Source of the DNA: a virus
Virus record (IMG/VR): IMGVR_UViG_3300047585_000208
Coordinates: 32,001 to 96,000 of that record
Strand: one strand, 5' to 3'
Length of the DNA: 64,000 nucleotides
Shown: positions 1-64,000 of the stretch, piece after piece
Layout: every line of letters begins with the position of its first letter
How positions within the stretch are numbered: the stretch's first letter is position 1
Position numbers and translations under genes: made by a program
The notes under the pieces: generated by a model
Told to the model about the DNA's origin: nothing
Seen by the model: only the letters and a program-made list of their open reading frames with translations
The model's database searches: none

Positions 1-35
1 GCTTAGTTGAGTAATGCATTACTCAGATAAAAACT

Positions 36-773
36 ATGGACGATTATCTAGAGCCCCATTTTGCAGAGCCATTTAAGGCCTGGCAAGCTAAGCCGACGTC
101 AGACGCTACTAGCTCGCTCCTAAAAGCTATTAATCCAGTCCTAGACGCGGCTGTAAGAACCTATGGCGGTAGTAAAGCTAGTCCTACGCTAAAGAGCCAC
201 GCTAAAGTTATGGCGCTTGACGCCCTAAAGCGCTACGACCCTTCCAGAGCTAAACTCCGTACCCATCTAATGGTTCAGTTGCAAGGTCTTAGGCGTGTGT
301 CTGCTAAAGAAGGCCAAATGGTCTCAATCCCTGAGCGCGTAGCGCTGCACCTTGGAATGCTGCACTCTGCTGAGAATGAACTCAAAGATCAGCTTGGTCG
401 TGATCCGTCTGATATTGAGCTAGCTGACCACACAAAGCTGTCTACAAAAAGAATTGCTTATATTCGGCAAGCTAAGCCTACTTACGCCGAAGGGCAATTT
501 ATGAGTCAGTCCGAAGAGGGCGGAGAAGAGCTAATCCATCCAGCTACAGCTGGGCTAAATGACGAACACTGGGTCAAATACGTTCACAGCGACCTCAGCC
601 CAACAGATCAAGTTATCCTTGAGCACTCTCTTGGGCTCTTTGGTAAGCGAAAATTGAATAAGGGCGCTATTGCTCGCAAACTCAATATGAGCGGCGGCGC
701 TGTTACTCAAAGAGCAGCTAAGATTCAATCGATGCTGGATAAAGGTAGTCAACTCGGGGCGGGATTAATTTAA
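36..773 (+). CDS. Sigma-70 family RNA polymerase sigma factor (FliA/SigF-like)
   Basis: Region-2-like ALKRYDPSRAKLRTH, region-3 LKDQLGRDPSDIELA, C-terminal HTH IARKLNMSGGAVTQR. Confidence 0.8.
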   Translation: MDDYLEPHFAEPFKAWQAKPTSDATSSLLKAINPVLDAAVRTYGGSKASPTLKSHAKVMALDALKRYDPSRAKLRTHLMVQLQGLRRVSAKEGQMVSIPERVALHLGMLHSAENELKDQLGRDPSDIELADHTKLSTKRIAYIRQAKPTYAEGQFMSQSEEGGEELIHPATAGLNDEHWVKYVHSDLSPTDQVILEHSLGLFGKRKLNKGAIARKLNMSGGAVTQRAAKIQSMLDKGSQLGAGLI

Positions 774-1205
774 ATGCCTATCGGACATCTGGATTCAAAT
801 TATGTCGCCCAGAGTAATACACTCGCGGACTACGGCACAACTGACGGTGATGCCAACCTTGAACAAGATCAGCGAATGTGGATGGTCCCAGAGCTAAATG
901 GGGCTTCTTGGGATATTCCTGGCTGGGCAGCTGCTTATTCACGAAAAGGCATTGGAGATGTTTATACCCAGGTCTTGTCTTACCCGAGTGGCTCAGCTGG
1001 CGACGCGATGGCTATGAAGATGCAATCGGATTATGTGGCTACTCAAGAGCGAGCTTATAGGCTTAGGCAGCTTAGCCCAGTTAGGGCTTGTATGCATGCG
1101 GCAGCTCGCAGGCTAGGCCATGGGCAAGACAACGGTATATTTGGTCGAATTGATTCTACTATCCAAGACGTAATTGCTGCTGGCGCAGCAGGATTTTCGA
1201 GTTAG
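774..1205 (+). CDS. Hypothetical phage protein
   Basis: 143 aa ORF abutting the sigma factor stop codon. Confidence 0.6.
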   Translation: MPIGHLDSNYVAQSNTLADYGTTDGDANLEQDQRMWMVPELNGASWDIPGWAAAYSRKGIGDVYTQVLSYPSGSAGDAMAMKMQSDYVATQERAYRLRQLSPVRACMHAAARRLGHGQDNGIFGRIDSTIQDVIAAGAAGFSS

Positions 1206-1207
1206 CA

Positions 1208-1765
1208 ATGCCAGATATTCTGGTTTACACCACTAGCTCAGACGGTCAAATTCTTGTCACCTCAGTTGGGTCGACTCAAGGTATCCCTGCAATTACGCCT
1301 TCGGGGCAGATTACAGCCCCGGCTACTCCGACCTACGTTCAATCCTTAACGCTTAGCTTTGTCCAGCCTGGAACGAACGATCAGTTGATTTTTGGTCCCG
1401 GCTACAGCGGTTTTACTATCCAGGGTGGTCAAAAGCTTGTTCAGCGCTTTCTTCTTCAGTTGTTGACAGTTCAAGGGTCGATTCTCTATAGGCCGCAAAT
1501 TGGAACGAACTTTGTTCCTGAGCTTCAAACGCCTCTTGGCTCAAACGAGTCAGACGTCTTTGCTGCTTTCGCCGCTGCGATGCTTACTCTAGGCCCAAAT
1601 ATGTGGGCAGAGGAGCTTGTTACTGATCCGCCAGACGAACGCTTCTCTAGCGCGACCATGACTCAGCTAACAGTTGGCTCTGGGTCACTCTCTGCTACGA
1701 TTGTGATAGTTAGCTTGGCAGGCGGTACTCAAACGATGTCGCTTCCGCTGAACTTTGCAATTTGA
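1208..1765 (+). CDS. Baseplate wedge protein, gp25-like
   Basis: KLVQRFLLQLLTVQGSILYRPQIGT resembles the gp25/GPW motif; lies directly upstream of a baseplate J-like gene. Confidence 0.6.
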   Translation: MPDILVYTTSSDGQILVTSVGSTQGIPAITPSGQITAPATPTYVQSLTLSFVQPGTNDQLIFGPGYSGFTIQGGQKLVQRFLLQLLTVQGSILYRPQIGTNFVPELQTPLGSNESDVFAAFAAAMLTLGPNMWAEELVTDPPDERFSSATMTQLTVGSGSLSATIVIVSLAGGTQTMSLPLNFAI

Positions 1766-1796
1766 GTAATGCGTTACTCAACTTTAGGCCTGGATT

Positions 1797-3437
1797 ATGA
1801 CGTTAACTATTACAGACCTGAATACGCTAAACCAACAGCAGGTCGAGCAGATGCGCCAACTGCTCACTCAGCTGCTCTCTGAGTACAACCCTAATGCCGG
1901 GCTTGAGATGGGTCCAACCCAGGACCTTATCGTTACGCCGAAGGCCGTTCTTGACACTGCAACTCAAAACAATATCAATTTAGTCGTTCAATCTAGCAGC
2001 CTTGCGGCAATCGTTGCAAACCCGGCTCTTGGTGATCCAACTACAGTCGCTAACCTTCTTTCGAACTACGGCATTACCCCTACGGCAGCTGCCCCTGCAA
2101 GCGGGAATGTCACTATTCTTTTAAGCACTCTTATTCCTACTGTTATTCCGTCTACTACAGTTTTTACAATTAGTGGTCAGACATTCCAACCAGCGCAAAC
2201 TTATTCTGCAAGAGTGTCTTCTACCCTTGTGCAACTTTCAACTGATGTGCTGATTTCCCAGCTTGGCAACTATTACGCTTTTACTATTCCTGTAACTGCT
2301 GTAACTGCCGGTTCTGCTGGAAACGTTACCCTTGGCTCTCCTGCAACTCTTTCTCAAAATCCTGGTTCTTTTGTAAGCGCTTATGCTTCAACTAGCTTTT
2401 CTGGCGGCACAGACGCCGAATCTAATTCTCAATTAGTTACTCAGCTTCAGTCTGGGCTCGCGGCTAAAGCCTGGGGAAACCGGGTTACAGCCGCAGCCCA
2501 GATAACTCAGCAGTTTCCTTCTGTAACTGAGACGTCGATCATTGGCTTTGGCGATCCAGAGATGCTCAGAGATGAGCATTCAATCTGGCCAGGACATACA
2601 GGTGGTCGAACGGATACTTATATCCAAACAGCGCCAATACAGCAGTACGTAACTGTCACTGAAACCGCTACCCTTATTGCTACAGCTGGTAACGTTGGAA
2701 CTTGGCAGTTTCAAATAGCTCGCGATGATGCTCCTGGCTTCTATGAAGTTACTCAAATATTGACACCGTCAATGCCCTTGACCGCTCAAGGCTTCCTTCC
2801 GGCTAGCGATGTTAGAGGATTTGATCTTTCAATAGACTCAACCCATACTTACATTCCAGACATTATTTCTCCGCTGGAAGCAGCTTATACCGAATTCCAA
2901 ACTTCAACGATTACCTTCATCGATACAGTCACGAGCGTTTCAGGGTTAACTGTCGGAGTGGCAACTGCTCCTTACCAAGTTGTAATGAGTCTAATGCCCC
3001 AGATTGACACGATTCAGGCTTTTCTTGGGCTGAGGACAAACCGACCTCCGATGGGTGATGTTCTAGTCAGAGGTGCTGTTCCGTGCTTTACTGGAGTTTC
3101 TCTGACGCTGAATGTAATATCAGCTTCAACGCTCACAGTCGCAGCAGTTCAGGCAGCGCTTGCGTCAGCTGTGAATAGCCAGGGGTTTGTAGGAAGCCTA
3201 GCTGCCTCCTTTATCAATCAAGTCTTGCATAACCTGGCCGGAACTAGCCTGGTATCGGTAAGCGGTCTTTCGATGACTGGTAGGATTAGGCGACCCGATG
3301 GGGTTAATGTCTTTGTCAATAGCTCAACAGTCCTGAGCGTTCCGAGTTCACCGCAGGTTATGTCAACGGCCAATACTGTGTTATTCTTACTAAGTCCAAG
3401 TAACGTGGCAGTGAACCTAGTCACGGTATCAAGTTAG
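1797..3437 (+). CDS. Baseplate J / gp6-like wedge protein
   Basis: ASGNVTI...IPSTTVF, VTAVTAGSAGNV and FSGGTDAESNSQL match the Baseplate_J pattern. Confidence 0.75.
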   Translation: MTLTITDLNTLNQQQVEQMRQLLTQLLSEYNPNAGLEMGPTQDLIVTPKAVLDTATQNNINLVVQSSSLAAIVANPALGDPTTVANLLSNYGITPTAAAPASGNVTILLSTLIPTVIPSTTVFTISGQTFQPAQTYSARVSSTLVQLSTDVLISQLGNYYAFTIPVTAVTAGSAGNVTLGSPATLSQNPGSFVSAYASTSFSGGTDAESNSQLVTQLQSGLAAKAWGNRVTAAAQITQQFPSVTETSIIGFGDPEMLRDEHSIWPGHTGGRTDTYIQTAPIQQYVTVTETATLIATAGNVGTWQFQIARDDAPGFYEVTQILTPSMPLTAQGFLPASDVRGFDLSIDSTHTYIPDIISPLEAAYTEFQTSTITFIDTVTSVSGLTVGVATAPYQVVMSLMPQIDTIQAFLGLRTNRPPMGDVLVRGAVPCFTGVSLTLNVISASTLTVAAVQAALASAVNSQGFVGSLAASFINQVLHNLAGTSLVSVSGLSMTGRIRRPDGVNVFVNSSTVLSVPSSPQVMSTANTVLFLLSPSNVAVNLVTVSS

Positions 3438-3449
3438 CGGGGTTGAATC

Positions 3450-4286
3450 ATGCGTTTGTTTAGAATTGCTGCGATTATCCTTCTGCTGTTGCCAGTCGGC
3501 GCTTTGACTTGTGCTGAAAGTAAGAAAGTGCTCGTCTCGGCTCCAGAATTTAAACTGCCAGACCAGCCTCCGGTTACTCCGCCCGTGCCAGTTCAGCCGC
3601 CGACCCCGGTTCAACCTCCGGCGCCTGTCCAGCCACCAGCTCCACCAGCGCCTACTCCTGATGAATTTCAAGAAATTACTCCTCCTACTAGTTCTAAAGT
3701 GGCTGGTCTAGAGATCACCAGTGACCGCACACTTTCTGCGAGTACGAAATTTATTCTCTTAACAGCTAAAACAGACACCGCTAATCAAAAAATCAAGTGG
3801 CTTGTTTTTGGTTCGAATCCTTCTTTGCCTCCTTCCGCGCTTGTTTCGCCAAGTGGAAAAAGTGTTCTGGTGTTCCCTGGCTCTCTGAATGACGATCTTA
3901 TTGCTGTACTAGCTTATACAAGCGTTAATGGGGTCCCGTCCGATACTGTGGTTTGTAAACTGACCTTGCAGGCTACCCCAGTTATTCCGCCAACCCCAAC
4001 TAAACAGGGTCTTAAAGGCACTATTCACTGCACTGTTGTAATTGATCCAAGTGTCAAGTTTGAGATGCCTGCAGTTTTTCAAGCGGCTATGCAATCTGCA
4101 AACGTTCGGATTTATACAAAGAGCACACTGGATCTTCCTGAAGCTATGCGTCCAGCTCTCGCTCGCGCCGGTGGTACTCCAGCTTTGATTACTCAAGATA
4201 GCGATGGGACAATCGTCGCTAGTGAAAAAATTGGAAATATTGAAGATATTTCAAATCGGGTCGCTGCTTTGCGACAGGGCTTATAA
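3450..4286 (+). CDS. Secreted protein with Pro-rich linker
   Basis: Signal peptide and PVQPP repeats; C-terminal GGTPALITQDSDG is weakly thioredoxin-like. Confidence 0.55.
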   Translation: MRLFRIAAIILLLLPVGALTCAESKKVLVSAPEFKLPDQPPVTPPVPVQPPTPVQPPAPVQPPAPPAPTPDEFQEITPPTSSKVAGLEITSDRTLSASTKFILLTAKTDTANQKIKWLVFGSNPSLPPSALVSPSGKSVLVFPGSLNDDLIAVLAYTSVNGVPSDTVVCKLTLQATPVIPPTPTKQGLKGTIHCTVVIDPSVKFEMPAVFQAAMQSANVRIYTKSTLDLPEAMRPALARAGGTPALITQDSDGTIVASEKIGNIEDISNRVAALRQGL

Positions 4287-4327
4287 TTAGAAAGTGATCT
4301 CTAAACTTTTACTTGCGGGGAATCAAA

Positions 4328-4621
4328 ATGAATGGGTCTAAAGCGTCTTTGGAAACTCGTGGTGCCTCGGTTGGGTTGTCGGCTGTCCAAATTTTGCAGC
4401 TCATTGAGCAATACGGCGTGCCAGCGGCTGAAGCTATTATTCAAGCCCTTGCAAGCGGTGGCACTGGCGCGCTAAGAGCTAACGACGCCTCTTCTCCAGT
4501 TATCTGGGCCAAGTCCGCTATCGTTACACTGCTTAAGCAGTATCACGATCAGATCTTGGCTACCATGAACGAGGCTGAAGGTCAAGCGCTTGATTTGTTG
4601 ATTGCCGCGCTTTCGAAGTGA
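4328..4621 (+). CDS. Small hypothetical protein
   Basis: ATG preceded by a GGGGA RBS-like sequence; amphipathic helices. Confidence 0.5.
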   Translation: MNGSKASLETRGASVGLSAVQILQLIEQYGVPAAEAIIQALASGGTGALRANDASSPVIWAKSAIVTLLKQYHDQILATMNEAEGQALDLLIAALSK

Positions 4622-4670
4622 CGATTTCTTCGCCTGGCGCTACCAGCTTCTAGTTAGTGGCGCCTACCTT

Positions 4671-4741
4671 GCGGGTATAGTTCAAGGGTAGAACCCTAGT
4701 TTTCCAAACTAGTCACGTCGGCTCGACTCCGACTACCCGCT
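4671..4741 (+). tRNA. tRNA-Gly (anticodon TCC)
   Basis: Acceptor stem GCGGGTA/TACCCGC, D-arm GTTC/GAAC, anticodon arm CTAGT-TTTCCAA-ACTAG, T-arm GTCGG-CTCGACT-CCGAC; CCA not encoded. Confidence 0.9.
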
Positions 4742-4779
4742 ATAAGCTGAGTAACGCATTACTCAAATGAGTGCGCACA

Positions 4780-6726
4780 ATGGCGGCAAGGCTGCCGATA
4801 CTTTTGGCCTTTCTTTTAGCTTTGGCAGCTTTGCCAGCCCTCGCTCAGCCTCCACAAACTCCTCCATTAGTTCGCGGTGACACCACCAGAGCTCGAAGAG
4901 CTGTTCGCGAGTGGAAACTCGATGATAAGCTCTTTTCTCCTAACGACGATTCGACTGCGGCCCTTTTTGATCTTGAGCAGCTTTATCAAATGAAGTTGGC
5001 CTCTAGAGGCCTTGTAACAGACGCCAAAGCTGCTGCAGCCGCTGAGCGCTACGTCTTAGACGAATTATCAACAATTCGTTATCTGTCTTTAGCTAACATC
5101 CCTTCTGCGATGCGTTCAGAGATGTGGGAGCTGGTTAGCTTCTGGGTTAACTCCCTCTCGCGAACTCCGGACATAATTCGCCCCGCGCTGGGAGGTCCAT
5201 CAAACACACTCATTCGCATTGATCTGTCTGACTACGACATCCGCGGAACTGATTGGGATACACTCGCTGTTCAGGAGCCTTATCACAACCAAGACATTAC
5301 TGTTATCAGCTCTAAAACTCCAGCTATCACGACTAAAGCTGCTCCAGGGACGATTGTCATCTTGACGCAGCCAGGCGCAGACATTTCAGTAGATGGTACT
5401 TTTATTGGTAAAGGTCCTGAGCTTAAACGGACAACCGCAGTCCTTGAAGTTGATTCTCAGTACTTCTACAATGTCACATCGACCTGGACAGAGGACGGCA
5501 AGCAGCGCAAAGCTACTCAAAGAGCTACGATGCAAGCCGGTAAGACAACTACAGTTGATCTGCGAAAAGAAGGCGAACAGAACGAGCTTGTAGTTGTTTC
5601 TAGTGGTAAGACTGTTCGGGCAATGGCTGCTTGGATTAACCCGGAAGTTAATAAACGGCTAGCTTTCCTTACCGGATCAGCGGCTCCAGTCACCAGAGCT
5701 GACTGGTGGCTTGCTAATGCTTCAGTTGCTCCTGCCTACTATGACTTGCTCAGGATTAAGACTCTCGACGACTTCAAAGCTTTAGTTGCTTTTGATAAGA
5801 AAGCTGAAGACTTAAAAGAAATTCGTGCCACTGTTGTTAAAAGCGGCTCTGGTGGAGTCTCAACACCGGTGGCCCGCAATAACCGCATCTTATCGCGATC
5901 CCCTACATTTCAGGGGAACTATTGGCAGACCTTTGATTTTCTGACCTCTATCAAAGCTGCAAACGTAATCAATAATTTCCTGAACATTAAAGCTGGAAAA
6001 GAAAACTCGTTTGAAGTTGGCGAGCTGTCTGGGCTTAAGAACGCTAAAGAGTGGTTGAAGCAAGCTCGCGCACATCTAGTTGGCTTTAAAGATGCCTCTG
6101 AGATTATTGGAAATTTGCCTAACGGACTTCAGGCTTATCTATTGACAGACGGCCAAGACAAGGTAATCAATGAAGCGGACATTAAGATTGCCTACGACCT
6201 TGGAGCTGCCGATTTGCGGGTAAGGTCAGCCAGAAGCTGTGTTACTTGCCACACCAACGGACACCAGAAGTTTTTGAGCCATTTTCAGTTAGAAGTATCG
6301 CCTAAGTCGGCAATCGATCTTGGGATTTACCTTAACGATGAAAAGAGAGTTAGAGCACTAGTCCAGTACATCCGGTCTTCATATGGAACCCCTGAATTTG
6401 AAGACTACATTCAAAACGATCAAACTCTGTACCGTAAAGCGGTAGCAGCTTCTAATGGGGCAGAAGCTCCAAAGAACGCAGCCAGCTTTAATTATTTTTA
6501 TAACTCTTACGCAGAGGTCGATTTAGACCTCACTCGGGTTTGCCTTGAAATCGGCCTTCAGCCAAACGAAGTAAAAGCGCTGCTTACGCTGCGGCCAAAC
6601 GGCGCTAATAACGGGGTTTTAATTCAGCAACTTCTTCAGCCGCCTATCGCTATTAGGCGCGATCAATTTGAAGAAGCATTTTCGGATTTGGCTATGTTGT
6701 CATTGCTATTAAAAAAACATCCGTAA
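4780..6726 (+). CDS. Secreted c-type heme protein with TIGR03000-like domain (planctomycete type)
   Basis: Signal peptide; GADISVDG...YFYNVTSTWTEDGKQ...QAGKTTTVDL resembles TIGR03000; CxxCH motif SCVTCH. Confidence 0.65.
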   Translation: MAARLPILLAFLLALAALPALAQPPQTPPLVRGDTTRARRAVREWKLDDKLFSPNDDSTAALFDLEQLYQMKLASRGLVTDAKAAAAAERYVLDELSTIRYLSLANIPSAMRSEMWELVSFWVNSLSRTPDIIRPALGGPSNTLIRIDLSDYDIRGTDWDTLAVQEPYHNQDITVISSKTPAITTKAAPGTIVILTQPGADISVDGTFIGKGPELKRTTAVLEVDSQYFYNVTSTWTEDGKQRKATQRATMQAGKTTTVDLRKEGEQNELVVVSSGKTVRAMAAWINPEVNKRLAFLTGSAAPVTRADWWLANASVAPAYYDLLRIKTLDDFKALVAFDKKAEDLKEIRATVVKSGSGGVSTPVARNNRILSRSPTFQGNYWQTFDFLTSIKAANVINNFLNIKAGKENSFEVGELSGLKNAKEWLKQARAHLVGFKDASEIIGNLPNGLQAYLLTDGQDKVINEADIKIAYDLGAADLRVRSARSCVTCHTNGHQKFLSHFQLEVSPKSAIDLGIYLNDEKRVRALVQYIRSSYGTPEFEDYIQNDQTLYRKAVAASNGAEAPKNAASFNYFYNSYAEVDLDLTRVCLEIGLQPNEVKALLTLRPNGANNGVLIQQLLQPPIAIRRDQFEEAFSDLAMLSLLLKKHP

Positions 6727-6764
6727 CGCTATAATCAAGTTAGTACCAAATTAAAGGAACTCAA

Positions 6765-7454
6765 ATGCGCTCGCTCATTGCTTCTATTGTTCTTGTTTGC
6801 TCGACCTCGGTTGCTTCGGCACAATGCGGTATTCACAACTCGTATGTGCCTAGCTATACTCCGACTTATACTCCAACAGTCGTTCACGATACGACTACGA
6901 TCATTGTTGCTTCGCCTGCGGTCTTCACAGTTGCGGTTCCAGTAGTTTCATATTTGTACGGAAACGGCTATAGCCCGGCCTTCGCGGCTGTTCCTGCAGC
7001 TCCCGGTTTCCCGGGTATGATTGCCCCGCAAGCCCCCGCAGCTCAAGCCCCGCAATCGCTAGAGTTGTCTGATGCCGCGATTGACAAACTGATTGACCGG
7101 ATTGAAAAGCGCCTTCAACAGCGACAACCCGTTCAGCCTGTTCAGCCGATTCAACAGCCTATTGTTCAGCCAAGTCCTCCGCCAGTTAAAACATCGATGT
7201 CGGTCGATGAAATTAACACTCGTGCAGTTGTAGCTCTTCGAACCAGCTGTGCAGCTTGCCACGGCGGTCAAACTGTGAAAGGGGGTGTTAGAATCTTTAC
7301 TCCCGAAGGCCAATTGGCAGCGAACCTTAATCGCTCGCGAATCGTCAATGCGATTGAGTCCGGTGAAATGCCTAAATTGACTGACCCGCGGTTTTCCGTG
7401 CCGGATATTACTGACTACGATCTGGCAATACTCCGCGCTTGGGTTAAAACTTGA
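6765..7454 (+). CDS. Secreted planctomycete-type cytochrome c domain protein
   Basis: Signal peptide, Pro/Gln linker, SCAACHGG, distal Met in ESGEMP, C-terminal ILRAWV. Confidence 0.75.
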   Translation: MRSLIASIVLVCSTSVASAQCGIHNSYVPSYTPTYTPTVVHDTTTIIVASPAVFTVAVPVVSYLYGNGYSPAFAAVPAAPGFPGMIAPQAPAAQAPQSLELSDAAIDKLIDRIEKRLQQRQPVQPVQPIQQPIVQPSPPPVKTSMSVDEINTRAVVALRTSCAACHGGQTVKGGVRIFTPEGQLAANLNRSRIVNAIESGEMPKLTDPRFSVPDITDYDLAILRAWVKT

Positions 7455-7493
7455 TAGTATAACGGTAGACAAAATTCTCGCTAAAGGTGACTT

Positions 7494-8120
7494 ATGATTC
7501 GAACGATTGCTGCTTTTCTGGTTGGAAGTATCCTCGCTGTTATCCCGGCTGAGGCTCAAGCCATTGGTATTCATCGCACAATCGCCATTCGGCGCGCAGA
7601 GCGCCAATTGGCGATTGCTCAAGCGATTGCTGCGTCTCGTTCAGTTATTGTGGCGCCTACGGTTGTTAATCACGTCGTTCGCAATTCTGCAATCGTGGTT
7701 ACCCCGGCTGTGTCGGTTGTTCACTCGATTGCACCGAGTTACGTCGCGCCGGTGGCTTTCAGCGCGCCAGTTTCTTACGGGGTCGTGCCAAGCGCAGTTG
7801 CTTCCACGGCTTTCCAGGCTTCGCCACCGGTCGCGAGCTGTGCTGCGACGTCGTTCGCGGCCCCGGTTGTACCGAGCTGTCCACTGACGACCAGACTTGT
7901 TAGTTCTTACTCCCTGCCTGTTAGCGGCTCGGTCGGTTATAGTGGGCTGAGCGCTATTGGCTTCAATCATGCGGGTTCTGTAGTTAACTCACTGGTTAGT
8001 GGGTCTAGATTTGGTATTACAGGCGGCGGGTTCGGGTTTGGTTTTAGCCCGTTTGGCTTTAACACCTTTAACCCGTTCTTTGGATTTGGTTTCGGCCGAG
8101 GCTTTGGTTTCCGGCTGTAA
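7494..8120 (+). CDS. Secreted low-complexity protein (Val/Ala/Ser-rich, GF-rich tail)
   Basis: Signal peptide with AEA cleavage site; C-terminal GFGFG repeats. Confidence 0.55.
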   Translation: MIRTIAAFLVGSILAVIPAEAQAIGIHRTIAIRRAERQLAIAQAIAASRSVIVAPTVVNHVVRNSAIVVTPAVSVVHSIAPSYVAPVAFSAPVSYGVVPSAVASTAFQASPPVASCAATSFAAPVVPSCPLTTRLVSSYSLPVSGSVGYSGLSAIGFNHAGSVVNSLVSGSRFGITGGGFGFGFSPFGFNTFNPFFGFGFGRGFGFRL

Positions 8121-8176
8121 CCTGGATGGATGCTCCTCGGCTGGTCACTTCGCTCCTCGGTGACTAGCCTTCTTTC

Positions 8177-8223
8177 GCGGCTGATGCGGTTCCCTCCTTG
8201 CCGCATCAGTCGCTTTTATTTTT
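8177..8223 (+). terminator. Rho-independent terminator
   Basis: Stem GCGGCTGATGCGG/CCGCATCAGTCGC followed by TTTTATTTTT. Confidence 0.7.
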
Positions 8224-8238
8224 AGCTGAGGTTGTGCT

Positions 8239-9945
8239 GTGGCTCTCTGGGAATTCCCCACAACGTCGCTTGACTCCTTAGCCACTTTTCAGGCGTTCTC
8301 TTCGTCTTATTGGATTGCTGGTCTATTTGGTTCTATCGAGAACATTCTCGATATCAACAATCTTTTCAAAGTTGTTGAAACGCAATTACTAGAACAAAGC
8401 CAGGAGATGCAGGCTTCAGTTGGGCTACAAACCTGCCCAGTCTGGCATACCAGCTGCTGGTATCCAGTAACAATCTTTCAGTCACAAGGAACCCCGGGAA
8501 ATCCGCTCCTATACGGCGCAGGGGAGCTTTATGGGCCACAACCATCAAATCAACCCTCCAGCCCCGTCTCAAGCTTAACTGGGCAATCTATAGGCCTACT
8601 CAGCGCGATCACCTACAGCTCTAACCAGCCACAACCCATTCCTACGAACGGATTGACCTATCTTTACGGCCAAAACCTTGACTCAACAATCAAATATCCT
8701 CTTCCAGGCGAAGTCAGCGAAGCTCTCTATCTTGCGAGTGGTATAACCAATCCGAGCGTAACCTGGGCTTTAGGGGTGGATTTCGAAATAGCGTCTGGTG
8801 AGTCCTTAATCCTTACCCAGAACCCTTTCAGTAATGCATTACTCAACCCAACTGCTGTTACCAACACTTTGGGCGATATTATCGATTACTCATTAACTCT
8901 GTGGTTATTCCGTGCCAAACTTGACTGGGGCTATCTTTACCAGAACTTCGGTTCTGTCTTAGGGATTGGTCAAAGTTTGCCCAGTACTCCGAATTACAAA
9001 AGGTTATTGGAAGCTTACTGGTCTTCGGCTCAAGGAACCACATATGAAAACGTAGTGGAAGCTTTGAGCGCAATGTGCGACGTTCCTTTTGTGAAGTCAA
9101 CTGGTGAAACAGTTGAAATAATTTCTGAAGATAGCGAAAACCTTCTAATCATCACAGATCAACAAGTTTACAAGTTGGCCTTAACAGCTAATCCTTTAGT
9201 GCAAATTGGGCAAACACTAGTTGAAGGACAAGCTTTAGCAGACTCTGTTCAAATCTTTGAGCCTCGTAGAGGCATCCTTCCAAGCGTAATTGGACAAATC
9301 ACACTAGATGACGAGTTTCTGTTAACTGACCTTTCAAACATTCTCGTGTTCGCGAATGTAAACGAGTCGCTGAATGTTCAAACTAACGTCCAAGGTTATA
9401 CGAAGCTCAGCTGGAACCTTGGGGGCTTTCCATCCGACATTGCGACCTTCTTCTCAGATCTTCATGAAAACGGCGTAGAGGCTGGTAATACACTCGCTAA
9501 CTACCTCAGAACTAGCAATGAGCCTTATCCCTGGAGCCTAGAAGAAACTATTTGGTCTAATTGGCAAGTGCCTTGGGGCCAGACTCAGCCACTACCAACG
9601 CTTAACTGGAGTGACGAATCAACTGTTTGGTGGTTATGGAAGCAGCCGTGGGGGCAAGGTGGACCAACCAATCAGCCAACTGCATCTCAACTGCCTACCA
9701 ATATCAACCCAGCTCAGTTTTTAGTTGCTAACGTACTTCGGGATGATTGCTTACTTATTTCGGTTAAACCAGACGAGTTTGGACCAGCTGCACTAGGTCT
9801 TCAGTATTCCTGGGTATTTCGCGAGATGCTTCCACCCCAGACTACTGCGATAATTATTGGAGAAGTGGCTGGTTATGTCGATACGTGTAACGCCGTAGCT
9901 GGGGCCACCTCAAGCTACACAGTAATGGCTGTTCCGGGGCAATGA
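8239..9945 (+). CDS. Putative baseplate/tail structural protein
   Basis: 568 aa, acidic and Thr/Ser-rich; position within the baseplate cluster; LYQNFGSVLG motif. Confidence 0.5.
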   Translation: MALWEFPTTSLDSLATFQAFSSSYWIAGLFGSIENILDINNLFKVVETQLLEQSQEMQASVGLQTCPVWHTSCWYPVTIFQSQGTPGNPLLYGAGELYGPQPSNQPSSPVSSLTGQSIGLLSAITYSSNQPQPIPTNGLTYLYGQNLDSTIKYPLPGEVSEALYLASGITNPSVTWALGVDFEIASGESLILTQNPFSNALLNPTAVTNTLGDIIDYSLTLWLFRAKLDWGYLYQNFGSVLGIGQSLPSTPNYKRLLEAYWSSAQGTTYENVVEALSAMCDVPFVKSTGETVEIISEDSENLLIITDQQVYKLALTANPLVQIGQTLVEGQALADSVQIFEPRRGILPSVIGQITLDDEFLLTDLSNILVFANVNESLNVQTNVQGYTKLSWNLGGFPSDIATFFSDLHENGVEAGNTLANYLRTSNEPYPWSLEETIWSNWQVPWGQTQPLPTLNWSDESTVWWLWKQPWGQGGPTNQPTASQLPTNINPAQFLVANVLRDDCLLISVKPDEFGPAALGLQYSWVFREMLPPQTTAIIIGEVAGYVDTCNAVAGATSSYTVMAVPGQ

Positions 9946-9946
9946 C

Positions 9947-10525
9947 ATGGTTAAAGGTTATTACGAAATCAGCTCTGTGGAGGAAGCCACTGGAATCCGT
10001 AAGCCGCTTTTCTCGCGAGCTAACCAGCTTATGGTTAGCTGGGGGTGGATCGCAGCTCAAGCTATTGGACTAGGAAATCCGGCTTATAAGGTAGCTGGTG
10101 GGTATCTTGAGTTCCAAAATGTCGCAGATACCGGCAATACTGTTCCTGTTCCGAATTTCTTGCCGACAGACGGGCTTTCCTATTTCAACAACCTGCCCGC
10201 TGGAAATGACTACCTTCGGTTACCATTAGCGACTACGCCGACAATCAGTATCGCGCCAGGTTATAACTCATCCTTTATTTCTGGTTTTTCTGGTAACCAG
10301 GTGACCTTTACTCTGCAATCAGGTGGAACAGTCGGGGTCAACGGGCTACCATTTAATTACCAGTCGCTGTCAACTATTTTTGGTATTACGCTGGTTGCAA
10401 TGCCTGTCGCTAATTCACCATCGCAAGATGTGATTTTAAGTCGTGGTTATTTTCTGCCAAGCGACCAGCAGCTAAAAGCTTACGGCTATCAAACAGCTGT
10501 TTCCTGGGCGATCACGTTTGAGTAA
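9947..10525 (+). CDS. Putative baseplate/tail protein
   Basis: Beta-rich; N-terminal NQLMVSWG and C-terminal AVSWAITF resemble tail-collar-like proteins. Confidence 0.45.
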   Translation: MVKGYYEISSVEEATGIRKPLFSRANQLMVSWGWIAAQAIGLGNPAYKVAGGYLEFQNVADTGNTVPVPNFLPTDGLSYFNNLPAGNDYLRLPLATTPTISIAPGYNSSFISGFSGNQVTFTLQSGGTVGVNGLPFNYQSLSTIFGITLVAMPVANSPSQDVILSRGYFLPSDQQLKAYGYQTAVSWAITFE

Positions 10526-10546
10526 TGCGTTACTCAAGAGGAACCA

Positions 10547-11392
10547 ATGAGCTCTTTTACGCAGACTATCCCGACAATTCAAGATGGCACAGCGGTTAGC
10601 GCGGCTAACACCAATCCGCCACTGCTAGCACTCCAGAACAATTGTCTGTACCTATATCAGGTTTTGCAGGCTCTTGGCGCGAGTCAAGCCCTTTATATTC
10701 AAAACGCTTCAGTTAATCCAACCGCGATGGTTGGTCAGGTTCTTTACTACAACACAAGCGCTGGATATTTTGATCTTGCGTTAGCCGCTGGTGGGTTACC
10801 TCAAAATGTTGTTGGGCTTTTGCTTAATAAGAGCTCTGCCGGTGTTGGAACGATTATCACTAGCGGGTTTGCAGCTCTCTCACTCGCGAATGCGCTACCT
10901 AGCGGGACAAGCCTTCCAGCTATAGCCGGACAATACTTTTTATCTCCCTATACGGCTGGTTCTCTTAGCACAGCCCCCAGCGCTGTTTTAGTTTGTATTT
11001 CTGACGGAACTGGCAATCTCTTTGTTCTGCCTCAGAACTATAACCTTGAACCAGCTCAGCCTTACGCGCTAACAGGTGGCGGAACGACTACAAACGCAGC
11101 CGCGACCGCTGTGACAGTTAATGGGCCAAACGGTATTCTTGGAACAGTCTGTATTCAAAACACTGGCTCCACTAACGGGCTTACTTGGACAGTCACCGTA
11201 AATGATCAATTTGGCCACACCGGCTCGACCGGTACTGGAAACGTTGCTGCGAGCTCTAGCCAAATCCTTACAATGGGCTCCACTGCTTACGGCGCCGCCT
11301 TGCCGCCATACACAAGCTTTAGCCTCGCGGTCCAAGCTGAGAACGCGGGCAACCAGACTACTTATAGCCTCAAGGGAGCGGTGATGTACTAA
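10547..11392 (+). CDS. Putative tail fiber/virion protein
   Basis: TIQDGTAVSAANTNPP fiber-like N-terminus; AGQYFLS...AGSLS; Thr/Gly-rich. Confidence 0.5.
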   Translation: MSSFTQTIPTIQDGTAVSAANTNPPLLALQNNCLYLYQVLQALGASQALYIQNASVNPTAMVGQVLYYNTSAGYFDLALAAGGLPQNVVGLLLNKSSAGVGTIITSGFAALSLANALPSGTSLPAIAGQYFLSPYTAGSLSTAPSAVLVCISDGTGNLFVLPQNYNLEPAQPYALTGGGTTTNAAATAVTVNGPNGILGTVCIQNTGSTNGLTWTVTVNDQFGHTGSTGTGNVAASSSQILTMGSTAYGAALPPYTSFSLAVQAENAGNQTTYSLKGAVMY

Positions 11393-13179
11393 TGCCGCAG
11401 TACGATACCGGAAATTGCCCAGGTAAGCCTTCACCAGGAGATCATTTTTTAATTGGTCCTTCCGGACTACCGGTCTGTCCAAATAGCTTTACGCCGATAA
11501 CAACCGCTTCCTCGGTGTTGATCGTCTCAATCGCGTATTTTCATGTTACTTCGCCTATTTCAGCCGGTATGCAGATTTTGACGCCTAGCAGTATGCAAGG
11601 CATTATCAACGGTGCTAGTTATTATTGCGATACAGGAGAAAATCAAGAGCTGGTCACGCTTATCGCAGTAGGTTCAACAACCCTTACGGCGGTCTTTGCG
11701 TATGACCACGAAGCTAATACACAGTTTGCTGGTGGACCAACTACAGTTAGCTCAGTAAGCTATTACTGGCCAGGGCAAGTAAGCTCTTTTAGTGGTTCAG
11801 ACGATATCTCGTACATCGGTAACATTTGGATTCTTGACCCGAACGCTGTCCCGCCAGCTCCAGTCATTTATTACACTGGAGCGCTATGTGTCGGCACAAC
11901 CGGCGGTTTGCCGGTCTACTGGCTCACTAGCATAATCGAATATTTTCCAGTTCAGATCACAGACGCGTATCGCAGCGATCTGCCCGGTATTACATGGGGA
12001 ACTTACGACGAGACCTATGAGTCAATTGATACTCCTTGGGGCGGGCTAATCTTCTATAGCTGGCTAGAGCAGATCAGAAACTTTTCAACAGTTAATTATT
12101 TCCCGCTGCCTGCAGGCAGAACTGGAAGTGCCGCTTTAAATCCTGCGCTTGAGATAAACAATCTTGACCTGATTGACGCTATCCCTTTCATAGCTGAAGC
12201 CAAATATTCAGCCTTAATCCCCGGGCTTGGGTTTGTATACGAGTTTACTGACCCAGTTGAAGACGGTGTTGGGGTTGCATACGATGGAGAGTTCATCGGC
12301 ATTGAGCCAATCATCAACTTCATTGCTGGTCAAAATATCGAGCTCGCGATCGAAGATGTGCCAGAAGATGAGCAGATTGATGTTGAAATTACTGCCCTTA
12401 CAACAGTTGAATCCGCCGGCACCCCTGTAGGAACTGAAAAGAATATCAACTTTATTGCTGGGCCGAATATTGGATTAACCATCGCAGATGACCCTAGTTA
12501 TTACCGTGTTGATATCGGTATTACTGGTTTTGTTAGTGTCGAGAATAGCGGTTCTTATGTTGGCACTGAAGAGTACATTAACTTCATCGCTGATCAAAAT
12601 ATTTCTTTAAACATTACCAATAATCCGACCAATAACCGGGTCGATGTAGCGATTACTGGGCTTGTTTCAGTTGAGGACGACGGAGATGACGTAGGTACTG
12701 AGAAAAACATCAACTTCATTGCTGATCAGAATATTGAATTAGACATTACGGATGACCCGGACAATGCTCGCGTCGATGTGGCGATTACTGGGCTTGTAAC
12801 GGTTGAAGACAGCGGTGAAGAGGTTGGAACAGAAAAAAACCTTAACTTCATTGCCGAGCAAAACATTGATTTGACAATTACAGACAACCCCGACGATAAT
12901 CGCGTTGATATTAAAATTGAAGCGCTTACAAGTGTTGAGAACAACGGTTCACTTGTAGGAACCGAACCAAACATCAATATAATCAATACCTGTTTGTCAG
13001 CTATAGTTGTCAGTGTCGTTAATAATACGGAAGACAATCGAATCGATATTACGATTAAAGATGCGGCTATGGAACAAGTAACTATTGTTGAATCGTTTAA
13101 TCCATCAACTTGTGAAGTTACAGATTTTACGTTGTGCGTTCCATCTGCCTGGATAAACGCTTCTTGTACAGATTGTTAA
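11392..13179 (+). CDS. Putative tail fiber/virion protein with six 44-aa repeats
   Basis: Acidic protein with GTEKNINFIADQNI...RVDVAITG repeats. Confidence 0.55.
   Translation: MPQYDTGNCPGKPSPGDHFLIGPSGLPVCPNSFTPITTASSVLIVSIAYFHVTSPISAGMQILTPSSMQGIINGASYYCDTGENQELVTLIAVGSTTLTAVFAYDHEANTQFAGGPTTVSSVSYYWPGQVSSFSGSDDISYIGNIWILDPNAVPPAPVIYYTGALCVGTTGGLPVYWLTSIIEYFPVQITDAYRSDLPGITWGTYDETYESIDTPWGGLIFYSWLEQIRNFSTVNYFPLPAGRTGSAALNPALEINNLDLIDAIPFIAEAKYSALIPGLGFVYEFTDPVEDGVGVAYDGEFIGIEPIINFIAGQNIELAIEDVPEDEQIDVEITALTTVESAGTPVGTEKNINFIAGPNIGLTIADDPSYYRVDIGITGFVSVENSGSYVGTEEYINFIADQNISLNITNNPTNNRVDVAITGLVSVEDDGDDVGTEKNINFIADQNIELDITDDPDNARVDVAITGLVTVEDSGEEVGTEKNLNFIAEQNIDLTITDNPDDNRVDIKIEALTSVENNGSLVGTEPNINIINTCLSAIVVSVVNNTEDNRIDITIKDAAMEQVTIVESFNPSTCEVTDFTLCVPSAWINASCTDC
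12298..13062 (+). repeat. Intragenic tandem repeat, 132 bp (44 aa) x about 6
   Basis: Units start at 12298, 12430, 12562, 12694, 12826, 12958. Confidence 0.9.
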
Positions 13180-13641
13180 ATGAGCACATACCATGTCAAT
13201 TGTTCCTGCTGCGGCGGCATACCTGGAGCACCATGCTGTCCAGACGTATTGATTCCGAGTACGCTTTACATGACATGGACCAGCCAGATTGGCACCAGTT
13301 ACGATTTCCCAACAAGCATTCCGCTTACCTATGGAAACAATACGGCTCCTTGGATGGCGTACAACGGCTACGGGTGGATTTCTACTTGCTACTACGATTC
13401 GACGAGCGGGTGCTACACTTTCATATTCCTTTTTTGCGATCCGTCCTCGAATACGTGGATTCTGGAGGTAGGTGTTGATTCCACAACCATGACCCAGTCC
13501 AGTTGCTCGCCCTTGGTTCTTACGCTCTCTTCAATTGGTGGTGCTGTTGGAGTTACTGATTCATCGTGCCAGGGATCTGTTGGGCCGGCAAACTGCAATT
13601 TGGACTCAAGCGGCATGACCGGGATAGCGATAGGCCCATGA
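13180..13641 (+). CDS. Cys-rich hypothetical protein, possibly virion-associated
   Basis: NCSCCGG...PCCP N-terminus; abuts the upstream stop codon. Confidence 0.55.
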   Translation: MSTYHVNCSCCGGIPGAPCCPDVLIPSTLYMTWTSQIGTSYDFPTSIPLTYGNNTAPWMAYNGYGWISTCYYDSTSGCYTFIFLFCDPSSNTWILEVGVDSTTMTQSSCSPLVLTLSSIGGAVGVTDSSCQGSVGPANCNLDSSGMTGIAIGP

Positions 13642-14048
13642 CGCTAATTTGTGGTCACCAAACGAATGCTCTACGATGTGTTCCAGGTTCCGAGTTTACA
13701 TTAGACCAATGCCGCCATTGCTGGATGTACGCGGAGAAAAACTCGACTTCTAACATAAAGCAAGCCACCGATTTCGTCCAAGTGCAAATCCCAGGATTTG
13801 TCCAGAAAATGATAAATGCCACCGGCGCTGTCGTTCAGCACATTTCGGGTGGAATGCGGCATACATCCGAAGAGCAAAGGCAAGCAAGGTTGCTTGTTTG
13901 CCACGATTGCCCAATGTTCAGCAGCAAAACTTGCGCCTTGTGCGGGTGCAAGTTATGGATAAAGGCTGGCTGGGCAGATCAGCATTGCCCGCACCCAGAT
14001 AACGATAAATGGGTGGAAATAGATAAAAAGTTCAACGAGGGTAAATAA
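13638..14048 (+). CDS. Cys-rich protein (DUF6171-like C-terminus)
   Basis: RLLVCHDCP...CALCGC...HCP; ATGA overlap with the upstream gene suggests a start at 13638. Confidence 0.55.
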   Translation: MTLICGHQTNALRCVPGSEFTLDQCRHCWMYAEKNSTSNIKQATDFVQVQIPGFVQKMINATGAVVQHISGGMRHTSEEQRQARLLVCHDCPMFSSKTCALCGCKLWIKAGWADQHCPHPDNDKWVEIDKKFNEGK

Positions 14049-14050
14049 GC

Positions 14051-14482
14051 ATGGCTATCCACACAATTCAAGTAACGCGTTACGTGGCGCAGCCAAACCC
14101 ACCGCTTAGCGGTTCGCAAAATGGAGAGAGTTTTGGGTACAGTGTTCAGATAATTGCATCGGGTGCTGTTGGAATGCCTAACGAGGTCTTTGTAGAACAT
14201 CAAAGGCCACTTAATCCGCTTTGCCCAACTGCCCCACTTGTGTCTGACTTCTGGGGAGTAGCCACTACTAGCGAGTTAGTGGATCTTCCAATTAATGCCC
14301 CACTTCCTGGGCAGTTCCTTTACAGGGTCGCGAATGTGTCCATTGTTTACCCAAGCCAGGTTCAGGCAGACGCTTCTTGGCAAGGAATAGAAACCCAGGT
14401 TCAGTCGCTAATCAACGCGCTTTACGCTAGCGACGACCTTAACGTAATCGACACTTTTGTACCAATTGCGCCAATAAACTAA
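14051..14482 (+). CDS. Hypothetical protein
   Basis: 143 aa ORF in a tightly packed operon. Confidence 0.55.
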   Translation: MAIHTIQVTRYVAQPNPPLSGSQNGESFGYSVQIIASGAVGMPNEVFVEHQRPLNPLCPTAPLVSDFWGVATTSELVDLPINAPLPGQFLYRVANVSIVYPSQVQADASWQGIETQVQSLINALYASDDLNVIDTFVPIAPIN

Positions 14483-14745
14483 TGACAGCCATCTCTGACC
14501 AACTGATTCAGTCTCTCAGGCAGCGCCCGGACATTCTTCTAGCGTTTCCTATTCTTGCCTCCACAACTCAAACTAAACGTGCTTGCTGTGGTAAACCCGC
14601 AGTTGCGCCAAACTTTAACGCGATCAAGCTCTCAATCGCGAGCATGCCTGCAAGTCAACAGCAGAAGTTCAAATCTCTAATCGGCGCCACTTCTTGCCGA
14701 GTAATTTGCCGCCAAGGCGACGACGTCCTCGATAGGACATTCTAG
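14482..14745 (+). CDS. Hypothetical protein
   Basis: 87 aa; TAATG overlap with the upstream gene. Confidence 0.5.
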   Translation: MTAISDQLIQSLRQRPDILLAFPILASTTQTKRACCGKPAVAPNFNAIKLSIASMPASQQQKFKSLIGATSCRVICRQGDDVLDRTF

Positions 14746-14847
14746 CTCTAAAATTTTGGCTTATTTGAGGCATTATAAAAAGCAGAGCTGTAGCTCAGCA
14801 GGCTTGCCAGCGCCATTTTGTCTGGCACTACTTAAAGGAGCAAAGTT

Positions 14848-15741
14848 ATGCGAAAAGCGTTTACGCTCATCGAGATGCTGGTCGTCATTGCGATCATCGC
14901 CATCCTGATGGGGCTATTACTCCCGGCTATCCAGTACGCCAGAACAGCTGCGGCGTATACTCAAACGTCGAACAATCTCAAGAACATCGGATTATCTGGG
15001 ATCAACTTCCACGGAATGTACAAATTCCTTCCGTACAACGGTACGTCAACAAGCGCGACTTGGACGCTCTGGACACCCCAAGCGCCGAACAACTGGGCTA
15101 ATAGCCTAGATGTTGAATCTGGTTCTTGGTGTTTCGCGCTATTACCGTTTATGGATCAAAGGCAACTTTGGCAGCAGGTTGTACCGCCACCTAATGTGCC
15201 CACGCCAACGAGCGCTACACTGACTTACTGGCAGCCGCCTAACACAATCGCGTCAACTGTTTTGGCGGTGTTTAATGACCCAGAACGCAACCGAACAGGA
15301 ACGTATGTTTACGGCTCTAACATCCTCGCTTCGACGGATTATGCCATAAACACCTGGGTCAATTCTCCTACTGGCACGCTCAACGATCCTGACGCGCGAT
15401 TGACGCTGCTTGGCATCCGGGATGGTACCAGCAATACAATCTTCGCTGGAATAGCGGGGATGGCGTCGGCTGATTACCGTAACGCGTTTCCAAGCCAGTG
15501 GAATCAGACTTGGTGGCTTGGCGGACTCGGCGGCTCTGGTCGAAATTCAACCGTTCTCCAACCGGACGGCGCTACAACGGCATCGGCAGCTGGTCAGTGG
15601 GGCGGCCCATATCCTGGAGCTTGCCCATTCGTCTTCTGCGACGGCTCAGTCAGATCGATTGGATATGGGCTAATTACAGGCACACAGCTTCAGGCGCTCA
15701 TGACACCCAATGGAAACGATCAGGCGCCTTCAATACCGTAA
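14848..15741 (+). CDS. DUF1559 family prepilin-type N-terminal cleavage/methylation protein
   Basis: [29 protein letters not shown]...NNLKNIGL; IRDGTSNTI; C-terminal FVFCDGSV (H-X9-DG-type motif with Y in place of H); RBS AAGGAG. Confidence 0.9.
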
Positions 15742-15786
15742 TGCGTAGCTTTGCTGAGTAACGCATTACTCAGAAAGGAAAAAGAC

Positions 15787-15906
15787 ATGAAAATTACCGA
15801 CGCAGTCGCGTTCGCTGTATGGGGCGCCGCTTCTGTGCTGGGGTTCGTTTTTGGAATTCTTCCATACGCGCCTCGATTATGCGAGGTACTGTTTCGCCAT
15901 AACTAG
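15787..15906 (+). CDS. Small membrane peptide (39 aa)
   Basis: Follows a palindrome and GAAAGGA RBS; hydrophobic; below the ORF-track size cut-off. Confidence 0.45.
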   Translation: MKITDAVAFAVWGAASVLGFVFGILPYAPRLCEVLFRHN

Positions 15907-15923
15907 CTAGACACGGAGGATCA

Positions 15924-16070
15924 GTGCGTATTTCTACCCCCATCGCCCTTGGTAGCTACTCGGCTGGTTTTTTGACCATCATGACCTGGCTCGTCATACC
16001 CCAGTATGGCGAGCAGTTCATGGTGATACGGTTCTGGCTCAAGGCGTTGTTTGGAAGTAGTTTCATCTAA
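15924..16070 (+). CDS. Small membrane peptide (48 aa)
   Basis: GGAGG RBS, GTG start, hydrophobic. Confidence 0.4.
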   Translation: MRISTPIALGSYSAGFLTIMTWLVIPQYGEQFMVIRFWLKALFGSSFI

Positions 16071-16142
16071 CAATCTTAGGGTTATCCTAAGCGCCCGCTT
16101 ATTTTGCGGAGCGCTTTTAATTTAGTTATTAAAAGGAGAAGC

Positions 16143-16511
16143 ATGGGACTTGATGTTTATTTAGAAACCGGAGAAGAGCTCAAAGAGACGTGTCCACACT
16201 GTGGCGGGCATGGTGTCATCAACCTAGGTAAAGAACAACTTTACAGAGACTCGATTACACACAACCACTGGAAAATGGTAGATAATGCCAGTCTCTATCG
16301 CGCGATTTGGCGACCAGAAGAATTGCAAATTACAAAAGCTGCACAGTTAATACCAATTCTGGAACAAGGCCTTAAGCACATTGAAGAGCATCAGGATGAA
16401 CTCTGTAAGCTAGGAACTGCAAATGACCATACAGAGGTTTGGTCGTTTGTTCGAGCTTACTTGAAAGCTTGTCGCGAACACCCGGACGCTGACATCCGCG
16501 TATCCAGGTAG
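16143..16511 (+). CDS. Hypothetical phage protein (MGLDVYL type)
   Basis: AGGAG RBS before ATG 16143; ITHN...ACREHPDA. Confidence 0.6.
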   Translation: MGLDVYLETGEELKETCPHCGGHGVINLGKEQLYRDSITHNHWKMVDNASLYRAIWRPEELQITKAAQLIPILEQGLKHIEEHQDELCKLGTANDHTEVWSFVRAYLKACREHPDADIRVSR

Positions 16512-16559
16512 AATGTACCGCTGTGGCTAAACCATTTTGTTTTCACAGCGGAGTTTGAA

Positions 16560-16865
16560 ATGTCTGTCAAAGTTGTTAAGGACAAGTGCGAGCAAAGCCC
16601 CACCGAGATGCGTATCGTCGTTGAATCGACCAACCGTGAGGAGGCGATTAGCCTTCAAACTCGTAACGACGTAATCAAGTACGCGCAGCAGTGTGGTTTC
16701 CCGGCCAGGGGACTTGCTGGAGTGCCTACGCCGTATCCGGTTGATGCTGCCGGTAAAACGGACGAGGATGGCGATGTTGAGCAGGCGGAACTAGCTTTGG
16801 GTAAGCGAGCGATCGCTGGCTACCGCGCGGACTTTAAACTTCACGCCGGAATAGGAGCGCGATAA
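16560..16865 (+). CDS. Hypothetical protein
   Basis: GGAG RBS; 101 aa. Confidence 0.55.
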   Translation: MSVKVVKDKCEQSPTEMRIVVESTNREEAISLQTRNDVIKYAQQCGFPARGLAGVPTPYPVDAAGKTDEDGDVEQAELALGKRAIAGYRADFKLHAGIGAR

Positions 16866-16927
16866 TTATCGAATACCGAATAGACCAGTTAGGGGCCGCA
16901 GTTAATCACCGCATTGACTCAAGCAAA

Positions 16928-17368
16928 GTGCGGCGTATTTTACGGTACCATTTCAAGGGACTGGCTAAGCTTGCAACTTGCTCACCCGGGCAAGCGCTAA
17001 TTGTGTGGTTGTACAGCTGGCCCGATATTAACGAAGTGTGGTTAGACACAATAGTAGAAGCTTTCGAAGAAGAGCTTCTACTGTTTGCCCAACAGTTAGA
17101 TAGGGAGCTTACGTCCAGTGAACAATCTTCTGATTGGCACGGACAAGCTTGTTTGTCTAATTTACCGGACTATTGGCTAACAATCTGGGATAACCGAACG
17201 GCGGCAATAAGCCGCAGAGAAAACGCTATAGACCTTACAACCGGTGAAGACCTGCCAAAGGACTATAATCCTAAACCGCTTTATAGCGTTGCGATTTGCC
17301 TGACCAAGTTGTTCTTGATCGGACGAGCAGGACTTTTCCGCGAACAAACCAAACAAAAACTTGAGTAA
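16928..17368 (+). CDS. Hypothetical protein
   Basis: 146 aa; stop codon lies inside the palindrome. Confidence 0.5.
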   Translation: MRRILRYHFKGLAKLATCSPGQALIVWLYSWPDINEVWLDTIVEAFEEELLLFAQQLDRELTSSEQSSDWHGQACLSNLPDYWLTIWDNRTAAISRRENAIDLTTGEDLPKDYNPKPLYSVAICLTKLFLIGRAGLFREQTKQKLE

Positions 17369-17443
17369 CGCATTACTCAAATTTCGGCGTAGATTACAAA
17401 TACGCCGCCATCGCTAATTGCCCGATCCAGCCGTGGAACGATA

Positions 17444-18571
17444 ATGCTAGAGGTTCAAAAGTATCTAAAGTCAGGGAAAACGCTTCAAGATCTTTCAGCT
17501 GAACTTGGGATAATCGCATCAGCCCACGACACTCTTCCGCTCGTCATTCTCAATTACGGCCAAATTGATAGCCCCAAAACTAATCCAATCGCGAGAGAGT
17601 GCCGTGGGCTTGTTCTGAATAGCCAGACCTTTGATCTTGTTGCCCGGTCTTTTCCGCGATTCTTCAATTGGGGCGAAGTAGCTGACGAAATGCCCCTTTT
17701 CAATTTCAACACCTTTAATGCCTTTGAAAAAGTCGACGGAAGCTTGGTCATCTTATATAACTTCGAAGGTAAGTGGATGGCTAACACCCGCGGCAGCTTT
17801 GGCACAGGTGCAATTGATCGATTTAGCAACCGAACTTGGCATGATGGGTTTTGTGCAGCGATGGGTGTTGACAATTTAGAAGTTTTAGCTAAAGTTGGAC
17901 TTGATCCAAAGCTTACTTATGTCTGTGAATTCTGCTCTCCATGGAATAAGATTGTTCGGCGTTACCCCGAACCTTTGATGTACTTGTTATCTAGATTTGA
18001 GGGTGAAACTGAAATCCAGTGGAACGAGAACGCTTACCGAGATATCTGTACTACAGGTTTATTTGAAAAGGTTAAGCACTGGCATTTTAGTAACGTTGAT
18101 CAAATTCTTGTCTTTCTAGAAAAGAACAGCACAGACGACCCAACTTTCGAAGGTGTCGTAATTCGCGATGACAACAACCGGCGTTGGAAGATCAAAAGCA
18201 AAACGTACCTAGGTCTCCACGCAATTAAAGGTGCTGAAGGCAATCTGTTTAACCCTAAACATCTATTGCCTTTCGTCTTGTCTGGTAACGGCGCTGAGCT
18301 CTTGACCTACTTTGAAGAAGCCACTGACGCGTTTAATGAGTTAAAGAAAAGCGTTGACCGAGAGTTTGAACAATTAACCCAGGTCTGGCACGATTACAAA
18401 GATGTCGCGGACCAAAAAACCTTCGCACTTGCGATCAATGGGAAAACGCGCTTTACATCGATCTTATTTACGATTAAGAAAAAATTCGGTAACGCCCAAA
18501 CACTTGAACACCTTCAACATGCCTGGCGAAACTCAGAAGCGCAGATTTTAAACAACCTCAAACTTGAGTAA
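17444..18571 (+). CDS. RNA ligase, T4 Rnl1 family
   Basis: ARECRGLVL, RFFNWGE, motif I EKVDGSL, FEGVV, KIKS. Confidence 0.9.
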   Translation: MLEVQKYLKSGKTLQDLSAELGIIASAHDTLPLVILNYGQIDSPKTNPIARECRGLVLNSQTFDLVARSFPRFFNWGEVADEMPLFNFNTFNAFEKVDGSLVILYNFEGKWMANTRGSFGTGAIDRFSNRTWHDGFCAAMGVDNLEVLAKVGLDPKLTYVCEFCSPWNKIVRRYPEPLMYLLSRFEGETEIQWNENAYRDICTTGLFEKVKHWHFSNVDQILVFLEKNSTDDPTFEGVVIRDDNNRRWKIKSKTYLGLHAIKGAEGNLFNPKHLLPFVLSGNGAELLTYFEEATDAFNELKKSVDREFEQLTQVWHDYKDVADQKTFALAINGKTRFTSILFTIKKKFGNAQTLEHLQHAWRNSEAQILNNLKLE

Positions 18572-18649
18572 CGCATTACTCAACTCCGAGTCAGGAGGCA
18601 TACTGGCTACTCGGCAAAGGCCGCATCGTTTCTATAACACGGTGAGCCA

Positions 18650-19060
18650 ATGATGTACATGTCGAGCATCAAGATGCAAACAACTGTCAAGAAGTCGGTA
18701 CTTCTTGAAACACTCAAGAAGAACTTAGCCGTTCATGAGACGATCGTTAAAGAAGCGTTTGCTGGCTACGCTAAAGCAGCCAAGCATCTTCTGGCGGACA
18801 AACTGGCTAAGTTTGAAAAGGGTGAATACCCGTCTTTAGCTTGTCGGCTGGAAAGACCAGATGATTGCAGCGAGGTCTACAAGACCTCCATCCACATGCT
18901 GGAATTAAACAACGACGACCTTATCGTTCTGTCTCCGGATGAATTCCGACAACTTGTAGAAGACAAATGGGACTGGACTAACTCTTTCTTTGCCAAAAAC
19001 AGCACTTACTCTTTGACTGCCTCACGAATGAGCAATAATAGCGATGAAGACTCTTGGTGA
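18650..19060 (+). CDS. Hypothetical phage protein
   Basis: 136 aa, helical, VEDKWDW. Confidence 0.6.
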   Translation: MMYMSSIKMQTTVKKSVLLETLKKNLAVHETIVKEAFAGYAKAAKHLLADKLAKFEKGEYPSLACRLERPDDCSEVYKTSIHMLELNNDDLIVLSPDEFRQLVEDKWDWTNSFFAKNSTYSLTASRMSNNSDEDSW

Positions 19061-19094
19061 CTATTCGTGAAAAGATCGCGGGAAAGGTTCTTCA

Positions 19095-19799
19095 ATGCCA
19101 GTCCAAGCCCATCAGCTTCAGCGCCATTTTCTCGACCCTGAATCATACACTTTCACTTTGATAGCGTGTTTCCTCGAAATCTACGGTACTGAAGCGGTAT
19201 CGTGGAGCCCTTTGACTATTGATATGGAGCTAACTCAAGACGTTGGAGATGTTCCCAGAGAGAACTTTGACAAGCTTCAGACAGCGATCTTTCTTCTTAC
19301 TTCGAACTCCTTTTTTGTCAGTGTGGCGGATTTTGCTAGAACCTGCTGTGTTCTGGCAGGACATTCTTTTAACCCCAACTCAATTATTCTTCCTGACTGC
19401 GTTGACTTAGCTTGGGGTATTACTGAGGGGATGCTTATCTGCCCACCTGAGGAAGAAGATAAAGAGCCATTCTCGGCCGAGATCCTCGGCTTTATTGGAG
19501 CGTGCCTTTCGCAAGAGGGCATTCTAAACGCTCCAGACGTGCTACGAATTGGAACCCGCGATAAAGACTTGGCTAATCAAGCACGCCTCAACTTTTCTGA
19601 TGACCCCGAGATGTTTGGCGCTGTAATGGGCGTTGACAAACTCAAGGGGGAAGATATTACCAAGACAGTTGAGGCCAAACTCCAGCAGCTACTGCGCCAG
19701 CTCGTTGACCTTCCCGTTGCAGAAGGCCGAGCCAGTCAATTAGCAAAAGCGCTGCTAGAGCGATTAAGCCAGTCTGGAAAGCTTCCAATTCCCATGTAG
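19095..19799 (+). CDS. Hypothetical protein
   Basis: 234 aa ORF. Confidence 0.6.
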   Translation: MPVQAHQLQRHFLDPESYTFTLIACFLEIYGTEAVSWSPLTIDMELTQDVGDVPRENFDKLQTAIFLLTSNSFFVSVADFARTCCVLAGHSFNPNSIILPDCVDLAWGITEGMLICPPEEEDKEPFSAEILGFIGACLSQEGILNAPDVLRIGTRDKDLANQARLNFSDDPEMFGAVMGVDKLKGEDITKTVEAKLQQLLRQLVDLPVAEGRASQLAKALLERLSQSGKLPIPM

Positions 19800-19863
19800 C
19801 TTCGGCAGAGGCGTATCTGCCGCATACCTAGGTGTTCGTCCTATTCAGTTCTCAAGGAGAAAT

Positions 19864-20454
19864 GTGATGAGGGTACGGATTGTACTTTGCATGATTGCCT
19901 TGTTTGTTTGCGCGGCTTGCGTGTTCGGAAACCAGAATACGTCTACGACCAGGGTCAGCAATCAAGCGCAGCCTGGCAATTTGAAGTATTTGATCAGCGT
20001 TAACGGCAAGATCACGAATGAAGGCGATACTGGCACGCACGAATTCAAGATGACCGCCGGTAAGACCTACGTACTGTACGCGGCTAGCAAGACGATCGAT
20101 ACGATGCTCAGCTTGCAGACACTCGGCGGCGAAGAGCTGGCTGAAAACGATGACGAAGTTACTCCGCCAAACCAAGATGTATCTTTGAATTCCAAAATCG
20201 TTTACAAGTGCACAACAACGGGCACGTACAAAGCAGTTATTAAAGCTTACGACTGGAAAAATGCCGCAGAAGCGCCTCGCGAAGCGACTGGTCCGTACAC
20301 GTTTACGGTTCGTGAAGCAACTGATGATGAGGCCGCCTTGAAAAGGATGCCAGTAGCGCCTGGGGTTGGTCGGGTCGGCCAACGCGGAGGTGAGCTTATC
20401 CCCCTCCCCAGGGTTGGGCAATTTCCAGATTCTAGTGTGATTGGTGGGACGTAA
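19864..20454 (+). CDS. Secreted PPC (pre-peptidase C-terminal)-like domain protein
   Basis: AAGGAG RBS and signal peptide; MTAGKTYVL...IDTMLSL...ELAENDD...LNSKIVY...TGTYK...TGPYTFTV. Confidence 0.7.
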   Translation: MMRVRIVLCMIALFVCAACVFGNQNTSTTRVSNQAQPGNLKYLISVNGKITNEGDTGTHEFKMTAGKTYVLYAASKTIDTMLSLQTLGGEELAENDDEVTPPNQDVSLNSKIVYKCTTTGTYKAVIKAYDWKNAAEAPREATGPYTFTVREATDDEAALKRMPVAPGVGRVGQRGGELIPLPRVGQFPDSSVIGGT

Positions 20455-20478
20455 CTTCCGAAAGGCTTCCCAGGTGGC

Positions 20479-20595
20479 ATGTTCGAAATCAAGGTCAGTG
20501 ACATTCAACCTCTTCTGCAATACTTGACCGACGACCAGATCAACATGCTCACAACCATCCTCCAAGCCGAAAAGACCGCTCGCAGCAAGAAGTAA
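20479..20595 (+). CDS. Small hypothetical peptide (38 aa)
   Basis: AGGT RBS-like sequence; open frame MFEIKVSDIQ... Confidence 0.35.
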   Translation: MFEIKVSDIQPLLQYLTDDQINMLTTILQAEKTARSKK

Positions 20596-20706
20596 GCTTT
20601 GACTAGCGGCTTCGGCAGAGGTTTATCTGCCGCTAAGCAAGAAGGGCATGGTTCTCGGCCTGCTTAAACAGGCTACCCCGTAAAACAGAAAATCTGAAAG
20701 ATACAG

Positions 20707-21123
20707 ATGAGCAAACCAACGCGATATGATCCGCGTTCTTTTTGGTTCGTAATTGCCCGAAAGCCCAACAAGGATGTTGGGCTTTACTCTTTTCAATCTC
20801 GTGAAGATGCACGAGAGTTTGTTGATGAAAGTCCAAATCGCCCCTTTGGTCCTGTAGCGGTGGCTAAATCACCGCTTGAGCAGATCGCTCCGATGATGTA
20901 TCAGGCACTGCAACATCTTGTTCTAACAACTGGAACTCCGGCTGAAGGACTTGCTAAAGCGTTTGCCGAAGCGGTTTTAGCGGTTGCGTGCAAAGAACCT
21001 CGGCTGCCAGCTGCTTGCAGAATTACCAAGAACTGGCTGATGTACGACCGGGTCCAACCTGAGTGGGACCCTGACACGACGCTAGTAGGCCAGCTAAGAA
21101 CTGGGCTAGCTGCTGTTGGTTAA
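20707..21123 (+). CDS. Hypothetical protein
   Basis: 138 aa ORF followed by a terminator. Confidence 0.55.
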   Translation: MSKPTRYDPRSFWFVIARKPNKDVGLYSFQSREDAREFVDESPNRPFGPVAVAKSPLEQIAPMMYQALQHLVLTTGTPAEGLAKAFAEAVLAVACKEPRLPAACRITKNWLMYDRVQPEWDPDTTLVGQLRTGLAAVG

Positions 21124-21130
21124 AGGGAAC

Positions 21131-21174
21131 GCCCAGCAAGCTTTTCTAGTTGAAGAGCTTGCTGGGCTTATTTT
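21131..21174 (+). terminator. Rho-independent terminator
   Basis: Stem GCCCAGCAAGCTTTTC/GAAGAGCTTGCTGGGC followed by TTATTTT. Confidence 0.7.
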
Positions 21175-21269
21175 AAGGAGACCGTTTTGATCATTGACAT
21201 TGTCTAAAAGAAACCATTCGTGTTTGTCAGTTCAACGGTAAGTAATGCATTACTCAAAGGAGGAGTTTC

Positions 21270-21557
21270 ATGCTTGTGTTAATTAAGGTCACTCACAAAC
21301 TGCTCAATAGTGGTATCCGAAGTAGTTGTACCGAGTGCGCAATTTCTTTGGCGATTAAGCGTCTGGTGAAAAGGCCAGAGCTTGTTTCTGTTGGGATTTC
21401 AAAAATTAATCTTGGGCTCAGCGAAGCAATTGAATTACCGCTTAACGCTTATGTGTGGCGGCAACTCTACGATAAGGGGCTTCGTGTTGGCCCCACGTCG
21501 TTTGAGCTATTTATCCCGGATAACTTACTCAAACCAGAAGTGCTTAAAGCAAATTGA
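21270..21557 (+). CDS. Tandem paralog family member 1 (about 95 aa)
   Basis: IKVTHKLLNSG...CAISLAI...YDKGLRVGPTSF; preceded by palindrome and RBS. Confidence 0.7.
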   Translation: MLVLIKVTHKLLNSGIRSSCTECAISLAIKRLVKRPELVSVGISKINLGLSEAIELPLNAYVWRQLYDKGLRVGPTSFELFIPDNLLKPEVLKAN

Positions 21558-21586
21558 GTAATGCGTTACTCAGAAAGGACGATTAA

Positions 21587-21874
21587 ATGAGAATTGTTAT
21601 CACGCATAAACACATCCGCAACGGGGTCAAAGCTGACCCAGCTAATCATCCGCTCAAAAAGGCCGTTGATGACATACTTCGACTCGGTGTCTACGTCAGA
21701 GTCAAACAAGCTTCATTGTTCCTTTACAAAGAAGAACCAACTGAAAAAACACAACCATGGCGGGTTATACCGCTGGCAAGGTCTATTGTCAACTGGGTCA
21801 AAAACTTCGATCTTGGATTCAATCACAGCCCCAGAACGGTCTGGATAAGTTTACCAAAAGAAGTTTTAAAATAA
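21587..21874 (+). CDS. Tandem paralog family member 2
   Basis: IVITHKHIRNG...HPLKKAV...FDLG. Confidence 0.7.
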   Translation: MRIVITHKHIRNGVKADPANHPLKKAVDDILRLGVYVRVKQASLFLYKEEPTEKTQPWRVIPLARSIVNWVKNFDLGFNHSPRTVWISLPKEVLK

Positions 21875-21908
21875 ACTGGGCAGCGCATTACTCAAAAGGA
21901 AGGCCTTA

Positions 21909-22202
21909 ATGCAATTTACCATCACACAAGAACACATCGATCACGGGGTCAAAAATAACAGCTTAGCCAACCCAATTGCGTTGGCTATTAATGAAAGCCT
22001 GCGCGATGAGTTTTTCATAAGGATGGGCTGCAGTGTGTTAGGCGTTTTTTCTAAAAATGCGACCGTCAACTTGGCATTGGTATGGGTAGAGCTACCAACT
22101 GACATTAAAGACTGGTACGCAAAATATGGCTTAGGGCTAAAGTGCGGTCCAACGACCTTCGATTTGCGCATTTCAGCTGAGTTTCTAAAGCCAATTAAGT
22201 AA
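21909..22202 (+). CDS. Tandem paralog family member 3
   Basis: FTITQEHIDHG...NPIALAI...GPTTF. Confidence 0.7.
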   Translation: MQFTITQEHIDHGVKNNSLANPIALAINESLRDEFFIRMGCSVLGVFSKNATVNLALVWVELPTDIKDWYAKYGLGLKCGPTTFDLRISAEFLKPIK

Positions 22203-22227
22203 GGCATTACTCAAAAGGAGGGCCTTA

Positions 22228-22521
22228 ATGAAGATTACTATCGCTATCACTGAAGAACACATTAAACACGGAATAAGAAAAAGTGCAGCTGACTGTCCAG
22301 TTAAACTTGCGATCGATGAGGTAGTGCGGTCGAACGTGCTTGTGCGTGCTGGGTATTACCTAACAATGCGAGAGCTGGGCAGTGTTGACAGTACCAGAGT
22401 TTTTGTGGCTCGGCTAGTTGAACTACGTTGCTGGATGGGCCGTTTTGATTGCGGCCTCCCCGTTAAACCAATCACATTTGAAATAGATATACCAAACTGG
22501 TTTTTAAAGCCAATTAAGTAA
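22228..22521 (+). CDS. Tandem paralog family member 4
   Basis: IAITEEHIKHG...CPVKLAI...VKPITF. Confidence 0.7.
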   Translation: MKITIAITEEHIKHGIRKSAADCPVKLAIDEVVRSNVLVRAGYYLTMRELGSVDSTRVFVARLVELRCWMGRFDCGLPVKPITFEIDIPNWFLKPIK

Positions 22522-22546
22522 GGCATTACTCAAAAGGAGAGTCTTA

Positions 22547-22897
22547 ATGAAGATTACTATCACTGTCACTGAAGAACACATTAGACACGGAATAAAAAGA
22601 AGTACAGCTAACTGTCCAGTTAAACTTGCGATCGATGAGGTAGTGCGATCGAACGTGCTTGTACGTGTTGGGAATTGCCTAATAATACAAGAGCTGGGCA
22701 GTGTCGTCAAGGCCGGATTTTATTTGAGTCCGCTAGTTGAACCACGTCTCTGGATAGCCCGTTTTGATAACGACCTCCCCGTTAAACCAATCACATTTGA
22801 AATAAATATACCAAGCCGGTTTTTAAAGTTTAGCGCCGACGATGCGCTAACTGCTGCCGGTACTCTCCCGCAAGTTCTCCGAGATACTGTTCGCTGA
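22547..22897 (+). CDS. Tandem paralog family member 5 (recent duplicate of member 4)
   Basis: DNA closely similar to 22228-22521 up to about 22828, then reads on into the 3' end of the opposite-strand gene. Confidence 0.65.
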   Translation: MKITITVTEEHIRHGIKRSTANCPVKLAIDEVVRSNVLVRVGNCLIIQELGSVVKAGFYLSPLVEPRLWIARFDNDLPVKPITFEINIPSRFLKFSADDALTAAGTLPQVLRDTVR

Positions 22898-24035
22898 GCC
22901 TAGTTTGTTCCTGAGAGGCTTCTTTGGCGATGGGCTGAACTCCGAGGCTGCTTAAGAGTCGATCAAGCTGTATAGCGTCTGGAACGGGCAGCGTTGGCAA
23001 AAGCGCCGCTGCCTTTTCGCTATCAACATGAAGTCCGTCGCTAGTAACACGATCCGCAAAGCCATCCCCAAAATAATCGCGAATCTCCGCCAGCTTGACT
23101 CTTTCGAGATCCGCAAGCTTATAAATGCTACCAGTGAGAAGGCCACAATGTTCTTTGGCAACTTCAGCCATCTTCTCACCGGTTAACCCGAAAACAACGT
23201 CTTCGACCGGGCGAATCGCACTATCGTACTGTTTGATTTTCATCGTACGGTCAAACTGATCAATCACACCAGCAACCTTCACTCGCATTCCGGGCTCTCG
23301 CAACTTTGCCCGGTTGCTTTCAAGCATAGTTGCGAATTTGAGCATTTCGCTCTGCAGCTCGCTAAGTTGGTTGCCTTGGCGAGTTGCTTTTACTCTGTTT
23401 TTGATAGCCGTTACGACTTCGCTGCAAGGAGAAGCCCCATGTCCAGCTTGCTTTGTGATGTACTCATTAAGCGCACCAAGCGTAACCCCGTATTCAGCTT
23501 GCTTCTGGAGGATCTTATCTGCAATTTGCTGCCTAATCTCAAACGGCAATTCAACGCGGTGTTTGACAAGATAGTCAGCAGCGGCCTTTACCTCGTTTAC
23601 GTTCACCATCCGGTAGTGCCTGCGCTTACTGCCGTTTTCTTCCCATACAAGTGCAAAGTCGTCGTCACTAAGAGTTGAATCGTCCGGAATAACCGTTTTC
23701 GCCAATTTTATAGATTCGACTTTCTTTTTTAATTCGTCAACGGCATTGCCGATTCCGTGGATATGCGCACAACGAGTAATGCGTTTCTCAATAAACTCAG
23801 CGTCTGTCGGTTTAAAGAGCGCCTTCTTCTCTAGAAAGAAAGCCGCGCTTGTCCAGGTCGCAGCAGCGGTGTCACAAGGGAAGAGCCTGTGCTTTGGATC
23901 ACCGTAGGCCTCTGTAGGAAGCGTAGAATTACCACACAGTTCCTCGTGGCTGGCCTGTTTCACATAATCAGGCGTATTATAAGTAGCCGCGATCTTGTGG
24001 AATTCCCGTTGACCTTTGTCGGAGCGCTGATCCAT
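22830..24035 (-). CDS. Hypothetical protein, possibly head-assembly related
   Basis: 401 aa; same strand as the terminase; several KxA motifs. Confidence 0.65.
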   Translation of the reverse strand: MDQRSDKGQREFHKIAATYNTPDYVKQASHEELCGNSTLPTEAYGDPKHRLFPCDTAAATWTSAAFFLEKKALFKPTDAEFIEKRITRCAHIHGIGNAVDELKKKVESIKLAKTVIPDDSTLSDDDFALVWEENGSKRRHYRMVNVNEVKAAADYLVKHRVELPFEIRQQIADKILQKQAEYGVTLGALNEYITKQAGHGASPCSEVVTAIKNRVKATRQGNQLSELQSEMLKFATMLESNRAKLREPGMRVKVAGVIDQFDRTMKIKQYDSAIRPVEDVVFGLTGEKMAEVAKEHCGLLTGSIYKLADLERVKLAEIRDYFGDGFADRVTSDGLHVDSEKAAALLPTLPVPDAIQLDRLLSSLGVQPIAKEASQEQTRLSEQYLGELAGEYRQQLAHRRR

Positions 24036-26705
24036 ATGACGAACCTTTCAAGCCGAATGATTTGGTACGACGTTTTGCAGTGTCTTAATATTGAGACTAC
24101 AACCAAGTCGCTTCCTTGCACAGCCCAGTGTCCTGCGTGCAAAGCGCTTACCCTCCTTATTATGAACGATCAAACGTTTGGCGGAGAGTGGTACTACTGT
24201 ACGAGTTGTAAGATATCAGGAGATAATTTTGACATATGGCAACTTGGTTCTGGATTACCTCCGGTAGAAGCGGCTTTTCGAGCTGCTGAACTGCGGCTGA
24301 TGGCAGACCGCCCAAGCTACGCCGATATTGACGAACATACAGCTCAAGTCAACGAACGAAATGCTAACCTCGAAGTTCTTCGGGAATCTCAAGACTATAT
24401 GCGATCGACCTCCTCGCTCGCGAGGATATTCCCGTTCATCGACGCTAAGAACTCGGACTGGCCCGAAAGATGCGGGAAATTTGTAGGCGCTCTAAGCCGT
24501 ATGCGACTGGCAGAAGTAGTAGTGCCACGCAGGCTCGATAACATTTCCACGAGCCTTCGCCGAAGTATGTTCGGAAAACAGCACCTAAAACCTGAATGGA
24601 ACGAAGTCCTCATAATTCCTTTTTGGGACATGCCGGGAAGGCTATCAGCGGTTACTGGAACTACTTATGACGGACAGCAGTTCTATACTCGCTACATAGC
24701 TGCGCCTTTTAATAAAAAGCCTGGGTCTGGCTTACGGACTGGCGCAGCAATGCTTCAAGTAGGCCTTGATCCGGCAATAAGGCCATTTGCTAAACCATTT
24801 GGCGCTATCCTTGTAGCAATTGATCCTCTAATGGCGCTTGAGCAGCACGCTAGGCAATTCCAAACCTCTGACGAGATATTACCCCTCGTAACGGTTTACC
24901 CGACGGCTAGAGCTTTTCAGTTCAAGCAAGTTTTCGACAACAGACCTATCGTCTTTGTTGGTCGGGAAAACCATGAACTTCCGCTGCTCTTCAAGTGTGC
25001 TCGCGAGCTGGATACTCGTATAGCAGTTATTGAAACAGACCATGTGGCTGGTCCTACTCGTCATTACATGACAACCGACAAAACTTGTCGTGCGTGGATG
25101 GAGTATGAACTTCAGTTTGCTAAGCCTTGGGCAGACGTGCTTGAGCAGCAGCTCGCAAAAATGCAAGCAACTGAAGCAGGACCGTTTCTAGAGAAAGTTG
25201 GATTTACCCAGGACGCCGCTTCGGCCTTTATTAGAGGCTGCCCAGCTACACTGCGTAACCGCCTTACTTTCTTAACAACTGAATCAAAAACTAAGTCAAC
25301 TAAGATCGGGACGATCGAAATAGTCGAAACAGAAGCTGGCTGGCGCATTGCTAAGACGAAGGAGCTTATTTGCAATGCTTCTTTCCGAATCGACGAGCTC
25401 GTGTACATGCAAAGCACCGGTAAGACACTAGCGTCAGGGGTAATCCGGTTCAACGGAGAAGATATTCCATTCTCAGCTCCTTACAGTTCTTTTGACCTAG
25501 CGCCGTTTAGGTGGTTTAAGCACTATCTACTGAAGCTTGGCAAAGGTGTGCTTTCTTTCCATTCCTCTTGGCAAAAACACGCTATCCACATATCGGAGAA
25601 CTTTCATAAGCCGGTTAGTCGCTCTGTAGCTGGAACCTACGGCTGGGACGAACCAAACAAAAATTGGCTCTTTCCTCACTGGACAATCGAAGACGGTGGT
25701 AAGGTCGTGGAGCACAGTGTTACTGATTTTGAAACTCCGTTTAGGCCGTGCCATGTCATTGCCAAACCCAGGAAGTTCACAATTCAGGAGCTCCTCGATC
25801 TTGGAGATATGAACTCAGTTGGTTTTTGGAAGCTTACTGGGGCAGTGCTAGCTAACCTGCTCGCAAAGAGATATTCAGCCAAACCAACTGGAATAGGCCT
25901 CATTGGTTGGAAGCTGCAGTCAACTCTGCCTCTCCTGGAACAACTCGGCTGCGCCTTAATAAAGCGTGGTAATCCAAGAAAGTGGCACAGAAGCCCGGAT
26001 CGCTGGCATGAATACGAGCTAGCTGAACAATGGCCTCTTGCTATGGAGCAGCTTGTGCGCGGCCAGAGGTGGTGGGACTGGATAGCGCAGCCAGAGCATA
26101 ACTGCATTGCTTGCTTTATTCCACTCCAAGGTAGGCTTGCCGCCCTGACTTACGGCTGGACTTTGATCCAAGAGCCACTTTGGGATCGAGTAATGCATTA
26201 CTCAGAATTCGCAAGATTCGTTGTACCGTCTGTGCTCCAGTGGATCGAGGGATCGAATAAGAAAATCAAACTGCACAGCCGCGGGATGTTCGATTGGGCA
26301 TTTGAGATTCTGAGGGAGTGGTTTACTGCGGAAGGTGGGAATCCGGTCGCAATCAACTATGCTGCGCTTGATATCGATGAAACGAACAGCCCGGGGATGA
26401 AGTTTGGTTATGCCCTTCAGGCGGCGCTGAAGAGGAATTTGCTAATAACAACAACAGAAGGGGTTGATGAAGCAGCTGGAACTCTTGTGCTAACTCGCAA
26501 TCAGAAGATTTGGCTAGCTGAAGCAGATCTCAGGACAGCGATTATCAAGAGCCGATCACCAAGGATTCCTGAAGAGCTCGTAACGAAGGAACTTGAAGCT
26601 GCGAAGGTTTTAAGCGAGAGAATTCGTATGGGTGAGAGAGGCTGGCTCTTTGACGAAAAGTGGTTTAGCTCTTGTAAAAGGAGAATTGCAAACGACGAAG
26701 AGTGA
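24036..26705 (+). CDS. Large protein with N-terminal zinc finger (primase/DUF927-like, uncertain)
   Basis: CPAC...CTSCKISGD zinc-binding motif; LIIPFWDMPGRL; YGWDE; start taken as the first ATG that does not overlap the divergent gene. Confidence 0.5.
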   Translation: MTNLSSRMIWYDVLQCLNIETTTKSLPCTAQCPACKALTLLIMNDQTFGGEWYYCTSCKISGDNFDIWQLGSGLPPVEAAFRAAELRLMADRPSYADIDEHTAQVNERNANLEVLRESQDYMRSTSSLARIFPFIDAKNSDWPERCGKFVGALSRMRLAEVVVPRRLDNISTSLRRSMFGKQHLKPEWNEVLIIPFWDMPGRLSAVTGTTYDGQQFYTRYIAAPFNKKPGSGLRTGAAMLQVGLDPAIRPFAKPFGAILVAIDPLMALEQHARQFQTSDEILPLVTVYPTARAFQFKQVFDNRPIVFVGRENHELPLLFKCARELDTRIAVIETDHVAGPTRHYMTTDKTCRAWMEYELQFAKPWADVLEQQLAKMQATEAGPFLEKVGFTQDAASAFIRGCPATLRNRLTFLTTESKTKSTKIGTIEIVETEAGWRIAKTKELICNASFRIDELVYMQSTGKTLASGVIRFNGEDIPFSAPYSSFDLAPFRWFKHYLLKLGKGVLSFHSSWQKHAIHISENFHKPVSRSVAGTYGWDEPNKNWLFPHWTIEDGGKVVEHSVTDFETPFRPCHVIAKPRKFTIQELLDLGDMNSVGFWKLTGAVLANLLAKRYSAKPTGIGLIGWKLQSTLPLLEQLGCALIKRGNPRKWHRSPDRWHEYELAEQWPLAMEQLVRGQRWWDWIAQPEHNCIACFIPLQGRLAALTYGWTLIQEPLWDRVMHYSEFARFVVPSVLQWIEGSNKKIKLHSRGMFDWAFEILREWFTAEGGNPVAINYAALDIDETNSPGMKFGYALQAALKRNLLITTTEGVDEAAGTLVLTRNQKIWLAEADLRTAIIKSRSPRIPEELVTKELEAAKVLSERIRMGERGWLFDEKWFSSCKRRIANDEE

Positions 26706-26753
26706 TTTGCTGGTGAACTGCTGGATAATGGCGTCATAGCTAGGAGAAAAGTT

Positions 26754-27215
26754 ATGACGCCATATATTCGCTGGATGATTCGGATGGACATCCAAAGGTT
26801 ACTCACGATAGAAGAGAACAGCTTTGACCAACCCTGGGACGAAAAGACGTTTTTAGATCAGATGCGGAAAAGGGATGTGATTGGGCTGGTTTCTGAAGTT
26901 GACGGGATCGTCGCTGGGTACATAATGTACTCGCTGGAAGACGGCTGGATGAGACTTTTAAATTTGGCCGTGACGCCGGAGCTTAGGCGGCAATCAATAG
27001 GCTCACAGTTGGTGATGAAATTGAAGTCGAAGCTGGAGCTCCACAAAAGAGAGTTCATTGAGATTACGGTTCGTGAAGGAAATACAGTCGCACAGGTATT
27101 TTTCCGTGAACTTGGTTTCGTGTGCGAGTTGCCAGTGTTGCGCAGTCATTTTGAGGACCCAGTTGAAGATGGGTATCAACTTTTTTACAGACTTCGAAAA
27201 AAGATTAAAGAATAA
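26754..27215 (+). CDS. rimI: RimI-like GNAT N-acetyltransferase
   Basis: IRWMIRMD...LLNLAVTPELRRQSIG...VREGNTVAQVFFRELGF...EDGY; AGGAG RBS. Confidence 0.85.
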   Translation: MTPYIRWMIRMDIQRLLTIEENSFDQPWDEKTFLDQMRKRDVIGLVSEVDGIVAGYIMYSLEDGWMRLLNLAVTPELRRQSIGSQLVMKLKSKLELHKREFIEITVREGNTVAQVFFRELGFVCELPVLRSHFEDPVEDGYQLFYRLRKKIKE

Positions 27216-27241
27216 ACCAGATTACTTCAACTGACCAGAAG

Positions 27242-29125
27242 CTATTGAATTCCAAAGAAACCGGCCATACCGTCATCGGAAGGCCCGTAGTGCTGCGGAG
27301 ATAGCATTTGCATTTGGCTTTCGGATATTTTCGTATTTGCTACTTCTGCCAAATCTGGCCAAGAGCCTTTTATATGGCACGCGGCGCACACAGCGAAATT
27401 CACACTGTGCGCATAGTCGTCTGAACGCCCAACCGCCCTAACAATTGTGTAAACGTCTCTACCTCTAGCTGATTCCATTTTGTTTTCAGTCAGCGCAAGG
27501 AAGTCGTCCAGCAGCCCAACTTCATCCGAGTCGACGTAGTCATAGGCAAACGTACGAATGTATTGGAACTTTAGGAGCGTGCACGTGTTGACAAGACTGC
27601 GCGCTTTATCGAGTAACCAATAATTCCTGGAATTCTTAACTTCACTCTTGTGAAATGAAATTAGAGATTTAGACGAACAATATACAAATGGGACCAATTG
27701 TTCTATTGGTAAACCCATGTGGACCATCAAAGCTTCACGTACAGCGCCGCTGCCGCAATTATCATGAGCACAAAAATGGCAACGGAACTTTTGATAGTCC
27801 TGGAGGATTGAAATTCCTTCAGAAATCTGGTCGGCTGGGTTAAGTAATTGACGACCATAAATGACATCAAACTTACCGTCAGGTCTAACACCCAAAACAC
27901 AATACTTTGTAAGGCTGACGGCCTGCCGCTCACCGCTACTAACAGTTTCGGCTTTCAAACCGGAACCCCAGTCGACACCCATAATTCTCAAAATGTAATC
28001 ATCGAGATGGCGTAAAGCTTCTGTAGGTTCGTTCCGGCATAGTGGATCATTTTTCCACGGAAGTATAGCAGCATTCATCAAGTCCGTCTTCGTGACAAGT
28101 TTAATCCCCTGGTCACAGCTCTCGCCCAAAACCTCGTTGTCAAAGTTAGCTGGAGAAGTGTTGTCTTTTCCCTCTCGCTTTCCTAAAAGGGTCTTCCAGC
28201 GATCTCGTTTCGCATAATGCATTGGCATGATAATTTGAGGAATGTGCATACCAAAAAAATCCCATCTACGCTCTGGTCTCGAATGCAACCATCGTCCCGT
28301 TCTGGGGTTAATCGGTCTTTGGCACTTAGCACAAACCACCCCCGGGGCATGTTCAGAGATATCTTCGCGATCTGGGCCAATCATCTTGTCAATATCAAAA
28401 GCTTTAGCGGGGATATTGCTATAGTTACAAGCCGGACAGACGATCAACCATTCCGCCTGAGAGCTACTCTGCCAAAGGGATTCCAGGGTATTGTCGAGCG
28501 TCAGAGCTGTCCCACTATACTGCGTCAACCGCCACTGGCTAGCGCTCAGAACTTCCTTGATAACAGGCAACAAGTCAATACTGATGTTTTGAACTTCGTC
28601 GATTAGGAGATTATCAATAGCGAGACCGCGGATTCGGTCCGCGTCAGTTAAAGCAAAGCTAAAAAAAATCTTAGACAAATTACTAAAGCTACGCTGTAAA
28701 ACCGACGCATCGACTGTGGTACCCATAAGCAGTTGCTTAATCGGCGACTGGTCAATGAGTGGTCGGACGTACTGTGTGGACTCTCTTTTCGACTGCTCAA
28801 ACCTTGGCGCAACGTACAGCACAGAATAATAGGCTATAGCTGCGCACCTCAAAACGGCGTTGACAGCGATAGTCTGCGACTTCCCGACTTGCCGAGCCGC
28901 TTTAACAACGCTCTGCAACGGCGATCTAACCTGAAACATTGTCTCAAATGGAAAATGGTCTTTAAGCGTAAACGGCTTTCCGCGCAAATTGAACAATAGC
29001 GGCAAAACTGGCGCGAGGTTTGTAACCCGCCCACTTGCCATCAACTGACAAAACGCATTCACCTTCTCTACATCTGACAACCCTTTTCCCGATAACGATT
29101 TAACAGCGTTCTCTATGTCATGCAT
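27242..29125 (-). CDS. Terminase large subunit (GpA-like)
   Basis: Walker A ARQVGKS, Walker B LLIDEVQ, CPAC/CAKC zinc motifs, nuclease GVDWG, C-terminal DDYAHS. Confidence 0.85.
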   Translation of the reverse strand: MHDIENAVKSLSGKGLSDVEKVNAFCQLMASGRVTNLAPVLPLLFNLRGKPFTLKDHFPFETMFQVRSPLQSVVKAARQVGKSQTIAVNAVLRCAAIAYYSVLYVAPRFEQSKRESTQYVRPLIDQSPIKQLLMGTTVDASVLQRSFSNLSKIFFSFALTDADRIRGLAIDNLLIDEVQNISIDLLPVIKEVLSASQWRLTQYSGTALTLDNTLESLWQSSSQAEWLIVCPACNYSNIPAKAFDIDKMIGPDREDISEHAPGVVCAKCQRPINPRTGRWLHSRPERRWDFFGMHIPQIIMPMHYAKRDRWKTLLGKREGKDNTSPANFDNEVLGESCDQGIKLVTKTDLMNAAILPWKNDPLCRNEPTEALRHLDDYILRIMGVDWGSGLKAETVSSGERQAVSLTKYCVLGVRPDGKFDVIYGRQLLNPADQISEGISILQDYQKFRCHFCAHDNCGSGAVREALMVHMGLPIEQLVPFVYCSSKSLISFHKSEVKNSRNYWLLDKARSLVNTCTLLKFQYIRTFAYDYVDSDEVGLLDDFLALTENKMESARGRDVYTIVRAVGRSDDYAHSVNFAVCAACHIKGSWPDLAEVANTKISESQMQMLSPQHYGPSDDGMAGFFGIQ

Positions 29126-29454
29126 GTCCGAAACCCTTCAATTTCCCATTGACACCCCAAGAGGGTGCTTCTCCTGTATTAGCTAGACGGTTTTACATCA
29201 CAGGAGAATTTAGTGCAGCATCAAGAGTTCTTTCCGCGTTATGCAACAACTACGATAGCAGGCGGTTGCATCATCTGGTTTTGTGGCCTAGGCCCTTGGG
29301 CTTTAATTGGAGCGTCCATAGCTCTCGTCCTTAGTAAGTCTTTCCTTAACGAGCTAGACGATTAGTATACGCTCGCAGCTGAGTAACGCATTACTCAGGC
29401 CCTACAGCAGAAGGTAATCTGCTGCTTTCATAAATTCAATTAAGGAGTTTCGCA

Positions 29455-29874
29455 ATGGAAGAAGTAATGACAGCGGCAATGGAAAATTGGCAGCTATGGC
29501 TACTGGGAGTGCTCGGGGTTATAGCTGTATGGCCAATTGGCGGTAAATTTACCATGGGGCTATTCTCAACGGGGGATTTTAGTGACGACATCGCATTTTG
29601 GCTTTGGCCAGCGCTCCTGCCAATGCTTGCAGTGGTCGCGGGGCTTACCGTTACAGTAGCTGTAGCTCACCGAGCTGGTTTAGCGGTTTATGCACTGTAC
29701 CCAAAAGGGAGTTCACTGCATAAAACGCGGGTATTTAAAGCTGGACAAGCTGTTGATTACATGATTACTTGGTTAATTTGCCCGGATGACTGTAAAACGT
29801 TTAAGATTCACCCAAGCAAAGCGTCACAATCCGATTCCAAGTACCCCGTCTTCGGCTACCCAAAGGGTCACTAA
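29455..29874 (+). CDS. Small membrane protein, 'WP' paralog family
   Basis: AAGGAG RBS; two TM helices; FWLWP. Confidence 0.6.
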   Translation: MEEVMTAAMENWQLWLLGVLGVIAVWPIGGKFTMGLFSTGDFSDDIAFWLWPALLPMLAVVAGLTVTVAVAHRAGLAVYALYPKGSSLHKTRVFKAGQAVDYMITWLICPDDCKTFKIHPSKASQSDSKYPVFGYPKGH

Positions 29875-29883
29875 GGAGCGCCA

Positions 29884-30216
29884 ATGCTAACAATCCTCTT
29901 TAGTGGCTGGCCTTACTTCTTGCTCGGACTCCTCTTGACCATCCTCGTTTGGCGAATTGGTTATCACACAACTCTCGGGATCTGCAACGCAAACGAGCAA
30001 GACAGGGGCTGTGGGTTAGTTTTTCTGTTCTGGCCAGTAATTGCAGCTTTCATTGTTATCGTGTCTGCGCTTATTCCCGTCTGTGTGGCCTTACCTCGCT
30101 TAGCGAGATGGCTTCAAGGTGGAGCTAAATTTTCAAAGGCTAACCCACCTGTTACTTACAAGTTCGGTAAATGGTGGATTGATCAAGTTCAAACCTTCTA
30201 CAAACTCAGTAGCTAA
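29884..30216 (+). CDS. Small membrane protein, 'WP' paralog family
   Basis: Two TM helices; FLFWP; YKFGKWW. Confidence 0.6.
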   Translation: MLTILFSGWPYFLLGLLLTILVWRIGYHTTLGICNANEQDRGCGLVFLFWPVIAAFIVIVSALIPVCVALPRLARWLQGGAKFSKANPPVTYKFGKWWIDQVQTFYKLSS

Positions 30217-30227
30217 AGGAGACCTAA

Positions 30228-30659
30228 ATGGTTGAAATCTTCCTTTTACTGGTTCTTGCTTCGATCGCTCTTTCAAGAGCCTGGCACGAAAGTCCGCTGT
30301 TTATCGCTGCTCGCGAGTACACCAAAGCTTGGCAAACACTTCCGGGATTTAAAGGTTTTGTCGGTAAGCTCGCGAATTGTCATGTTTGTAACGCGTTTCA
30401 CTTTACGTTTTTGCTCCTCGTCCTATTCATTTTGCTGCCAATGCTACTTGGCGGCGGAGCTCCTTTTCTTGGAGAACTAATTTTGACTTGCCTCTCAGCC
30501 ACAACTTTAGTACACTGGCACGGGGACATTAAGAACTATTCAGGAGCACCCCGTGAGTCGAAAGAAAGGCAAGAAGGTCCGTATTCAGAAGCCACCGGAG
30601 CCCCTTTTGGAAGCGCCGGTCAGCCAGATCATACAAGAGCTTGGTCCAGATGCCGCTAA
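30228..30659 (+). CDS. DUF1360-like membrane protein
   Basis: ESPLF..ARE...GKLANCHVCNAFH flanked by TM helices. Confidence 0.55.
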   Translation: MVEIFLLLVLASIALSRAWHESPLFIAAREYTKAWQTLPGFKGFVGKLANCHVCNAFHFTFLLLVLFILLPMLLGGGAPFLGELILTCLSATTLVHWHGDIKNYSGAPRESKERQEGPYSEATGAPFGSAGQPDHTRAWSRCR

Positions 30660-31182
30660 CTGGGACGCTACAATAATTGGCGACGGCAGCGGCAGTACTT
30701 GGGACGGCTCGTGCGGCTGGGCTTCAGTAATCGTTGATAAACACAGCGGAGTTCGAAAAGCTTTTAAAGGGGCTATGACACCCGGTACAAGTTTTCTTGG
30801 CGAGATCTTCGCGTACATCCAGCCTTTACTTTGGTATTCGCGTAACCCTGGAAGGCATTACTTAAGAAAGGCGATGCAAGACCACGCCTTTGCACAGCTA
30901 AAAGTAAACATCATTACAGACTCTGAAACACTGGCTAGGCAGGGGCGTGGTCTGTATTCCCGTGGCGGCTCGCAGCCGCTGTGGCAGATGATTGACAGTA
31001 TTGCAAGCGAAGGGTACAGCTTTAGGTGGTTTTGGATCCGAAGAGATCGAACCGGGCTCAATATGCTCGTTGACCATTTGTCGAGAATGTGCCGAAAAGC
31101 TGTTGAAGATGTTAGCCTGCCCGAAGGAACTAAACTCGAAGATTTTAATCCGGATGTTGCAGAAGAAGGAAGTCAGATATGA
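30553..31182 (+). CDS. RNase H-like protein
   Basis: IIGDGS...GWASVI...GEIFA...ITDSE...NMLVDHLS reproduces the RNase HI D-E-D-D layout. Confidence 0.7.
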   Translation: MSRKKGKKVRIQKPPEPLLEAPVSQIIQELGPDAANWDATIIGDGSGSTWDGSCGWASVIVDKHSGVRKAFKGAMTPGTSFLGEIFAYIQPLLWYSRNPGRHYLRKAMQDHAFAQLKVNIITDSETLARQGRGLYSRGGSQPLWQMIDSIASEGYSFRWFWIRRDRTGLNMLVDHLSRMCRKAVEDVSLPEGTKLEDFNPDVAEEGSQI

Positions 31183-31481
31183 GCGATTTTGCCGGAGCGC
31201 CAACTATAACGACACCGGAAGGCGGTCATCAGAGTAAGTGCTGTATGCGAGCAGACTTACTGCCATTTAAAGCTTTGCGAGATATTTCTCAGGTTCTAGG
31301 TGAAGGTGCTAGGAAGTACGGAGTAGGCAACTGGAAGCTTATCCCAGTCGTGGATCATTTAAATCACGCCGTTGCTCACATCATGGCGAGCCTAGATGGT
31401 AACAGCGAAGAGCCTCATCTGCTGCACGCGGGGTGCCGCATACTCTTCGCAATCGAGTGTAATCGTGATAAAGCTGAGTAA
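31179..31481 (+). CDS. dATP/dGTP diphosphohydrolase domain protein (DUF5664-like)
   Basis: DLLP..AL...VLGEGARKYGVGNWK...EPHLLHAGCRILF. Confidence 0.8.
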   Translation: MSDFAGAPTITTPEGGHQSKCCMRADLLPFKALRDISQVLGEGARKYGVGNWKLIPVVDHLNHAVAHIMASLDGNSEEPHLLHAGCRILFAIECNRDKAE

Positions 31482-31505
31482 CGCATTACTCAAAAGGAGA
31501 AAGCT

Positions 31506-31805
31506 ATGACGTCTGAATGGATTCTTTACGGGTTACTTGGGTTGGTCGTCTACTGGCGGATAGCTGTTTTTACTTGCGCTGTTGCTTACGCAGCGCTTGG
31601 TGCGCCGAGGTATTTTGATTTTTCCGCAGGAATGGAGTACGTCGGAGCAATTTTTTGGCCTATAACCTGGGTTGTAATCGGGTGCGCTGTTGTTATTGGT
31701 ACTTGCTGTAAAGTCCTGCAGAACGCCGGTAATTCTAGCCCAAAAGGCTTAATCAACAAAGCCGGTGCCAAAATCGGCAATATCGTTTACAAAAGTGTTA
31801 ACTAG
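31506..31805 (+). CDS. Small membrane protein, 'WP' paralog family
   Basis: Palindrome and RBS upstream; AIFWP; NKAGAKIG. Confidence 0.6.
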   Translation: MTSEWILYGLLGLVVYWRIAVFTCAVAYAALGAPRYFDFSAGMEYVGAIFWPITWVVIGCAVVIGTCCKVLQNAGNSSPKGLINKAGAKIGNIVYKSVN

Positions 31806-31858
31806 GAGCAAAAGATGGAGCTTTCGTATATCCCGCTTGTGGTCTAAGGTAATTTCTC

Positions 31859-31887
31859 TTGACACCTAGCCTTTCATAGGCTATGAT
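31859..31887 (+). promoter_or_regulatory. Sigma70-type promoter for tnpB
   Basis: TTGACA-17 bp-TATGAT. Confidence 0.7.
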
Positions 31888-31909
31888 GCTTAAATATCAA
31901 GGAGTTGCC

Positions 31910-32986
31910 GTGCAACGAGCCGCTAAAGTCACATTGAAGTTTACGACTCAAGCAAAGCGCGACAAGCTGGCTGCGTTGCTCCGTCGGTATAGGTCAGCTG
32001 TAAATTTCTTCATCGGTCGCCTTTGGGCGGATATTGAAACCACCTACCACGATCTTACCGACAGCCGTTTGTCCGCGAGGTATCGCTCGGCGGCGCTGAG
32101 GCAGGCCGACAACATTGTTGTGACTACACGAAAGGCTTGCGCTGCAACTGGCAACACCTCGACGAAACCGCACTTCACTGGCACGGCGATTCTTGACGCC
32201 AAGTTTATTACGATTGAAGCTGGCACCGGCCATTTTGATCTTGCCATTCGCATATCTTCGCTTGTCAACGGCGAGCGCATTGTTGTGCTGACCAAAGCGA
32301 CTCGTGTCCTCAATAAGTGGCTTGCCGTTCCCGGTGCGAAGCTTATTCAAGGCTGCGGTCTTGCCGACGATCATCTTGTTTTGTGGGCTAGCGTTGGCGA
32401 TGAAGCCCCCAAGGAAGAAGGCTATTCGATTGGCATCGATATTGGCGTCAATAAGCTTATTTCCACAAGCGAAGAAGAGCACTTCGGCACCGACTTCAAG
32501 GATATTTGCGACAAGCTTCGTCGCAAGAAGCCCGGCAGCGCAGGACACCGTCGAGCTTGTGCCGAGCGCAAGAATTTCATCAACAGAACCGTAAATCAAT
32601 TGGCGTGGGGGCGCATTCGCGTTATTGGCGTCGAGCGCCTCCGCAATCTCAAGAAAGGCAAAAAACCAAATAGAGGAAAAACCTTCAGAAAAGCTATCTC
32701 GCCTTGGACGTATTGCCAGGTGATAGAACGGGTAAAATGCAAAGCTCAAGAGAACCGTGTTCGTCTTGTTGAAATTGACCCCGCATACACCTCCCAAACA
32801 TGCCCCGTCTGCAAGAAGGTGAGTAAAGAAAACCGAGTGGGAGAGCACTTTCAATGCGTGTCTTGCGCTTGGAGCTGTGACGCCGACACCGTCGGAGCGT
32901 TAAATGTGCTCGCTCGAACCACGGATACTCTGCGCAGTTTGGAGTCGCGCAGGCTTCTTAAAGCCAATGACAAACCGTTGAAATAA
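31910..32986 (+). CDS. tnpB: RNA-guided endonuclease TnpB
   Basis: RuvC-I GIDIG, RuvC-II GVERL, YTSQTCPVC...CVSC zinc finger, RuvC-III DADTVGALN; GTG start after AAGGAG. Confidence 0.9.
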   Translation: MQRAAKVTLKFTTQAKRDKLAALLRRYRSAVNFFIGRLWADIETTYHDLTDSRLSARYRSAALRQADNIVVTTRKACAATGNTSTKPHFTGTAILDAKFITIEAGTGHFDLAIRISSLVNGERIVVLTKATRVLNKWLAVPGAKLIQGCGLADDHLVLWASVGDEAPKEEGYSIGIDIGVNKLISTSEEEHFGTDFKDICDKLRRKKPGSAGHRRACAERKNFINRTVNQLAWGRIRVIGVERLRNLKKGKKPNRGKTFRKAISPWTYCQVIERVKCKAQENRVRLVEIDPAYTSQTCPVCKKVSKENRVGEHFQCVSCAWSCDADTVGALNVLARTTDTLRSLESRRLLKANDKPLK

Positions 32987-33014
32987 ATGCCTAGTCATTG
33001 ATTAACTCCTTGGC

Positions 33015-33281
33015 GTGATCATTTATTTCAAGGCAGCTAAGCTACTTGGACAATTTACGGATGGATTAGCTGGCGAGGACCCACTTGAAGCGCCGTCTTC
33101 CGGCGCAACAGCCGCCTGTGTAGTATTTATGCCGATTATAGCGATCGTCGATGTAGTCATTATCATTGGCAACATTATTAACCGTGTTTGTGCATTTAAA
33201 TCTAAACCAAAGCTAGCAAGGCAGCACAATCGGGCTTACCGGATTGGTCGCCGAATAAGCTGCTGGACGCGAGGAGACTAA
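33015..33281 (+). pseudogene. 3' part of a 'WP'-family membrane gene, probably interrupted by the TnpB element
   Basis: Resembles 57508-57813 (MEYIPFCLLGTVLW) when joined to the 31815 N-terminus. Confidence 0.45.
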
Positions 33282-33369
33282 CATTCCGCTAGGGCTGCTA
33301 GGGCTACATAAAGATGGCTCGCCTTACTGCGACCTTGCTTCATTACAGCGTTGGTATGGAGTTGAGAAT

Positions 33370-33696
33370 TTGCCTTTGATCGTGTTACTGGTACTTTTGA
33401 CTGGTTGGGGTTATCGAGTCGGTGGGCACTTTACACTTGGGTTACTGGACAGACCGGCAAAATGTCACGATTTCGACGAATGGACGAATGATTTAATCTT
33501 ATGCACTTGGCCGATCTGGCTAATAGCTACGGTAGTTCTTATAGCGTGCGCAAGTGTCGTTGTTGTAATAAAAACTACATTTAAAGGTGTAAAAGCTTTA
33601 ACTAAGCTTATTTATGGCAACAAAGACCCTGAAAGATCGGTCGCACGAAGAGTTGGGTACTGGCTTGGTAATCAAGTAGATCAAATGATAGGTTAA
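33370..33696 (+). CDS. Small membrane protein, 'WP' paralog family
   Basis: VGGHFTLGL, CTWPIW, RRVGYWLGNQ. Confidence 0.55.
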   Translation: MPLIVLLVLLTGWGYRVGGHFTLGLLDRPAKCHDFDEWTNDLILCTWPIWLIATVVLIACASVVVVIKTTFKGVKALTKLIYGNKDPERSVARRVGYWLGNQVDQMIG

Positions 33697-33748
33697 AAGT
33701 CTAGTTGAGTAATACGTTACTCAAACTGCCTAGTTTAACATTTTCAGA

Positions 33749-33783
33749 AAAGCCCTCTGGCGTGCCGCCAGAGGGCTTTCTTT
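33749..33783 (+). terminator. Rho-independent terminator
   Basis: Stem AAAGCCCTCTGGCG/CGCCAGAGGGCTTT followed by CTTT. Confidence 0.75.
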
Positions 33784-34095
33784 GCTTCATTTGAAGTTTA
33801 GCTCGCTAAAAGGAACAGAATCGATTCTGAGCGATTCTGGAGCGTTTAAAAGGCATTCTGCTACAGATCGCGGAATGTGTTGGTATAACTTTACTCTTTG
33901 TTAAAGCTAAAACATGCCTCCGGCACAGCTCGCGAAGTGTTTCTGTTGTGGTTTGTTTTGATGTAAATCTTTTAATCTCAACGATTTACATTTACAGCTC
34001 GCGATATGTTCTTTTGTTTGTTTTTCATTTTTTCTTTTTATTTTATCTTTTCAGTTTGCCTATGCTCAACCCCTCGGCCGTAGGCCGGAGAGGGG

Positions 34096-35061
34096 TTGAG
34101 CATAGGCGAAACTGTCTTATACTCCTACGTTAGTAGGAGTAGACGATATATACCCCCCTTTGTCCTCTTACCTCTCTACCTGAGGAGTAAGCTCGTGTTT
34201 TCATCTGACATTAACTGGAGATTCAAATCTTTCCAGTCAAGAGAAGCTTTGACTATTCTGCGATCTGCGGTCTTTGCCCCTATTTTAGGAAAAGCAAAGA
34301 GTCTGTCACCAGAACAAGCTATGTGTAGAATTTTGACTCAGTGGCGAGAAACTGCAAAAGCTCTCGCAGTCTCTAATTGGCTTGCCCCCGAGAGTTTACC
34401 TATCTACAGGAACTGCAAGCCGTTTTTGGTAAACGTCCATGGCAAGTCTAAGACCTTGCCTTGTCAGTACTACCAAGTTTGCCCGTGGTGCTTTGCGAGA
34501 TCGTGTGCACGGCCCGCTACCGCTTTCCTTAGAGCCTTCTCTAAAGATGAAGGCCTTTTCTCTGCGCTTGAAGTAGAACGTATACCCGTCGCGAACTACC
34601 CACCTGCTGAGCTTAAGAAGTTCCTAGCTCACAAAAAACAAATCATGGTTGAAAGTCATGCAGCCAATAACCAATGTCGGCGCGGTTCTGTCTACACAAT
34701 CACAGCTGAGCCAGCTCTAAGGGAAGGGGTTTGGCATTGGAAGATAAGGTCTTACTTGCTAATGATAGTTAATCCAGCGATTCGCGATCTGCATACTTGG
34801 AGTAATTGGAGTTGGACTTTAATGCCTTTTCCTAGTCAGGAGGAGCTCTATCACTGTTTGTCGTCTGTGTTTAGATATCCTCGGATGCTACTGCTCAGTG
34901 AAAAGCCTGAGTTAGTAGCAGAAGCGTTAGCTGCGCGCGAGGGTTTACGTTTGCGAGAAGTTACTGGGCGCGTTCGCGCAGTACACGACAAGCTAAAGGT
35001 CAAACATGAACAAAAAGGAGCAACCGGTGTTACAAGAATTGGTACTGAAGCACTACTCTGA
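34096..35061 (+). CDS. Hypothetical protein with Cys cluster (start uncertain)
   Basis: NC...PCQYYQVCPWC recalls the zinc domain of rolling-circle Rep/IS91 proteins; no intact HUH motif. Confidence 0.45.
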   Translation: MSIGETVLYSYVSRSRRYIPPFVLLPLYLRSKLVFSSDINWRFKSFQSREALTILRSAVFAPILGKAKSLSPEQAMCRILTQWRETAKALAVSNWLAPESLPIYRNCKPFLVNVHGKSKTLPCQYYQVCPWCFARSCARPATAFLRAFSKDEGLFSALEVERIPVANYPPAELKKFLAHKKQIMVESHAANNQCRRGSVYTITAEPALREGVWHWKIRSYLLMIVNPAIRDLHTWSNWSWTLMPFPSQEELYHCLSSVFRYPRMLLLSEKPELVAEALAAREGLRLREVTGRVRAVHDKLKVKHEQKGATGVTRIGTEALL

Positions 35062-35362
35062 TCCTTCTGCGACCAAAGCGTACTGCGAGTGGCCGTTTGT
35101 TTACTTGATTGGTTTGGCGCAGCACCACAACCGCGAGATTGCTGAAAACAACGGCTGGGAGTGGCGTGAACCTGACATGTTTGTTGTTGACATGCCTATG
35201 CCGGCTAAAGCTGGTAACTGGGCAGCTCGATTGTACGGGATGAAGATCTCGATCTTTCTTCGCGAGAATAACGGTCGGATTGAGGGTAGAGCTGCTGCGC
35301 CTTCTGATTCGAATGCCTTTGAGTCTGGGCAGGAGGTTGAGAAATGGAAAGAAGTGAGGTAA
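35006..35362 (+). CDS. Hypothetical protein
   Basis: 118 aa; AAGG RBS. Confidence 0.5.
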   Translation: MNKKEQPVLQELVLKHYSDPSATKAYCEWPFVYLIGLAQHHNREIAENNGWEWREPDMFVVDMPMPAKAGNWAARLYGMKISIFLRENNGRIEGRAAAPSDSNAFESGQEVEKWKEVR

Positions 35363-35628
35363 TTAACGCTGTCCAACTATTGAGCGGCGAGATTATTGGT
35401 TTTGGTTGTAGCTCTACTGGAACTAATTGTCCATATCGTCTTGTAGGGTTATTGACAGGTATAGGCTGCGCCTCAGGAGGCCCAGATTACGAGGCTGGGC
35501 AGTGGGACGGGACTGGTGAAGGTTCTGGATCTTCTCTTGGGTGTCTGGCTTTTGTTGAGCCCACTGCTGGGTATGGGAGGGGCTGGGGAACGCCCGCTGG
35601 GGATGGACTTTGTACAGGAACTAGTTGA
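35344..35628 (+). CDS. Gly-rich micro-protein family
   Basis: GGPDYEAG...GYGRGWG; GGAGG RBS; stop lies in the palindrome. Confidence 0.6.
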   Translation: MERSEVINAVQLLSGEIIGFGCSSTGTNCPYRLVGLLTGIGCASGGPDYEAGQWDGTGEGSGSSLGCLAFVEPTAGYGRGWGTPAGDGLCTGTS

Positions 35629-35656
35629 GTAATGCATTACTCAGAAAGGCGTTACT

Positions 35657-35941
35657 GTGACAAAAACAATTTACCGCCAAAACTGTACCTCTTTGGGTGA
35701 CGGAGTTGGCGACTTTGAGGACCATATGTCTGCCAGTACTGACGGATGCGGCGGACCTGACTGTCTTGCCGGGCAGCAGCATGGCGTTGGCTTCGCTAGG
35801 GGTGACGCTTCTGGCTTTGGGGAGACTACCATTAGGGGCAGCGTTTTTGGCCTTGGGCAGTTTAATGGAAAGTCATTTGGCGAAGCCAAAGGTTGGGGCG
35901 TGGGTCGTGGAGCTGTTAACGGCACAGGCCACGACGAGTAA
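35657..35941 (+). CDS. Gly-rich micro-protein family
   Basis: LGDGVG...GGPDCLAG...GWGVGRG; palindromes on both sides. Confidence 0.6.
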   Translation: MTKTIYRQNCTSLGDGVGDFEDHMSASTDGCGGPDCLAGQQHGVGFARGDASGFGETTIRGSVFGLGQFNGKSFGEAKGWGVGRGAVNGTGHDE

Positions 35942-35965
35942 GCCGTTACTCAAGAAAGGAAATTT

Positions 35966-36214
35966 ATGCTCGCTATCGAGAAGGCAGCTGGAACTGAGCT
36001 TGGAGATGGTGGTGGAATATACGAAAGCAGTATGGCGAGAGTTTTTGGTAATAGCTATGAAGATTGGCCAGCAGGGTTCAAGGATGGTAGCGGTATAGGT
36101 ATTGTGATTGAACCAATCGGTTCTTACGTTGACGAGGCTGTTGGTTATAACCCCGGGGTTGCCACATGCGCTGGAGCACGCGATGGAACCGGAGCTGACT
36201 ATGGAGCTGCCTAA
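35966..36214 (+). CDS. Gly-rich micro-protein family
   Basis: LGDGGG...DWPAGFKDGSG. Confidence 0.6.
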   Translation: MLAIEKAAGTELGDGGGIYESSMARVFGNSYEDWPAGFKDGSGIGIVIEPIGSYVDEAVGYNPGVATCAGARDGTGADYGAA

Positions 36215-36216
36215 CT

Positions 36217-36450
36217 ATGCAAAGCTATAAAACTCGTGCTGGAACAGGGGGAGGCGACGGCGGCGGGTCATTTGAGAATTCAGTTTCTTTGGGCAATGGC
36301 ACCAGTTTCTACGACTGGGGTTCAGGAGATTTAGGTGGTTGTAGTGCGTTTATTGACGACGTTAATACGGTTTCTTGTAGCGGTAAGGGTTACGGTGTTT
36401 TAAATGGCGTTGGTAATGCTATCGGGGAGGGTTATTGCTATGCTGACTGA
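36217..36450 (+). CDS. Gly-rich micro-protein family
   Basis: GGGDGGG...DWGSG...GKGYG. Confidence 0.6.
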   Translation: MQSYKTRAGTGGGDGGGSFENSVSLGNGTSFYDWGSGDLGGCSAFIDDVNTVSCSGKGYGVLNGVGNAIGEGYCYAD

Positions 36451-36697
36451 CTCAGCCGACGGATCTGGTAGGGAATTTGTCGAGCTTTTCGGTTTCTATG
36501 ACGCAGACGGCTGTGTTGGCTTTTTTGACGTTGGCGCTGGTTATCGTAGTAACACTGGAGGAGGCTATAGTAGCGAGGGCGACCAGCTTGGAATCGGCTT
36601 TGGCCAAGGTTGTTCTGCTGGTAGTGGAACCGCTTTAGGGTGTGGTGACTACTCTTTAAGTATAGGAAAAACACATGTACGCAGCAGACTTAATTAA
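36440..36697 (+). CDS. Gly-rich micro-protein family
   Basis: GGAGG RBS before ATG 36440; ADGSG...GIGFGQG. Confidence 0.5.
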   Translation: MLTDSADGSGREFVELFGFYDADGCVGFFDVGAGYRSNTGGGYSSEGDQLGIGFGQGCSAGSGTALGCGDYSLSIGKTHVRSRLN

Positions 36698-37319
36698 AAC
36701 CTGCGCTAAGGCTAATAATCTCCCCCCGGAGATTCAAATCATTTTGATTACTGAGTTTCTGGTTGACAAATTGCCAGGAGTTCAAGGTGAGGTTGTCTCG
36801 GAAAAACTTCGAGAGATACTTGAAGCAGTTGGGGTAGTCCCAGACGTTGTTATTGATGTTATTGGTGCTCTGCTTGATCGTTATGCCGCAACTAAGGATT
36901 TGCCGAAATATCTCAAGGACTTTTTGGCTGGCTGGGCAACGGCAGTTATTCCAGAGCCAACTAACGCGACTATTATTTGTGAGGTGACTGCTGAAGAAGC
37001 AAAGCGAATTGACAAGGCTTTTAGCGACGTGGCTTGGCCAATTGGTGTTCGAATGCCTGTCGGTAGTGTGCGGGATACCGAGGTACCGGATTGGCTGAGT
37101 TGCGTATTAATCACGTTAATTGGCAATTCTGCAGGTGCACCAGTCATCGATATTAGTTTGTGGATTGATGATAAATGCGTAGCTTCTGGGCCTCCTTGTT
37201 ATTCGCTTGATGAACCAATTCGAGTAACGTATAGGAGTGTTTGCGTTGAAATTAAATTTGTGAGATTGCCAGAGGTTCAGAGTGGCGCGCCCAAAGAAGC
37301 AACCCAAGGGTCAACCTAG
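36675..37319 (+). CDS. Hypothetical protein
   Basis: 214 aa; AGGA RBS. Confidence 0.55.
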   Translation: MYAADLIKTCAKANNLPPEIQIILITEFLVDKLPGVQGEVVSEKLREILEAVGVVPDVVIDVIGALLDRYAATKDLPKYLKDFLAGWATAVIPEPTNATIICEVTAEEAKRIDKAFSDVAWPIGVRMPVGSVRDTEVPDWLSCVLITLIGNSAGAPVIDISLWIDDKCVASGPPCYSLDEPIRVTYRSVCVEIKFVRLPEVQSGAPKEATQGST

Positions 37320-37494
37320 ACCCGGACGAGAAGTCAAGTGTTTAGGCCTTAACTGCGGAAAAATGTTTTGGTCTGAGGACCCTTGTCGAATAAGAATTTG
37401 TCCTGTGTGCCGGAAAAAGCCTGGCCGTAATGATGTGCCGAGGATAAGGCTTTTCAAAACAGACAATCTTGGAGGGTTTCATCCTCCGGAGTGA
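37282..37494 (+). CDS. Small zinc-finger protein
   Basis: CLGLNCGKMF...RICPVC. Confidence 0.55.
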   Translation: MARPKKQPKGQPRPGREVKCLGLNCGKMFWSEDPCRIRICPVCRKKPGRNDVPRIRLFKTDNLGGFHPPE

Positions 37495-37529
37495 AAAGTT
37501 AAGTAACGCATTACTCAAAAGGAGGAAGC

Positions 37530-37874
37530 ATGTTCAATCACGCAATTGCTTGCGCTGTTGAATCACTTGTTTCTGCCGGTTTTATTGATAAGCAGAAGTC
37601 TTCAGAAGCCGAAGCGCACATGCGCGAGTTTTGGAAAAATAAGCTTGTCGATATCTGGTCTGTGGAGGATGTTCAATCTGTTAGACCAGATCTTGATGAA
37701 AAGCAAGCGGTCATGGTGCTTGAACACCTAGATCGCAACTTTGATAGCGAGATTGGAATTAACTGGCAGCGAATTGAACAAGCTGCTATTTACGTCTTTG
37801 GCCCTCTTGAGTTGGATTCCTGTCGCCTCACTTCTTTGTTAGCAGAGGAGCTTGTTGATGGCCGTGCCGATTAG
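37530..37874 (+). CDS. Hypothetical phage protein
   Basis: WSVEDVQSVRPDL...GINWQRI; palindrome and AAGGAGG upstream. Confidence 0.6.
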   Translation: MFNHAIACAVESLVSAGFIDKQKSSEAEAHMREFWKNKLVDIWSVEDVQSVRPDLDEKQAVMVLEHLDRNFDSEIGINWQRIEQAAIYVFGPLELDSCRLTSLLAEELVDGRAD

Positions 37875-38952
37875 CGCTATCACCGCCGACGACCATCTTG
37901 ATACACATACCTGGGCTAAACATCCTGATCTAGCTGGCGACAGCTACTTTGCTTTCAGCCAAAAAATTGATTACTGTCTTGCCCGTGATCTTTCTCTAAT
38001 CCAAGCCGGGGATCTCTTTAATCGCCGATTTCCTGATCCGGCCTCTGTGTACTTCTTTAATCAGCAGATGCACAGAATGAAACGCGGAGACATCGGTGTT
38101 TATGCCATTCAGGGTAACCACGAGGTCTTTCGTACCAGCCCGTGGCTGAGCTCTAACGCGAGCGGTTGCCCAGCACACGTTCACAAGAAGGCTTTTCAGA
38201 TCGGCGATATCTGGTTCTACGGCCTTGACTTTCAGCCAGCTGAACAGTTAAAACTTGAACTAGTCGCCCTTAGGCAACTTGAACCAAAGCCTCATGTCCT
38301 TATCGCTCATCAGGTTTGGGAGGAGCCGATGGGGCTTAAAGCTGGTCCTGAAGCTGCTTATCGAGACGTCCCAGTTGTGCAGATGCTTATTACTGGTGAT
38401 TTCCATCGCCATTGTGTTACTCGCTGTGTAGGCGTAGACGAGCAGCCTTTAACCGTTCTTAGCCCCGGGTCGCAGTGTCTGCAGAGTAAAGCTGAGGACC
38501 CAAATAAGTATTTCTTTATCCTCTATAGCGACTTGACAGTTGAATCGGTATTGCTTAAGTCAAGGCCACTTGAGCGATTTAAGTTTCGTAATCCGCTTTC
38601 TTTCGAGGATGAGCTAGCTCAAGCTGTCGCTAAAGCTGTTCCTGGCAACGAGTTACCAGAGCACATTGCAAAGCCTATTTTTGTTGTTGAGTATTCAGAG
38701 CTAATTTCGAACGTTCACGCGCGCTTAAAGGCAGCCTTGGCCGGCAAGGTTCATTTGTTTGAAACGCCCATCGAGTCGAGGGCTGCGAAAGCTGAAGTTA
38801 AGCCGGCTATTGCAAAGTGCGGGGCTGTTGAGCAGCTGGAGCTTTTTAAAGAGGATTTGCCTGTTTACGAAACTTCAAAGAGGCTTCTAACTGCCAAAGA
38901 CCCTCTTAGCGAGTGGCAGGAAATTATTTCTGACGCCTCGAAAGGTTCTTGA
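37858..38952 (+). CDS. Mre11/SbcD-like metallophosphoesterase nuclease
   Basis: ADDH, AGDLF, GNHE, AHQ, GDFH, SPGS motifs. Confidence 0.85.
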   Translation: MAVPISAITADDHLDTHTWAKHPDLAGDSYFAFSQKIDYCLARDLSLIQAGDLFNRRFPDPASVYFFNQQMHRMKRGDIGVYAIQGNHEVFRTSPWLSSNASGCPAHVHKKAFQIGDIWFYGLDFQPAEQLKLELVALRQLEPKPHVLIAHQVWEEPMGLKAGPEAAYRDVPVVQMLITGDFHRHCVTRCVGVDEQPLTVLSPGSQCLQSKAEDPNKYFFILYSDLTVESVLLKSRPLERFKFRNPLSFEDELAQAVAKAVPGNELPEHIAKPIFVVEYSELISNVHARLKAALAGKVHLFETPIESRAAKAEVKPAIAKCGAVEQLELFKEDLPVYETSKRLLTAKDPLSEWQEIISDASKGS

Positions 38953-39109
38953 TATGTCAGAGTCGCCCATTTTTCGCCAAATCTGCGTGGACTTGCATAC
39001 CATTGTTTGCCTGGACGCGCTTATTCTTCTTTTTGTCATCCTCGACTTTGCTCACGGGGTTTGGATAAAAAGATTTCAAAAATAATTCCAAAAAGGGGCT
39101 TGCCGATCT

Positions 39110-39268
39110 ATGCTCGATTCCATAGTATTAGGCGGAATAGTGATTGGTTGTGGTTTAGGCTTGTGTGCCCTTGCTGTTGGTTTCTTTGAGCTGTTGGATT
39201 GGTCGATGGGAGAGGATGATACCGACGATGACGATCACCATCAAGGTGGCCCAGTTCTAGCTGCGTAA
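39110..39268 (+). CDS. Single-TM micro-protein with acidic tail
   Basis: MLDSIVLGGIVIG...EDDTDDDD; stop lies in the palindrome. Confidence 0.45.
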   Translation: MLDSIVLGGIVIGCGLGLCALAVGFFELLDWSMGEDDTDDDDHHQGGPVLAA

Positions 39269-39350
39269 TACGTTACTCAGCGCCTAGAGTCGAGGGCTAA
39301 ATCGACTAGACAGCGAGAAGCTGTTTTACGCCCGCCTATGGATTACGGCG

Positions 39351-40502
39351 ATGAGTAGCCTAATAGTCGAAGTCTGCGAAGTAGCTGATGTCGTCGATCA
39401 TCCTAATGCCGATCGAATGGCTGTAGCTAAGATTCGTGGTTGGGACGTTTGTGTAGCTAAGAATTCGGATGGCACGCCTTGGTGTAAGAAGGGGCAGAAG
39501 GTCGTCTTTTTCCCGCCTGACTCCGTTATTCCTCAAGCAGTTAGCGATAAGCACGGTGTTACAAAGTATCTGTCAAAAGGTCGTGTTCGCGTTGCAAATC
39601 TTCGTGGATTCAAGAGTTACGGCTATCTTGCTGATCTAGACGATCCGAGTTGGCCAGTTGGTAAAGACGTCGCTGAGCATTACGGTGTTACTAAGTACGA
39701 TCCGCCGATGCGGACTACCCAAGGAGACGCGGCTAAACCTCATCCGCTTTTCCACACCTATTACGACATGGAGAACATTAGAAACTTCCCAGATGTTTTC
39801 CAAGAAGGTGAAGAAGTTTATGTGACCGAGAAGATCCACGGAGAGAATTGCCGTTTAGGCCTTATTCGCGATACGAACGATAAAGGTGAAGCTGTTTGGA
39901 AGTGGATGGCCGGCACGCACGCGGTCCGGCGTAAACGTTTTTATCAAAAGCGCGATCGAGAGACTTTTGAGTTTGTCGGGCCGGCGCTCACGAGCTCGTG
40001 CTGGCAGTGTTTTAATCCTGAAATAATGCGAATGTTGCTCGATGTTAGCAAGTGCGGTTATACGCTTGAAGAATTTAGTAAGTCGGAGTATGCCGATAGA
40101 CCGCCTGCGCCGTCTGGCAATAGCGTTGTGCTCTTTGGAGAGCGATTTGGGATGCAGGATATAAAATACGGCCTCACGGACGGCAAATTCAGTTTCCGCG
40201 CTTTCGATTTGACGATTAACGGTCGGTACGTAGACTTTGAGGAGAAACTTTCTAAGTTCAAAGCTTTCGGTGTACTGCACGTTCCGTTTCTCTGGCAAGG
40301 ACCTTATAGCTTCGAGAAGATTGTCGAATTGACTGAAGGTCCTTCTTTTCTTCATAACGGACAGCCTTTCAAGGAAGGTGTTGTTGTAACTGCTGCGGTG
40401 GAGCGGTCAGTTGTTACGTCACGGAAGGTCATGAGTCGCGCTCAGCTCAAGTGTATTAGCTTCGCTTACCTGAGTCGGAAAGATGGAACTGAGGGTCACT
40501 AA
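39351..40502 (+). CDS. RNA ligase, DRB0094/Rnl2-like family
   Basis: N-terminal HPNADR OB-like domain; motif I TEKIHGEN; FGE; AFDL; EGVV; LKCIS. Confidence 0.85.
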   Translation: MSSLIVEVCEVADVVDHPNADRMAVAKIRGWDVCVAKNSDGTPWCKKGQKVVFFPPDSVIPQAVSDKHGVTKYLSKGRVRVANLRGFKSYGYLADLDDPSWPVGKDVAEHYGVTKYDPPMRTTQGDAAKPHPLFHTYYDMENIRNFPDVFQEGEEVYVTEKIHGENCRLGLIRDTNDKGEAVWKWMAGTHAVRRKRFYQKRDRETFEFVGPALTSSCWQCFNPEIMRMLLDVSKCGYTLEEFSKSEYADRPPAPSGNSVVLFGERFGMQDIKYGLTDGKFSFRAFDLTINGRYVDFEEKLSKFKAFGVLHVPFLWQGPYSFEKIVELTEGPSFLHNGQPFKEGVVVTAAVERSVVTSRKVMSRAQLKCISFAYLSRKDGTEGH

Positions 40503-40511
40503 GGAGGATCA

Positions 40512-40637
40512 ATGCTGGATTACTTATTTGAAACCTTTGTTTGGCTTCTAGTTTGCGGATCAGTTTTTACGATTATCTTTGTTGTCGCAGAAACCTTCTA
40601 TCACGACTACGAAGATGATGATGACTTTTTTGAGTAA
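40512..40637 (+). CDS. Single-TM micro-protein with acidic tail
   Basis: AAGGAGG RBS; ...YEDDDDFFE; stop lies in the palindrome. Confidence 0.5.
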   Translation: MLDYLFETFVWLLVCGSVFTIIFVVAETFYHDYEDDDDFFE

Positions 40638-40664
40638 TGCGTTACTCAGTTTTAAGGAGGATGG

Positions 40665-40772
40665 ATGGCGCTTTATCAGTTCATTGGGCTTATGTCGCTT
40701 GTTGTGGTTGTCTTTGGAATCGGGATTCTCGGGATCCTGGTTGAGGACGACGCACCTTTTAAGGAGAACTAA
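40665..40772 (+). CDS. Single-TM micro-protein
   Basis: AAGGAGG RBS; MALYQFIGLMSLVVVVFGIGILGILVEDD. Confidence 0.45.
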   Translation: MALYQFIGLMSLVVVVFGIGILGILVEDDAPFKEN

Positions 40773-40773
40773 C

Positions 40774-40875
40774 GTGGCAGAGATTCTCGTAGGTTTTCTA
40801 TCGCTCGGGTTTTTGCTGCTCGTGTTGGTCGCTGCGGGCTACGGGACGATCATTGAGGCAGATGAGTTGCACTAA
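40774..40875 (+). CDS. Single-TM micro-protein
   Basis: AAGGAG RBS, GTG start; TAATG overlap with Rad50. Confidence 0.45.
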   Translation: MAEILVGFLSLGFLLLVLVAAGYGTIIEADELH

Positions 40876-42998
40876 TGCGTTTATTAAAAGCAAAGTTTGT
40901 CAACTATTGCCGTCACCGGGATTTGGAGATCAACTTCAATCCCGGTTTGACGGCTATTGTCGGACCTAACGGTTCCGGTAAATCGACCATTCTTAATGGT
41001 CTAGTCTGGTGCCTCACTGGCGTAGACCGTAACGTTGGAAAGAAGGATGATAACATCAGTCTTGCTGCACTCGATCGTGAGCCGGCTGGGGTTACGGTTT
41101 GGTTTGAGCACGCTGGTGTTACTGCGGAGATGTACCGTGGACTTTATCCTTCGAAGCAGCATCTGCGCTTTGGCGATACTCTCCTAAATAAAGACAAGGA
41201 GATTCGCGTAAAGCTTCAAGAGATCCTTGGGGCTAGCGAAGACGTTCTACTCAATTACGTCTTTGTTGAGCAGCTCAAGATGTTCGCATTCATCGGTCAA
41301 AGCGATACCCAGGTCGCTCAGGCGATGGGACAGCTCTTTGGCACAGATAAAGCAGAGCGTATCTACGAGATGCTGGGAAAGCAGCAAGTTACTATTCCCC
41401 TGTCTGCCGTTGACGGAGATCAGCTCGCGATCAAGACTCAAGAAGCTGAGCAGCTGCTAGCTGAAGTCGATAGCGACCTTTTGCAGTATCAGGACATCCA
41501 AGACGGCTGGACAGAGACCCGGTCACCGCACTACACTAAGCTTCAAACTTTCAAAGAGCGACAACGCCTTTGGGAGGACTTCAATAAAACGACAGCGCAA
41601 ATAGCGGCCCCAAACGCTAAATTGGCTGAACTTCAGCCGGAGCTTTTACGTAGAAAAGCTGAATTAGAGGAGTTGAGTAATGCATTACTCAGCAGAAAGC
41701 CAGCTGTTGCCAAAGCTAAAGCCGACCAGACTGAGTGGATCCGCTATAATGCCGCGATTGGCTATCAGGCACTCAATAAAAAGAGAGAACTTGAACAGCA
41801 AGCGATCCTTAGCTCGCTGGTTGAGCCGTATAAGCCTCCAGAGTGTACACAGTTTGCTGAGGTTGACCGGACTGTAATGCTTGGTAGACAAGACGAGCTT
41901 AAACGCCGCAGACAGCTTGTTGCTGCCTGGAAAAATGGTGGCTCTGGCAAATGCCACGCCTGCGGAACTTCAGCTACTGTTATCCGAGCTAGGCTCCCAG
42001 AAGAGGAAGAAGAAATAATTGTACTTTCTGCGAGAGTTGCCCTTGACAATCAACTCTGGGATTCATATAAAGGCTATAACCAGCAACTTGAGCTTTACAA
42101 GAGGCAAAAAGACGCAGCTACTCGATCGCTCGCCGATATCCGAAAACAGCTTAATGAGATAGCTCTTCCGCCAAAGCCAGCGCAAGGCGAAGCTGAAATT
42201 AATTCGTTTCTGGAAGAACAGCAGACGTATGAGAGTGGGTTCGTGGCGCTTGAGCAGGTGTATAACCAGCTTTCAAGAACTTGTGCTGAGCTTGAAGGGC
42301 AGATCAATCAGTTGAACGCACTAGAGCAAGCTTTGGCTGACAAGATCTTTGCTATTCCTTTGATTAAGCCAGAAGAAGCGGTTGAAGCAGAGCTAAAGCT
42401 CGAAGAAGGCCGTAAGCGGGTAGAGGTAAAGCGAAACCTCCTCGCAAGGCAGCGCCTCTTGATTGAGCAGCTTAAACACGATAAGATTTCCGCTGAAAAG
42501 TACCAAGAGTACAAAAAGAAAGTTCATCGGCTTGAGGCGTTAGAGCAACACAGGGTGAAAGTCCGGGAGATTTTTCATCGAGACAACTTGCAGAAGAGAG
42601 TAGTTGAGAGTTATTTGGAGCTTCTTAAAGAAGAGATTAATCAGCATCAAGAAAGTTTTGATGCGACTTGTCGAGTCCTTGGATTCGAAGATTGGCGGTT
42701 TATTGTTAAGAAGCTTCCGGGAGGAGAGGTTCATTCAGCGTCGAGACTTTCAAAGGGTGAGCAAGCTTTATTTGCGCTAGCTTATCGAATTGTAATTAAC
42801 TCGACTTTTGCAAAGGATCTTGGCCTCCTCTGTTTAGATGAACCGACAGTGGCTTTGGACGCGGATAATAGAAGGTGTCTGGAGACTGCGCTCATAAAAC
42901 TTAGAGAACTAAGTGAGTCGCGAGGTCTTCAGGTGCTCTTGGTTACGCATGACACTGATATTGGTTCATTTGATACCGTAATCCGGCTGGAGGCCTGA
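40875..42998 (+). CDS. Rad50/SbcC-like SMC ATPase
   Basis: Walker A GPNGSGKST, coiled coils with CHAC zinc hook, signature LSKGEQ, Walker B CLDEPT, LVTH. Confidence 0.92.
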   Translation: MRLLKAKFVNYCRHRDLEINFNPGLTAIVGPNGSGKSTILNGLVWCLTGVDRNVGKKDDNISLAALDREPAGVTVWFEHAGVTAEMYRGLYPSKQHLRFGDTLLNKDKEIRVKLQEILGASEDVLLNYVFVEQLKMFAFIGQSDTQVAQAMGQLFGTDKAERIYEMLGKQQVTIPLSAVDGDQLAIKTQEAEQLLAEVDSDLLQYQDIQDGWTETRSPHYTKLQTFKERQRLWEDFNKTTAQIAAPNAKLAELQPELLRRKAELEELSNALLSRKPAVAKAKADQTEWIRYNAAIGYQALNKKRELEQQAILSSLVEPYKPPECTQFAEVDRTVMLGRQDELKRRRQLVAAWKNGGSGKCHACGTSATVIRARLPEEEEEIIVLSARVALDNQLWDSYKGYNQQLELYKRQKDAATRSLADIRKQLNEIALPPKPAQGEAEINSFLEEQQTYESGFVALEQVYNQLSRTCAELEGQINQLNALEQALADKIFAIPLIKPEEAVEAELKLEEGRKRVEVKRNLLARQRLLIEQLKHDKISAEKYQEYKKKVHRLEALEQHRVKVREIFHRDNLQKRVVESYLELLKEEINQHQESFDATCRVLGFEDWRFIVKKLPGGEVHSASRLSKGEQALFALAYRIVINSTFAKDLGLLCLDEPTVALDADNRRCLETALIKLRELSESRGLQVLLVTHDTDIGSFDTVIRLEA

Positions 42999-43936
42999 TG
43001 GAAAAGTTGATTCAGCCTGAGGCTGTAGACGCCGATCGGCTTAAGCTGGTTGTTGATCATCACGGAATAGTGTGGTTTGCCGAAGGAGCCGATTCGCCTC
43101 GAAATTCGGGTTTTAATGTTCAAGATTATATAGCGCAGGCCGATAACCTTCGGGCTGTTTCAGGTATTCGTGTCATAGGCACACACGAGAACTCTGAACT
43201 TCTTCTTCGGCTTTACCGAATGCGGTCTGCCGGGCAATTTCCAATTCTTGAAGTTTGTAGTCCTCTTTGCTGCGAGCCCGCGGCACAGCGGAAAGACCCA
43301 GAAGTGGTGCTTTACAAGATGCGTAACTTCCCAGTTGCCAGGTCTGTGGGTGGCTGGCATGAGTTTGATGCCTCAGATGTTAAGTCTTACTTGCTTGCTT
43401 TGCACTATCAAAAGGGTCTGACAATCACTGAAACCCAGCAAGCGGTTCTCCGTGAGCATCGTATGTGGCTTCCTTTGTCATTCATTCACGATATTGACAT
43501 TGAGGCTTGCTGTACGCTCGTAGGGTTACTCATTGACCCTCGCTGGTACGTCAGCCGAACAGAGCCAGATAGCGAGGGTAAGCTTGAGCAGTTTTTAGGG
43601 CTTAGCACTTCAATTCAATCTGGAGCTGAAAAGGGCCAAGGAAAACTGCACGACCGGTGCCGGCTTGTTCAAAAATGCTGGCGGCGACGTGGAGCTCCTC
43701 GGTGTAATCCAGAAGACCCAAGACAGTTTCTATGGCGTATGTGGAATGAAAAAGGCGGTGGAGCAAGGGCAGACTTGTTTATATCGAAGAAGTTTGTGAG
43801 CTTTTTGAAAGCAGTCTGGACAGACGCTCTTGCTCCAGAGTCTCGGCGTGGCCGGCTAATGGTGTCAAAACATTGGTTTTCTGAACCACGAGATGCTGAA
43901 GCTTTTGATCAATATACTCAGGCTGGTGCCTGTTAA
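42998..43936 (+). CDS. Hypothetical protein with possible IS110 transposase-like (Transposase_20) segment
   Basis: LSFIHDIDIEACCTLVGLLIDPRWY...GKLEQFLGL parallels the IS110 'IPGIG...IGD..RF....L..Y.GL' pattern. Confidence 0.45.
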   Translation: MEKLIQPEAVDADRLKLVVDHHGIVWFAEGADSPRNSGFNVQDYIAQADNLRAVSGIRVIGTHENSELLLRLYRMRSAGQFPILEVCSPLCCEPAAQRKDPEVVLYKMRNFPVARSVGGWHEFDASDVKSYLLALHYQKGLTITETQQAVLREHRMWLPLSFIHDIDIEACCTLVGLLIDPRWYVSRTEPDSEGKLEQFLGLSTSIQSGAEKGQGKLHDRCRLVQKCWRRRGAPRCNPEDPRQFLWRMWNEKGGGARADLFISKKFVSFLKAVWTDALAPESRRGRLMVSKHWFSEPRDAEAFDQYTQAGAC

Positions 43937-43944
43937 GAGGAGTC

Positions 43945-45444
43945 GTGGAAAAACTTACACTTCGTAAATCGGGCGCGGTTCTCGAAATCTCGCTCGACGG
44001 GAAACCTCACGCTTCTTCGGCGCTTCCAGAAGCCGCTAGAAGGATATTAGAGCCTGCCCTTCAATACCAGTACCGCAAATTTTTGTATGGAGCAGATCGC
44101 CGTTGCCCGGTTACTGGCGTTCAGCGCCGGGTTTTAGTAACTGATAAACAACTCTACAGGTACGACGAATACGGCCGCCTTATCACTAACTTTGGATTTG
44201 CCAATCGCGTTCAAAATCTCCTCCGTTCGGTCGGTTACATCCTCGAATGTAAAATTGTACCCAGTGACCGTGAAGCGCACCGGGACTGCGCACGTCCGGA
44301 CGCTTACTCTTTTTGTCCCGAAAACATCTTAGAGCACTTTCAGTTTAGGGAGCGCCAAGACGACGCTATTGCCGCAATTGCAGGGGCTCAAAATGGTCTT
44401 GTCAATGCGGTTACCGGCTTCGGGAAGCTGGTACTTATCGCAATGACATGCCTTGCTTACCCCAAGGCAGTCTTTCATATTGTTACTCGGCGAGCTACGC
44501 TTGTTCATAAGATTCACGACTACTTGACGAAGTACATTCCAGACGTAGGGTTAGTTGGAGCTGGGTCTCGTTATGTCGGTAGACGCGTGACTGTCTCAAC
44601 TGCCGCGAGTATGCACCACTTGTCCCCCTGGGACGCAGATTTTCTTTTGGCCGACGAAGCTCATGAACTTCTTGCTGAAGAGTCAGCTAAATTTTTAGCT
44701 AAGTACGACTGCGCTAGGATGTTTGCCTTTACTGCTTCTCCAACCGGTCGCATGGACGGCACTGACATGCGGATGGAAGCTATTTTTGGAGAGCAGATCT
44801 TTTACCTTCCTTATTGGGAAGCTGTTGAACTTGGATTAGTGGTCCCTATTAGGGTCGAATGGACTGACGTGCTTATGGATCACAACCCAGTCGCTGACAA
44901 AGACGGGGTTCCAAAGAAGCGCTGGGGGCATTGGCGTAATCAGTATCGGAATCAGCTCATTGCTGATAAAGCTAATAGCTTCGATAGCGCCGACCAGGTT
45001 CTTCTTCTGGTTGACACGATTGAGCACGCGTGTTATTTGAAAGCTCATCTTCCTACCTATAAGTTGGTTTACGCACCAGGAGAAGTGGCTAAGACTGATT
45101 TCTATGTGGCTAAAGATCTAGTCAAGGAGGAAGACCTTAAGCTGACACCAAAGCTTGCTGAGCAGTTTCGAAAAGAGTTCGAGGCTGGCGAGCTTAAGAA
45201 GGTCATAGCGACCGGTGTTTGGTCAGTAGGTATTGACCCAGTTCATTTGACAGCGCTTATTCGTGGGTCAGCCGGTAGCTCCGAGATTATGGATATCCAA
45301 GCCCCCGGTCGCGCCTCTAGGCGAGTTCCTGGTAAACACGTTGGGATAGTCTGCGATTTTAAGGATCAATTCGATTCTGCATTTTCAAGTGCCGCTAAAA
45401 AACGAGCTTCACATTACAAAGCTCTTCGTTGGGAGCAAGTATGA
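43945..45444 (+). CDS. Superfamily 2 DNA helicase (UvsW-like)
   Basis: VTGFGK, ADEAH, TASP, VGID, QAPGRASR. Confidence 0.88.
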   Translation: MEKLTLRKSGAVLEISLDGKPHASSALPEAARRILEPALQYQYRKFLYGADRRCPVTGVQRRVLVTDKQLYRYDEYGRLITNFGFANRVQNLLRSVGYILECKIVPSDREAHRDCARPDAYSFCPENILEHFQFRERQDDAIAAIAGAQNGLVNAVTGFGKLVLIAMTCLAYPKAVFHIVTRRATLVHKIHDYLTKYIPDVGLVGAGSRYVGRRVTVSTAASMHHLSPWDADFLLADEAHELLAEESAKFLAKYDCARMFAFTASPTGRMDGTDMRMEAIFGEQIFYLPYWEAVELGLVVPIRVEWTDVLMDHNPVADKDGVPKKRWGHWRNQYRNQLIADKANSFDSADQVLLLVDTIEHACYLKAHLPTYKLVYAPGEVAKTDFYVAKDLVKEEDLKLTPKLAEQFRKEFEAGELKKVIATGVWSVGIDPVHLTALIRGSAGSSEIMDIQAPGRASRRVPGKHVGIVCDFKDQFDSAFSSAAKKRASHYKALRWEQV

Positions 45445-46100
45445 CGGATACCGACGATCAAATTGACCGACTTGCTGAGGCTATTAGAGACATGTACTGG
45501 GAAGAAAGAATTCGGTACGAGGGTCAAGCTACCGGCAGGTTTGGAAAAGCCGGAGATCACCACGCGGTTCGTTGGGACGGCGGGGAAGACGTTTATGGTC
45601 GACGTTATGAGCCTATTTGGCCAAAGATTGCAAAGAGGCTCATAAAAGACTTCATCTCTCCGGAGCGGGCTATTAGAGCTGTCTTCATGACGGCGCATGG
45701 AACTTCAGCGCCGCTGCCTAATGTGCTGCTTGGTAAGAACTTAGCGAGAACTGTTGAAGTAACCGCAGAGAATCGGTTTGAGGAGATCAAGCGTCAGGCC
45801 AACGTTGAGGTTGAATATGCCAAGACACATATCATCCTGCTGATGAGCAGCTATACCGAGACCCAATCTCAGCGATTAGCAATAGTTAGTAGTGAGATAC
45901 AGCTTACTCCTTTATTCCGATTTTGCTTGGCCGTTAAATTCGGTCATTTTGATTTAGCAGAGAAGTATAGAGAAAGGGCATTCAATCAATTCATTAATGA
46001 CGCCGAGTGCTACAGGCAAATCTTTCAAGACGGGTTCATACCGGCGGAGTTCGATACTCGACTGGCAGAGCTCAGGACAGCAGTCAGGAGCGCCAAATGA
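45441..46100 (+). CDS. Hypothetical replication-module protein
   Basis: ATGA overlaps at both ends; located between two helicases. Confidence 0.55.
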   Translation: MTDTDDQIDRLAEAIRDMYWEERIRYEGQATGRFGKAGDHHAVRWDGGEDVYGRRYEPIWPKIAKRLIKDFISPERAIRAVFMTAHGTSAPLPNVLLGKNLARTVEVTAENRFEEIKRQANVEVEYAKTHIILLMSSYTETQSQRLAIVSSEIQLTPLFRFCLAVKFGHFDLAEKYRERAFNQFINDAECYRQIFQDGFIPAEFDTRLAELRTAVRSAK

Positions 46101-47752
46101 CAAATCAGTTGGACTGCACAGAAACGCGCGCTCGCATGGTGCTGGAAGAACGCTTATTTATGATGGCGTTTATTCTGCGGCTCCCAGAGTTATTTGCTCA
46201 AGCGGCGACGCACTTCAAAGCACAGTTATTTTCGGAATCGGATGAGCCGCATCTCCGACTTCTCTGGCGAGTTATTGCAGGAATTTTAAAGCAGCACGGG
46301 ACAACCCGGTTCTTTGTTAATAAAGACCAGACCTGGAATATGCTTTCTGCTGAGTGCAGCGCTTATATAGCTGCGCATCCGACAGAGTTACCAGAGGTTT
46401 ATCGCGAGCAATTGCTAGGCGATGCCCCACAGGGTTTCTTGGCTTGGACATTTAATCTGCAAGAGAAGGAGTTAGTCAAGCTCTGGGGGCAGGAGCTTAT
46501 TATTCGGTTTCTTGAAGAGCGCTGGGTGCAAGACCCAATGCGCCGAGCTATCGATGGGGCGGGTAATCAAACGCTCGCTAACCTTAATTCGATCTTGCGA
46601 GAAGTCCGTGAGCGTGAAGCGCTTGTTACCTCGTTGACCGGTTCGGAATCTGAAGAAGTAATTCCAGACGGCTGGATACCTCAAGCGATTACGCTTGTGC
46701 CGACTAACGTACCGTTCATCGACAAGATTCTCAATGGCGGAGATGCAGCCAAAGAAACTTACGGCGTTCTTGGTGCGTTTAAAGCCGGTAAGACAACTCT
46801 TGCGATTCAGATAGTGAGTGGGACTGCTAGGTATGAGCTGGGGCAAAGAGGTAGAAATCCGGATCACGAGCTTCGATTTGGTTACATGTTCACTTATGAA
46901 GCTGGGGCAGACGAATCGCGAAGTCGTATTATTTCGCATATGGCCAGGATTTCTCGTGCCACGCTCATGAACTGGGGTAAAGAACCTCTATCAACAGCTG
47001 GTAATTACAAACCATATGAATTGGCTGCGTTTAAGGCTGAGATCGAGGAGTGCCAGAGGGCTGGTGTCCCGTTTGGTGGAGAGAAAGAACGATATGAAGC
47101 GGCTAAGCAGCACATGCAGCAACTTCGTATCTTTGACATGTCTGGTCCAATCGCTAATCCAAAGCAAGGTAGCGGAGGTCTAGATGAGATCGCGATGAAG
47201 CTTGACCAAGAAGCTCAGCATGGGCGTAAGCCTCGTCGTGTAGTGATTGACTATGCCGGGCTATGTGTAAATCGTTTCTGTTCCGAGCATGGGGTTAATA
47301 ATCCTAGCGAGCGCTTTCAGGCACTTAACACCTTCGGCTATGACACTTTGCGGAAGATCGCAGTTCCGTATGACTGCTCTGTTTGGATTATGCATCAGTT
47401 GTCTGGTCAGGCCAATAAGGCAACCTGGGCTAAGAAGCAATCTCATGCAGACGCAGCCGGTGGCGCGTCATTTGCTGAAAATTTAGTGACTTGTTTTCAG
47501 CTCGGTATTCCTCATCCAACCCACAAGGGATCTTATTTCTCGTGTGGCGTTTCTAGGCGAACGGATGTTGGAGAGCCCATTCTTGTTCGCTTGGACGGGC
47601 TTCTTGGCACAATTCGTGACGCGTCGTCCGAACTGCTCGACCGAGATGGCGAATTAGTCTTGAAGTCAGAGTTTGGAAATATCCATCGCAGTGTTCAACC
47701 AAGACTGGCTGAACGCACAGGTGGCGGTTATGTAGCGAGGGCTTTTGAATGA
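46097..47752 (+). CDS. DnaB-like replicative helicase
   Basis: TNVPFIDKILNGG, Walker A GAFKAGKTT, FTYE, VIDY, MHQL; AGGAG RBS before ATG 46097. Confidence 0.82.
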   Translation: MTNQLDCTETRARMVLEERLFMMAFILRLPELFAQAATHFKAQLFSESDEPHLRLLWRVIAGILKQHGTTRFFVNKDQTWNMLSAECSAYIAAHPTELPEVYREQLLGDAPQGFLAWTFNLQEKELVKLWGQELIIRFLEERWVQDPMRRAIDGAGNQTLANLNSILREVREREALVTSLTGSESEEVIPDGWIPQAITLVPTNVPFIDKILNGGDAAKETYGVLGAFKAGKTTLAIQIVSGTARYELGQRGRNPDHELRFGYMFTYEAGADESRSRIISHMARISRATLMNWGKEPLSTAGNYKPYELAAFKAEIEECQRAGVPFGGEKERYEAAKQHMQQLRIFDMSGPIANPKQGSGGLDEIAMKLDQEAQHGRKPRRVVIDYAGLCVNRFCSEHGVNNPSERFQALNTFGYDTLRKIAVPYDCSVWIMHQLSGQANKATWAKKQSHADAAGGASFAENLVTCFQLGIPHPTHKGSYFSCGVSRRTDVGEPILVRLDGLLGTIRDASSELLDRDGELVLKSEFGNIHRSVQPRLAERTGGGYVARAFE

Positions 47753-48822
47753 GAGCCCTTAGACCAGCTCTGTACGATCGGCTAAAAGCCAGAGCTTCAA
47801 TGCACAAATTTGGGGAGATTGTCATTGCTCACGAGAATGAGTCAATGGTCTCTCACGTAGAGTGGTCTGCGGATGAAGAGCGATTTAAGCTTCGCATTGA
47901 TCAGCCAGGCGAGTACTACAGGGTCAATTGCCCCTTTTGCACAGATACTCGTCGTCGGCTTTGGATCAATCACATGTGGGGCTTTTATAACGAGCGCTGC
48001 CGGAGCCGAAACCTCTGGTTAGCTGCTTGCTATAACGAGAGCTGTCTTCAAAGGCCTGGTTATGCCTACAAACTCTACGAAATGATATTTAGCGATGTAA
48101 CTAATCGAAGGCAGGCTGTAGAAGCGGATGTAGTCGAGGTAGGAGAGAAACCGGCAGGCCTTTGTCAAGAAGCTCGTCCACCGGGTGTAGTTTATCCGCT
48201 GCACGAGCTTCCGTTTGATCATCCAGCTAACCTGTATTTGCGTAAGCGCGGCTATGACACAGATATGCTTGGGCGTACTTTACAGGTTGGCTGGTGTTCG
48301 GAGGCTTCTTGTCGTGAGTTATTTCTGGCTGCGAATCGCGTGATTATCCCGATATGGCTCTACGGGACCTATGTCGGCTGGCAGGCTCGTGAAATAGAAG
48401 AGCGTGAAAGTACTGCTCCAAAATATTTCACGATGCCGGGGATGAAAAAGCGCGGCTGCCTCTATAACTACGACATTGCGAGAAATTTTGACTTTGTCGT
48501 GGTTACTGAGGGTGTTACGAAGGTCTGGAGTGTTGGTCCAGAGAGCGTAGCGATCCTTGGTAAGAAGCTTTCTTCCTGGCAAGCTCAAGCTATTTGTGGA
48601 ACCTGGAAGAAAGCCGTTATTTATTTAGACGGTAGCGCGGCAGAAGAAGCGCTTGAAGCTAAAGACGCTTTGAGAAGTGTTCCGGAGGTGGCGCTGGTTC
48701 AATTGCCATCAGGCAAAGAACCAGGAGATTTTTCAATTGATTACAATCGTCAATTAATTTATTACGAAGCAAAAAGGCAAGGCATAGCGCTTGCTGGGCT
48801 TAAGGAGGAGTCAGATGGGTAG
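47749..48822 (+). CDS. DnaG-like DNA primase
   Basis: CPFC...CYNESC zinc finger, YLRKRG, RVIIP...GWQAR...PKY, TOPRIM VVTEG / YLDG. Confidence 0.85.
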   Translation: MRALRPALYDRLKARASMHKFGEIVIAHENESMVSHVEWSADEERFKLRIDQPGEYYRVNCPFCTDTRRRLWINHMWGFYNERCRSRNLWLAACYNESCLQRPGYAYKLYEMIFSDVTNRRQAVEADVVEVGEKPAGLCQEARPPGVVYPLHELPFDHPANLYLRKRGYDTDMLGRTLQVGWCSEASCRELFLAANRVIIPIWLYGTYVGWQAREIEERESTAPKYFTMPGMKKRGCLYNYDIARNFDFVVVTEGVTKVWSVGPESVAILGKKLSSWQAQAICGTWKKAVIYLDGSAAEEALEAKDALRSVPEVALVQLPSGKEPGDFSIDYNRQLIYYEAKRQGIALAGLKEESDG

Positions 48823-49057
48823 TGTGATTTTTATGTTGACTGCGGTTTTCGGACAGCTGTTGGTATTTGGAGCCGGTTATATGTTGTGTCGGCAATGCTT
48901 GGTACACGAGTATCGGATGCGAGCGTTGAAGTATCCGACTAAGACTTTTGCTGAGCTTACGGCTAGGTTTAATCGATTACCTAGTCGAGCAAAGATGATA
49001 TGGGCGTTGAACAAATTTGATTGGGACGAGTACTTGAATGGGTCGGACGCTAGTTGA
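48815..49057 (+). CDS. Small membrane protein
   Basis: AAGGAGG RBS; N-terminal TM helix; stop lies in the palindrome. Confidence 0.5.
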   Translation: MGSVIFMLTAVFGQLLVFGAGYMLCRQCLVHEYRMRALKYPTKTFAELTARFNRLPSRAKMIWALNKFDWDEYLNGSDAS

Positions 49058-49084
49058 GTAACGTATTACTCAGAAAGGAGAAGG

Positions 49085-49381
49085 TTGTTGTTTCCAGCTT
49101 ATCTAGAAATTGACGGTTCGCAAGGAACAGGGTTTACAGCTTATCTAGAAATTGACGATTCGCAAGGAAGAGGGTGGGGCGATGTCAGGGATCACCTGAT
49201 AACTTATTCAGATGGAACCGGCGAAGGAGACGGCGACGCTGGAAGTAGTCTGGGCAATGGCTCCGGTAACGGCGTAGCTTCTGGTGCTGGAAGGCTTATA
49301 TCTGGTAGCGATGGTTTTGCTAAAGGAGCCGGGGTTGGTCGTGGTAATGCAGACGGTTCTGGTGAAGCTGAGTGGCGTTGA
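49085..49381 (+). CDS. Gly-rich micro-protein family (with 42-bp internal duplication)
   Basis: GTGEGDGDAG...AKGAGVGRGNADGSG; palindromes on both sides. Confidence 0.6.
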   Translation: MLFPAYLEIDGSQGTGFTAYLEIDDSQGRGWGDVRDHLITYSDGTGEGDGDAGSSLGNGSGNGVASGAGRLISGSDGFAKGAGVGRGNADGSGEAEWR

Positions 49382-49417
49382 AAAGTTAAGTAACGCATTA
49401 CTCAGAAAGGAGGATAA

Positions 49418-49660
49418 ATGGCAGAAATAATTCACCGACAGGGTTGTGACTCGTCTGGGGTCGGTGGTGACTACGACGATTTCCTGTCTACGACTTTATA
49501 TGGTGCTGGTGGTCCAGATTTAGGTGCTGGAGATGTTACCGGTACTGGAAGCGACGCTGGCACTGGCGCAGGTTGTGGATTTTCTAACTTTTCGTATAGG
49601 GGTTCCGGAGCTGGGTATGGACGTAGCCATGGTAATGCCTATTTCTCTGGTATGGGCTGA
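49418..49660 (+). CDS. Gly-rich micro-protein family
   Basis: GAGGPDLGAG...GSGAGYG; palindromes on both sides. Confidence 0.6.
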   Translation: MAEIIHRQGCDSSGVGGDYDDFLSTTLYGAGGPDLGAGDVTGTGSDAGTGAGCGFSNFSYRGSGAGYGRSHGNAYFSGMG

Positions 49661-49691
49661 GTAACGCATTACTCAGAAAAGAGAACTAATA

Positions 49692-52600
49692 ATGGAAGAT
49701 TTAGAGTTAGGTACTGACATTGGTTACTTAGTTGAAGCACTAGAGCCAGCTCTTGATTTTTATCCGCTTACTGCCCCAGGCATGCCGATGCCTGGTCCAG
49801 ATTTTCTAGAACAGGCTGCAGTTCTAGACTCAAAGAAACCAACTTATATCGGTACGGGGCCAGATAAGCGACTTTTGGCTTGCAGCCCAGTTCTAACTGA
49901 ACTTTATAAAGATGCACTCTACCAACCTGGTTTTCCTTTGCGAGTACAGGTAAAGGGCCGTACCCCAGAGACTCGTTTCTTGCCTGGTCACCTTTGGACT
50001 GATCGCCCAACTGGCCCAAGGCCCGCTAGGGTAATGGTCATAGGTAAGTGGCCAGGCCTCGACGAGATGAACGACAGTAGCTACATAGCTGGCGATGCAA
50101 TGCGTTTGTTTATGAAGGTCGCGAAGCAGTTTGGTGTTACGACTGCCGAAATGGCTGAATGGTACGTAACAGCGGTAATTAAGCATCCAAACGCGGATGT
50201 TACTTCGAATAAGCCTCCGAAGCGCCATATTACTAATTGCCTCATTCTCCTAGAGCAAGAGCTTCGTCTTGTAAAGCCAGATTATGTGCTGGCACTCGGT
50301 TCTGAGACTTTCACAGCTCTAATGGGGCCTGGGCATGGCGGAGTAACGGAAGCTCAAGGTACAGCCTTTGAGCGCAAGGTCGATTTAAGGCGTTCTGCAG
50401 AAGAACCTGAATCGTGGCATTATTACAAGCTGGTCGCCTGTATCCATCCGGCCGCCGTACTTCACGACAGCGCTGCTTATGAGACCGCCTTTGAAGTGGG
50501 TATTAAGTACTTTGCTGACATGATCAGCGGGCATGTCGCAGCTGAGGTAAAGCCAGAGATAAATTACCAACTGATTTATAACACCCAACACCTTGGCGCA
50601 ATTGTTGATGAAATACTCGCTGAAGATTCAGCTCCTGCTGTCGCGATAGACTGCGAGTGGCAAGGTGAGTATCCAACAGAGCCAGGGGCTTGGCTTAGAA
50701 CGATTCAGTTCAGCCATAAGCCGACGTTTGCTGCGTGTATCGTTTTGAGGCAGGCTGGTGGGAAGGTTGCCTTTAGGGGTGATCACGCTACGCTTGTCCG
50801 GCAGCTTCGAAGGCTTTTACTGGGTGAGGGCCATAGGTTAGTCGGGCATAGTGTTCGATCTGACCTTCCGTGGATTCAGCTTGGGCTTGATGAACAACTT
50901 GGTTTGGATTTGATTGAGTCATCTGGTGTAGCTGCTACTGCGGAGCTTACGAAGACTGAAGGTGGTTTTGACACGATGTACGCCGCCCACGCTGTCAAGG
51001 AGACGCTAAAGAGCTATTCGCTGGATATGCTTGGTATCCAGTTTTGTGGGCTTAAGAACTACGCGCAAGACCTTGAGCGGTGGAAAGCTGCTTATTGTAA
51101 GGAACATAAGCTCGACAGTAAGAGTCTTGGCGGGTATGGGATGTGTCCTGACGAGATTTTACACCCGTACGCCCTCATGGACGTAATAGTCACTCAGGAG
51201 CTTTATAGGAAATTTAATGACGAGCTACTAGACTGCGATGAGTTTGGTAATTCGTCGAGAGTTCCGTTCTGGATGACTATGCGAGCGCACAGAGCATTTC
51301 TTGAAATGGAGATGAACGGGATTCTGATTGACCGGCAAAGGGGTGAGCAACTTACAGCGACGTTTCTTCAAGCTCGTGATGAGCTGGTAGCTAAGCTTAA
51401 GAAGCTGTTTAACTGGCCGACGTTCAACCCAAGGTCGGCGCAGCAGTGTAAGGTAGCGCTGTTTGGGCCTCAGTACTCTGGGAAGTACGTTAACGGTAAG
51501 CCTGTCGACGTAAGACCGGAAGGGGCGCTGACTTTAGGCTTGCGACCTATTAAGTCTTCTGGCAAGCCTTCGATGAACTGGAACAGGGTCGAGCGAATGG
51601 GCTTGGCTAATGTTTACAGTCCTTGTACTGATAAGGAGACGCTTGGTGGGTTGGCTACTTTATTAAAAGGTAGCGAGGTAACAGGAGAAGCGGATCAATT
51701 TGGGTATGAGCATGTGTGCACACTGAGGAATGCTAAGTTCATTGCGCACGCGGTTACATCCGTGTTGCGAAAACCAAAGGTTGACGAACAAGATAATGTT
51801 GTCAAGGATGAAGAAGGTAATACCGAATACGAAGACGGGCTTTTGTCTTTTATTCAGGCTGACGGCAGGATCAGGACACACATTTATTCCACTAAAGAAA
51901 CTGGTCGCGTAAGTAACGCTAGACCTAATACCCAAGCAATTTCGAAAAGACGCGAGTCGTCCTATAAAAGTATTCTTGGTAAGAATTACCGATTCCCTAT
52001 GCGGACTATGCTTAGGGCTACACCGGGATACGTTTTTGTTGAAGCAGACTTCATAGGCGCTGAAATCGCGATGTTGGCGATTCAAGCTGGTGATGAGAAG
52101 TTGATTGATCATGTCCGTCGGGCAAATCTTCCAGATAGCGACCCGCAGAAGTACGATGTCCATGCGAGTATTGCCGTTAAAGCTTTTCGACTTGATTGCG
52201 CTCCTACTAAAGCTGGTTTGAAGAAGGTGAAGCGTGGAGATAAGACTGTCGATTTAAGCTACCTTCGCGACGTGACCAAAACACTTGTTTTTGGTTTGGC
52301 CTACGGTCGTGGTAATGAGGCGATTGTTAGAGCGGTTCAAGAAGAAGGTGTGTTGATTTCGGCATCGGAAGCTGAAGCAATTAGACAAGCAGTTCTTGGC
52401 GAGTATTCTCGACTTGATCCTTTCTTTGACGCTTGCAAAGCCCGGGTAACAAACCCCGGGTGGATCAGGAGTTGTTTCGGTCGTTATCGTAGAGCCGGCC
52501 GTATTCGGACTGACGATAACGGTGGAACAGAACGTGAATTCATGAATTTTCCGATTCAGGGCGGGATTGCTGATGCTACGAATGTGGCGCTGGAGAATTT

Positions 52601-52925
52601 GAGAGACTACCCTGCTCGTCGAGACGAGAATGGAGAGCTCAAGTATAAGTTGAGCCTTCAAGTTCATGACGCGGTTTTGACGGAAGTGATGATTAAGCAC
52701 CTCGGTTGGTTTGTTGGAACGCACGAGCAGCCGGGCGTACTCGGAAAGTGCATGAGTGAACAGGTTCCGATTTATCAGTGCGATTTGAACGGGGTCCGTA
52801 GGCCTGGAACGCCTGTACATTACCTTGGGATTGAGTCGGCCGTGGCCCTGCACTGGGGCGAAAAAATAAAAAAAGAAATTGCGCTTGATTTAAGAATACC
52901 GCTTCAATATATTGCCTCTTCTTAA
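49692..52925 (+). CDS. DNA polymerase family A with N-terminal uracil-DNA-glycosylase-like domain
   Basis: UDG-like PARVMVIGKWPG...HPAAVL; 3'-5' exonuclease AIDCE / YALMD; TGRVS; motif A EADFIGAE, motif B RDVTKTLVFGLAYG, motif C QVHD. Confidence 0.92.
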   Translation: MEDLELGTDIGYLVEALEPALDFYPLTAPGMPMPGPDFLEQAAVLDSKKPTYIGTGPDKRLLACSPVLTELYKDALYQPGFPLRVQVKGRTPETRFLPGHLWTDRPTGPRPARVMVIGKWPGLDEMNDSSYIAGDAMRLFMKVAKQFGVTTAEMAEWYVTAVIKHPNADVTSNKPPKRHITNCLILLEQELRLVKPDYVLALGSETFTALMGPGHGGVTEAQGTAFERKVDLRRSAEEPESWHYYKLVACIHPAAVLHDSAAYETAFEVGIKYFADMISGHVAAEVKPEINYQLIYNTQHLGAIVDEILAEDSAPAVAIDCEWQGEYPTEPGAWLRTIQFSHKPTFAACIVLRQAGGKVAFRGDHATLVRQLRRLLLGEGHRLVGHSVRSDLPWIQLGLDEQLGLDLIESSGVAATAELTKTEGGFDTMYAAHAVKETLKSYSLDMLGIQFCGLKNYAQDLERWKAAYCKEHKLDSKSLGGYGMCPDEILHPYALMDVIVTQELYRKFNDELLDCDEFGNSSRVPFWMTMRAHRAFLEMEMNGILIDRQRGEQLTATFLQARDELVAKLKKLFNWPTFNPRSAQQCKVALFGPQYSGKYVNGKPVDVRPEGALTLGLRPIKSSGKPSMNWNRVERMGLANVYSPCTDKETLGGLATLLKGSEVTGEADQFGYEHVCTLRNAKFIAHAVTSVLRKPKVDEQDNVVKDEEGNTEYEDGLLSFIQADGRIRTHIYSTKETGRVSNARPNTQAISKRRESSYKSILGKNYRFPMRTMLRATPGYVFVEADFIGAEIAMLAIQAGDEKLIDHVRRANLPDSDPQKYDVHASIAVKAFRLDCAPTKAGLKKVKRGDKTVDLSYLRDVTKTLVFGLAYGRGNEAIVRAVQEEGVLISASEAEAIRQAVLGEYSRLDPFFDACKARVTNPGWIRSCFGRYRRAGRIRTDDNGGTEREFMNFPIQGGIADATNVALENLRDYPARRDENGELKYKLSLQVHDAVLTEVMIKHLGWFVGTHEQPGVLGKCMSEQVPIYQCDLNGVRRPGTPVHYLGIESAVALHWGEKIKKEIALDLRIPLQYIASS

Positions 52926-53044
52926 GTTCCACTGTATTAATTTAAGTTTGTTTTATTTGAGTAATGCGTTACTCAACTTTTGGCGTAGAGGAATTATTCG
53001 CCAGTTAATTGACACTAGTAAACTGATTTCTTAAGGAGATTTTT

Positions 53045-54454
53045 GTGGCGCCACCTTTGACACCTCGGCCTCGCGGTAAGTACGATCAAACGACTCAACT
53101 ACAAGACAGGCAAAGTGGTTTAGAGACATATTTGCTGAATCCTGGGGTCAATGCGGTCTTGCGCAAACCGAGTTGGGGCGGAAGTGAGTCAATTTTTAGG
53201 TTCTGGCCGTCTCTTTCTTATGAGAATCCGGCGCAAGAAATGCAACCGTATCGTTTAGACGCGGCAGGTAAAAATCTGTTTTCCGATTGGATAAGAAAAT
53301 ACGAGGTCATCGAGAGTGTTGGTAATCCGCCCATTACCATGTTTGCTCATACGCCAGATTTCGACTTTGTATATGATCCTTGGACTACTCCGATTGGAAT
53401 GCTCTACAGCGCGGTTAACAAAGCCATTAAAGCACATACAGCCCCAGCTGAATGGTACAGTTTGACGGCACCAGCTGCTGGCAAATCTAAAGCGCTGTCT
53501 TTACCAAAGTCCAAGTTCGTAATGCAAGGTTACGTGGTCAAGCACAACGACAAGCTCACGTTTCGGCAAGGCGAAGCTCCGCTTGGCTGGGCTATTGGCG
53601 AGCCAACTGTAATTGTTATGGTGTCTGAGTCTGCGGGCGCTAAGATGCTCGAAAAGCTTTCTGTTGAAAACGAAAACTATAGAGGTGAACCGTTTGATTT
53701 TAATGCTCGTTACAAAGAGGGTGATCCGGTTTCAATCGACTCAGGCTTGTTCGTTCACTTCTTCGAGGCTGGAAAAGATCCTCGTCAGAAGTACATGGCT
53801 AAGCCAGAGGTGCGGTCAGAAGCGACGGCACAATTTGTCACGACTACCTCTCGTGGTAATAACAGTGGAGCGCCGGAAAGCAAAGAGTTCAAGAGCTACG
53901 ATCTCTTCTTCTCTAAAGACGCCGGGATGGGCTTGCGAGCCAATCTTAAAGGCCCTGGTGAAACGGACATTGTTCGTGATCACTGGCGGTTCTGGGAAGA
54001 TGCACTTCGTTTCTTCAGTTATCAGGAACAAGCGCACCTCTTATATAATCGCTTTCCACCCGCCCTTTGTGCTTATGCTTTTAAGGATTATTGCATCGAT
54101 TGGTTGCCCGAAGATTACAAGGCCCGAGAGGCTAACGCGACCTCAGTGGGCTTCGCCGATGTTGTGCCACAACCACAACCCGGTAATCAATTTACAGGCT
54201 TTCAACAGGCCCCGGCTACTACGTCGGCGCCTACGAGTCCTTGGAACGCACTGCCACAAGCTGTTCAAACTCCTCCTCGCCCCACGTCTCCTCAAGCTAC
54301 ACAAGACAGTGTAGTGCCTGTCGGTCAAGTTCCGACGGGTGGAGTAGAGGCTTTGGTTGGTGGAGAGTTTTCGACAGCACCAGCTACCCCTTCTGTGAGT
54401 GCGGCTGCAATTGCTGCTCTCAAGGCTGCCCGCCAGGTAGCCGGTAAGCGGTAA
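53045..54454 (+). CDS. Putative ssDNA-binding/recombination protein
   Basis: Between PolA and the RecA-like gene; IFRFWP motif; low-complexity C-terminus; strong terminator downstream. Confidence 0.45.
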   Translation: MAPPLTPRPRGKYDQTTQLQDRQSGLETYLLNPGVNAVLRKPSWGGSESIFRFWPSLSYENPAQEMQPYRLDAAGKNLFSDWIRKYEVIESVGNPPITMFAHTPDFDFVYDPWTTPIGMLYSAVNKAIKAHTAPAEWYSLTAPAAGKSKALSLPKSKFVMQGYVVKHNDKLTFRQGEAPLGWAIGEPTVIVMVSESAGAKMLEKLSVENENYRGEPFDFNARYKEGDPVSIDSGLFVHFFEAGKDPRQKYMAKPEVRSEATAQFVTTTSRGNNSGAPESKEFKSYDLFFSKDAGMGLRANLKGPGETDIVRDHWRFWEDALRFFSYQEQAHLLYNRFPPALCAYAFKDYCIDWLPEDYKAREANATSVGFADVVPQPQPGNQFTGFQQAPATTSAPTSPWNALPQAVQTPPRPTSPQATQDSVVPVGQVPTGGVEALVGGEFSTAPATPSVSAAAIAALKAARQVAGKR

Positions 54455-54467
54455 GCTGTCTAAGTTT

Positions 54468-54500
54468 GGCCGAGGCTCTTCGGAGCCTCGGCTGCTTTTT
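54468..54500 (+). terminator. Rho-independent terminator with cUUCGg loop
   Basis: GGCCGAGGCTC-TTCG-GAGCCTCGGCT followed by GCTTTTT. Confidence 0.8.
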
Positions 54501-54513
54501 CCAAGAGGGTCAG

Positions 54514-55869
54514 ATGGGTAAGAAAGATAAGTGGCTGCTCGATTCAACTGACGGCCAATATGACAAACTCTTTGAGGCTGTCACGCGAGAAGCTAACGAG
54601 AAGTATCCGGGTAAGGTGTTTAGTGGTGGCGCTGAGTGTATGCGAGTCGTTTGCATTCCCGTTCCAGCGTTCTCTGTTCGCTATCTGTTTCAGCAGGACG
54701 GCTTTCCGCTGGGGCGGTTCACGATGCTAGTTGGCGAGCGAGAGAGTTGTAAGTCTGCGCTAGGATATGAGATCATGTCTTGGCACGGGAAAATTCCTGG
54801 TGGCGGTGGGGTTATGGTCCCTACAGAGAATAAAGACGCTCCGGAATTGTTCCGATCAATCGTGGGTTATAACCACCCACGAATGCGTATTCAAGAATCT
54901 TGCAGTACATCTGCCGAGTGGATGGCTGTAACGAACATGTGGATCAAGCAGTTCCAGTCTTATATGGGTGGAACTAAGAAGGATCCAGGTCCCGGTAGGA
55001 AAGCGCCGATTGCTTTCCTTGTCGATTCACTTACTGCGAATTTGACCGCTGGGCAATACGAAGATCTGCATAAAGCCGGTACTCCGGCAAAGCACTTTGC
55101 TGAACTTGCGTTTGAGCTGACGGACTATATCAAGTATGTAACTCAGTCAATTAAGGGTTATCCGTTTAGTCTCATCGGCATTAACCACCTTAAGGTCTCG
55201 CAAGAGAAGGTTGGTATGTTCATGAAGAACATCCGAAAGGTTGGTGGCGGTGAGACTCTCAAGTTCTTTGAAACGACTGAAATTGAAATGCGCCGAATGG
55301 GCGGGACTGCTCCAGAGAAGCAGATTGACCGCATTAAGGATAATGAGCAAGGCATCCCTCTTGACATTATCATTCATAAGAACTCTTTAGCGCCGCACGA
55401 ACGTATCTCAGTTGAGATGCTCTGGTGGACTGATTATGCGGATCGCGATCCAGCTGGGCACTTTAGACAAAAGACTATCTTCGATTGGCACAGCGCGTCA
55501 ATTGAGATTCTGGCGGAGCTTCTCAAGGGAGAAGGCGTAAAAGCTAAGCGGCTTAGAGAGGTCATTGACCTAACTGTCTCTACTGATTCGCGAACTGCGT
55601 CTTCAGTACTTTTGGGTATTGGGCCTAAGTCAAAAGTCAAGTACAGAGAAGCTGGGCAGATCCTTGAGGAGAAGCTTCAGAGTGACGAAGAGTTCCGCAA
55701 TGCGCTTTATGCTGAGACCGGTATTCGGCGACGTTACTTATTTCAGCCAGATGTTGATTATCCGGAGCAGATCGCGCGAGCTGTGCGATTGGCCGCTGGA
55801 GAGCCTGTTGAGGCTAATGAAAATAAACTAGTGGAGGAGGTGCTAGGTGAGGTTGCGCAAGTTGAGTAA
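54514..55869 (+). CDS. RecA/UvsX-like recombinase
   Basis: GFPLGRFTMLVGERESCKS (variant Walker A), LVDSL, IGINHL, GGGETLKF, HKN. Confidence 0.8.
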   Translation: MGKKDKWLLDSTDGQYDKLFEAVTREANEKYPGKVFSGGAECMRVVCIPVPAFSVRYLFQQDGFPLGRFTMLVGERESCKSALGYEIMSWHGKIPGGGGVMVPTENKDAPELFRSIVGYNHPRMRIQESCSTSAEWMAVTNMWIKQFQSYMGGTKKDPGPGRKAPIAFLVDSLTANLTAGQYEDLHKAGTPAKHFAELAFELTDYIKYVTQSIKGYPFSLIGINHLKVSQEKVGMFMKNIRKVGGGETLKFFETTEIEMRRMGGTAPEKQIDRIKDNEQGIPLDIIIHKNSLAPHERISVEMLWWTDYADRDPAGHFRQKTIFDWHSASIEILAELLKGEGVKAKRLREVIDLTVSTDSRTASSVLLGIGPKSKVKYREAGQILEEKLQSDEEFRNALYAETGIRRRYLFQPDVDYPEQIARAVRLAAGEPVEANENKLVEEVLGEVAQVE

Positions 55870-56050
55870 GCCACGTGAGCCTAAACACACGGTTCAACGG
55901 CATTGGACGTTCTTTTGGGATACCGAGTTATCCGAGAAGCGGATGATTGAGATATCCGAGTGGATCGGGTCCTTATCTTTGGAAGACAGAGGTAAGCTCA
56001 CAGACCTAATGAAAGATCATACGGAAGATATTAACTTCCAGGAATTTTGA
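55847..56050 (+). CDS. Hypothetical protein
   Basis: GGAGG RBS; stop lies in a degenerate palindrome. Confidence 0.45.
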   Translation: MRLRKLSKPREPKHTVQRHWTFFWDTELSEKRMIEISEWIGSLSLEDRGKLTDLMKDHTEDINFQEF

Positions 56051-56083
56051 GTAACGCATCAATCAATCTTAAAGGAGCGGTTA

Positions 56084-56353
56084 ATGGTAGTGGACGAGGG
56101 TGGAGGTTGGTGTAATGGCAGCGGTTCAGAGGACTGCACTGGTCCCTTTAGTCATAACGATTTAATGTTATTTAATGGGCACTGGGTGGGTTGTGGCAAT
56201 GCTTTTGGGGCTGGTAATGGCGCTGGAAGCAGTAAAGCCTCTGAATTTTCTTTTCCTTATGGTGGTGGTTTTACAAATGGCTATGGCGACGGGGTTGGTT
56301 GTGGTGGCGGCAGCGCTAATGCAACTGGATTAGGTGGACCAAGGAGGGTTTAA
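56084..56353 (+). CDS. Gly-rich micro-protein family
   Basis: GWCNGSG...GYGDGVGCGGG..TGLGGPRR. Confidence 0.6.
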   Translation: MVVDEGGGWCNGSGSEDCTGPFSHNDLMLFNGHWVGCGNAFGAGNGAGSSKASEFSFPYGGGFTNGYGDGVGCGGGSANATGLGGPRRV

Positions 56354-56406
56354 CTGAGCCCGTTTGAGGACATTTGAGTAGCACATTACTCAGAAAGGGG
56401 TAGTCG

Positions 56407-56667
56407 ATGATCTGTGAGGAAACTCAGGGCTGTAGCAGTGGTTTAGTAGACGGCGCGGGGCCAGTTAGTTTATTTCAGTTGCAAGCAGGCTCCTGCTGGT
56501 ATGGGCCTGGCGCTGCTTTAGGAAGTGGTACTAGCGATGGGAGGGGTATAACAAATACTGTTGTTTATCCCTATAACGACAACACCTGTGGCTACGGGAC
56601 AGGCACGGGGTGGGGCTCTGGAGACTATTGCGGGTTTGGTTTAGGTGCACCAAGGAGGCCAAGTTGA
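56407..56667 (+). CDS. Gly-rich micro-protein family
   Basis: VDGAG...GYGTGTGWGSG..GLGAPRR. Confidence 0.6.
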   Translation: MICEETQGCSSGLVDGAGPVSLFQLQAGSCWYGPGAALGSGTSDGRGITNTVVYPYNDNTCGYGTGTGWGSGDYCGFGLGAPRRPS

Positions 56668-57188
56668 ATCCATTTGAAGACGCTGGTGTTGACGCTGAAG
56701 CTATGCGTCAGCTTTCAATCATGAACTGGGAACAGACGATTGTCAAGCGAATGCTCAAGTTTTACAAGATCGAGCATGAGGTGAAAGAGCTCAAACAGAA
56801 ATGCTTTGACGCGACCGGTAAGTCTCGTCTTTTGTTCACTTGGTTCATGGAGCTTCATCCGGACTTTCCGGTTTGGTTTGGATTTGATAAAGTTAGATAT
56901 CTGCACCAGTGGGATATGGAAAGCTTTCTTGGAAAGTTTTCTAAGTCTCCAGCGTTTAAAGCTTATGCAGATATTGAAGAGAAGATTCCGGATCGGTGGC
57001 TTGAATCGGGCAAGCCAACTGGTTTAGTATTCGAATACATCCACGGTATGGGCGCTGCAGTGATGTCTGACTGCGATCGTCCTCTTGGAGACGATGACAC
57101 TCGGATTGTGAAGTCATTTCGCAATCGAAGATTTTATTTCCAAGATCTTGGGTCGTTTTTGGCCGCACTGGGGTGGTCGCCATGTTAG
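56664..57188 (+). CDS. Hypothetical protein
   Basis: AAGGAGG RBS before TTG 56664. Confidence 0.5.
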   Translation: MNPFEDAGVDAEAMRQLSIMNWEQTIVKRMLKFYKIEHEVKELKQKCFDATGKSRLLFTWFMELHPDFPVWFGFDKVRYLHQWDMESFLGKFSKSPAFKAYADIEEKIPDRWLESGKPTGLVFEYIHGMGAAVMSDCDRPLGDDDTRIVKSFRNRRFYFQDLGSFLAALGWSPC

Positions 57189-57433
57189 ATGTTCTTTCAG
57201 CCGGTCGTGGAGATGGTACTGGCCCGGCGGATAGAGAGGTTTACGCTATTTGCGCTTATGGAAGCCCATCGGAAAGCTCTGGCTACGGGTGTGGGCAAAT
57301 CAATGCCGGCGGCTCGAAAGATGCAACAGGAGAAGCTACTGGTAAGATTTGTTCTGGAATAGGTTCAATAACTGGTTATGCGTACGGCGTAGGCGTAGGT
57401 TCTGGTTGTGTGAATATGACCGGTTTAGGCTGA
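57182..57433 (+). CDS. Gly-rich micro-protein family
   Basis: GRGDGTG...GYAYGVGVGSG..TGLG; stop lies in the palindrome. Confidence 0.6.
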   Translation: MLDVLSAGRGDGTGPADREVYAICAYGSPSESSGYGCGQINAGGSKDATGEATGKICSGIGSITGYAYGVGVGSGCVNMTGLG

Positions 57434-57507
57434 GTAATGCATTACTCAATTTCTCGTCAGAGAATCATCTGACGCTTATCTAAATTTCATCCAGTAAGGA
57501 GTCTGCT

Positions 57508-57813
57508 GTGGAGTACATTCCGTTTTGTCTACTTGGTACGGTGCTTTGGGTTTACGGCGCTAAGTTTATGGCGTCTATTATTCACGGGCACGATAATTAT
57601 AGGTTTGAAGATCTCCACGAGATGCCAACTGACGCAGAGATCATTATTTTGTCTATGGCTTTTTGGCCGTTCTTCTTATTGATTATTACCGGTGCCACTA
57701 TTTGCGTTTCTTCGTATCGGGTATGCAAACGTTTTTTGTTTATAAGTAAACCTTTTGCGAGTAATAAAATAGGTATCTGGCTCGGCAAGCAATTGCGAGG
57801 ATACGACCTTTAG
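57508..57813 (+). CDS. Small membrane protein, 'WP' paralog family
   Basis: AAGGAG RBS; MAFWPFF; NKIGIWLGKQ. Confidence 0.6.
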   Translation: MEYIPFCLLGTVLWVYGAKFMASIIHGHDNYRFEDLHEMPTDAEIIILSMAFWPFFLLIITGATICVSSYRVCKRFLFISKPFASNKIGIWLGKQLRGYDL

Positions 57814-57852
57814 CGCTAATTGAGTAACGCATTATTCAAAAGGAGCGGCGCA

Positions 57853-58182
57853 ATGCAAATTCAAGGTGTAACCCCTAAGATATGGATGGATGCTGGTTCT
57901 GGATTTGAAAATGGAACGTTTGGTAGCTGGGAGTTTAGTCCGGGCTGCTTTAACAAAGGTTCAGAGGCTGGTCTGGGCACTGGTAGAGGCTACGAAGACG
58001 GTAGGGGCGAAGCTTTATATTATTATCCAGCTGCCGGCGCTGGCGGTGATCAAAGTGGTTGTGGGAATGGCGATGGCTCAGGAAGTTTAGGTGGGTTTGT
58101 GGACGGAATTAGCGAAAGTCCCAACGAATATGGCCGCGTGATTGGCAACATAAGAGCGCTTTATCGCATTCAATTTTCATAG
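57853..58182 (+). CDS. Gly-rich micro-protein family
   Basis: Palindrome and AAGGAG before ATG 57853; GLGTGRGYEDGRG...GCGNGDGSG. Confidence 0.55.
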   Translation: MQIQGVTPKIWMDAGSGFENGTFGSWEFSPGCFNKGSEAGLGTGRGYEDGRGEALYYYPAAGAGGDQSGCGNGDGSGSLGGFVDGISESPNEYGRVIGNIRALYRIQFS

Positions 58183-58191
58183 GAGGTTTAA

Positions 58192-58488
58192 ATGGATACT
58201 TGGGTTAAAGACGATGAGGCCGGATGTGCTGACGGAAGTGGGGGATTTAAGGTAAGCATGTTTGGGCAGTTCGGGCACGGCTTTGGGTGTGGGGCTGCAA
58301 CTGGTAGCTGCAGCAGAAACGGAATTAATTGTGACGCAACGTTTTGTTCACCCGGCGATGAAGATGGAGATTCCGGCACTACTGGGGCGACATACGGCAG
58401 TGGCGACCTAGGTGGACACGTAAGAGGTTGGGGTTACGGAACCGAATTTGATCTTTATAAATATTGTGCTACTGCAGTTATCGGGTGA
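58192..58488 (+). CDS. Gly-rich micro-protein family
   Basis: AGGAGG RBS; ADGSGG...GHGFGCG...GWGYG. Confidence 0.55.
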   Translation: MDTWVKDDEAGCADGSGGFKVSMFGQFGHGFGCGAATGSCSRNGINCDATFCSPGDEDGDSGTTGATYGSGDLGGHVRGWGYGTEFDLYKYCATAVIG

Positions 58489-58492
58489 AAGC

Positions 58493-59635
58493 ATGCTTGC
58501 GGCAGACCCAGTCTCAAAACACTTTAACCGGCACCAAGAAGCCGAGCTTCGAGAAGAGCTCGAAGCTATGGCCAAAGGGCTTATCGTTTACGAGATTCAC
58601 GATCCAGAAGAGCTAATGCTCGATAAGGAATGCCGAACTAGAATTGGCGGCTATCGCTTAAGCCAAATAGCTTTTCAAAGAATTTGTCATTTGACTTGTA
58701 CCCGCATCTTTGACATGCTTAACGATCTATCCGGCGTAGATAGAAGCGAGCGTAATGTTCGATCTGACTACTCAGTTGAAGAGGCTGTCTGGGTTTATAA
58801 CCAGGTGGTCCGACGAAGGTTCGAGTCAAGGCTTGAGAAGCACTTTATTTCTCGCGATAGCCGAACTGGCACAATCGTTGGCATTATCGGTCCGAAGCAC
58901 AGCGGTCTTCGTCTTTTGGATGTTTACCAACAAGTAATAGCGCAGATTATGGTCGACGGGTCAAAGACAGTTAAGTTTCTTGAAGCTGACCTCAATGATC
59001 GCTGGCTTCTTCTGCGCTATTACTCGCCAAAGACAGTCGCGCTAACAACTGCTGACAAAGGGGAGAGAGACCGTTTTGTCGAGGGTTATCATTTTTCATA
59101 CCGTGAGGTAAATGGCAGCTCCGTTCGATCGGCTAAGATTTTGGTCAGAGAGCGAGGAATGACTTGCTCAATGTGGCCAATCTATGACATTCGTCAAGGT
59201 AAACCAAACGGTAAGAGCTACAAGAAAGAGCTCCAAAGTAACATCGAGCGAGTAATTAGTTTTCCTTTCGAAGAAGAGCTTGACTTTAATGCTCGAATTT
59301 CATATATGAAAGAGCAGCTACTTGGCGTTGGTAAAACAGACCCAGTAGCAGAGGATGACCGACGAACGGCGCTTGCAGGACAAATGTCAGGTTGCCTAAA
59401 GGGAACCTATAGGCACGTGTTTATTAGGGCGGTTAGGTCAATGCTAGCGAGGGGTAGTTATGACGCTGAGCCGCTTACATCTTTGACTTTATTCAGAGAG
59501 GCAGTTTCGAAGAGGACGCTTTATGATCTTTTTAATGCGGTTACAAGGGAAGCAAAAAAGCTGCCAATAGACATGCGTGAAATGGTTGAGCATGTTGCTT
59601 GGAAGCTATTGTGTGGAAGAATCGTTATCAGGTAG
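58493..59635 (+). CDS. Hypothetical protein (weakly DUF932-like)
   Basis: About 380 aa; LSQIAFQRIC...GIIGPKH...LYDLFNAVT. Confidence 0.5.
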   Translation: MLAADPVSKHFNRHQEAELREELEAMAKGLIVYEIHDPEELMLDKECRTRIGGYRLSQIAFQRICHLTCTRIFDMLNDLSGVDRSERNVRSDYSVEEAVWVYNQVVRRRFESRLEKHFISRDSRTGTIVGIIGPKHSGLRLLDVYQQVIAQIMVDGSKTVKFLEADLNDRWLLLRYYSPKTVALTTADKGERDRFVEGYHFSYREVNGSSVRSAKILVRERGMTCSMWPIYDIRQGKPNGKSYKKELQSNIERVISFPFEEELDFNARISYMKEQLLGVGKTDPVAEDDRRTALAGQMSGCLKGTYRHVFIRAVRSMLARGSYDAEPLTSLTLFREAVSKRTLYDLFNAVTREAKKLPIDMREMVEHVAWKLLCGRIVIR

Positions 59636-59644
59636 GAGACTTTT

Positions 59645-60481
59645 ATGGTTGGGGCTACGATGGTTAGGGAAAGAACACGCAAGGAAGAATTTGAAGACAT
59701 GGAGCTCGCTCGGGACGACATGAACGACGCGCTCCGTGAGCAGTACGACGGGATTTTTAGTCTGGTGTGCGATGACGCGAACACCCAGATTCAGCATTAT
59801 TGGCAGATTGGTAAAGTTGTTGACGACATTCTTGACAACGAGACAAAGTACGGGTCGGATGCGCTTAAGCGACTTGTGGCAGCTATGGGTAAGCAAACTC
59901 TTTCTTACTTTCATCGTGCCAGGAATCTTTATCAGCTGATTGACGAGATTGAGCTTAGGAAGATCCTTTCGTATAGGAGGAAGTATTCAAAACTGCCGGT
60001 TACGCTGTCGCACCTGTCAAGAATTACTGGTGTGACAGATCAAAGGAAACGACTAAAGCTGCTCACAGATCTTTGCGAGCAAGAACAGTCTTTTGATGAG
60101 TTTGTCGCGTCTGTCGATAAGACGCTTAATCGAACTATCGCCGAGCGTAACGCCGGTGGTCGGAAACACAAAGTGCCGGTTACTGCGATTGGCAAGGTCA
60201 GTAATTTCTGCGAGTCAGCTAGGTTCGTGTGTGCGAGGGCTGACCAGGTTTGGCTTAACGAGGATTACCTCTTCTCTAAAGCCATCTCTGAGACTGCCCC
60301 AGACAAGGTTACGCCAGAGCTAATCGAAACTATCGATCAAGCTATTGGCTGTGCTGTTGATCTGGAGTCTGCTGCCAAGAAGATTCGAAATGAAGCTGGT
60401 AAGGCTAGAGAATTAGCAGCTAAGATTGCTGCAACTCACGCCGAGCAGCTTGGTTATGCCGATGTGGAGGGAATTGAATGA
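59645..60481 (+). CDS. Hypothetical protein with DUF1016 N-terminal-like segment
   Basis: HYWQIGKVV...KYGSDALKRL...LSHL; AGGAG RBS. Confidence 0.5.
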   Translation: MVGATMVRERTRKEEFEDMELARDDMNDALREQYDGIFSLVCDDANTQIQHYWQIGKVVDDILDNETKYGSDALKRLVAAMGKQTLSYFHRARNLYQLIDEIELRKILSYRRKYSKLPVTLSHLSRITGVTDQRKRLKLLTDLCEQEQSFDEFVASVDKTLNRTIAERNAGGRKHKVPVTAIGKVSNFCESARFVCARADQVWLNEDYLFSKAISETAPDKVTPELIETIDQAIGCAVDLESAAKKIRNEAGKARELAAKIAATHAEQLGYADVEGIE

Positions 60482-61299
60482 GTCTCCCATCCGACTATAA
60501 CCGAAACCGATCTTGGATTCAGACCTTCACAGGTAAGCAGTTCTGGCCGCTTGAGCCAGACGCTGAGAGTGTCGACATTCGCGATATAGCGCATTCACTT
60601 GCTCTGAAGTGTCGCTTCTCTGGTCATACGACTTGCTTTGCTTCTGTTGCGCAGCATAGCGTAATGGCAAGTCTTAACATCGTGCCAGAGTTTGCTTTGT
60701 GGGCGCTCCTTCACGACGCCTCAGAAGCCTATGTGCCAGATATCGCGAGTCCAATAAAGCCGTGGATTAGCGGCTTCAAAGAAATTGAAGATAACATTCT
60801 CAAAGCTGTTGCAGCCAAATTCGGGCTCGTTTGGCCAATGCCGGACGCTGTCCACGAAATTGATTCTATTCTTCTGCTTACAGAGCGCCGAGATGTTATG
60901 CTGCCTACGAAACTACCGTGGGCGCAAATCTCGTTTAAAGCTAAAGGACTAAAGCCTCTTGAGGCTAAAATCAAACCCTGGAGCTGGCGCCGAGCGGAGA
61001 AAAAGTTTCTGAGCAGGTTTGAAGAGTTAGCAGGCGAGGCCAAACAAGAGGCCCCTGTTGACTACGCGAAGGTAAAAGCCCTTCGTGGTGGTGTAAAGCC
61101 AGTGGAAGAAGCCGATGACGACGATACATTCGTTTGTTTATCTCCAACAAAGGCTTCTCAAGTTTCATTGCACGATCCTGCCGAGTGTTTACCTAGGGCT
61201 GGCTCTTGCAAGACGTATGAACCTAACAGGCTTAGATTGTATGGTGATAAAGCTGGGCGTTGGGATAACGTAGTTAGAGCTCTTGAGGAGGATCGCTAA
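60478..61299 (+). CDS. HD-domain 5'-deoxynucleotidase-like phosphohydrolase (YfbR/YfdR type)
   Basis: IQTFTGK...DIAHSL...CRFSGH...SVAQHS...ALLHDASEAY. Confidence 0.85.
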   Translation: MSLPSDYNRNRSWIQTFTGKQFWPLEPDAESVDIRDIAHSLALKCRFSGHTTCFASVAQHSVMASLNIVPEFALWALLHDASEAYVPDIASPIKPWISGFKEIEDNILKAVAAKFGLVWPMPDAVHEIDSILLLTERRDVMLPTKLPWAQISFKAKGLKPLEAKIKPWSWRRAEKKFLSRFEELAGEAKQEAPVDYAKVKALRGGVKPVEEADDDDTFVCLSPTKASQVSLHDPAECLPRAGSCKTYEPNRLRLYGDKAGRWDNVVRALEEDR

Positions 61300-61505
61300 T
61301 GGGTGCCTGGGGCGAGTTCATTTCTTGTGAGTTAGTATTTGCGCTTATTTTTGGGCTTGTTGGCTATGGACTTGGTGAAAGCGCCAGAGCCGTTTCTTTT
61401 GGGGTGGCTTTTGGCCTGACTTTCGGTTTGCTTGTTCTTGGTGGTGGTACGCCGGCTGTTGAAGAAGTAGAAGACGAGCCAGTTGAAACTCCTAAACCTG
61501 AGTAA
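61299..61505 (+). CDS. Small membrane protein with acidic tail
   Basis: Two hydrophobic segments; stop lies in the palindrome. Confidence 0.5.
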   Translation: MGAWGEFISCELVFALIFGLVGYGLGESARAVSFGVAFGLTFGLLVLGGGTPAVEEVEDEPVETPKPE

Positions 61506-61557
61506 TGCATTACTCAAACCCTTGGTAGAGGGTTTTTATCTACCAGAAGGGGCGGCT

Positions 61558-61758
61558 ATGAAAGTTGTTTGTGCTTGGTGTAGGGTTCACATGTCTGGGC
61601 CAAGCGAAGATTTGGTTATTAAGCCGGGTTTGTGTAGTGATTGTTACACAAGGCTTGAAAAGGAAATTGAAGAAACTAAGGCCAGCGCTATAGAAGAAGT
61701 AAAGAGCCGCATCATGGAGGTTGACTCTGGTAAAGAAGATGTGGAGTATTGTGAGTAA
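61558..61758 (+). CDS. Small zinc-finger protein
   Basis: VVCAWC...GLCSDC. Confidence 0.55.
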   Translation: MKVVCAWCRVHMSGPSEDLVIKPGLCSDCYTRLEKEIEETKASAIEEVKSRIMEVDSGKEDVEYCE

Positions 61759-61862
61759 TGACACACGATGGCTTCACAACTGGACAAGCGTCAAAGTATA
61801 TCAAAAGGCACCCTAAGACCTTGCAGACGCTTGATCGTGCCGGCAGATTGCCGGCCAAGTGA
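61758..61862 (+). pseudogene. Truncated IS607 TnpA (MerR-type HTH only)
   Basis: MTHDGFTTGQASKYIKRHPKTLQTLDRAGRLPAK* resembles the IS607 TnpA N-terminus; serine-recombinase domain absent. Confidence 0.6.
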
Positions 61863-61981
61863 GCTTCGACTTGCTTGATCTTGAACAGCAACGAAAATGT
61901 TTTCATTACACGAAGCTTCAACCGTTATGGGCGGCTGATAATCATCGCAAGGGAAAACGCGCTCAAAGAAGTATTAAAGAC

Positions 61982-63142
61982 GTGAACCTGACACACAAGA
62001 TATCCCTGGACGCCACGTTCAAGCAACGGCATTATTTTGCCCGCGCTGCTGGTACGTCCAGGTTTGTTTACAACCACGCTTTAGCCGAATGGAATCGTCA
62101 ATACTCGGCCGGAGGCAGGCCAACTGCTAACGCCTTGAAGCTGCAATTCAATGCGACGTACAAGGAACTATGGCCCTGGATTGAGGATGTTCACCGCGAT
62201 TGCCATTCCCAACCTTTTGCAGATCTTGGCAAAGCGTTCGGCAATTTTTTCAAGGGCCTGGCCAAACGGCCAGTGTTCAAGAAACGCGGTAAAAGCAGGG
62301 CGTCATTTTACGTCGCCAATGACAAGTTTAGCGTGCGTGGCAACACGGTGAGGTTGCCAGTGATCGGCAAAGTGAAGATGCGAGAAGCGTTGCGGTTCAC
62401 CGGCAAGATCAATTCGGCCCGCGTGGTTGAAGAGTGCGGCCAGTGGTTCATTTGTATTTCTGTGGACGTTGGTGAGTTCAGTAAGCCACGCACTGGAGAC
62501 AGCGTTGTGGGCGTGGACGTTGGCGTTAAAGTGTTGGCCACGCTCGACACGGGCGAACAGATTGAGAATCCCCGTCCGCTCAAGAAGGCTCAGAAAAGAT
62601 TACGCCGAGCAAACCGAAAGCTTGCCCGTCGCGTGAAGGGGTCGGCCAACAGGAATAAACAGCGGCAGGTTGTGGCCCGCATCCACCGCCGCATTCGTAA
62701 TATCCGTCACGATGTTCTGCACAAATTCACGTCGCGGCTGGCCAAAAACCACGGCACAGTCGTGATCGAAGACCTCAACGTCAAAGGAATGGTGAAAAAC
62801 CATTGTTTGGCGCAAGCGATCAGCGATGCTGGGTTTGGCATGTTCCGTCAATTTCTCGGCTACAAGGTCGTGATACACGGAACGCGGATTGTCGTGGCGG
62901 ATAGGTTTTATCCCAGTTCGAAGATGTGTTCGCGCTGCGGAAGAGTCAAGTCTGAGCTTTCACTCAGCGAGCGAGTGTTCATTTGCGAATGCGGTAACGT
63001 TATTGACCGCGACTGGAACGCCGCTTTGAACCTGAAACAACTAGGGGCGGCTAGCCCCGAAGTAACGCCTGTGGAGTCGTCATGGGGCGACAGTGAAGCA
63101 GGAACTACACCGCGAGCAGACTCACGTTTGCTCACAAGGTAG
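61982..63142 (+). CDS. tnpB: RNA-guided endonuclease TnpB (IS607 type)
   Basis: HKISLD...AGTSRFVYN; GVDVG; VIEDL; FYPSSKMCSRCG...CECG; DRDWNAALN; probable GTG start at 61982. Confidence 0.92.
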   Translation: MNLTHKISLDATFKQRHYFARAAGTSRFVYNHALAEWNRQYSAGGRPTANALKLQFNATYKELWPWIEDVHRDCHSQPFADLGKAFGNFFKGLAKRPVFKKRGKSRASFYVANDKFSVRGNTVRLPVIGKVKMREALRFTGKINSARVVEECGQWFICISVDVGEFSKPRTGDSVVGVDVGVKVLATLDTGEQIENPRPLKKAQKRLRRANRKLARRVKGSANRNKQRQVVARIHRRIRNIRHDVLHKFTSRLAKNHGTVVIEDLNVKGMVKNHCLAQAISDAGFGMFRQFLGYKVVIHGTRIVVADRFYPSSKMCSRCGRVKSELSLSERVFICECGNVIDRDWNAALNLKQLGAASPEVTPVESSWGDSEAGTTPRADSRLLTR

Positions 63143-63156
63143 AAAGCAGTTGAAAA

Positions 63157-63567
63157 ATGTTGGTAGTCACTGCAAGTCATCTTGATATCGAGAGTTACAG
63201 GTTTGCTAAACACAAGCCTGCTGGAATCATTAACCGGAACACCAAAGAGAATTGGTGTGTCCGTCAGACCGATACAGATTCCGCCCTTTCACCAAGGCAC
63301 CTTTGGACGACAGTCGAAGACCATGTTCATATCCCGGTGCATCAGTACACAGCTCCAGCTGGAACAGACGTACAGCCTATTGGGCTAGGGATCAGTATTG
63401 GCTGTACCGCTGTGAACGACTTCTACGCAGACTATAAAAGACAGTTTCCGGATGCAAGGATTATCCGACTTCACCTAGTTCTTGGGCACGAGCCTAAGCT
63501 CCGTGGAGGAGTATTAGCGTTTTGGGTAGGATTTGCCTTCCTTGTGGAGGGCGTCCGATTTGATTAA
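63157..63567 (+). CDS. Hypothetical protein
   Basis: 136 aa ORF. Confidence 0.5.
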   Translation: MLVVTASHLDIESYRFAKHKPAGIINRNTKENWCVRQTDTDSALSPRHLWTTVEDHVHIPVHQYTAPAGTDVQPIGLGISIGCTAVNDFYADYKRQFPDARIIRLHLVLGHEPKLRGGVLAFWVGFAFLVEGVRFD

Positions 63568-63659
63568 AAGGAGGAATTACGAGCGTACCAATAGTCTCTG
63601 GTCGTTACTGGTGCACTTATCGCAGTAGTTGAGTAACGCATTACTCAAAAGGAGAAAGT

Positions 63660-64000
63660 ATGGAAGCTGCAGAAGAAACTTTGAAGGAATTAAATGAAAT
63701 GCTTGCTGAAGATGATTTGACTGCACATGACCCGACGGCTGCCGCTTTTAGCGACTTGCGCGAAACGTCGGCACAGCTAAGGATCGCTATTGGACAGTTT
63801 AGTAACGTCTCTGTAGCTTATTACAAGCTTCATGACGAAGCCGCTAATGAAGGCGAAGTACCGGATTCGAATGTTATCCTTGAAGTCGATAATGAGCGGT
63901 TTCGAGTAGACAGCCTCTCGGCAAGGGAGGCCGCACTGTTTCTTACTGAGCGAGCTTTAGTAGAGGCTTTCCGACGAGTGGAGGAACTTAGCACTCGTGG
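63660..64000 (+). CDS. Hypothetical protein, runs off the end of the window
   Basis: Palindrome, AAGGAG and ATG 63660; open to the window end. Confidence 0.55.
   Translation, partial: MEAAEETLKELNEMLAEDDLTAHDPTAAAFSDLRETSAQLRIAIGQFSNVSVAYYKLHDEAANEGEVPDSNVILEVDNERFRVDSLSAREAALFLTERALVEAFRRVEELSTR

Follow-up and report, generated by a model that had tools for sequence, protein, structure and literature searches.

A dispersed palindrome 5' of genes in a phage contig, a candidate transcription signal of the phage's own

Why does one 18-bp word, TGAGTAA-N4-TTACTCA, stand at so many gene borders of this phage, and what reads it? We analyzed a window of 64 kb, the whole stretch of DNA under study, and the 137,890-bp contig (138 kb; G000) of a large, uncultured phage to which it belongs. 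Coordinates refer to the window unless the contig is named, and copies are given without strand. As a copy, we counted the 18-bp word with up to two arm mismatches. The window holds 20 exact matches (mean of 100 shuffles, 0.00) and 33 copies with two or fewer mismatches (shuffles: mean 0.20, largest 2). The first-pass annotation had counted about 34 copies, which is reached when the three-mismatch copy at 21877 is added, and had placed the outermost ones correctly (8-25 and 63630-63647). A scan of the whole contig extends the motif beyond the window, with 41 exact copies and 62 with two or fewer mismatches. The reversed control pattern gave no match in the contig, and no other word is repeated at a comparable level. 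Among the 62 copies, the arms are fixed in sequence and the centre is variable; all centres named earlier (TGCA, CGCA, TGCG, TACG, CGTA, GGCA, and GCCG) were recovered in the window, and CACA is additional. The repeated palindrome is thus confirmed as observed, and its earlier interpretation is partly supported.

Many copies end one gene and precede the next. Exact copies at 8-25 (centre TGCA) and 1763-1780 (TGCG) provide the TGA that closes frames of 598 and 203 codons, respectively, and are followed by the ATG of a sigma-like gene after 10 nt and by an ATG after 16 nt. The exact copy at 10519-10536 provides the TAA of a 199-codon frame, with SD and ATG 10 nt downstream. Stop codon, SD, and start codon also occur together at 31475-31492 (exact; ATG, 13 nt downstream), 35626-35643 (exact; GTG, 13 nt), 35935-35952 (one mismatch, CGAG, centre GCCG; TAA of a 102-codon frame; ATG, 13 nt), 49055-49072 (exact, centre CGTA; TTG, 12 nt), and 56048-56065 (two right-arm mismatches; ATG, 18 nt). 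The exact copy at 49658-49675 gives a stop codon 16 nt before the DNA polymerase ATG. At 21555-21572, an exact copy separates paralogous 95-aa genes and gives the stop, with SD and ATG 14 nt downstream. SD and ATG are found at the same distance from the decayed copy in the paralogue array (21877-21894; three left-arm mismatches, right arm intact) and from two copies with one mismatch (TAAG) and centre GGCA, at 22196-22213 (TAA of a 110-codon frame) and 22515-22532 (also giving the stop). Further copies with SD and ATG downstream are 21239-21256 (one mismatch, TAAG; 13 nt), 37500-37517 (one mismatch, TAAG; 12 nt), 49387-49404 (one mismatch, TAAG; 13 nt), 56375-56392 (one mismatch, A7 to G; 14 nt), 57821-57838 (one right-arm mismatch, C15 to T; 14 nt), and 63630-63647 (exact; 12 nt). 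The exact copy at 15755-15772 closes a 92-codon frame with its TAA, and a tRNA gene ends 6 nt upstream of the one at 4748-4765 (exact, centre CGCA).

A covarying hairpin lies 6-7 nt downstream of 11 copies. Exact copies at 17362-17379 and 18565-18582, whose TAA closes frames of 176 and 392 codons, are followed by hairpins at 17380-17412 (6 nt on) and 18583-18614. The copy at 39262-39279 (one mismatch, TGCG arm, TACG centre) precedes the hairpin at 39280-39312, and the exact copy at 40631-40648 precedes gttttaaggagg. Exact copies at 52958-52975, 3' of the DNA polymerase gene, and 57431-57448, which gives a stop, have hairpins 6 nt downstream (52976-53008 and 57449-57479). At 61499-61516, an exact copy gives a stop, with a hairpin after 7 nt (61517-61550) and a TnpB gene further downstream.

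Some copies are genic. Those at 8828-8845 (one mismatch; read as FSNALLN in a 568-aa gene) and 41674-41691 (exact; LSNALLS in an SbcC-like gene) were created by substitution, not insertion. The latter is the sole copy between 40631 and 49055. The copy at 26187-26204 (one mismatch, CGAG) is read as RVMHYS in an 889-aa gene. At 23773-23790, a copy with two mismatches lies within a minus-strand 401-aa gene; the divergent plus-strand gene has a GTG 98 nt and an ATG 245 nt downstream.

In numbers, the left arm contains a stop codon in 18 of the 33 window copies (frames of at least 45 codons; 17 had been claimed). An SD-like word follows within 14 nt in 18 of the 33, and AAAGG occurs in the first 9 nt in 13. 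Contig-wide, nearly all of the roughly sixty copies lie immediately 5' of genes; they occupy short gaps between genes, with roughly one copy every 2.2 kb. On the side facing the gene, 33 of 62 copies have an SD, a start, and an open frame of at least 50 codons no more than 40 nt away (random 4.8); on the opposite side, none does (random 1.0). Whether a junction carries a palindrome is tied more to the kind of gene downstream (odds ratio 2.9, p = 0.012), which speaks for a 5' signal, than to the kind upstream (odds ratio 1.8, p = 0.18). Structural, replication, and accessory genes are marked alike, as had been proposed. Read on either strand, the word contains TGA and TAA in two frames, which keeps it mostly outside genes and lets it often serve as the upstream stop codon; at most 10 of the 62 copies are genic by called genes, and the coding share of the contig is 92%.

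The motif belongs to the phage and is no host repeat. The search of IMG/VR gave only nine matches, each single. Among 185,579 species genomes, 111 stretches contain the palindrome, with a single site in all but one, and none of the bacterial genomes carries it at density. Relatives have other words in the same layout: AGTATT-NN-AATACT in G001 (37 copies, control 0), AAAATC-YR-GATTTT in G002 (16 copies, control 3), and TTGATAGA-YR-TCTATCAA in G003 (15 copies, control 0). The word thus turns over between relatives. SD, start, and open frame likewise follow 12 of 37 palindromes in G001 (random 4.0) and 8 of 13 in G003, where these copies abut the SD; both results support a 5' gene signal. A repeated 7+7 palindrome was found at 7 of 80 polymerase loci vs 0 of 80 shuffled. 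The system had been called undescribed, which does not hold for its build, as dispersed palindromes of the same build appear in a published account of Cluster O mycobacteriophages (PMC4351075).

The symmetry points to DNA. Among the 62 copies, pair 1:18 or 2:17 is broken in 16 and compensated in none, and the double variant C8/G11 is absent (about five expected). The flanks are kept (Y at -1 in 58 of 62, R at +19 in 61 of 62) and vary independently (Fisher p = 1.0). The dyads of G001 and G003 run into the central 2 bp; hence, no hairpin loop is possible there. A dsDNA site fits better than an RNA hairpin, and the uncompensated pairs and loop-less dyads bear out the earlier preference for a site of a two-fold symmetric protein. 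Its argument from the asymmetric centre is weaker than claimed, as both orientations do occur but unequally (CGCA 27 vs TGCG 8, p = 0.002). The directionality that had been hinted at is real: 17 copies vary in the left arm only and 3 in the right arm only (p = 0.003), with mismatches contig-wide 19 left vs 5 right (p = 0.007). The palindrome is, therefore, not used fully symmetrically, and the right arm is better conserved. Against this, G001 palindromes show neither a centre bias (CC 7 vs GG 6) nor an arm bias (11 vs 7).

From sequence comparison, the palindrome is probably a dsDNA site for transcription control, whatever its sign. A start signal, i.e., a phage-specific promoter or activator site, is a plausible but tentative version of this; here, we infer a binding protein, a transcription start, and activation rather than repression. 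The palindrome would act in cis on the adjacent downstream gene. A phage-encoded, sequence-specific, probably homodimeric factor would sit on the 18-20-bp dyad, and the bacterial-type RNA polymerase of the clade, perhaps with a phage sigma factor, would initiate at or just past the right arm. The short leader would then contain only an SD site; at 11 copies, it would carry a structured RNA hairpin instead.

Bacterial-type RNA polymerase beta/beta' is encoded in all three relatives tested (G001, G002, and G003). None was found in the present contig, which is 67% complete, and this counts against a start signal. A divergent sigma-70-family gene (36-773, plus strand, 245 aa), shared with and conserved in G001, may belong to the transcription machinery of the phage itself. 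This sigma-like gene, which had been one guess for the cognate protein, is real but weakly supported, and the palindrome lacks a -35/-10 layout. Two further guesses are not supported: the product of 42998-43936 has no Pfam or PHROG match and that of 59645-60481 only a sub-threshold DUF1016_N match, neither with signs of a DNA-binding regulator. No DNA-binding protein for the palindrome was identified among the phage proteins searched, also a point against. In favor of a start signal, there is no sign of a competing one: sequences resembling sigma-70 promoters are no commoner than expected (16, 15, and 16 found vs 20.0, 19.6, and 19.1). To our knowledge, no palindromic promoter for a bacterial-type polymerase is known, and such a promoter would fire in both directions; both points count against a start signal.

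Positional evidence falls on both sides. In favor of a start signal, terminator-like hairpins stand directly 5' of two copies (contig 108583 and 112647), and the exact copy at 29380-29397 occupies the gap from which the minus-strand terminase gene and a plus-strand gene at 29455 diverge, with a hairpin 7 nt downstream (29398-29430). A strong terminator-like hairpin (21131-21167) lies 72 nt upstream of the copy at 21239. Against it, strong terminator-like hairpins stand directly 3' of two copies, at window 33706-33723 (exact, TACG; hairpin 33749-33779, 25 nt downstream) and contig 102728. No copy is found at three obligatory post-terminator promoter positions (window 33780-34095, window 54495-54513, and contig about 102780-102935). 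RNA-library contigs span the copies at 21239 and 22515; hence, these two copies are read through by RNA, or by DNA carried over. Copy positions at orthologous G000/G001 junctions are not conserved (both 1, G000 only 8, G001 only 3, neither 40). Also in G001, 24 of 37 copies lie inside genes by crude ORF calls, at least five of them in genes with a near end-to-end aligning G000 orthologue, and copies are missing from the divergent gaps that follow the two conserved minus-strand genes.

Transcription control of the opposite sign is unlikely, though the strongest of the rival readings. One dimeric phage repressor on all copies would act as a dispersed operator or roadblock that stops transcription from starting or from extending into the gene downstream, for silencing or timing. 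It would resemble mycobacteriophage stoperators or dispersed P1-type operators, but in symmetric form. The uncompensated dyad suits it, and HTH-dimer operators are usually 14-18 bp in size. Copies in short intergenic gaps at the above density also agree with L5, whose more than twenty sites lie in promoters and in the short spaces between genes (PMC9283540). Copies before terminators, genic copies, and read-through contigs would pose no problem for a roadblock. However, no repressor, integrase, or other lysogeny sign was found in the 144 proteins scanned, the sole recombinase being a small resolvase adjoining a TnpB-like gene. A centre bias and a more strongly constrained right arm would be unexpected for a simple symmetric block, and a start signal accounts at least equally well for the link to the downstream gene and for the tight SD abutment seen in several lineages.

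Action as RNA is improbable. A 7-bp stem with a 4-nt loop by the ribosome site could serve mRNA processing, stability, SD insulation, or docking of a translational regulator. Transcription of the copies, which lie within co-directional gene strings, is probable; two are spanned by RNA-library contigs, and folding is predicted in two contexts, at -6.7 kcal/mol (z -2.1) and -8.9 kcal/mol (z -2.5). The polarity would suit a strand-specific element, and of the five changes in the right arm or inner stem, three (A7 to G, C15 to T, and A18 to G) would still allow wobble pairing. However, stems fixed in sequence with variable loops are the reverse of structured RNAs, and the broken outer pairs and the dyads of G001 and G003 stand against it as described above. 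The stem is also weak (two G-C pairs in the 7-bp arms), has no Rfam match, and is not predicted to fold in this way in the TAAG variant at 21239.

Somewhat less probable still is that these identical 18-20-bp words at gene borders are mainly exchange points that shuffle accessory cassettes, similar to the PeSLs of T4-type phages; this could coexist with a regulatory role. Copies are concentrated where G000 and G001 segments differ; they mark 23 of 51 accessory-accessory vs 5 of 27 core-core junctions. Just 5' of the polymerase gene, three small genes absent in G001 are separated by three copies, of which that at 49055 is the first, and in an array of four paralogous genes the unit of copy, SD, and gene recurs. 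For Cluster O phages, deletions via recombination between repeats were inferred by the authors (PMC4351075). Among the relatives compared, none of them close, no exchange flanked by copies at both of its breakpoints was seen. Exchange alone leaves the dyad symmetry, the turnover between lineages, and the substitution-born copies in conserved genes unexplained, and the copies lack the sigma-70 promoter and terminator that define PeSLs.

Equally doubtful, if not slightly more so, are evenly placed docking sites for a DNA-organizing protein in condensation, packaging, or replication, confined to junctions only because the word is untranslatable. Spacing is more even than random in G000 (CV 0.75 vs 0.98, P = 0.012), G001 (0.48 vs 0.96, 0 of 5000 simulations), and G003 (0.475 vs 0.89, P = 0.007), and substitution-born copies in conserved genes where no junction is free, as well as G001 copies inside conserved genes, would agree with such sites. 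However, two of the three frames through the G003 word are open and its copies still abut SDs, the array copies about 320 bp apart break the spacing rule, and even spacing is equally expected of promoters for transcription units of limited size.

The contig encodes Cas12m (contig 113432-115153, E = 6e-38 to PDB 23vw), whose stop codon lies in a copy with a hairpin next to it, and a handle-like hairpin at contig 11933-11979 is directly followed by a copy. That the palindrome belongs to an array-less Cas12m system, as first stem of an enlarged repeat or as DNA target of a guide, is very improbable. In Cas12m systems, the repeats have two predicted stems, cleavage of the crRNA occurs inside the repeat, and the PAMs are rich in T or C (PMC11013384); the 11 hairpin-followed copies would suit this, AAA before GGAG would, complemented, place TTT beside many copies, and the element at contig 11933-11979 would yield the palindrome as guide. 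Yet 51 of 62 copies have no hairpin, eight of nine newly found hairpins have no preceding copy, the 5' flank on the guide-matching strand is mostly A-G-Y and thus rich in neither T nor C, G001 has 37 palindromes and no match to the hairpin model, and no Cas12m was found in G001-G005, all incomplete contigs searched without a positive control.

Most likely, the palindrome is the phage's own transcription signal. It is best read as a candidate phage-specific promoter or operator for a putative dimeric factor, and the different words of its relatives argue for a signal of the phage's own that would evolve in step with its reader.

The palindrome TGAGTAA-N4-TTACTCA is present in 20 exact copies in the window and in 33 copies with at most two arm mismatches (0.00 and 0.20, respectively, in dinucleotide shuffles), and a decayed 34th copy lies at window position 21877. 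The entire IMG/VR contig of 137,890 bp, which is rated 67% complete, holds 41 exact copies and 62 with at most two mismatches; the reversed control pattern gives 0. A position table of the 62 copies yields the 20-bp consensus Y-TGAGTAA-YGCA-TTACTCA-R. From -60 to +80 around the copies, information besides the dyad is limited to a weak purine-rich Shine-Dalgarno (SD) signal, and no comparably repeated second word was found. Copies occur singly, on average 2.2 kb apart. Their distribution is more regular than expected by chance in three genomes, namely G000, the phage of the window (CV 0.75, P = 0.012), and its relatives G001 (0.48, 0 of 5000 simulations) and G003 (0.475, P = 0.007), where about 0.9-1.0 is expected.

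At most 10 of the 62 copies lie inside called genes, though the contig is 92% coding; genes were called with a crude heuristic of open reading frames plus SD sites, and counts relying on it are approximate, above all in G001 (58% G+C). The first-pass annotation had reported 17 copies in the window that contain the stop codon of the upstream gene and roughly 18 that are followed by a ribosome binding site. Our recount agrees closely, as in 18 of the 33 window copies an open frame of 45 or more codons ends at a stop codon within the word, and an SD-like word lies at most 14 nt away in 18 of 33. Within 40 nt on the plus side, 33 of the 62 copies are accompanied by an SD, a start codon, and an open frame no shorter than 50 codons (4.8 at random); on the minus side, 0 of 62 copies are (1.0 at random). 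The copy at window position 4748 starts 6 nt past a tRNA gene (window 4671-4741; Rfam 61.8 bits). Four tandem paralogous genes of 95-97 aa (window 21270-22521; 27-33% identical) each have a palindrome copy and an SD upstream. Thus, the unit of copy, SD, and gene was duplicated.

We propose that the palindrome is a putative phage-specific transcription signal on duplex DNA. A putative phage-encoded dimeric factor would bind the dyad and control the gene just downstream. A role as a transcription-control site of either sign is rather likely. Within this, a start signal (promoter or activator site) is the reading that we tentatively prefer. It is preferred because, in several lineages with different words, the copy lies right against the SD; because the downstream half is the better conserved one; because the presence of a copy follows the downstream gene; because the word turns over between relatives, as promoters of phage polymerases do; and because the clade encodes its own polymerase.

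The conservation of the downstream half is visible in the arms, as only the left arm varies in 17 copies and only the right arm in 3 (p = 0.003). In the left arm, T1 is replaced by C and G2 by A, whereas the right arm has hardly any of the corresponding mirror changes. Since both left-arm changes are neutral for the upstream frame, they are not forced by it. On the coding strand, the centre reads CGCA in 27 copies versus TGCG in 8 (p = 0.002). The word is symmetric, yet the use of the site is asymmetric in G000. Neither the 27:8 bias of the centre nor the 17:3 bias of the arms has a counterpart in G001, and some G001 copies lie inside conserved genes; this lack of polarity and these internal copies count against a start signal.

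The dependence on the downstream gene appears when junctions are sorted by gene type. A copy is present at 23 of 51 accessory-accessory, 8 of 26 core-accessory, 5 of 26 accessory-core, and 5 of 27 core-core junctions, and the association is stronger with the class of the gene downstream (odds ratio 2.9, p = 0.012) than with the class of the gene upstream (odds ratio 1.8, p = 0.18). Copies are enriched in segments where G000 and G001 differ. Positional conservation was considered and rejected, as the junctions with a copy differ between the two phages: among 52 plus-strand orthologue pairs, an upstream copy is present in both for 1, in G000 only for 8, in G001 only for 3, and in neither for 40. 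Two copies within conserved genes, one of them SbcC-like, align gap-free to the G001 proteins and were hence born by substitution. The same alignment excludes a six-codon insertion as the source of these two internal copies, which read SNALL.

Megablast of 8 kb against cultured phages gave no match. The nearest cultured-phage terminase matches are at most 30% identical, with no mycobacteriophage among the matches listed, and the terminase protein found no relative in IMG/VR. The DNA polymerase, a fusion of 3'-5' exonuclease, UDG, and PolA (window 49692-52925), has 96 homologues besides the window's own, many of them on contigs of about 150-230 kb from uncultured phages, and 80 loci of about 23 kb were drawn from IMG/VR via the alignment of these homologues. 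The closest relative, G001, is a 162-kb contig with 54 colinear genes in common with that of the window; its DNA polymerase (L110:10001-14635) is 52% identical, has 1583 aa, and contains intein-type domains.

These relatives have palindromes of their own. The G001 word is AGTATT-NN-AATACT, with 19 exact and 18 one-mismatch copies (control 0); the AGTA-N6-TACT core and its spacing are common to the G000 and G001 words, and one symmetric position pair differs. In G003 (polymerase 39% identical), the word is TTGATAGA-YR-TCTATCAA, with 9 exact copies, 4 with one mismatch, and 2 with two (control 0), and SD and start codon directly follow 8 of the 13 best copies. A third relative, G002, has AAAATC-YR-GATTTT in 16 copies versus 3 for the control, and an SD adjoins 2 of 3 copies inspected. 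A fourth group (loci L162-164 and L183) has AGTGGAGACGTCTCCACT. A repeated exact 7+7 palindrome was found in 7 of the 80 polymerase loci versus 0 of 80 shuffled ones, and at this stringency the other 73 have no repeated palindrome. Hence, this layout recurs, with a different word each time, in several branches of a clade of uncultured phages with genomes of roughly 200 kb.

Outside G000, the exact word was not found at density; IMG/VR has it at 9 single sites. In metagenome contigs, at least 119 stretches carry the motif, and none among the matches listed has DNA or protein likeness to the G000 contig. Many short metagenome contigs (L348, L362, L364-L366, L381, L394, L458, and others, from two assemblies) contain the 18-mer as part of a longer, unrelated repeat (ttttgc + 18-mer + gcaaaa, sometimes in tandem); they have no similarity to the G000 phage, and the repeat probably belongs to some other organism.

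Bacterial-type RNA polymerase genes were found on three contigs of the clade and a sigma-like gene on two. In G001, a 1966-aa protein (L210:3585-9485) fuses bacterial-type beta to the N-terminal part of beta' (Pfam Rpb2_6, 6e-49; Rpb1_2, 5e-21; PDB beta, 1.5e-61) and has a LAGLIDADG-type domain match. The next gene (L210:10497-12404) encodes the beta' C-terminal domain in a protein of 635 aa. The beta domain is present too in G002 (L464) and G003 (L466/L467). It was not found in the G000 contig, which is 67% complete; as the G001 gene lies upstream of the region common to both contigs, a G000 counterpart may sit in the missing third. By its sequence, the G001 polymerase appears far nearer to cellular enzymes than expected for phiKZ-type phage polymerases. 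The window's first gene (36-773) encodes a divergent sigma-70-family protein of 245 aa (Sigma70_r3, 24.6-26.1 bits, cut-off 25.3). Sigma factors make up 17 of its 18 weak PDB matches (best E = 0.018), its orthologue in G001 is 56% identical, and its ATG lies 10 nt past the end of a palindrome copy. A review of jumbo phages describes two arrangements, namely split phiKZ-type polymerases in phages that lack sigma, and sigma factors in phages that lack a polymerase (PMC7824862). Cellular-type beta/beta' plus sigma in one phage would be an unusual pairing.

A T7-type polymerase (PF00940) gave no match in the 67%-complete contig, in a search in which the control gave no match either, and Pfam on ten large proteins found none. 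The two largest conserved proteins (L206:400-5019 and L206:5765-8347, contig 17400-22019 and 22765-25347) are, going by leads from the Atlas, not polymerases. Among the large proteins they show the highest conservation (60% and 56% identity to G001), and they resemble tail-sheath and baseplate-hub (gp5-like) Atlas clusters (0.83 and 0.90, leads only), which suggests a contractile-tailed phage. The cognate DNA-binding protein was not found by Pfam and PHROGs on the candidates of the first-pass annotation, by Pfam on the ten large proteins, by Pfam (E up to 1) on ten conserved small proteins, or among the best 25 families of a Pfam scan of 144 proteins of 45-420 aa. Within these 25 families, there was also no repressor or integrase family in the 67%-complete contig.

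Other genes came to light in these scans. A 427-aa TnpB (OrfB_IS605 + TNB + HTH) is encoded at window 61859-63142, and two TnpB-like proteins (window 31910-32986 and contig 126982-128061) are 49% identical to each other; the latter adjoins a small resolvase-domain gene (contig 126227-127003), forming an IS607-like pair. The 144 proteins include one DUF1559 (SBP_bac_10) and one N_methyl match. The DUF1559 family is greatly expanded in Planctomycetota, and the match may hint at a host from this phylum. Further domains are Thg1, two RNA-ligase families, SIMPL, GNAT, glycosyltransferase, and dGTP diphosphohydrolase.

The preferred start signal resembles the promoters of T7, T3, and SP6 in several respects. 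Those promoters are words of 17-23 bp, near-identical within a genome and differing between relatives, at about one per 2 kb; they lie directly upstream of genes, with a purine first after the word. Constancy within the genome, turnover, density, upstream placement, and the purine after the word are thus common to both. T7-type promoters are non-palindromic and served by a monomeric single-subunit polymerase, whereas the word here is a palindrome and the polymerase of the clade is of the bacterial multisubunit type. A stricter version would make the dyad itself the promoter of the phage-encoded bacterial-type RNA polymerase, without a -35 or -10 element; we regard this as doubtful. In this case, a dimeric specificity factor would read a palindrome that ends at the transcription start, and word and reader would change together from phage to phage. 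We know of no palindromic promoter for a bacterial-type multisubunit polymerase, which counts against a start signal.

Local context speaks on both sides. Terminator-like hairpins stand directly before two copies (contig 108583 and 112647), and the divergent gap before window 29455 contains a copy. Against a start signal, strong terminator-like hairpins directly follow two other copies, and several positions that require a promoter have no copy. Contigs of the metatranscriptome library X2 cover window 21161-21313 and 22442-22612 and span two palindromes, which also counts against it; this RNA evidence consists of contigs from one library in which starts, ends, and strand are not readable, DNA carry-over is possible, and uncovered stretches are uninformative. 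The first X2 contig starts inside the 3' half of a terminator-like hairpin (window 21131-21167).

The main rival to a start signal is a symmetric roadblock operator, at which a bound protein would obstruct transcription. We consider it unlikely. It would be a symmetric counterpart of the stoperators of Cluster A mycobacteriophages (L5 gp71 type). In that system, a short word is repeated more than 20 times across the genome, in promoters and in short spaces between genes; a single phage protein reads all sites, and the sites act on transcription and are polar with gene direction (PMC9283540). The 62 copies here are similarly placed. A stoperator is an asymmetric 13-mer to which a monomer binds, and the phages are temperate and have an immunity repressor (PMC9283540), whereas the present word is an 18-20-bp dyad and no repressor or lysogeny genes were found among the best 25 families of the 144 proteins from the 67%-complete contig. 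In P1, with its C1 operators, and in phiC31, with its conserved inverted repeats, one repressor serves a dozen or more operators scattered over the phage genome and often intergenic, as are the copies here; both phages are temperate with identified repressors, and the P1 operators are asymmetric.

The SAS/ESAS words of Cluster K mycobacteriophages are reportedly conserved just upstream of some start codons, with an inverted-repeat companion and no known function; SAS is said to be asymmetric and to include the ribosome site, whereas the dyad here ends just before the SD. The PeSL cassettes of T4-type phages combine a sigma-70-type early promoter with a terminator stem-loop (PMC4122927). Both they and the palindrome border variable, mostly small accessory genes as plausible exchange points, and the palindrome likewise lies in variable regions and at indel borders. 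Unlike PeSLs, the palindrome has no hexamers with 16-18-bp spacing, no U-tract, and no conserved partner within 60 nt.

The nearest described system is the 17-bp palindrome TGTTCGG-N3-CCGAACA of Cluster O mycobacteriophages, which has 7-bp arms, 34 copies, and no known function (PMC4351075). Its authors proposed a dimeric DNA-binding protein and thought a transcriptional role unlikely (PMC4351075). Both systems have nearly invariant 7-bp inverted arms, a short variable centre, more than 30 copies, many of which lie close to the 5' ends of genes or in the short gaps between them, indels between copies, and absence from host genomes. The sequences are unrelated and the phage lineages differ, so that Cluster O is an analogue and not a relative. 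Its phages are siphoviruses of about 70 kb, whereas the present phage is roughly 200 kb and has genes of sheath-like and baseplate-like type. In Corndog (Cluster O), about a third of the sites lie well inside genes versus at most 10 of 62 here. As further differences, the copies here directly adjoin the SD, in many cases contribute the stop codon, and are polar.

A role linked to Cas12m is highly improbable. The gene is present at contig 113432-115153 (E = 6e-38, nearly full length, versus PDB 23vw), and 11 palindrome copies have a hairpin with varying stems 6-7 nt downstream. As a type V-M CRISPR repeat, the palindrome was rejected, since there is no repeat-spacer array, copies are solitary, and the hairpin is missing from 51 of 62. 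Cas12m was not found in the contigs of five relatives, in a search run without a positive control. A covariance model built from the hairpins (consensus about CTTCGGCAGAGG...TATCTGCCG) finds 19 distinct places in the contig, 10 training and 9 new, and has no match in G001. Eight of the nine new hairpins have no palindrome upstream (window 19797-19827 and 20607-20637; contig 3191, 3692, 4090, 16263, 136119, and 137197), and one is directly followed by a palindrome (contig 11933-11961). Thus, hairpin and palindrome are separate modules that often share a gap.

The palindrome itself does not behave as RNA. Its arms are invariant in sequence and its centre varies across the 62 copies, which is the opposite of the pattern of a structured RNA. 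A left-arm change breaks pair 1:18 or 2:17 in 16 of 62 copies, with compensation in the right arm in 0 of 16. Flank -1 is a pyrimidine in 58 of 62 and +19 a purine in 61 of 62, and the two are independent (T/A 27, T/G 12, C/A 12, C/G 6; Fisher p = 1.0). In the centre, C at position 8 (28 copies) and G at position 11 (11 copies) never occur together (0, about 5 expected). In two relatives, the dyad extends to the central two bases, so a hairpin loop is impossible there. The predicted RNA hairpin is weak (-6.7 and -8.9 kcal/mol in two contexts) and is not predicted to form in the TAAG variant; Rfam over the window matched the tRNA only. A structured RNA element was therefore rejected on the uncompensated outer pairs, the independent flanks, and the silence of Rfam. 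On the strength of uncompensated pairs, independent flanks, loopless dyads, and weak folding, we take the word to be a duplex DNA site. A dsDNA site for a protein with two-fold symmetry, as the first-pass annotation had suggested, thus fits the patterns in the 62 copies and the relatives.

A sigma-70-type promoter was rejected because there are no -35/-10 elements 16-18 bp apart and information is limited to the dyad and SD; the window has no excess of sigma-70-like matches (16, 15, and 16 versus 20.0, 19.6, and 19.1 expected). A host REP or transcription-factor site was rejected, since none of 185,579 species genomes, among which the actual host may be absent, has a comparable density (111 stretches with the word, one site each except one with two).

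For years, dispersed palindromes have been known from a few phages without being explained. The present word is of this known kind. New are the clade, the SD abutment, the built-in stop codons, the measured polarity, and the even spacing, and also the change of the word between members of a clade that encodes a cellular-type polymerase of its own. A search for literature on the G000 word or the clade palindromes, with subscription journals outside its coverage, found none, and one query gave primer coincidences only.

If the copies are start signals, they would offer a handle on phage-run transcription and on the change of promoter specificity over time, and would provide short, portable, mutually orthogonal control elements. 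If the dyad itself proved to be the promoter, it would be a new promoter class for a multisubunit polymerase, with ready-made orthogonal promoter/factor pairs. If they are roadblock operators, the stoperator principle would extend to symmetric sites and very large phages. On either reading, about 60 sites would mark the borders of transcription or of gene cassettes in a genome in which most scanned genes have no family match.
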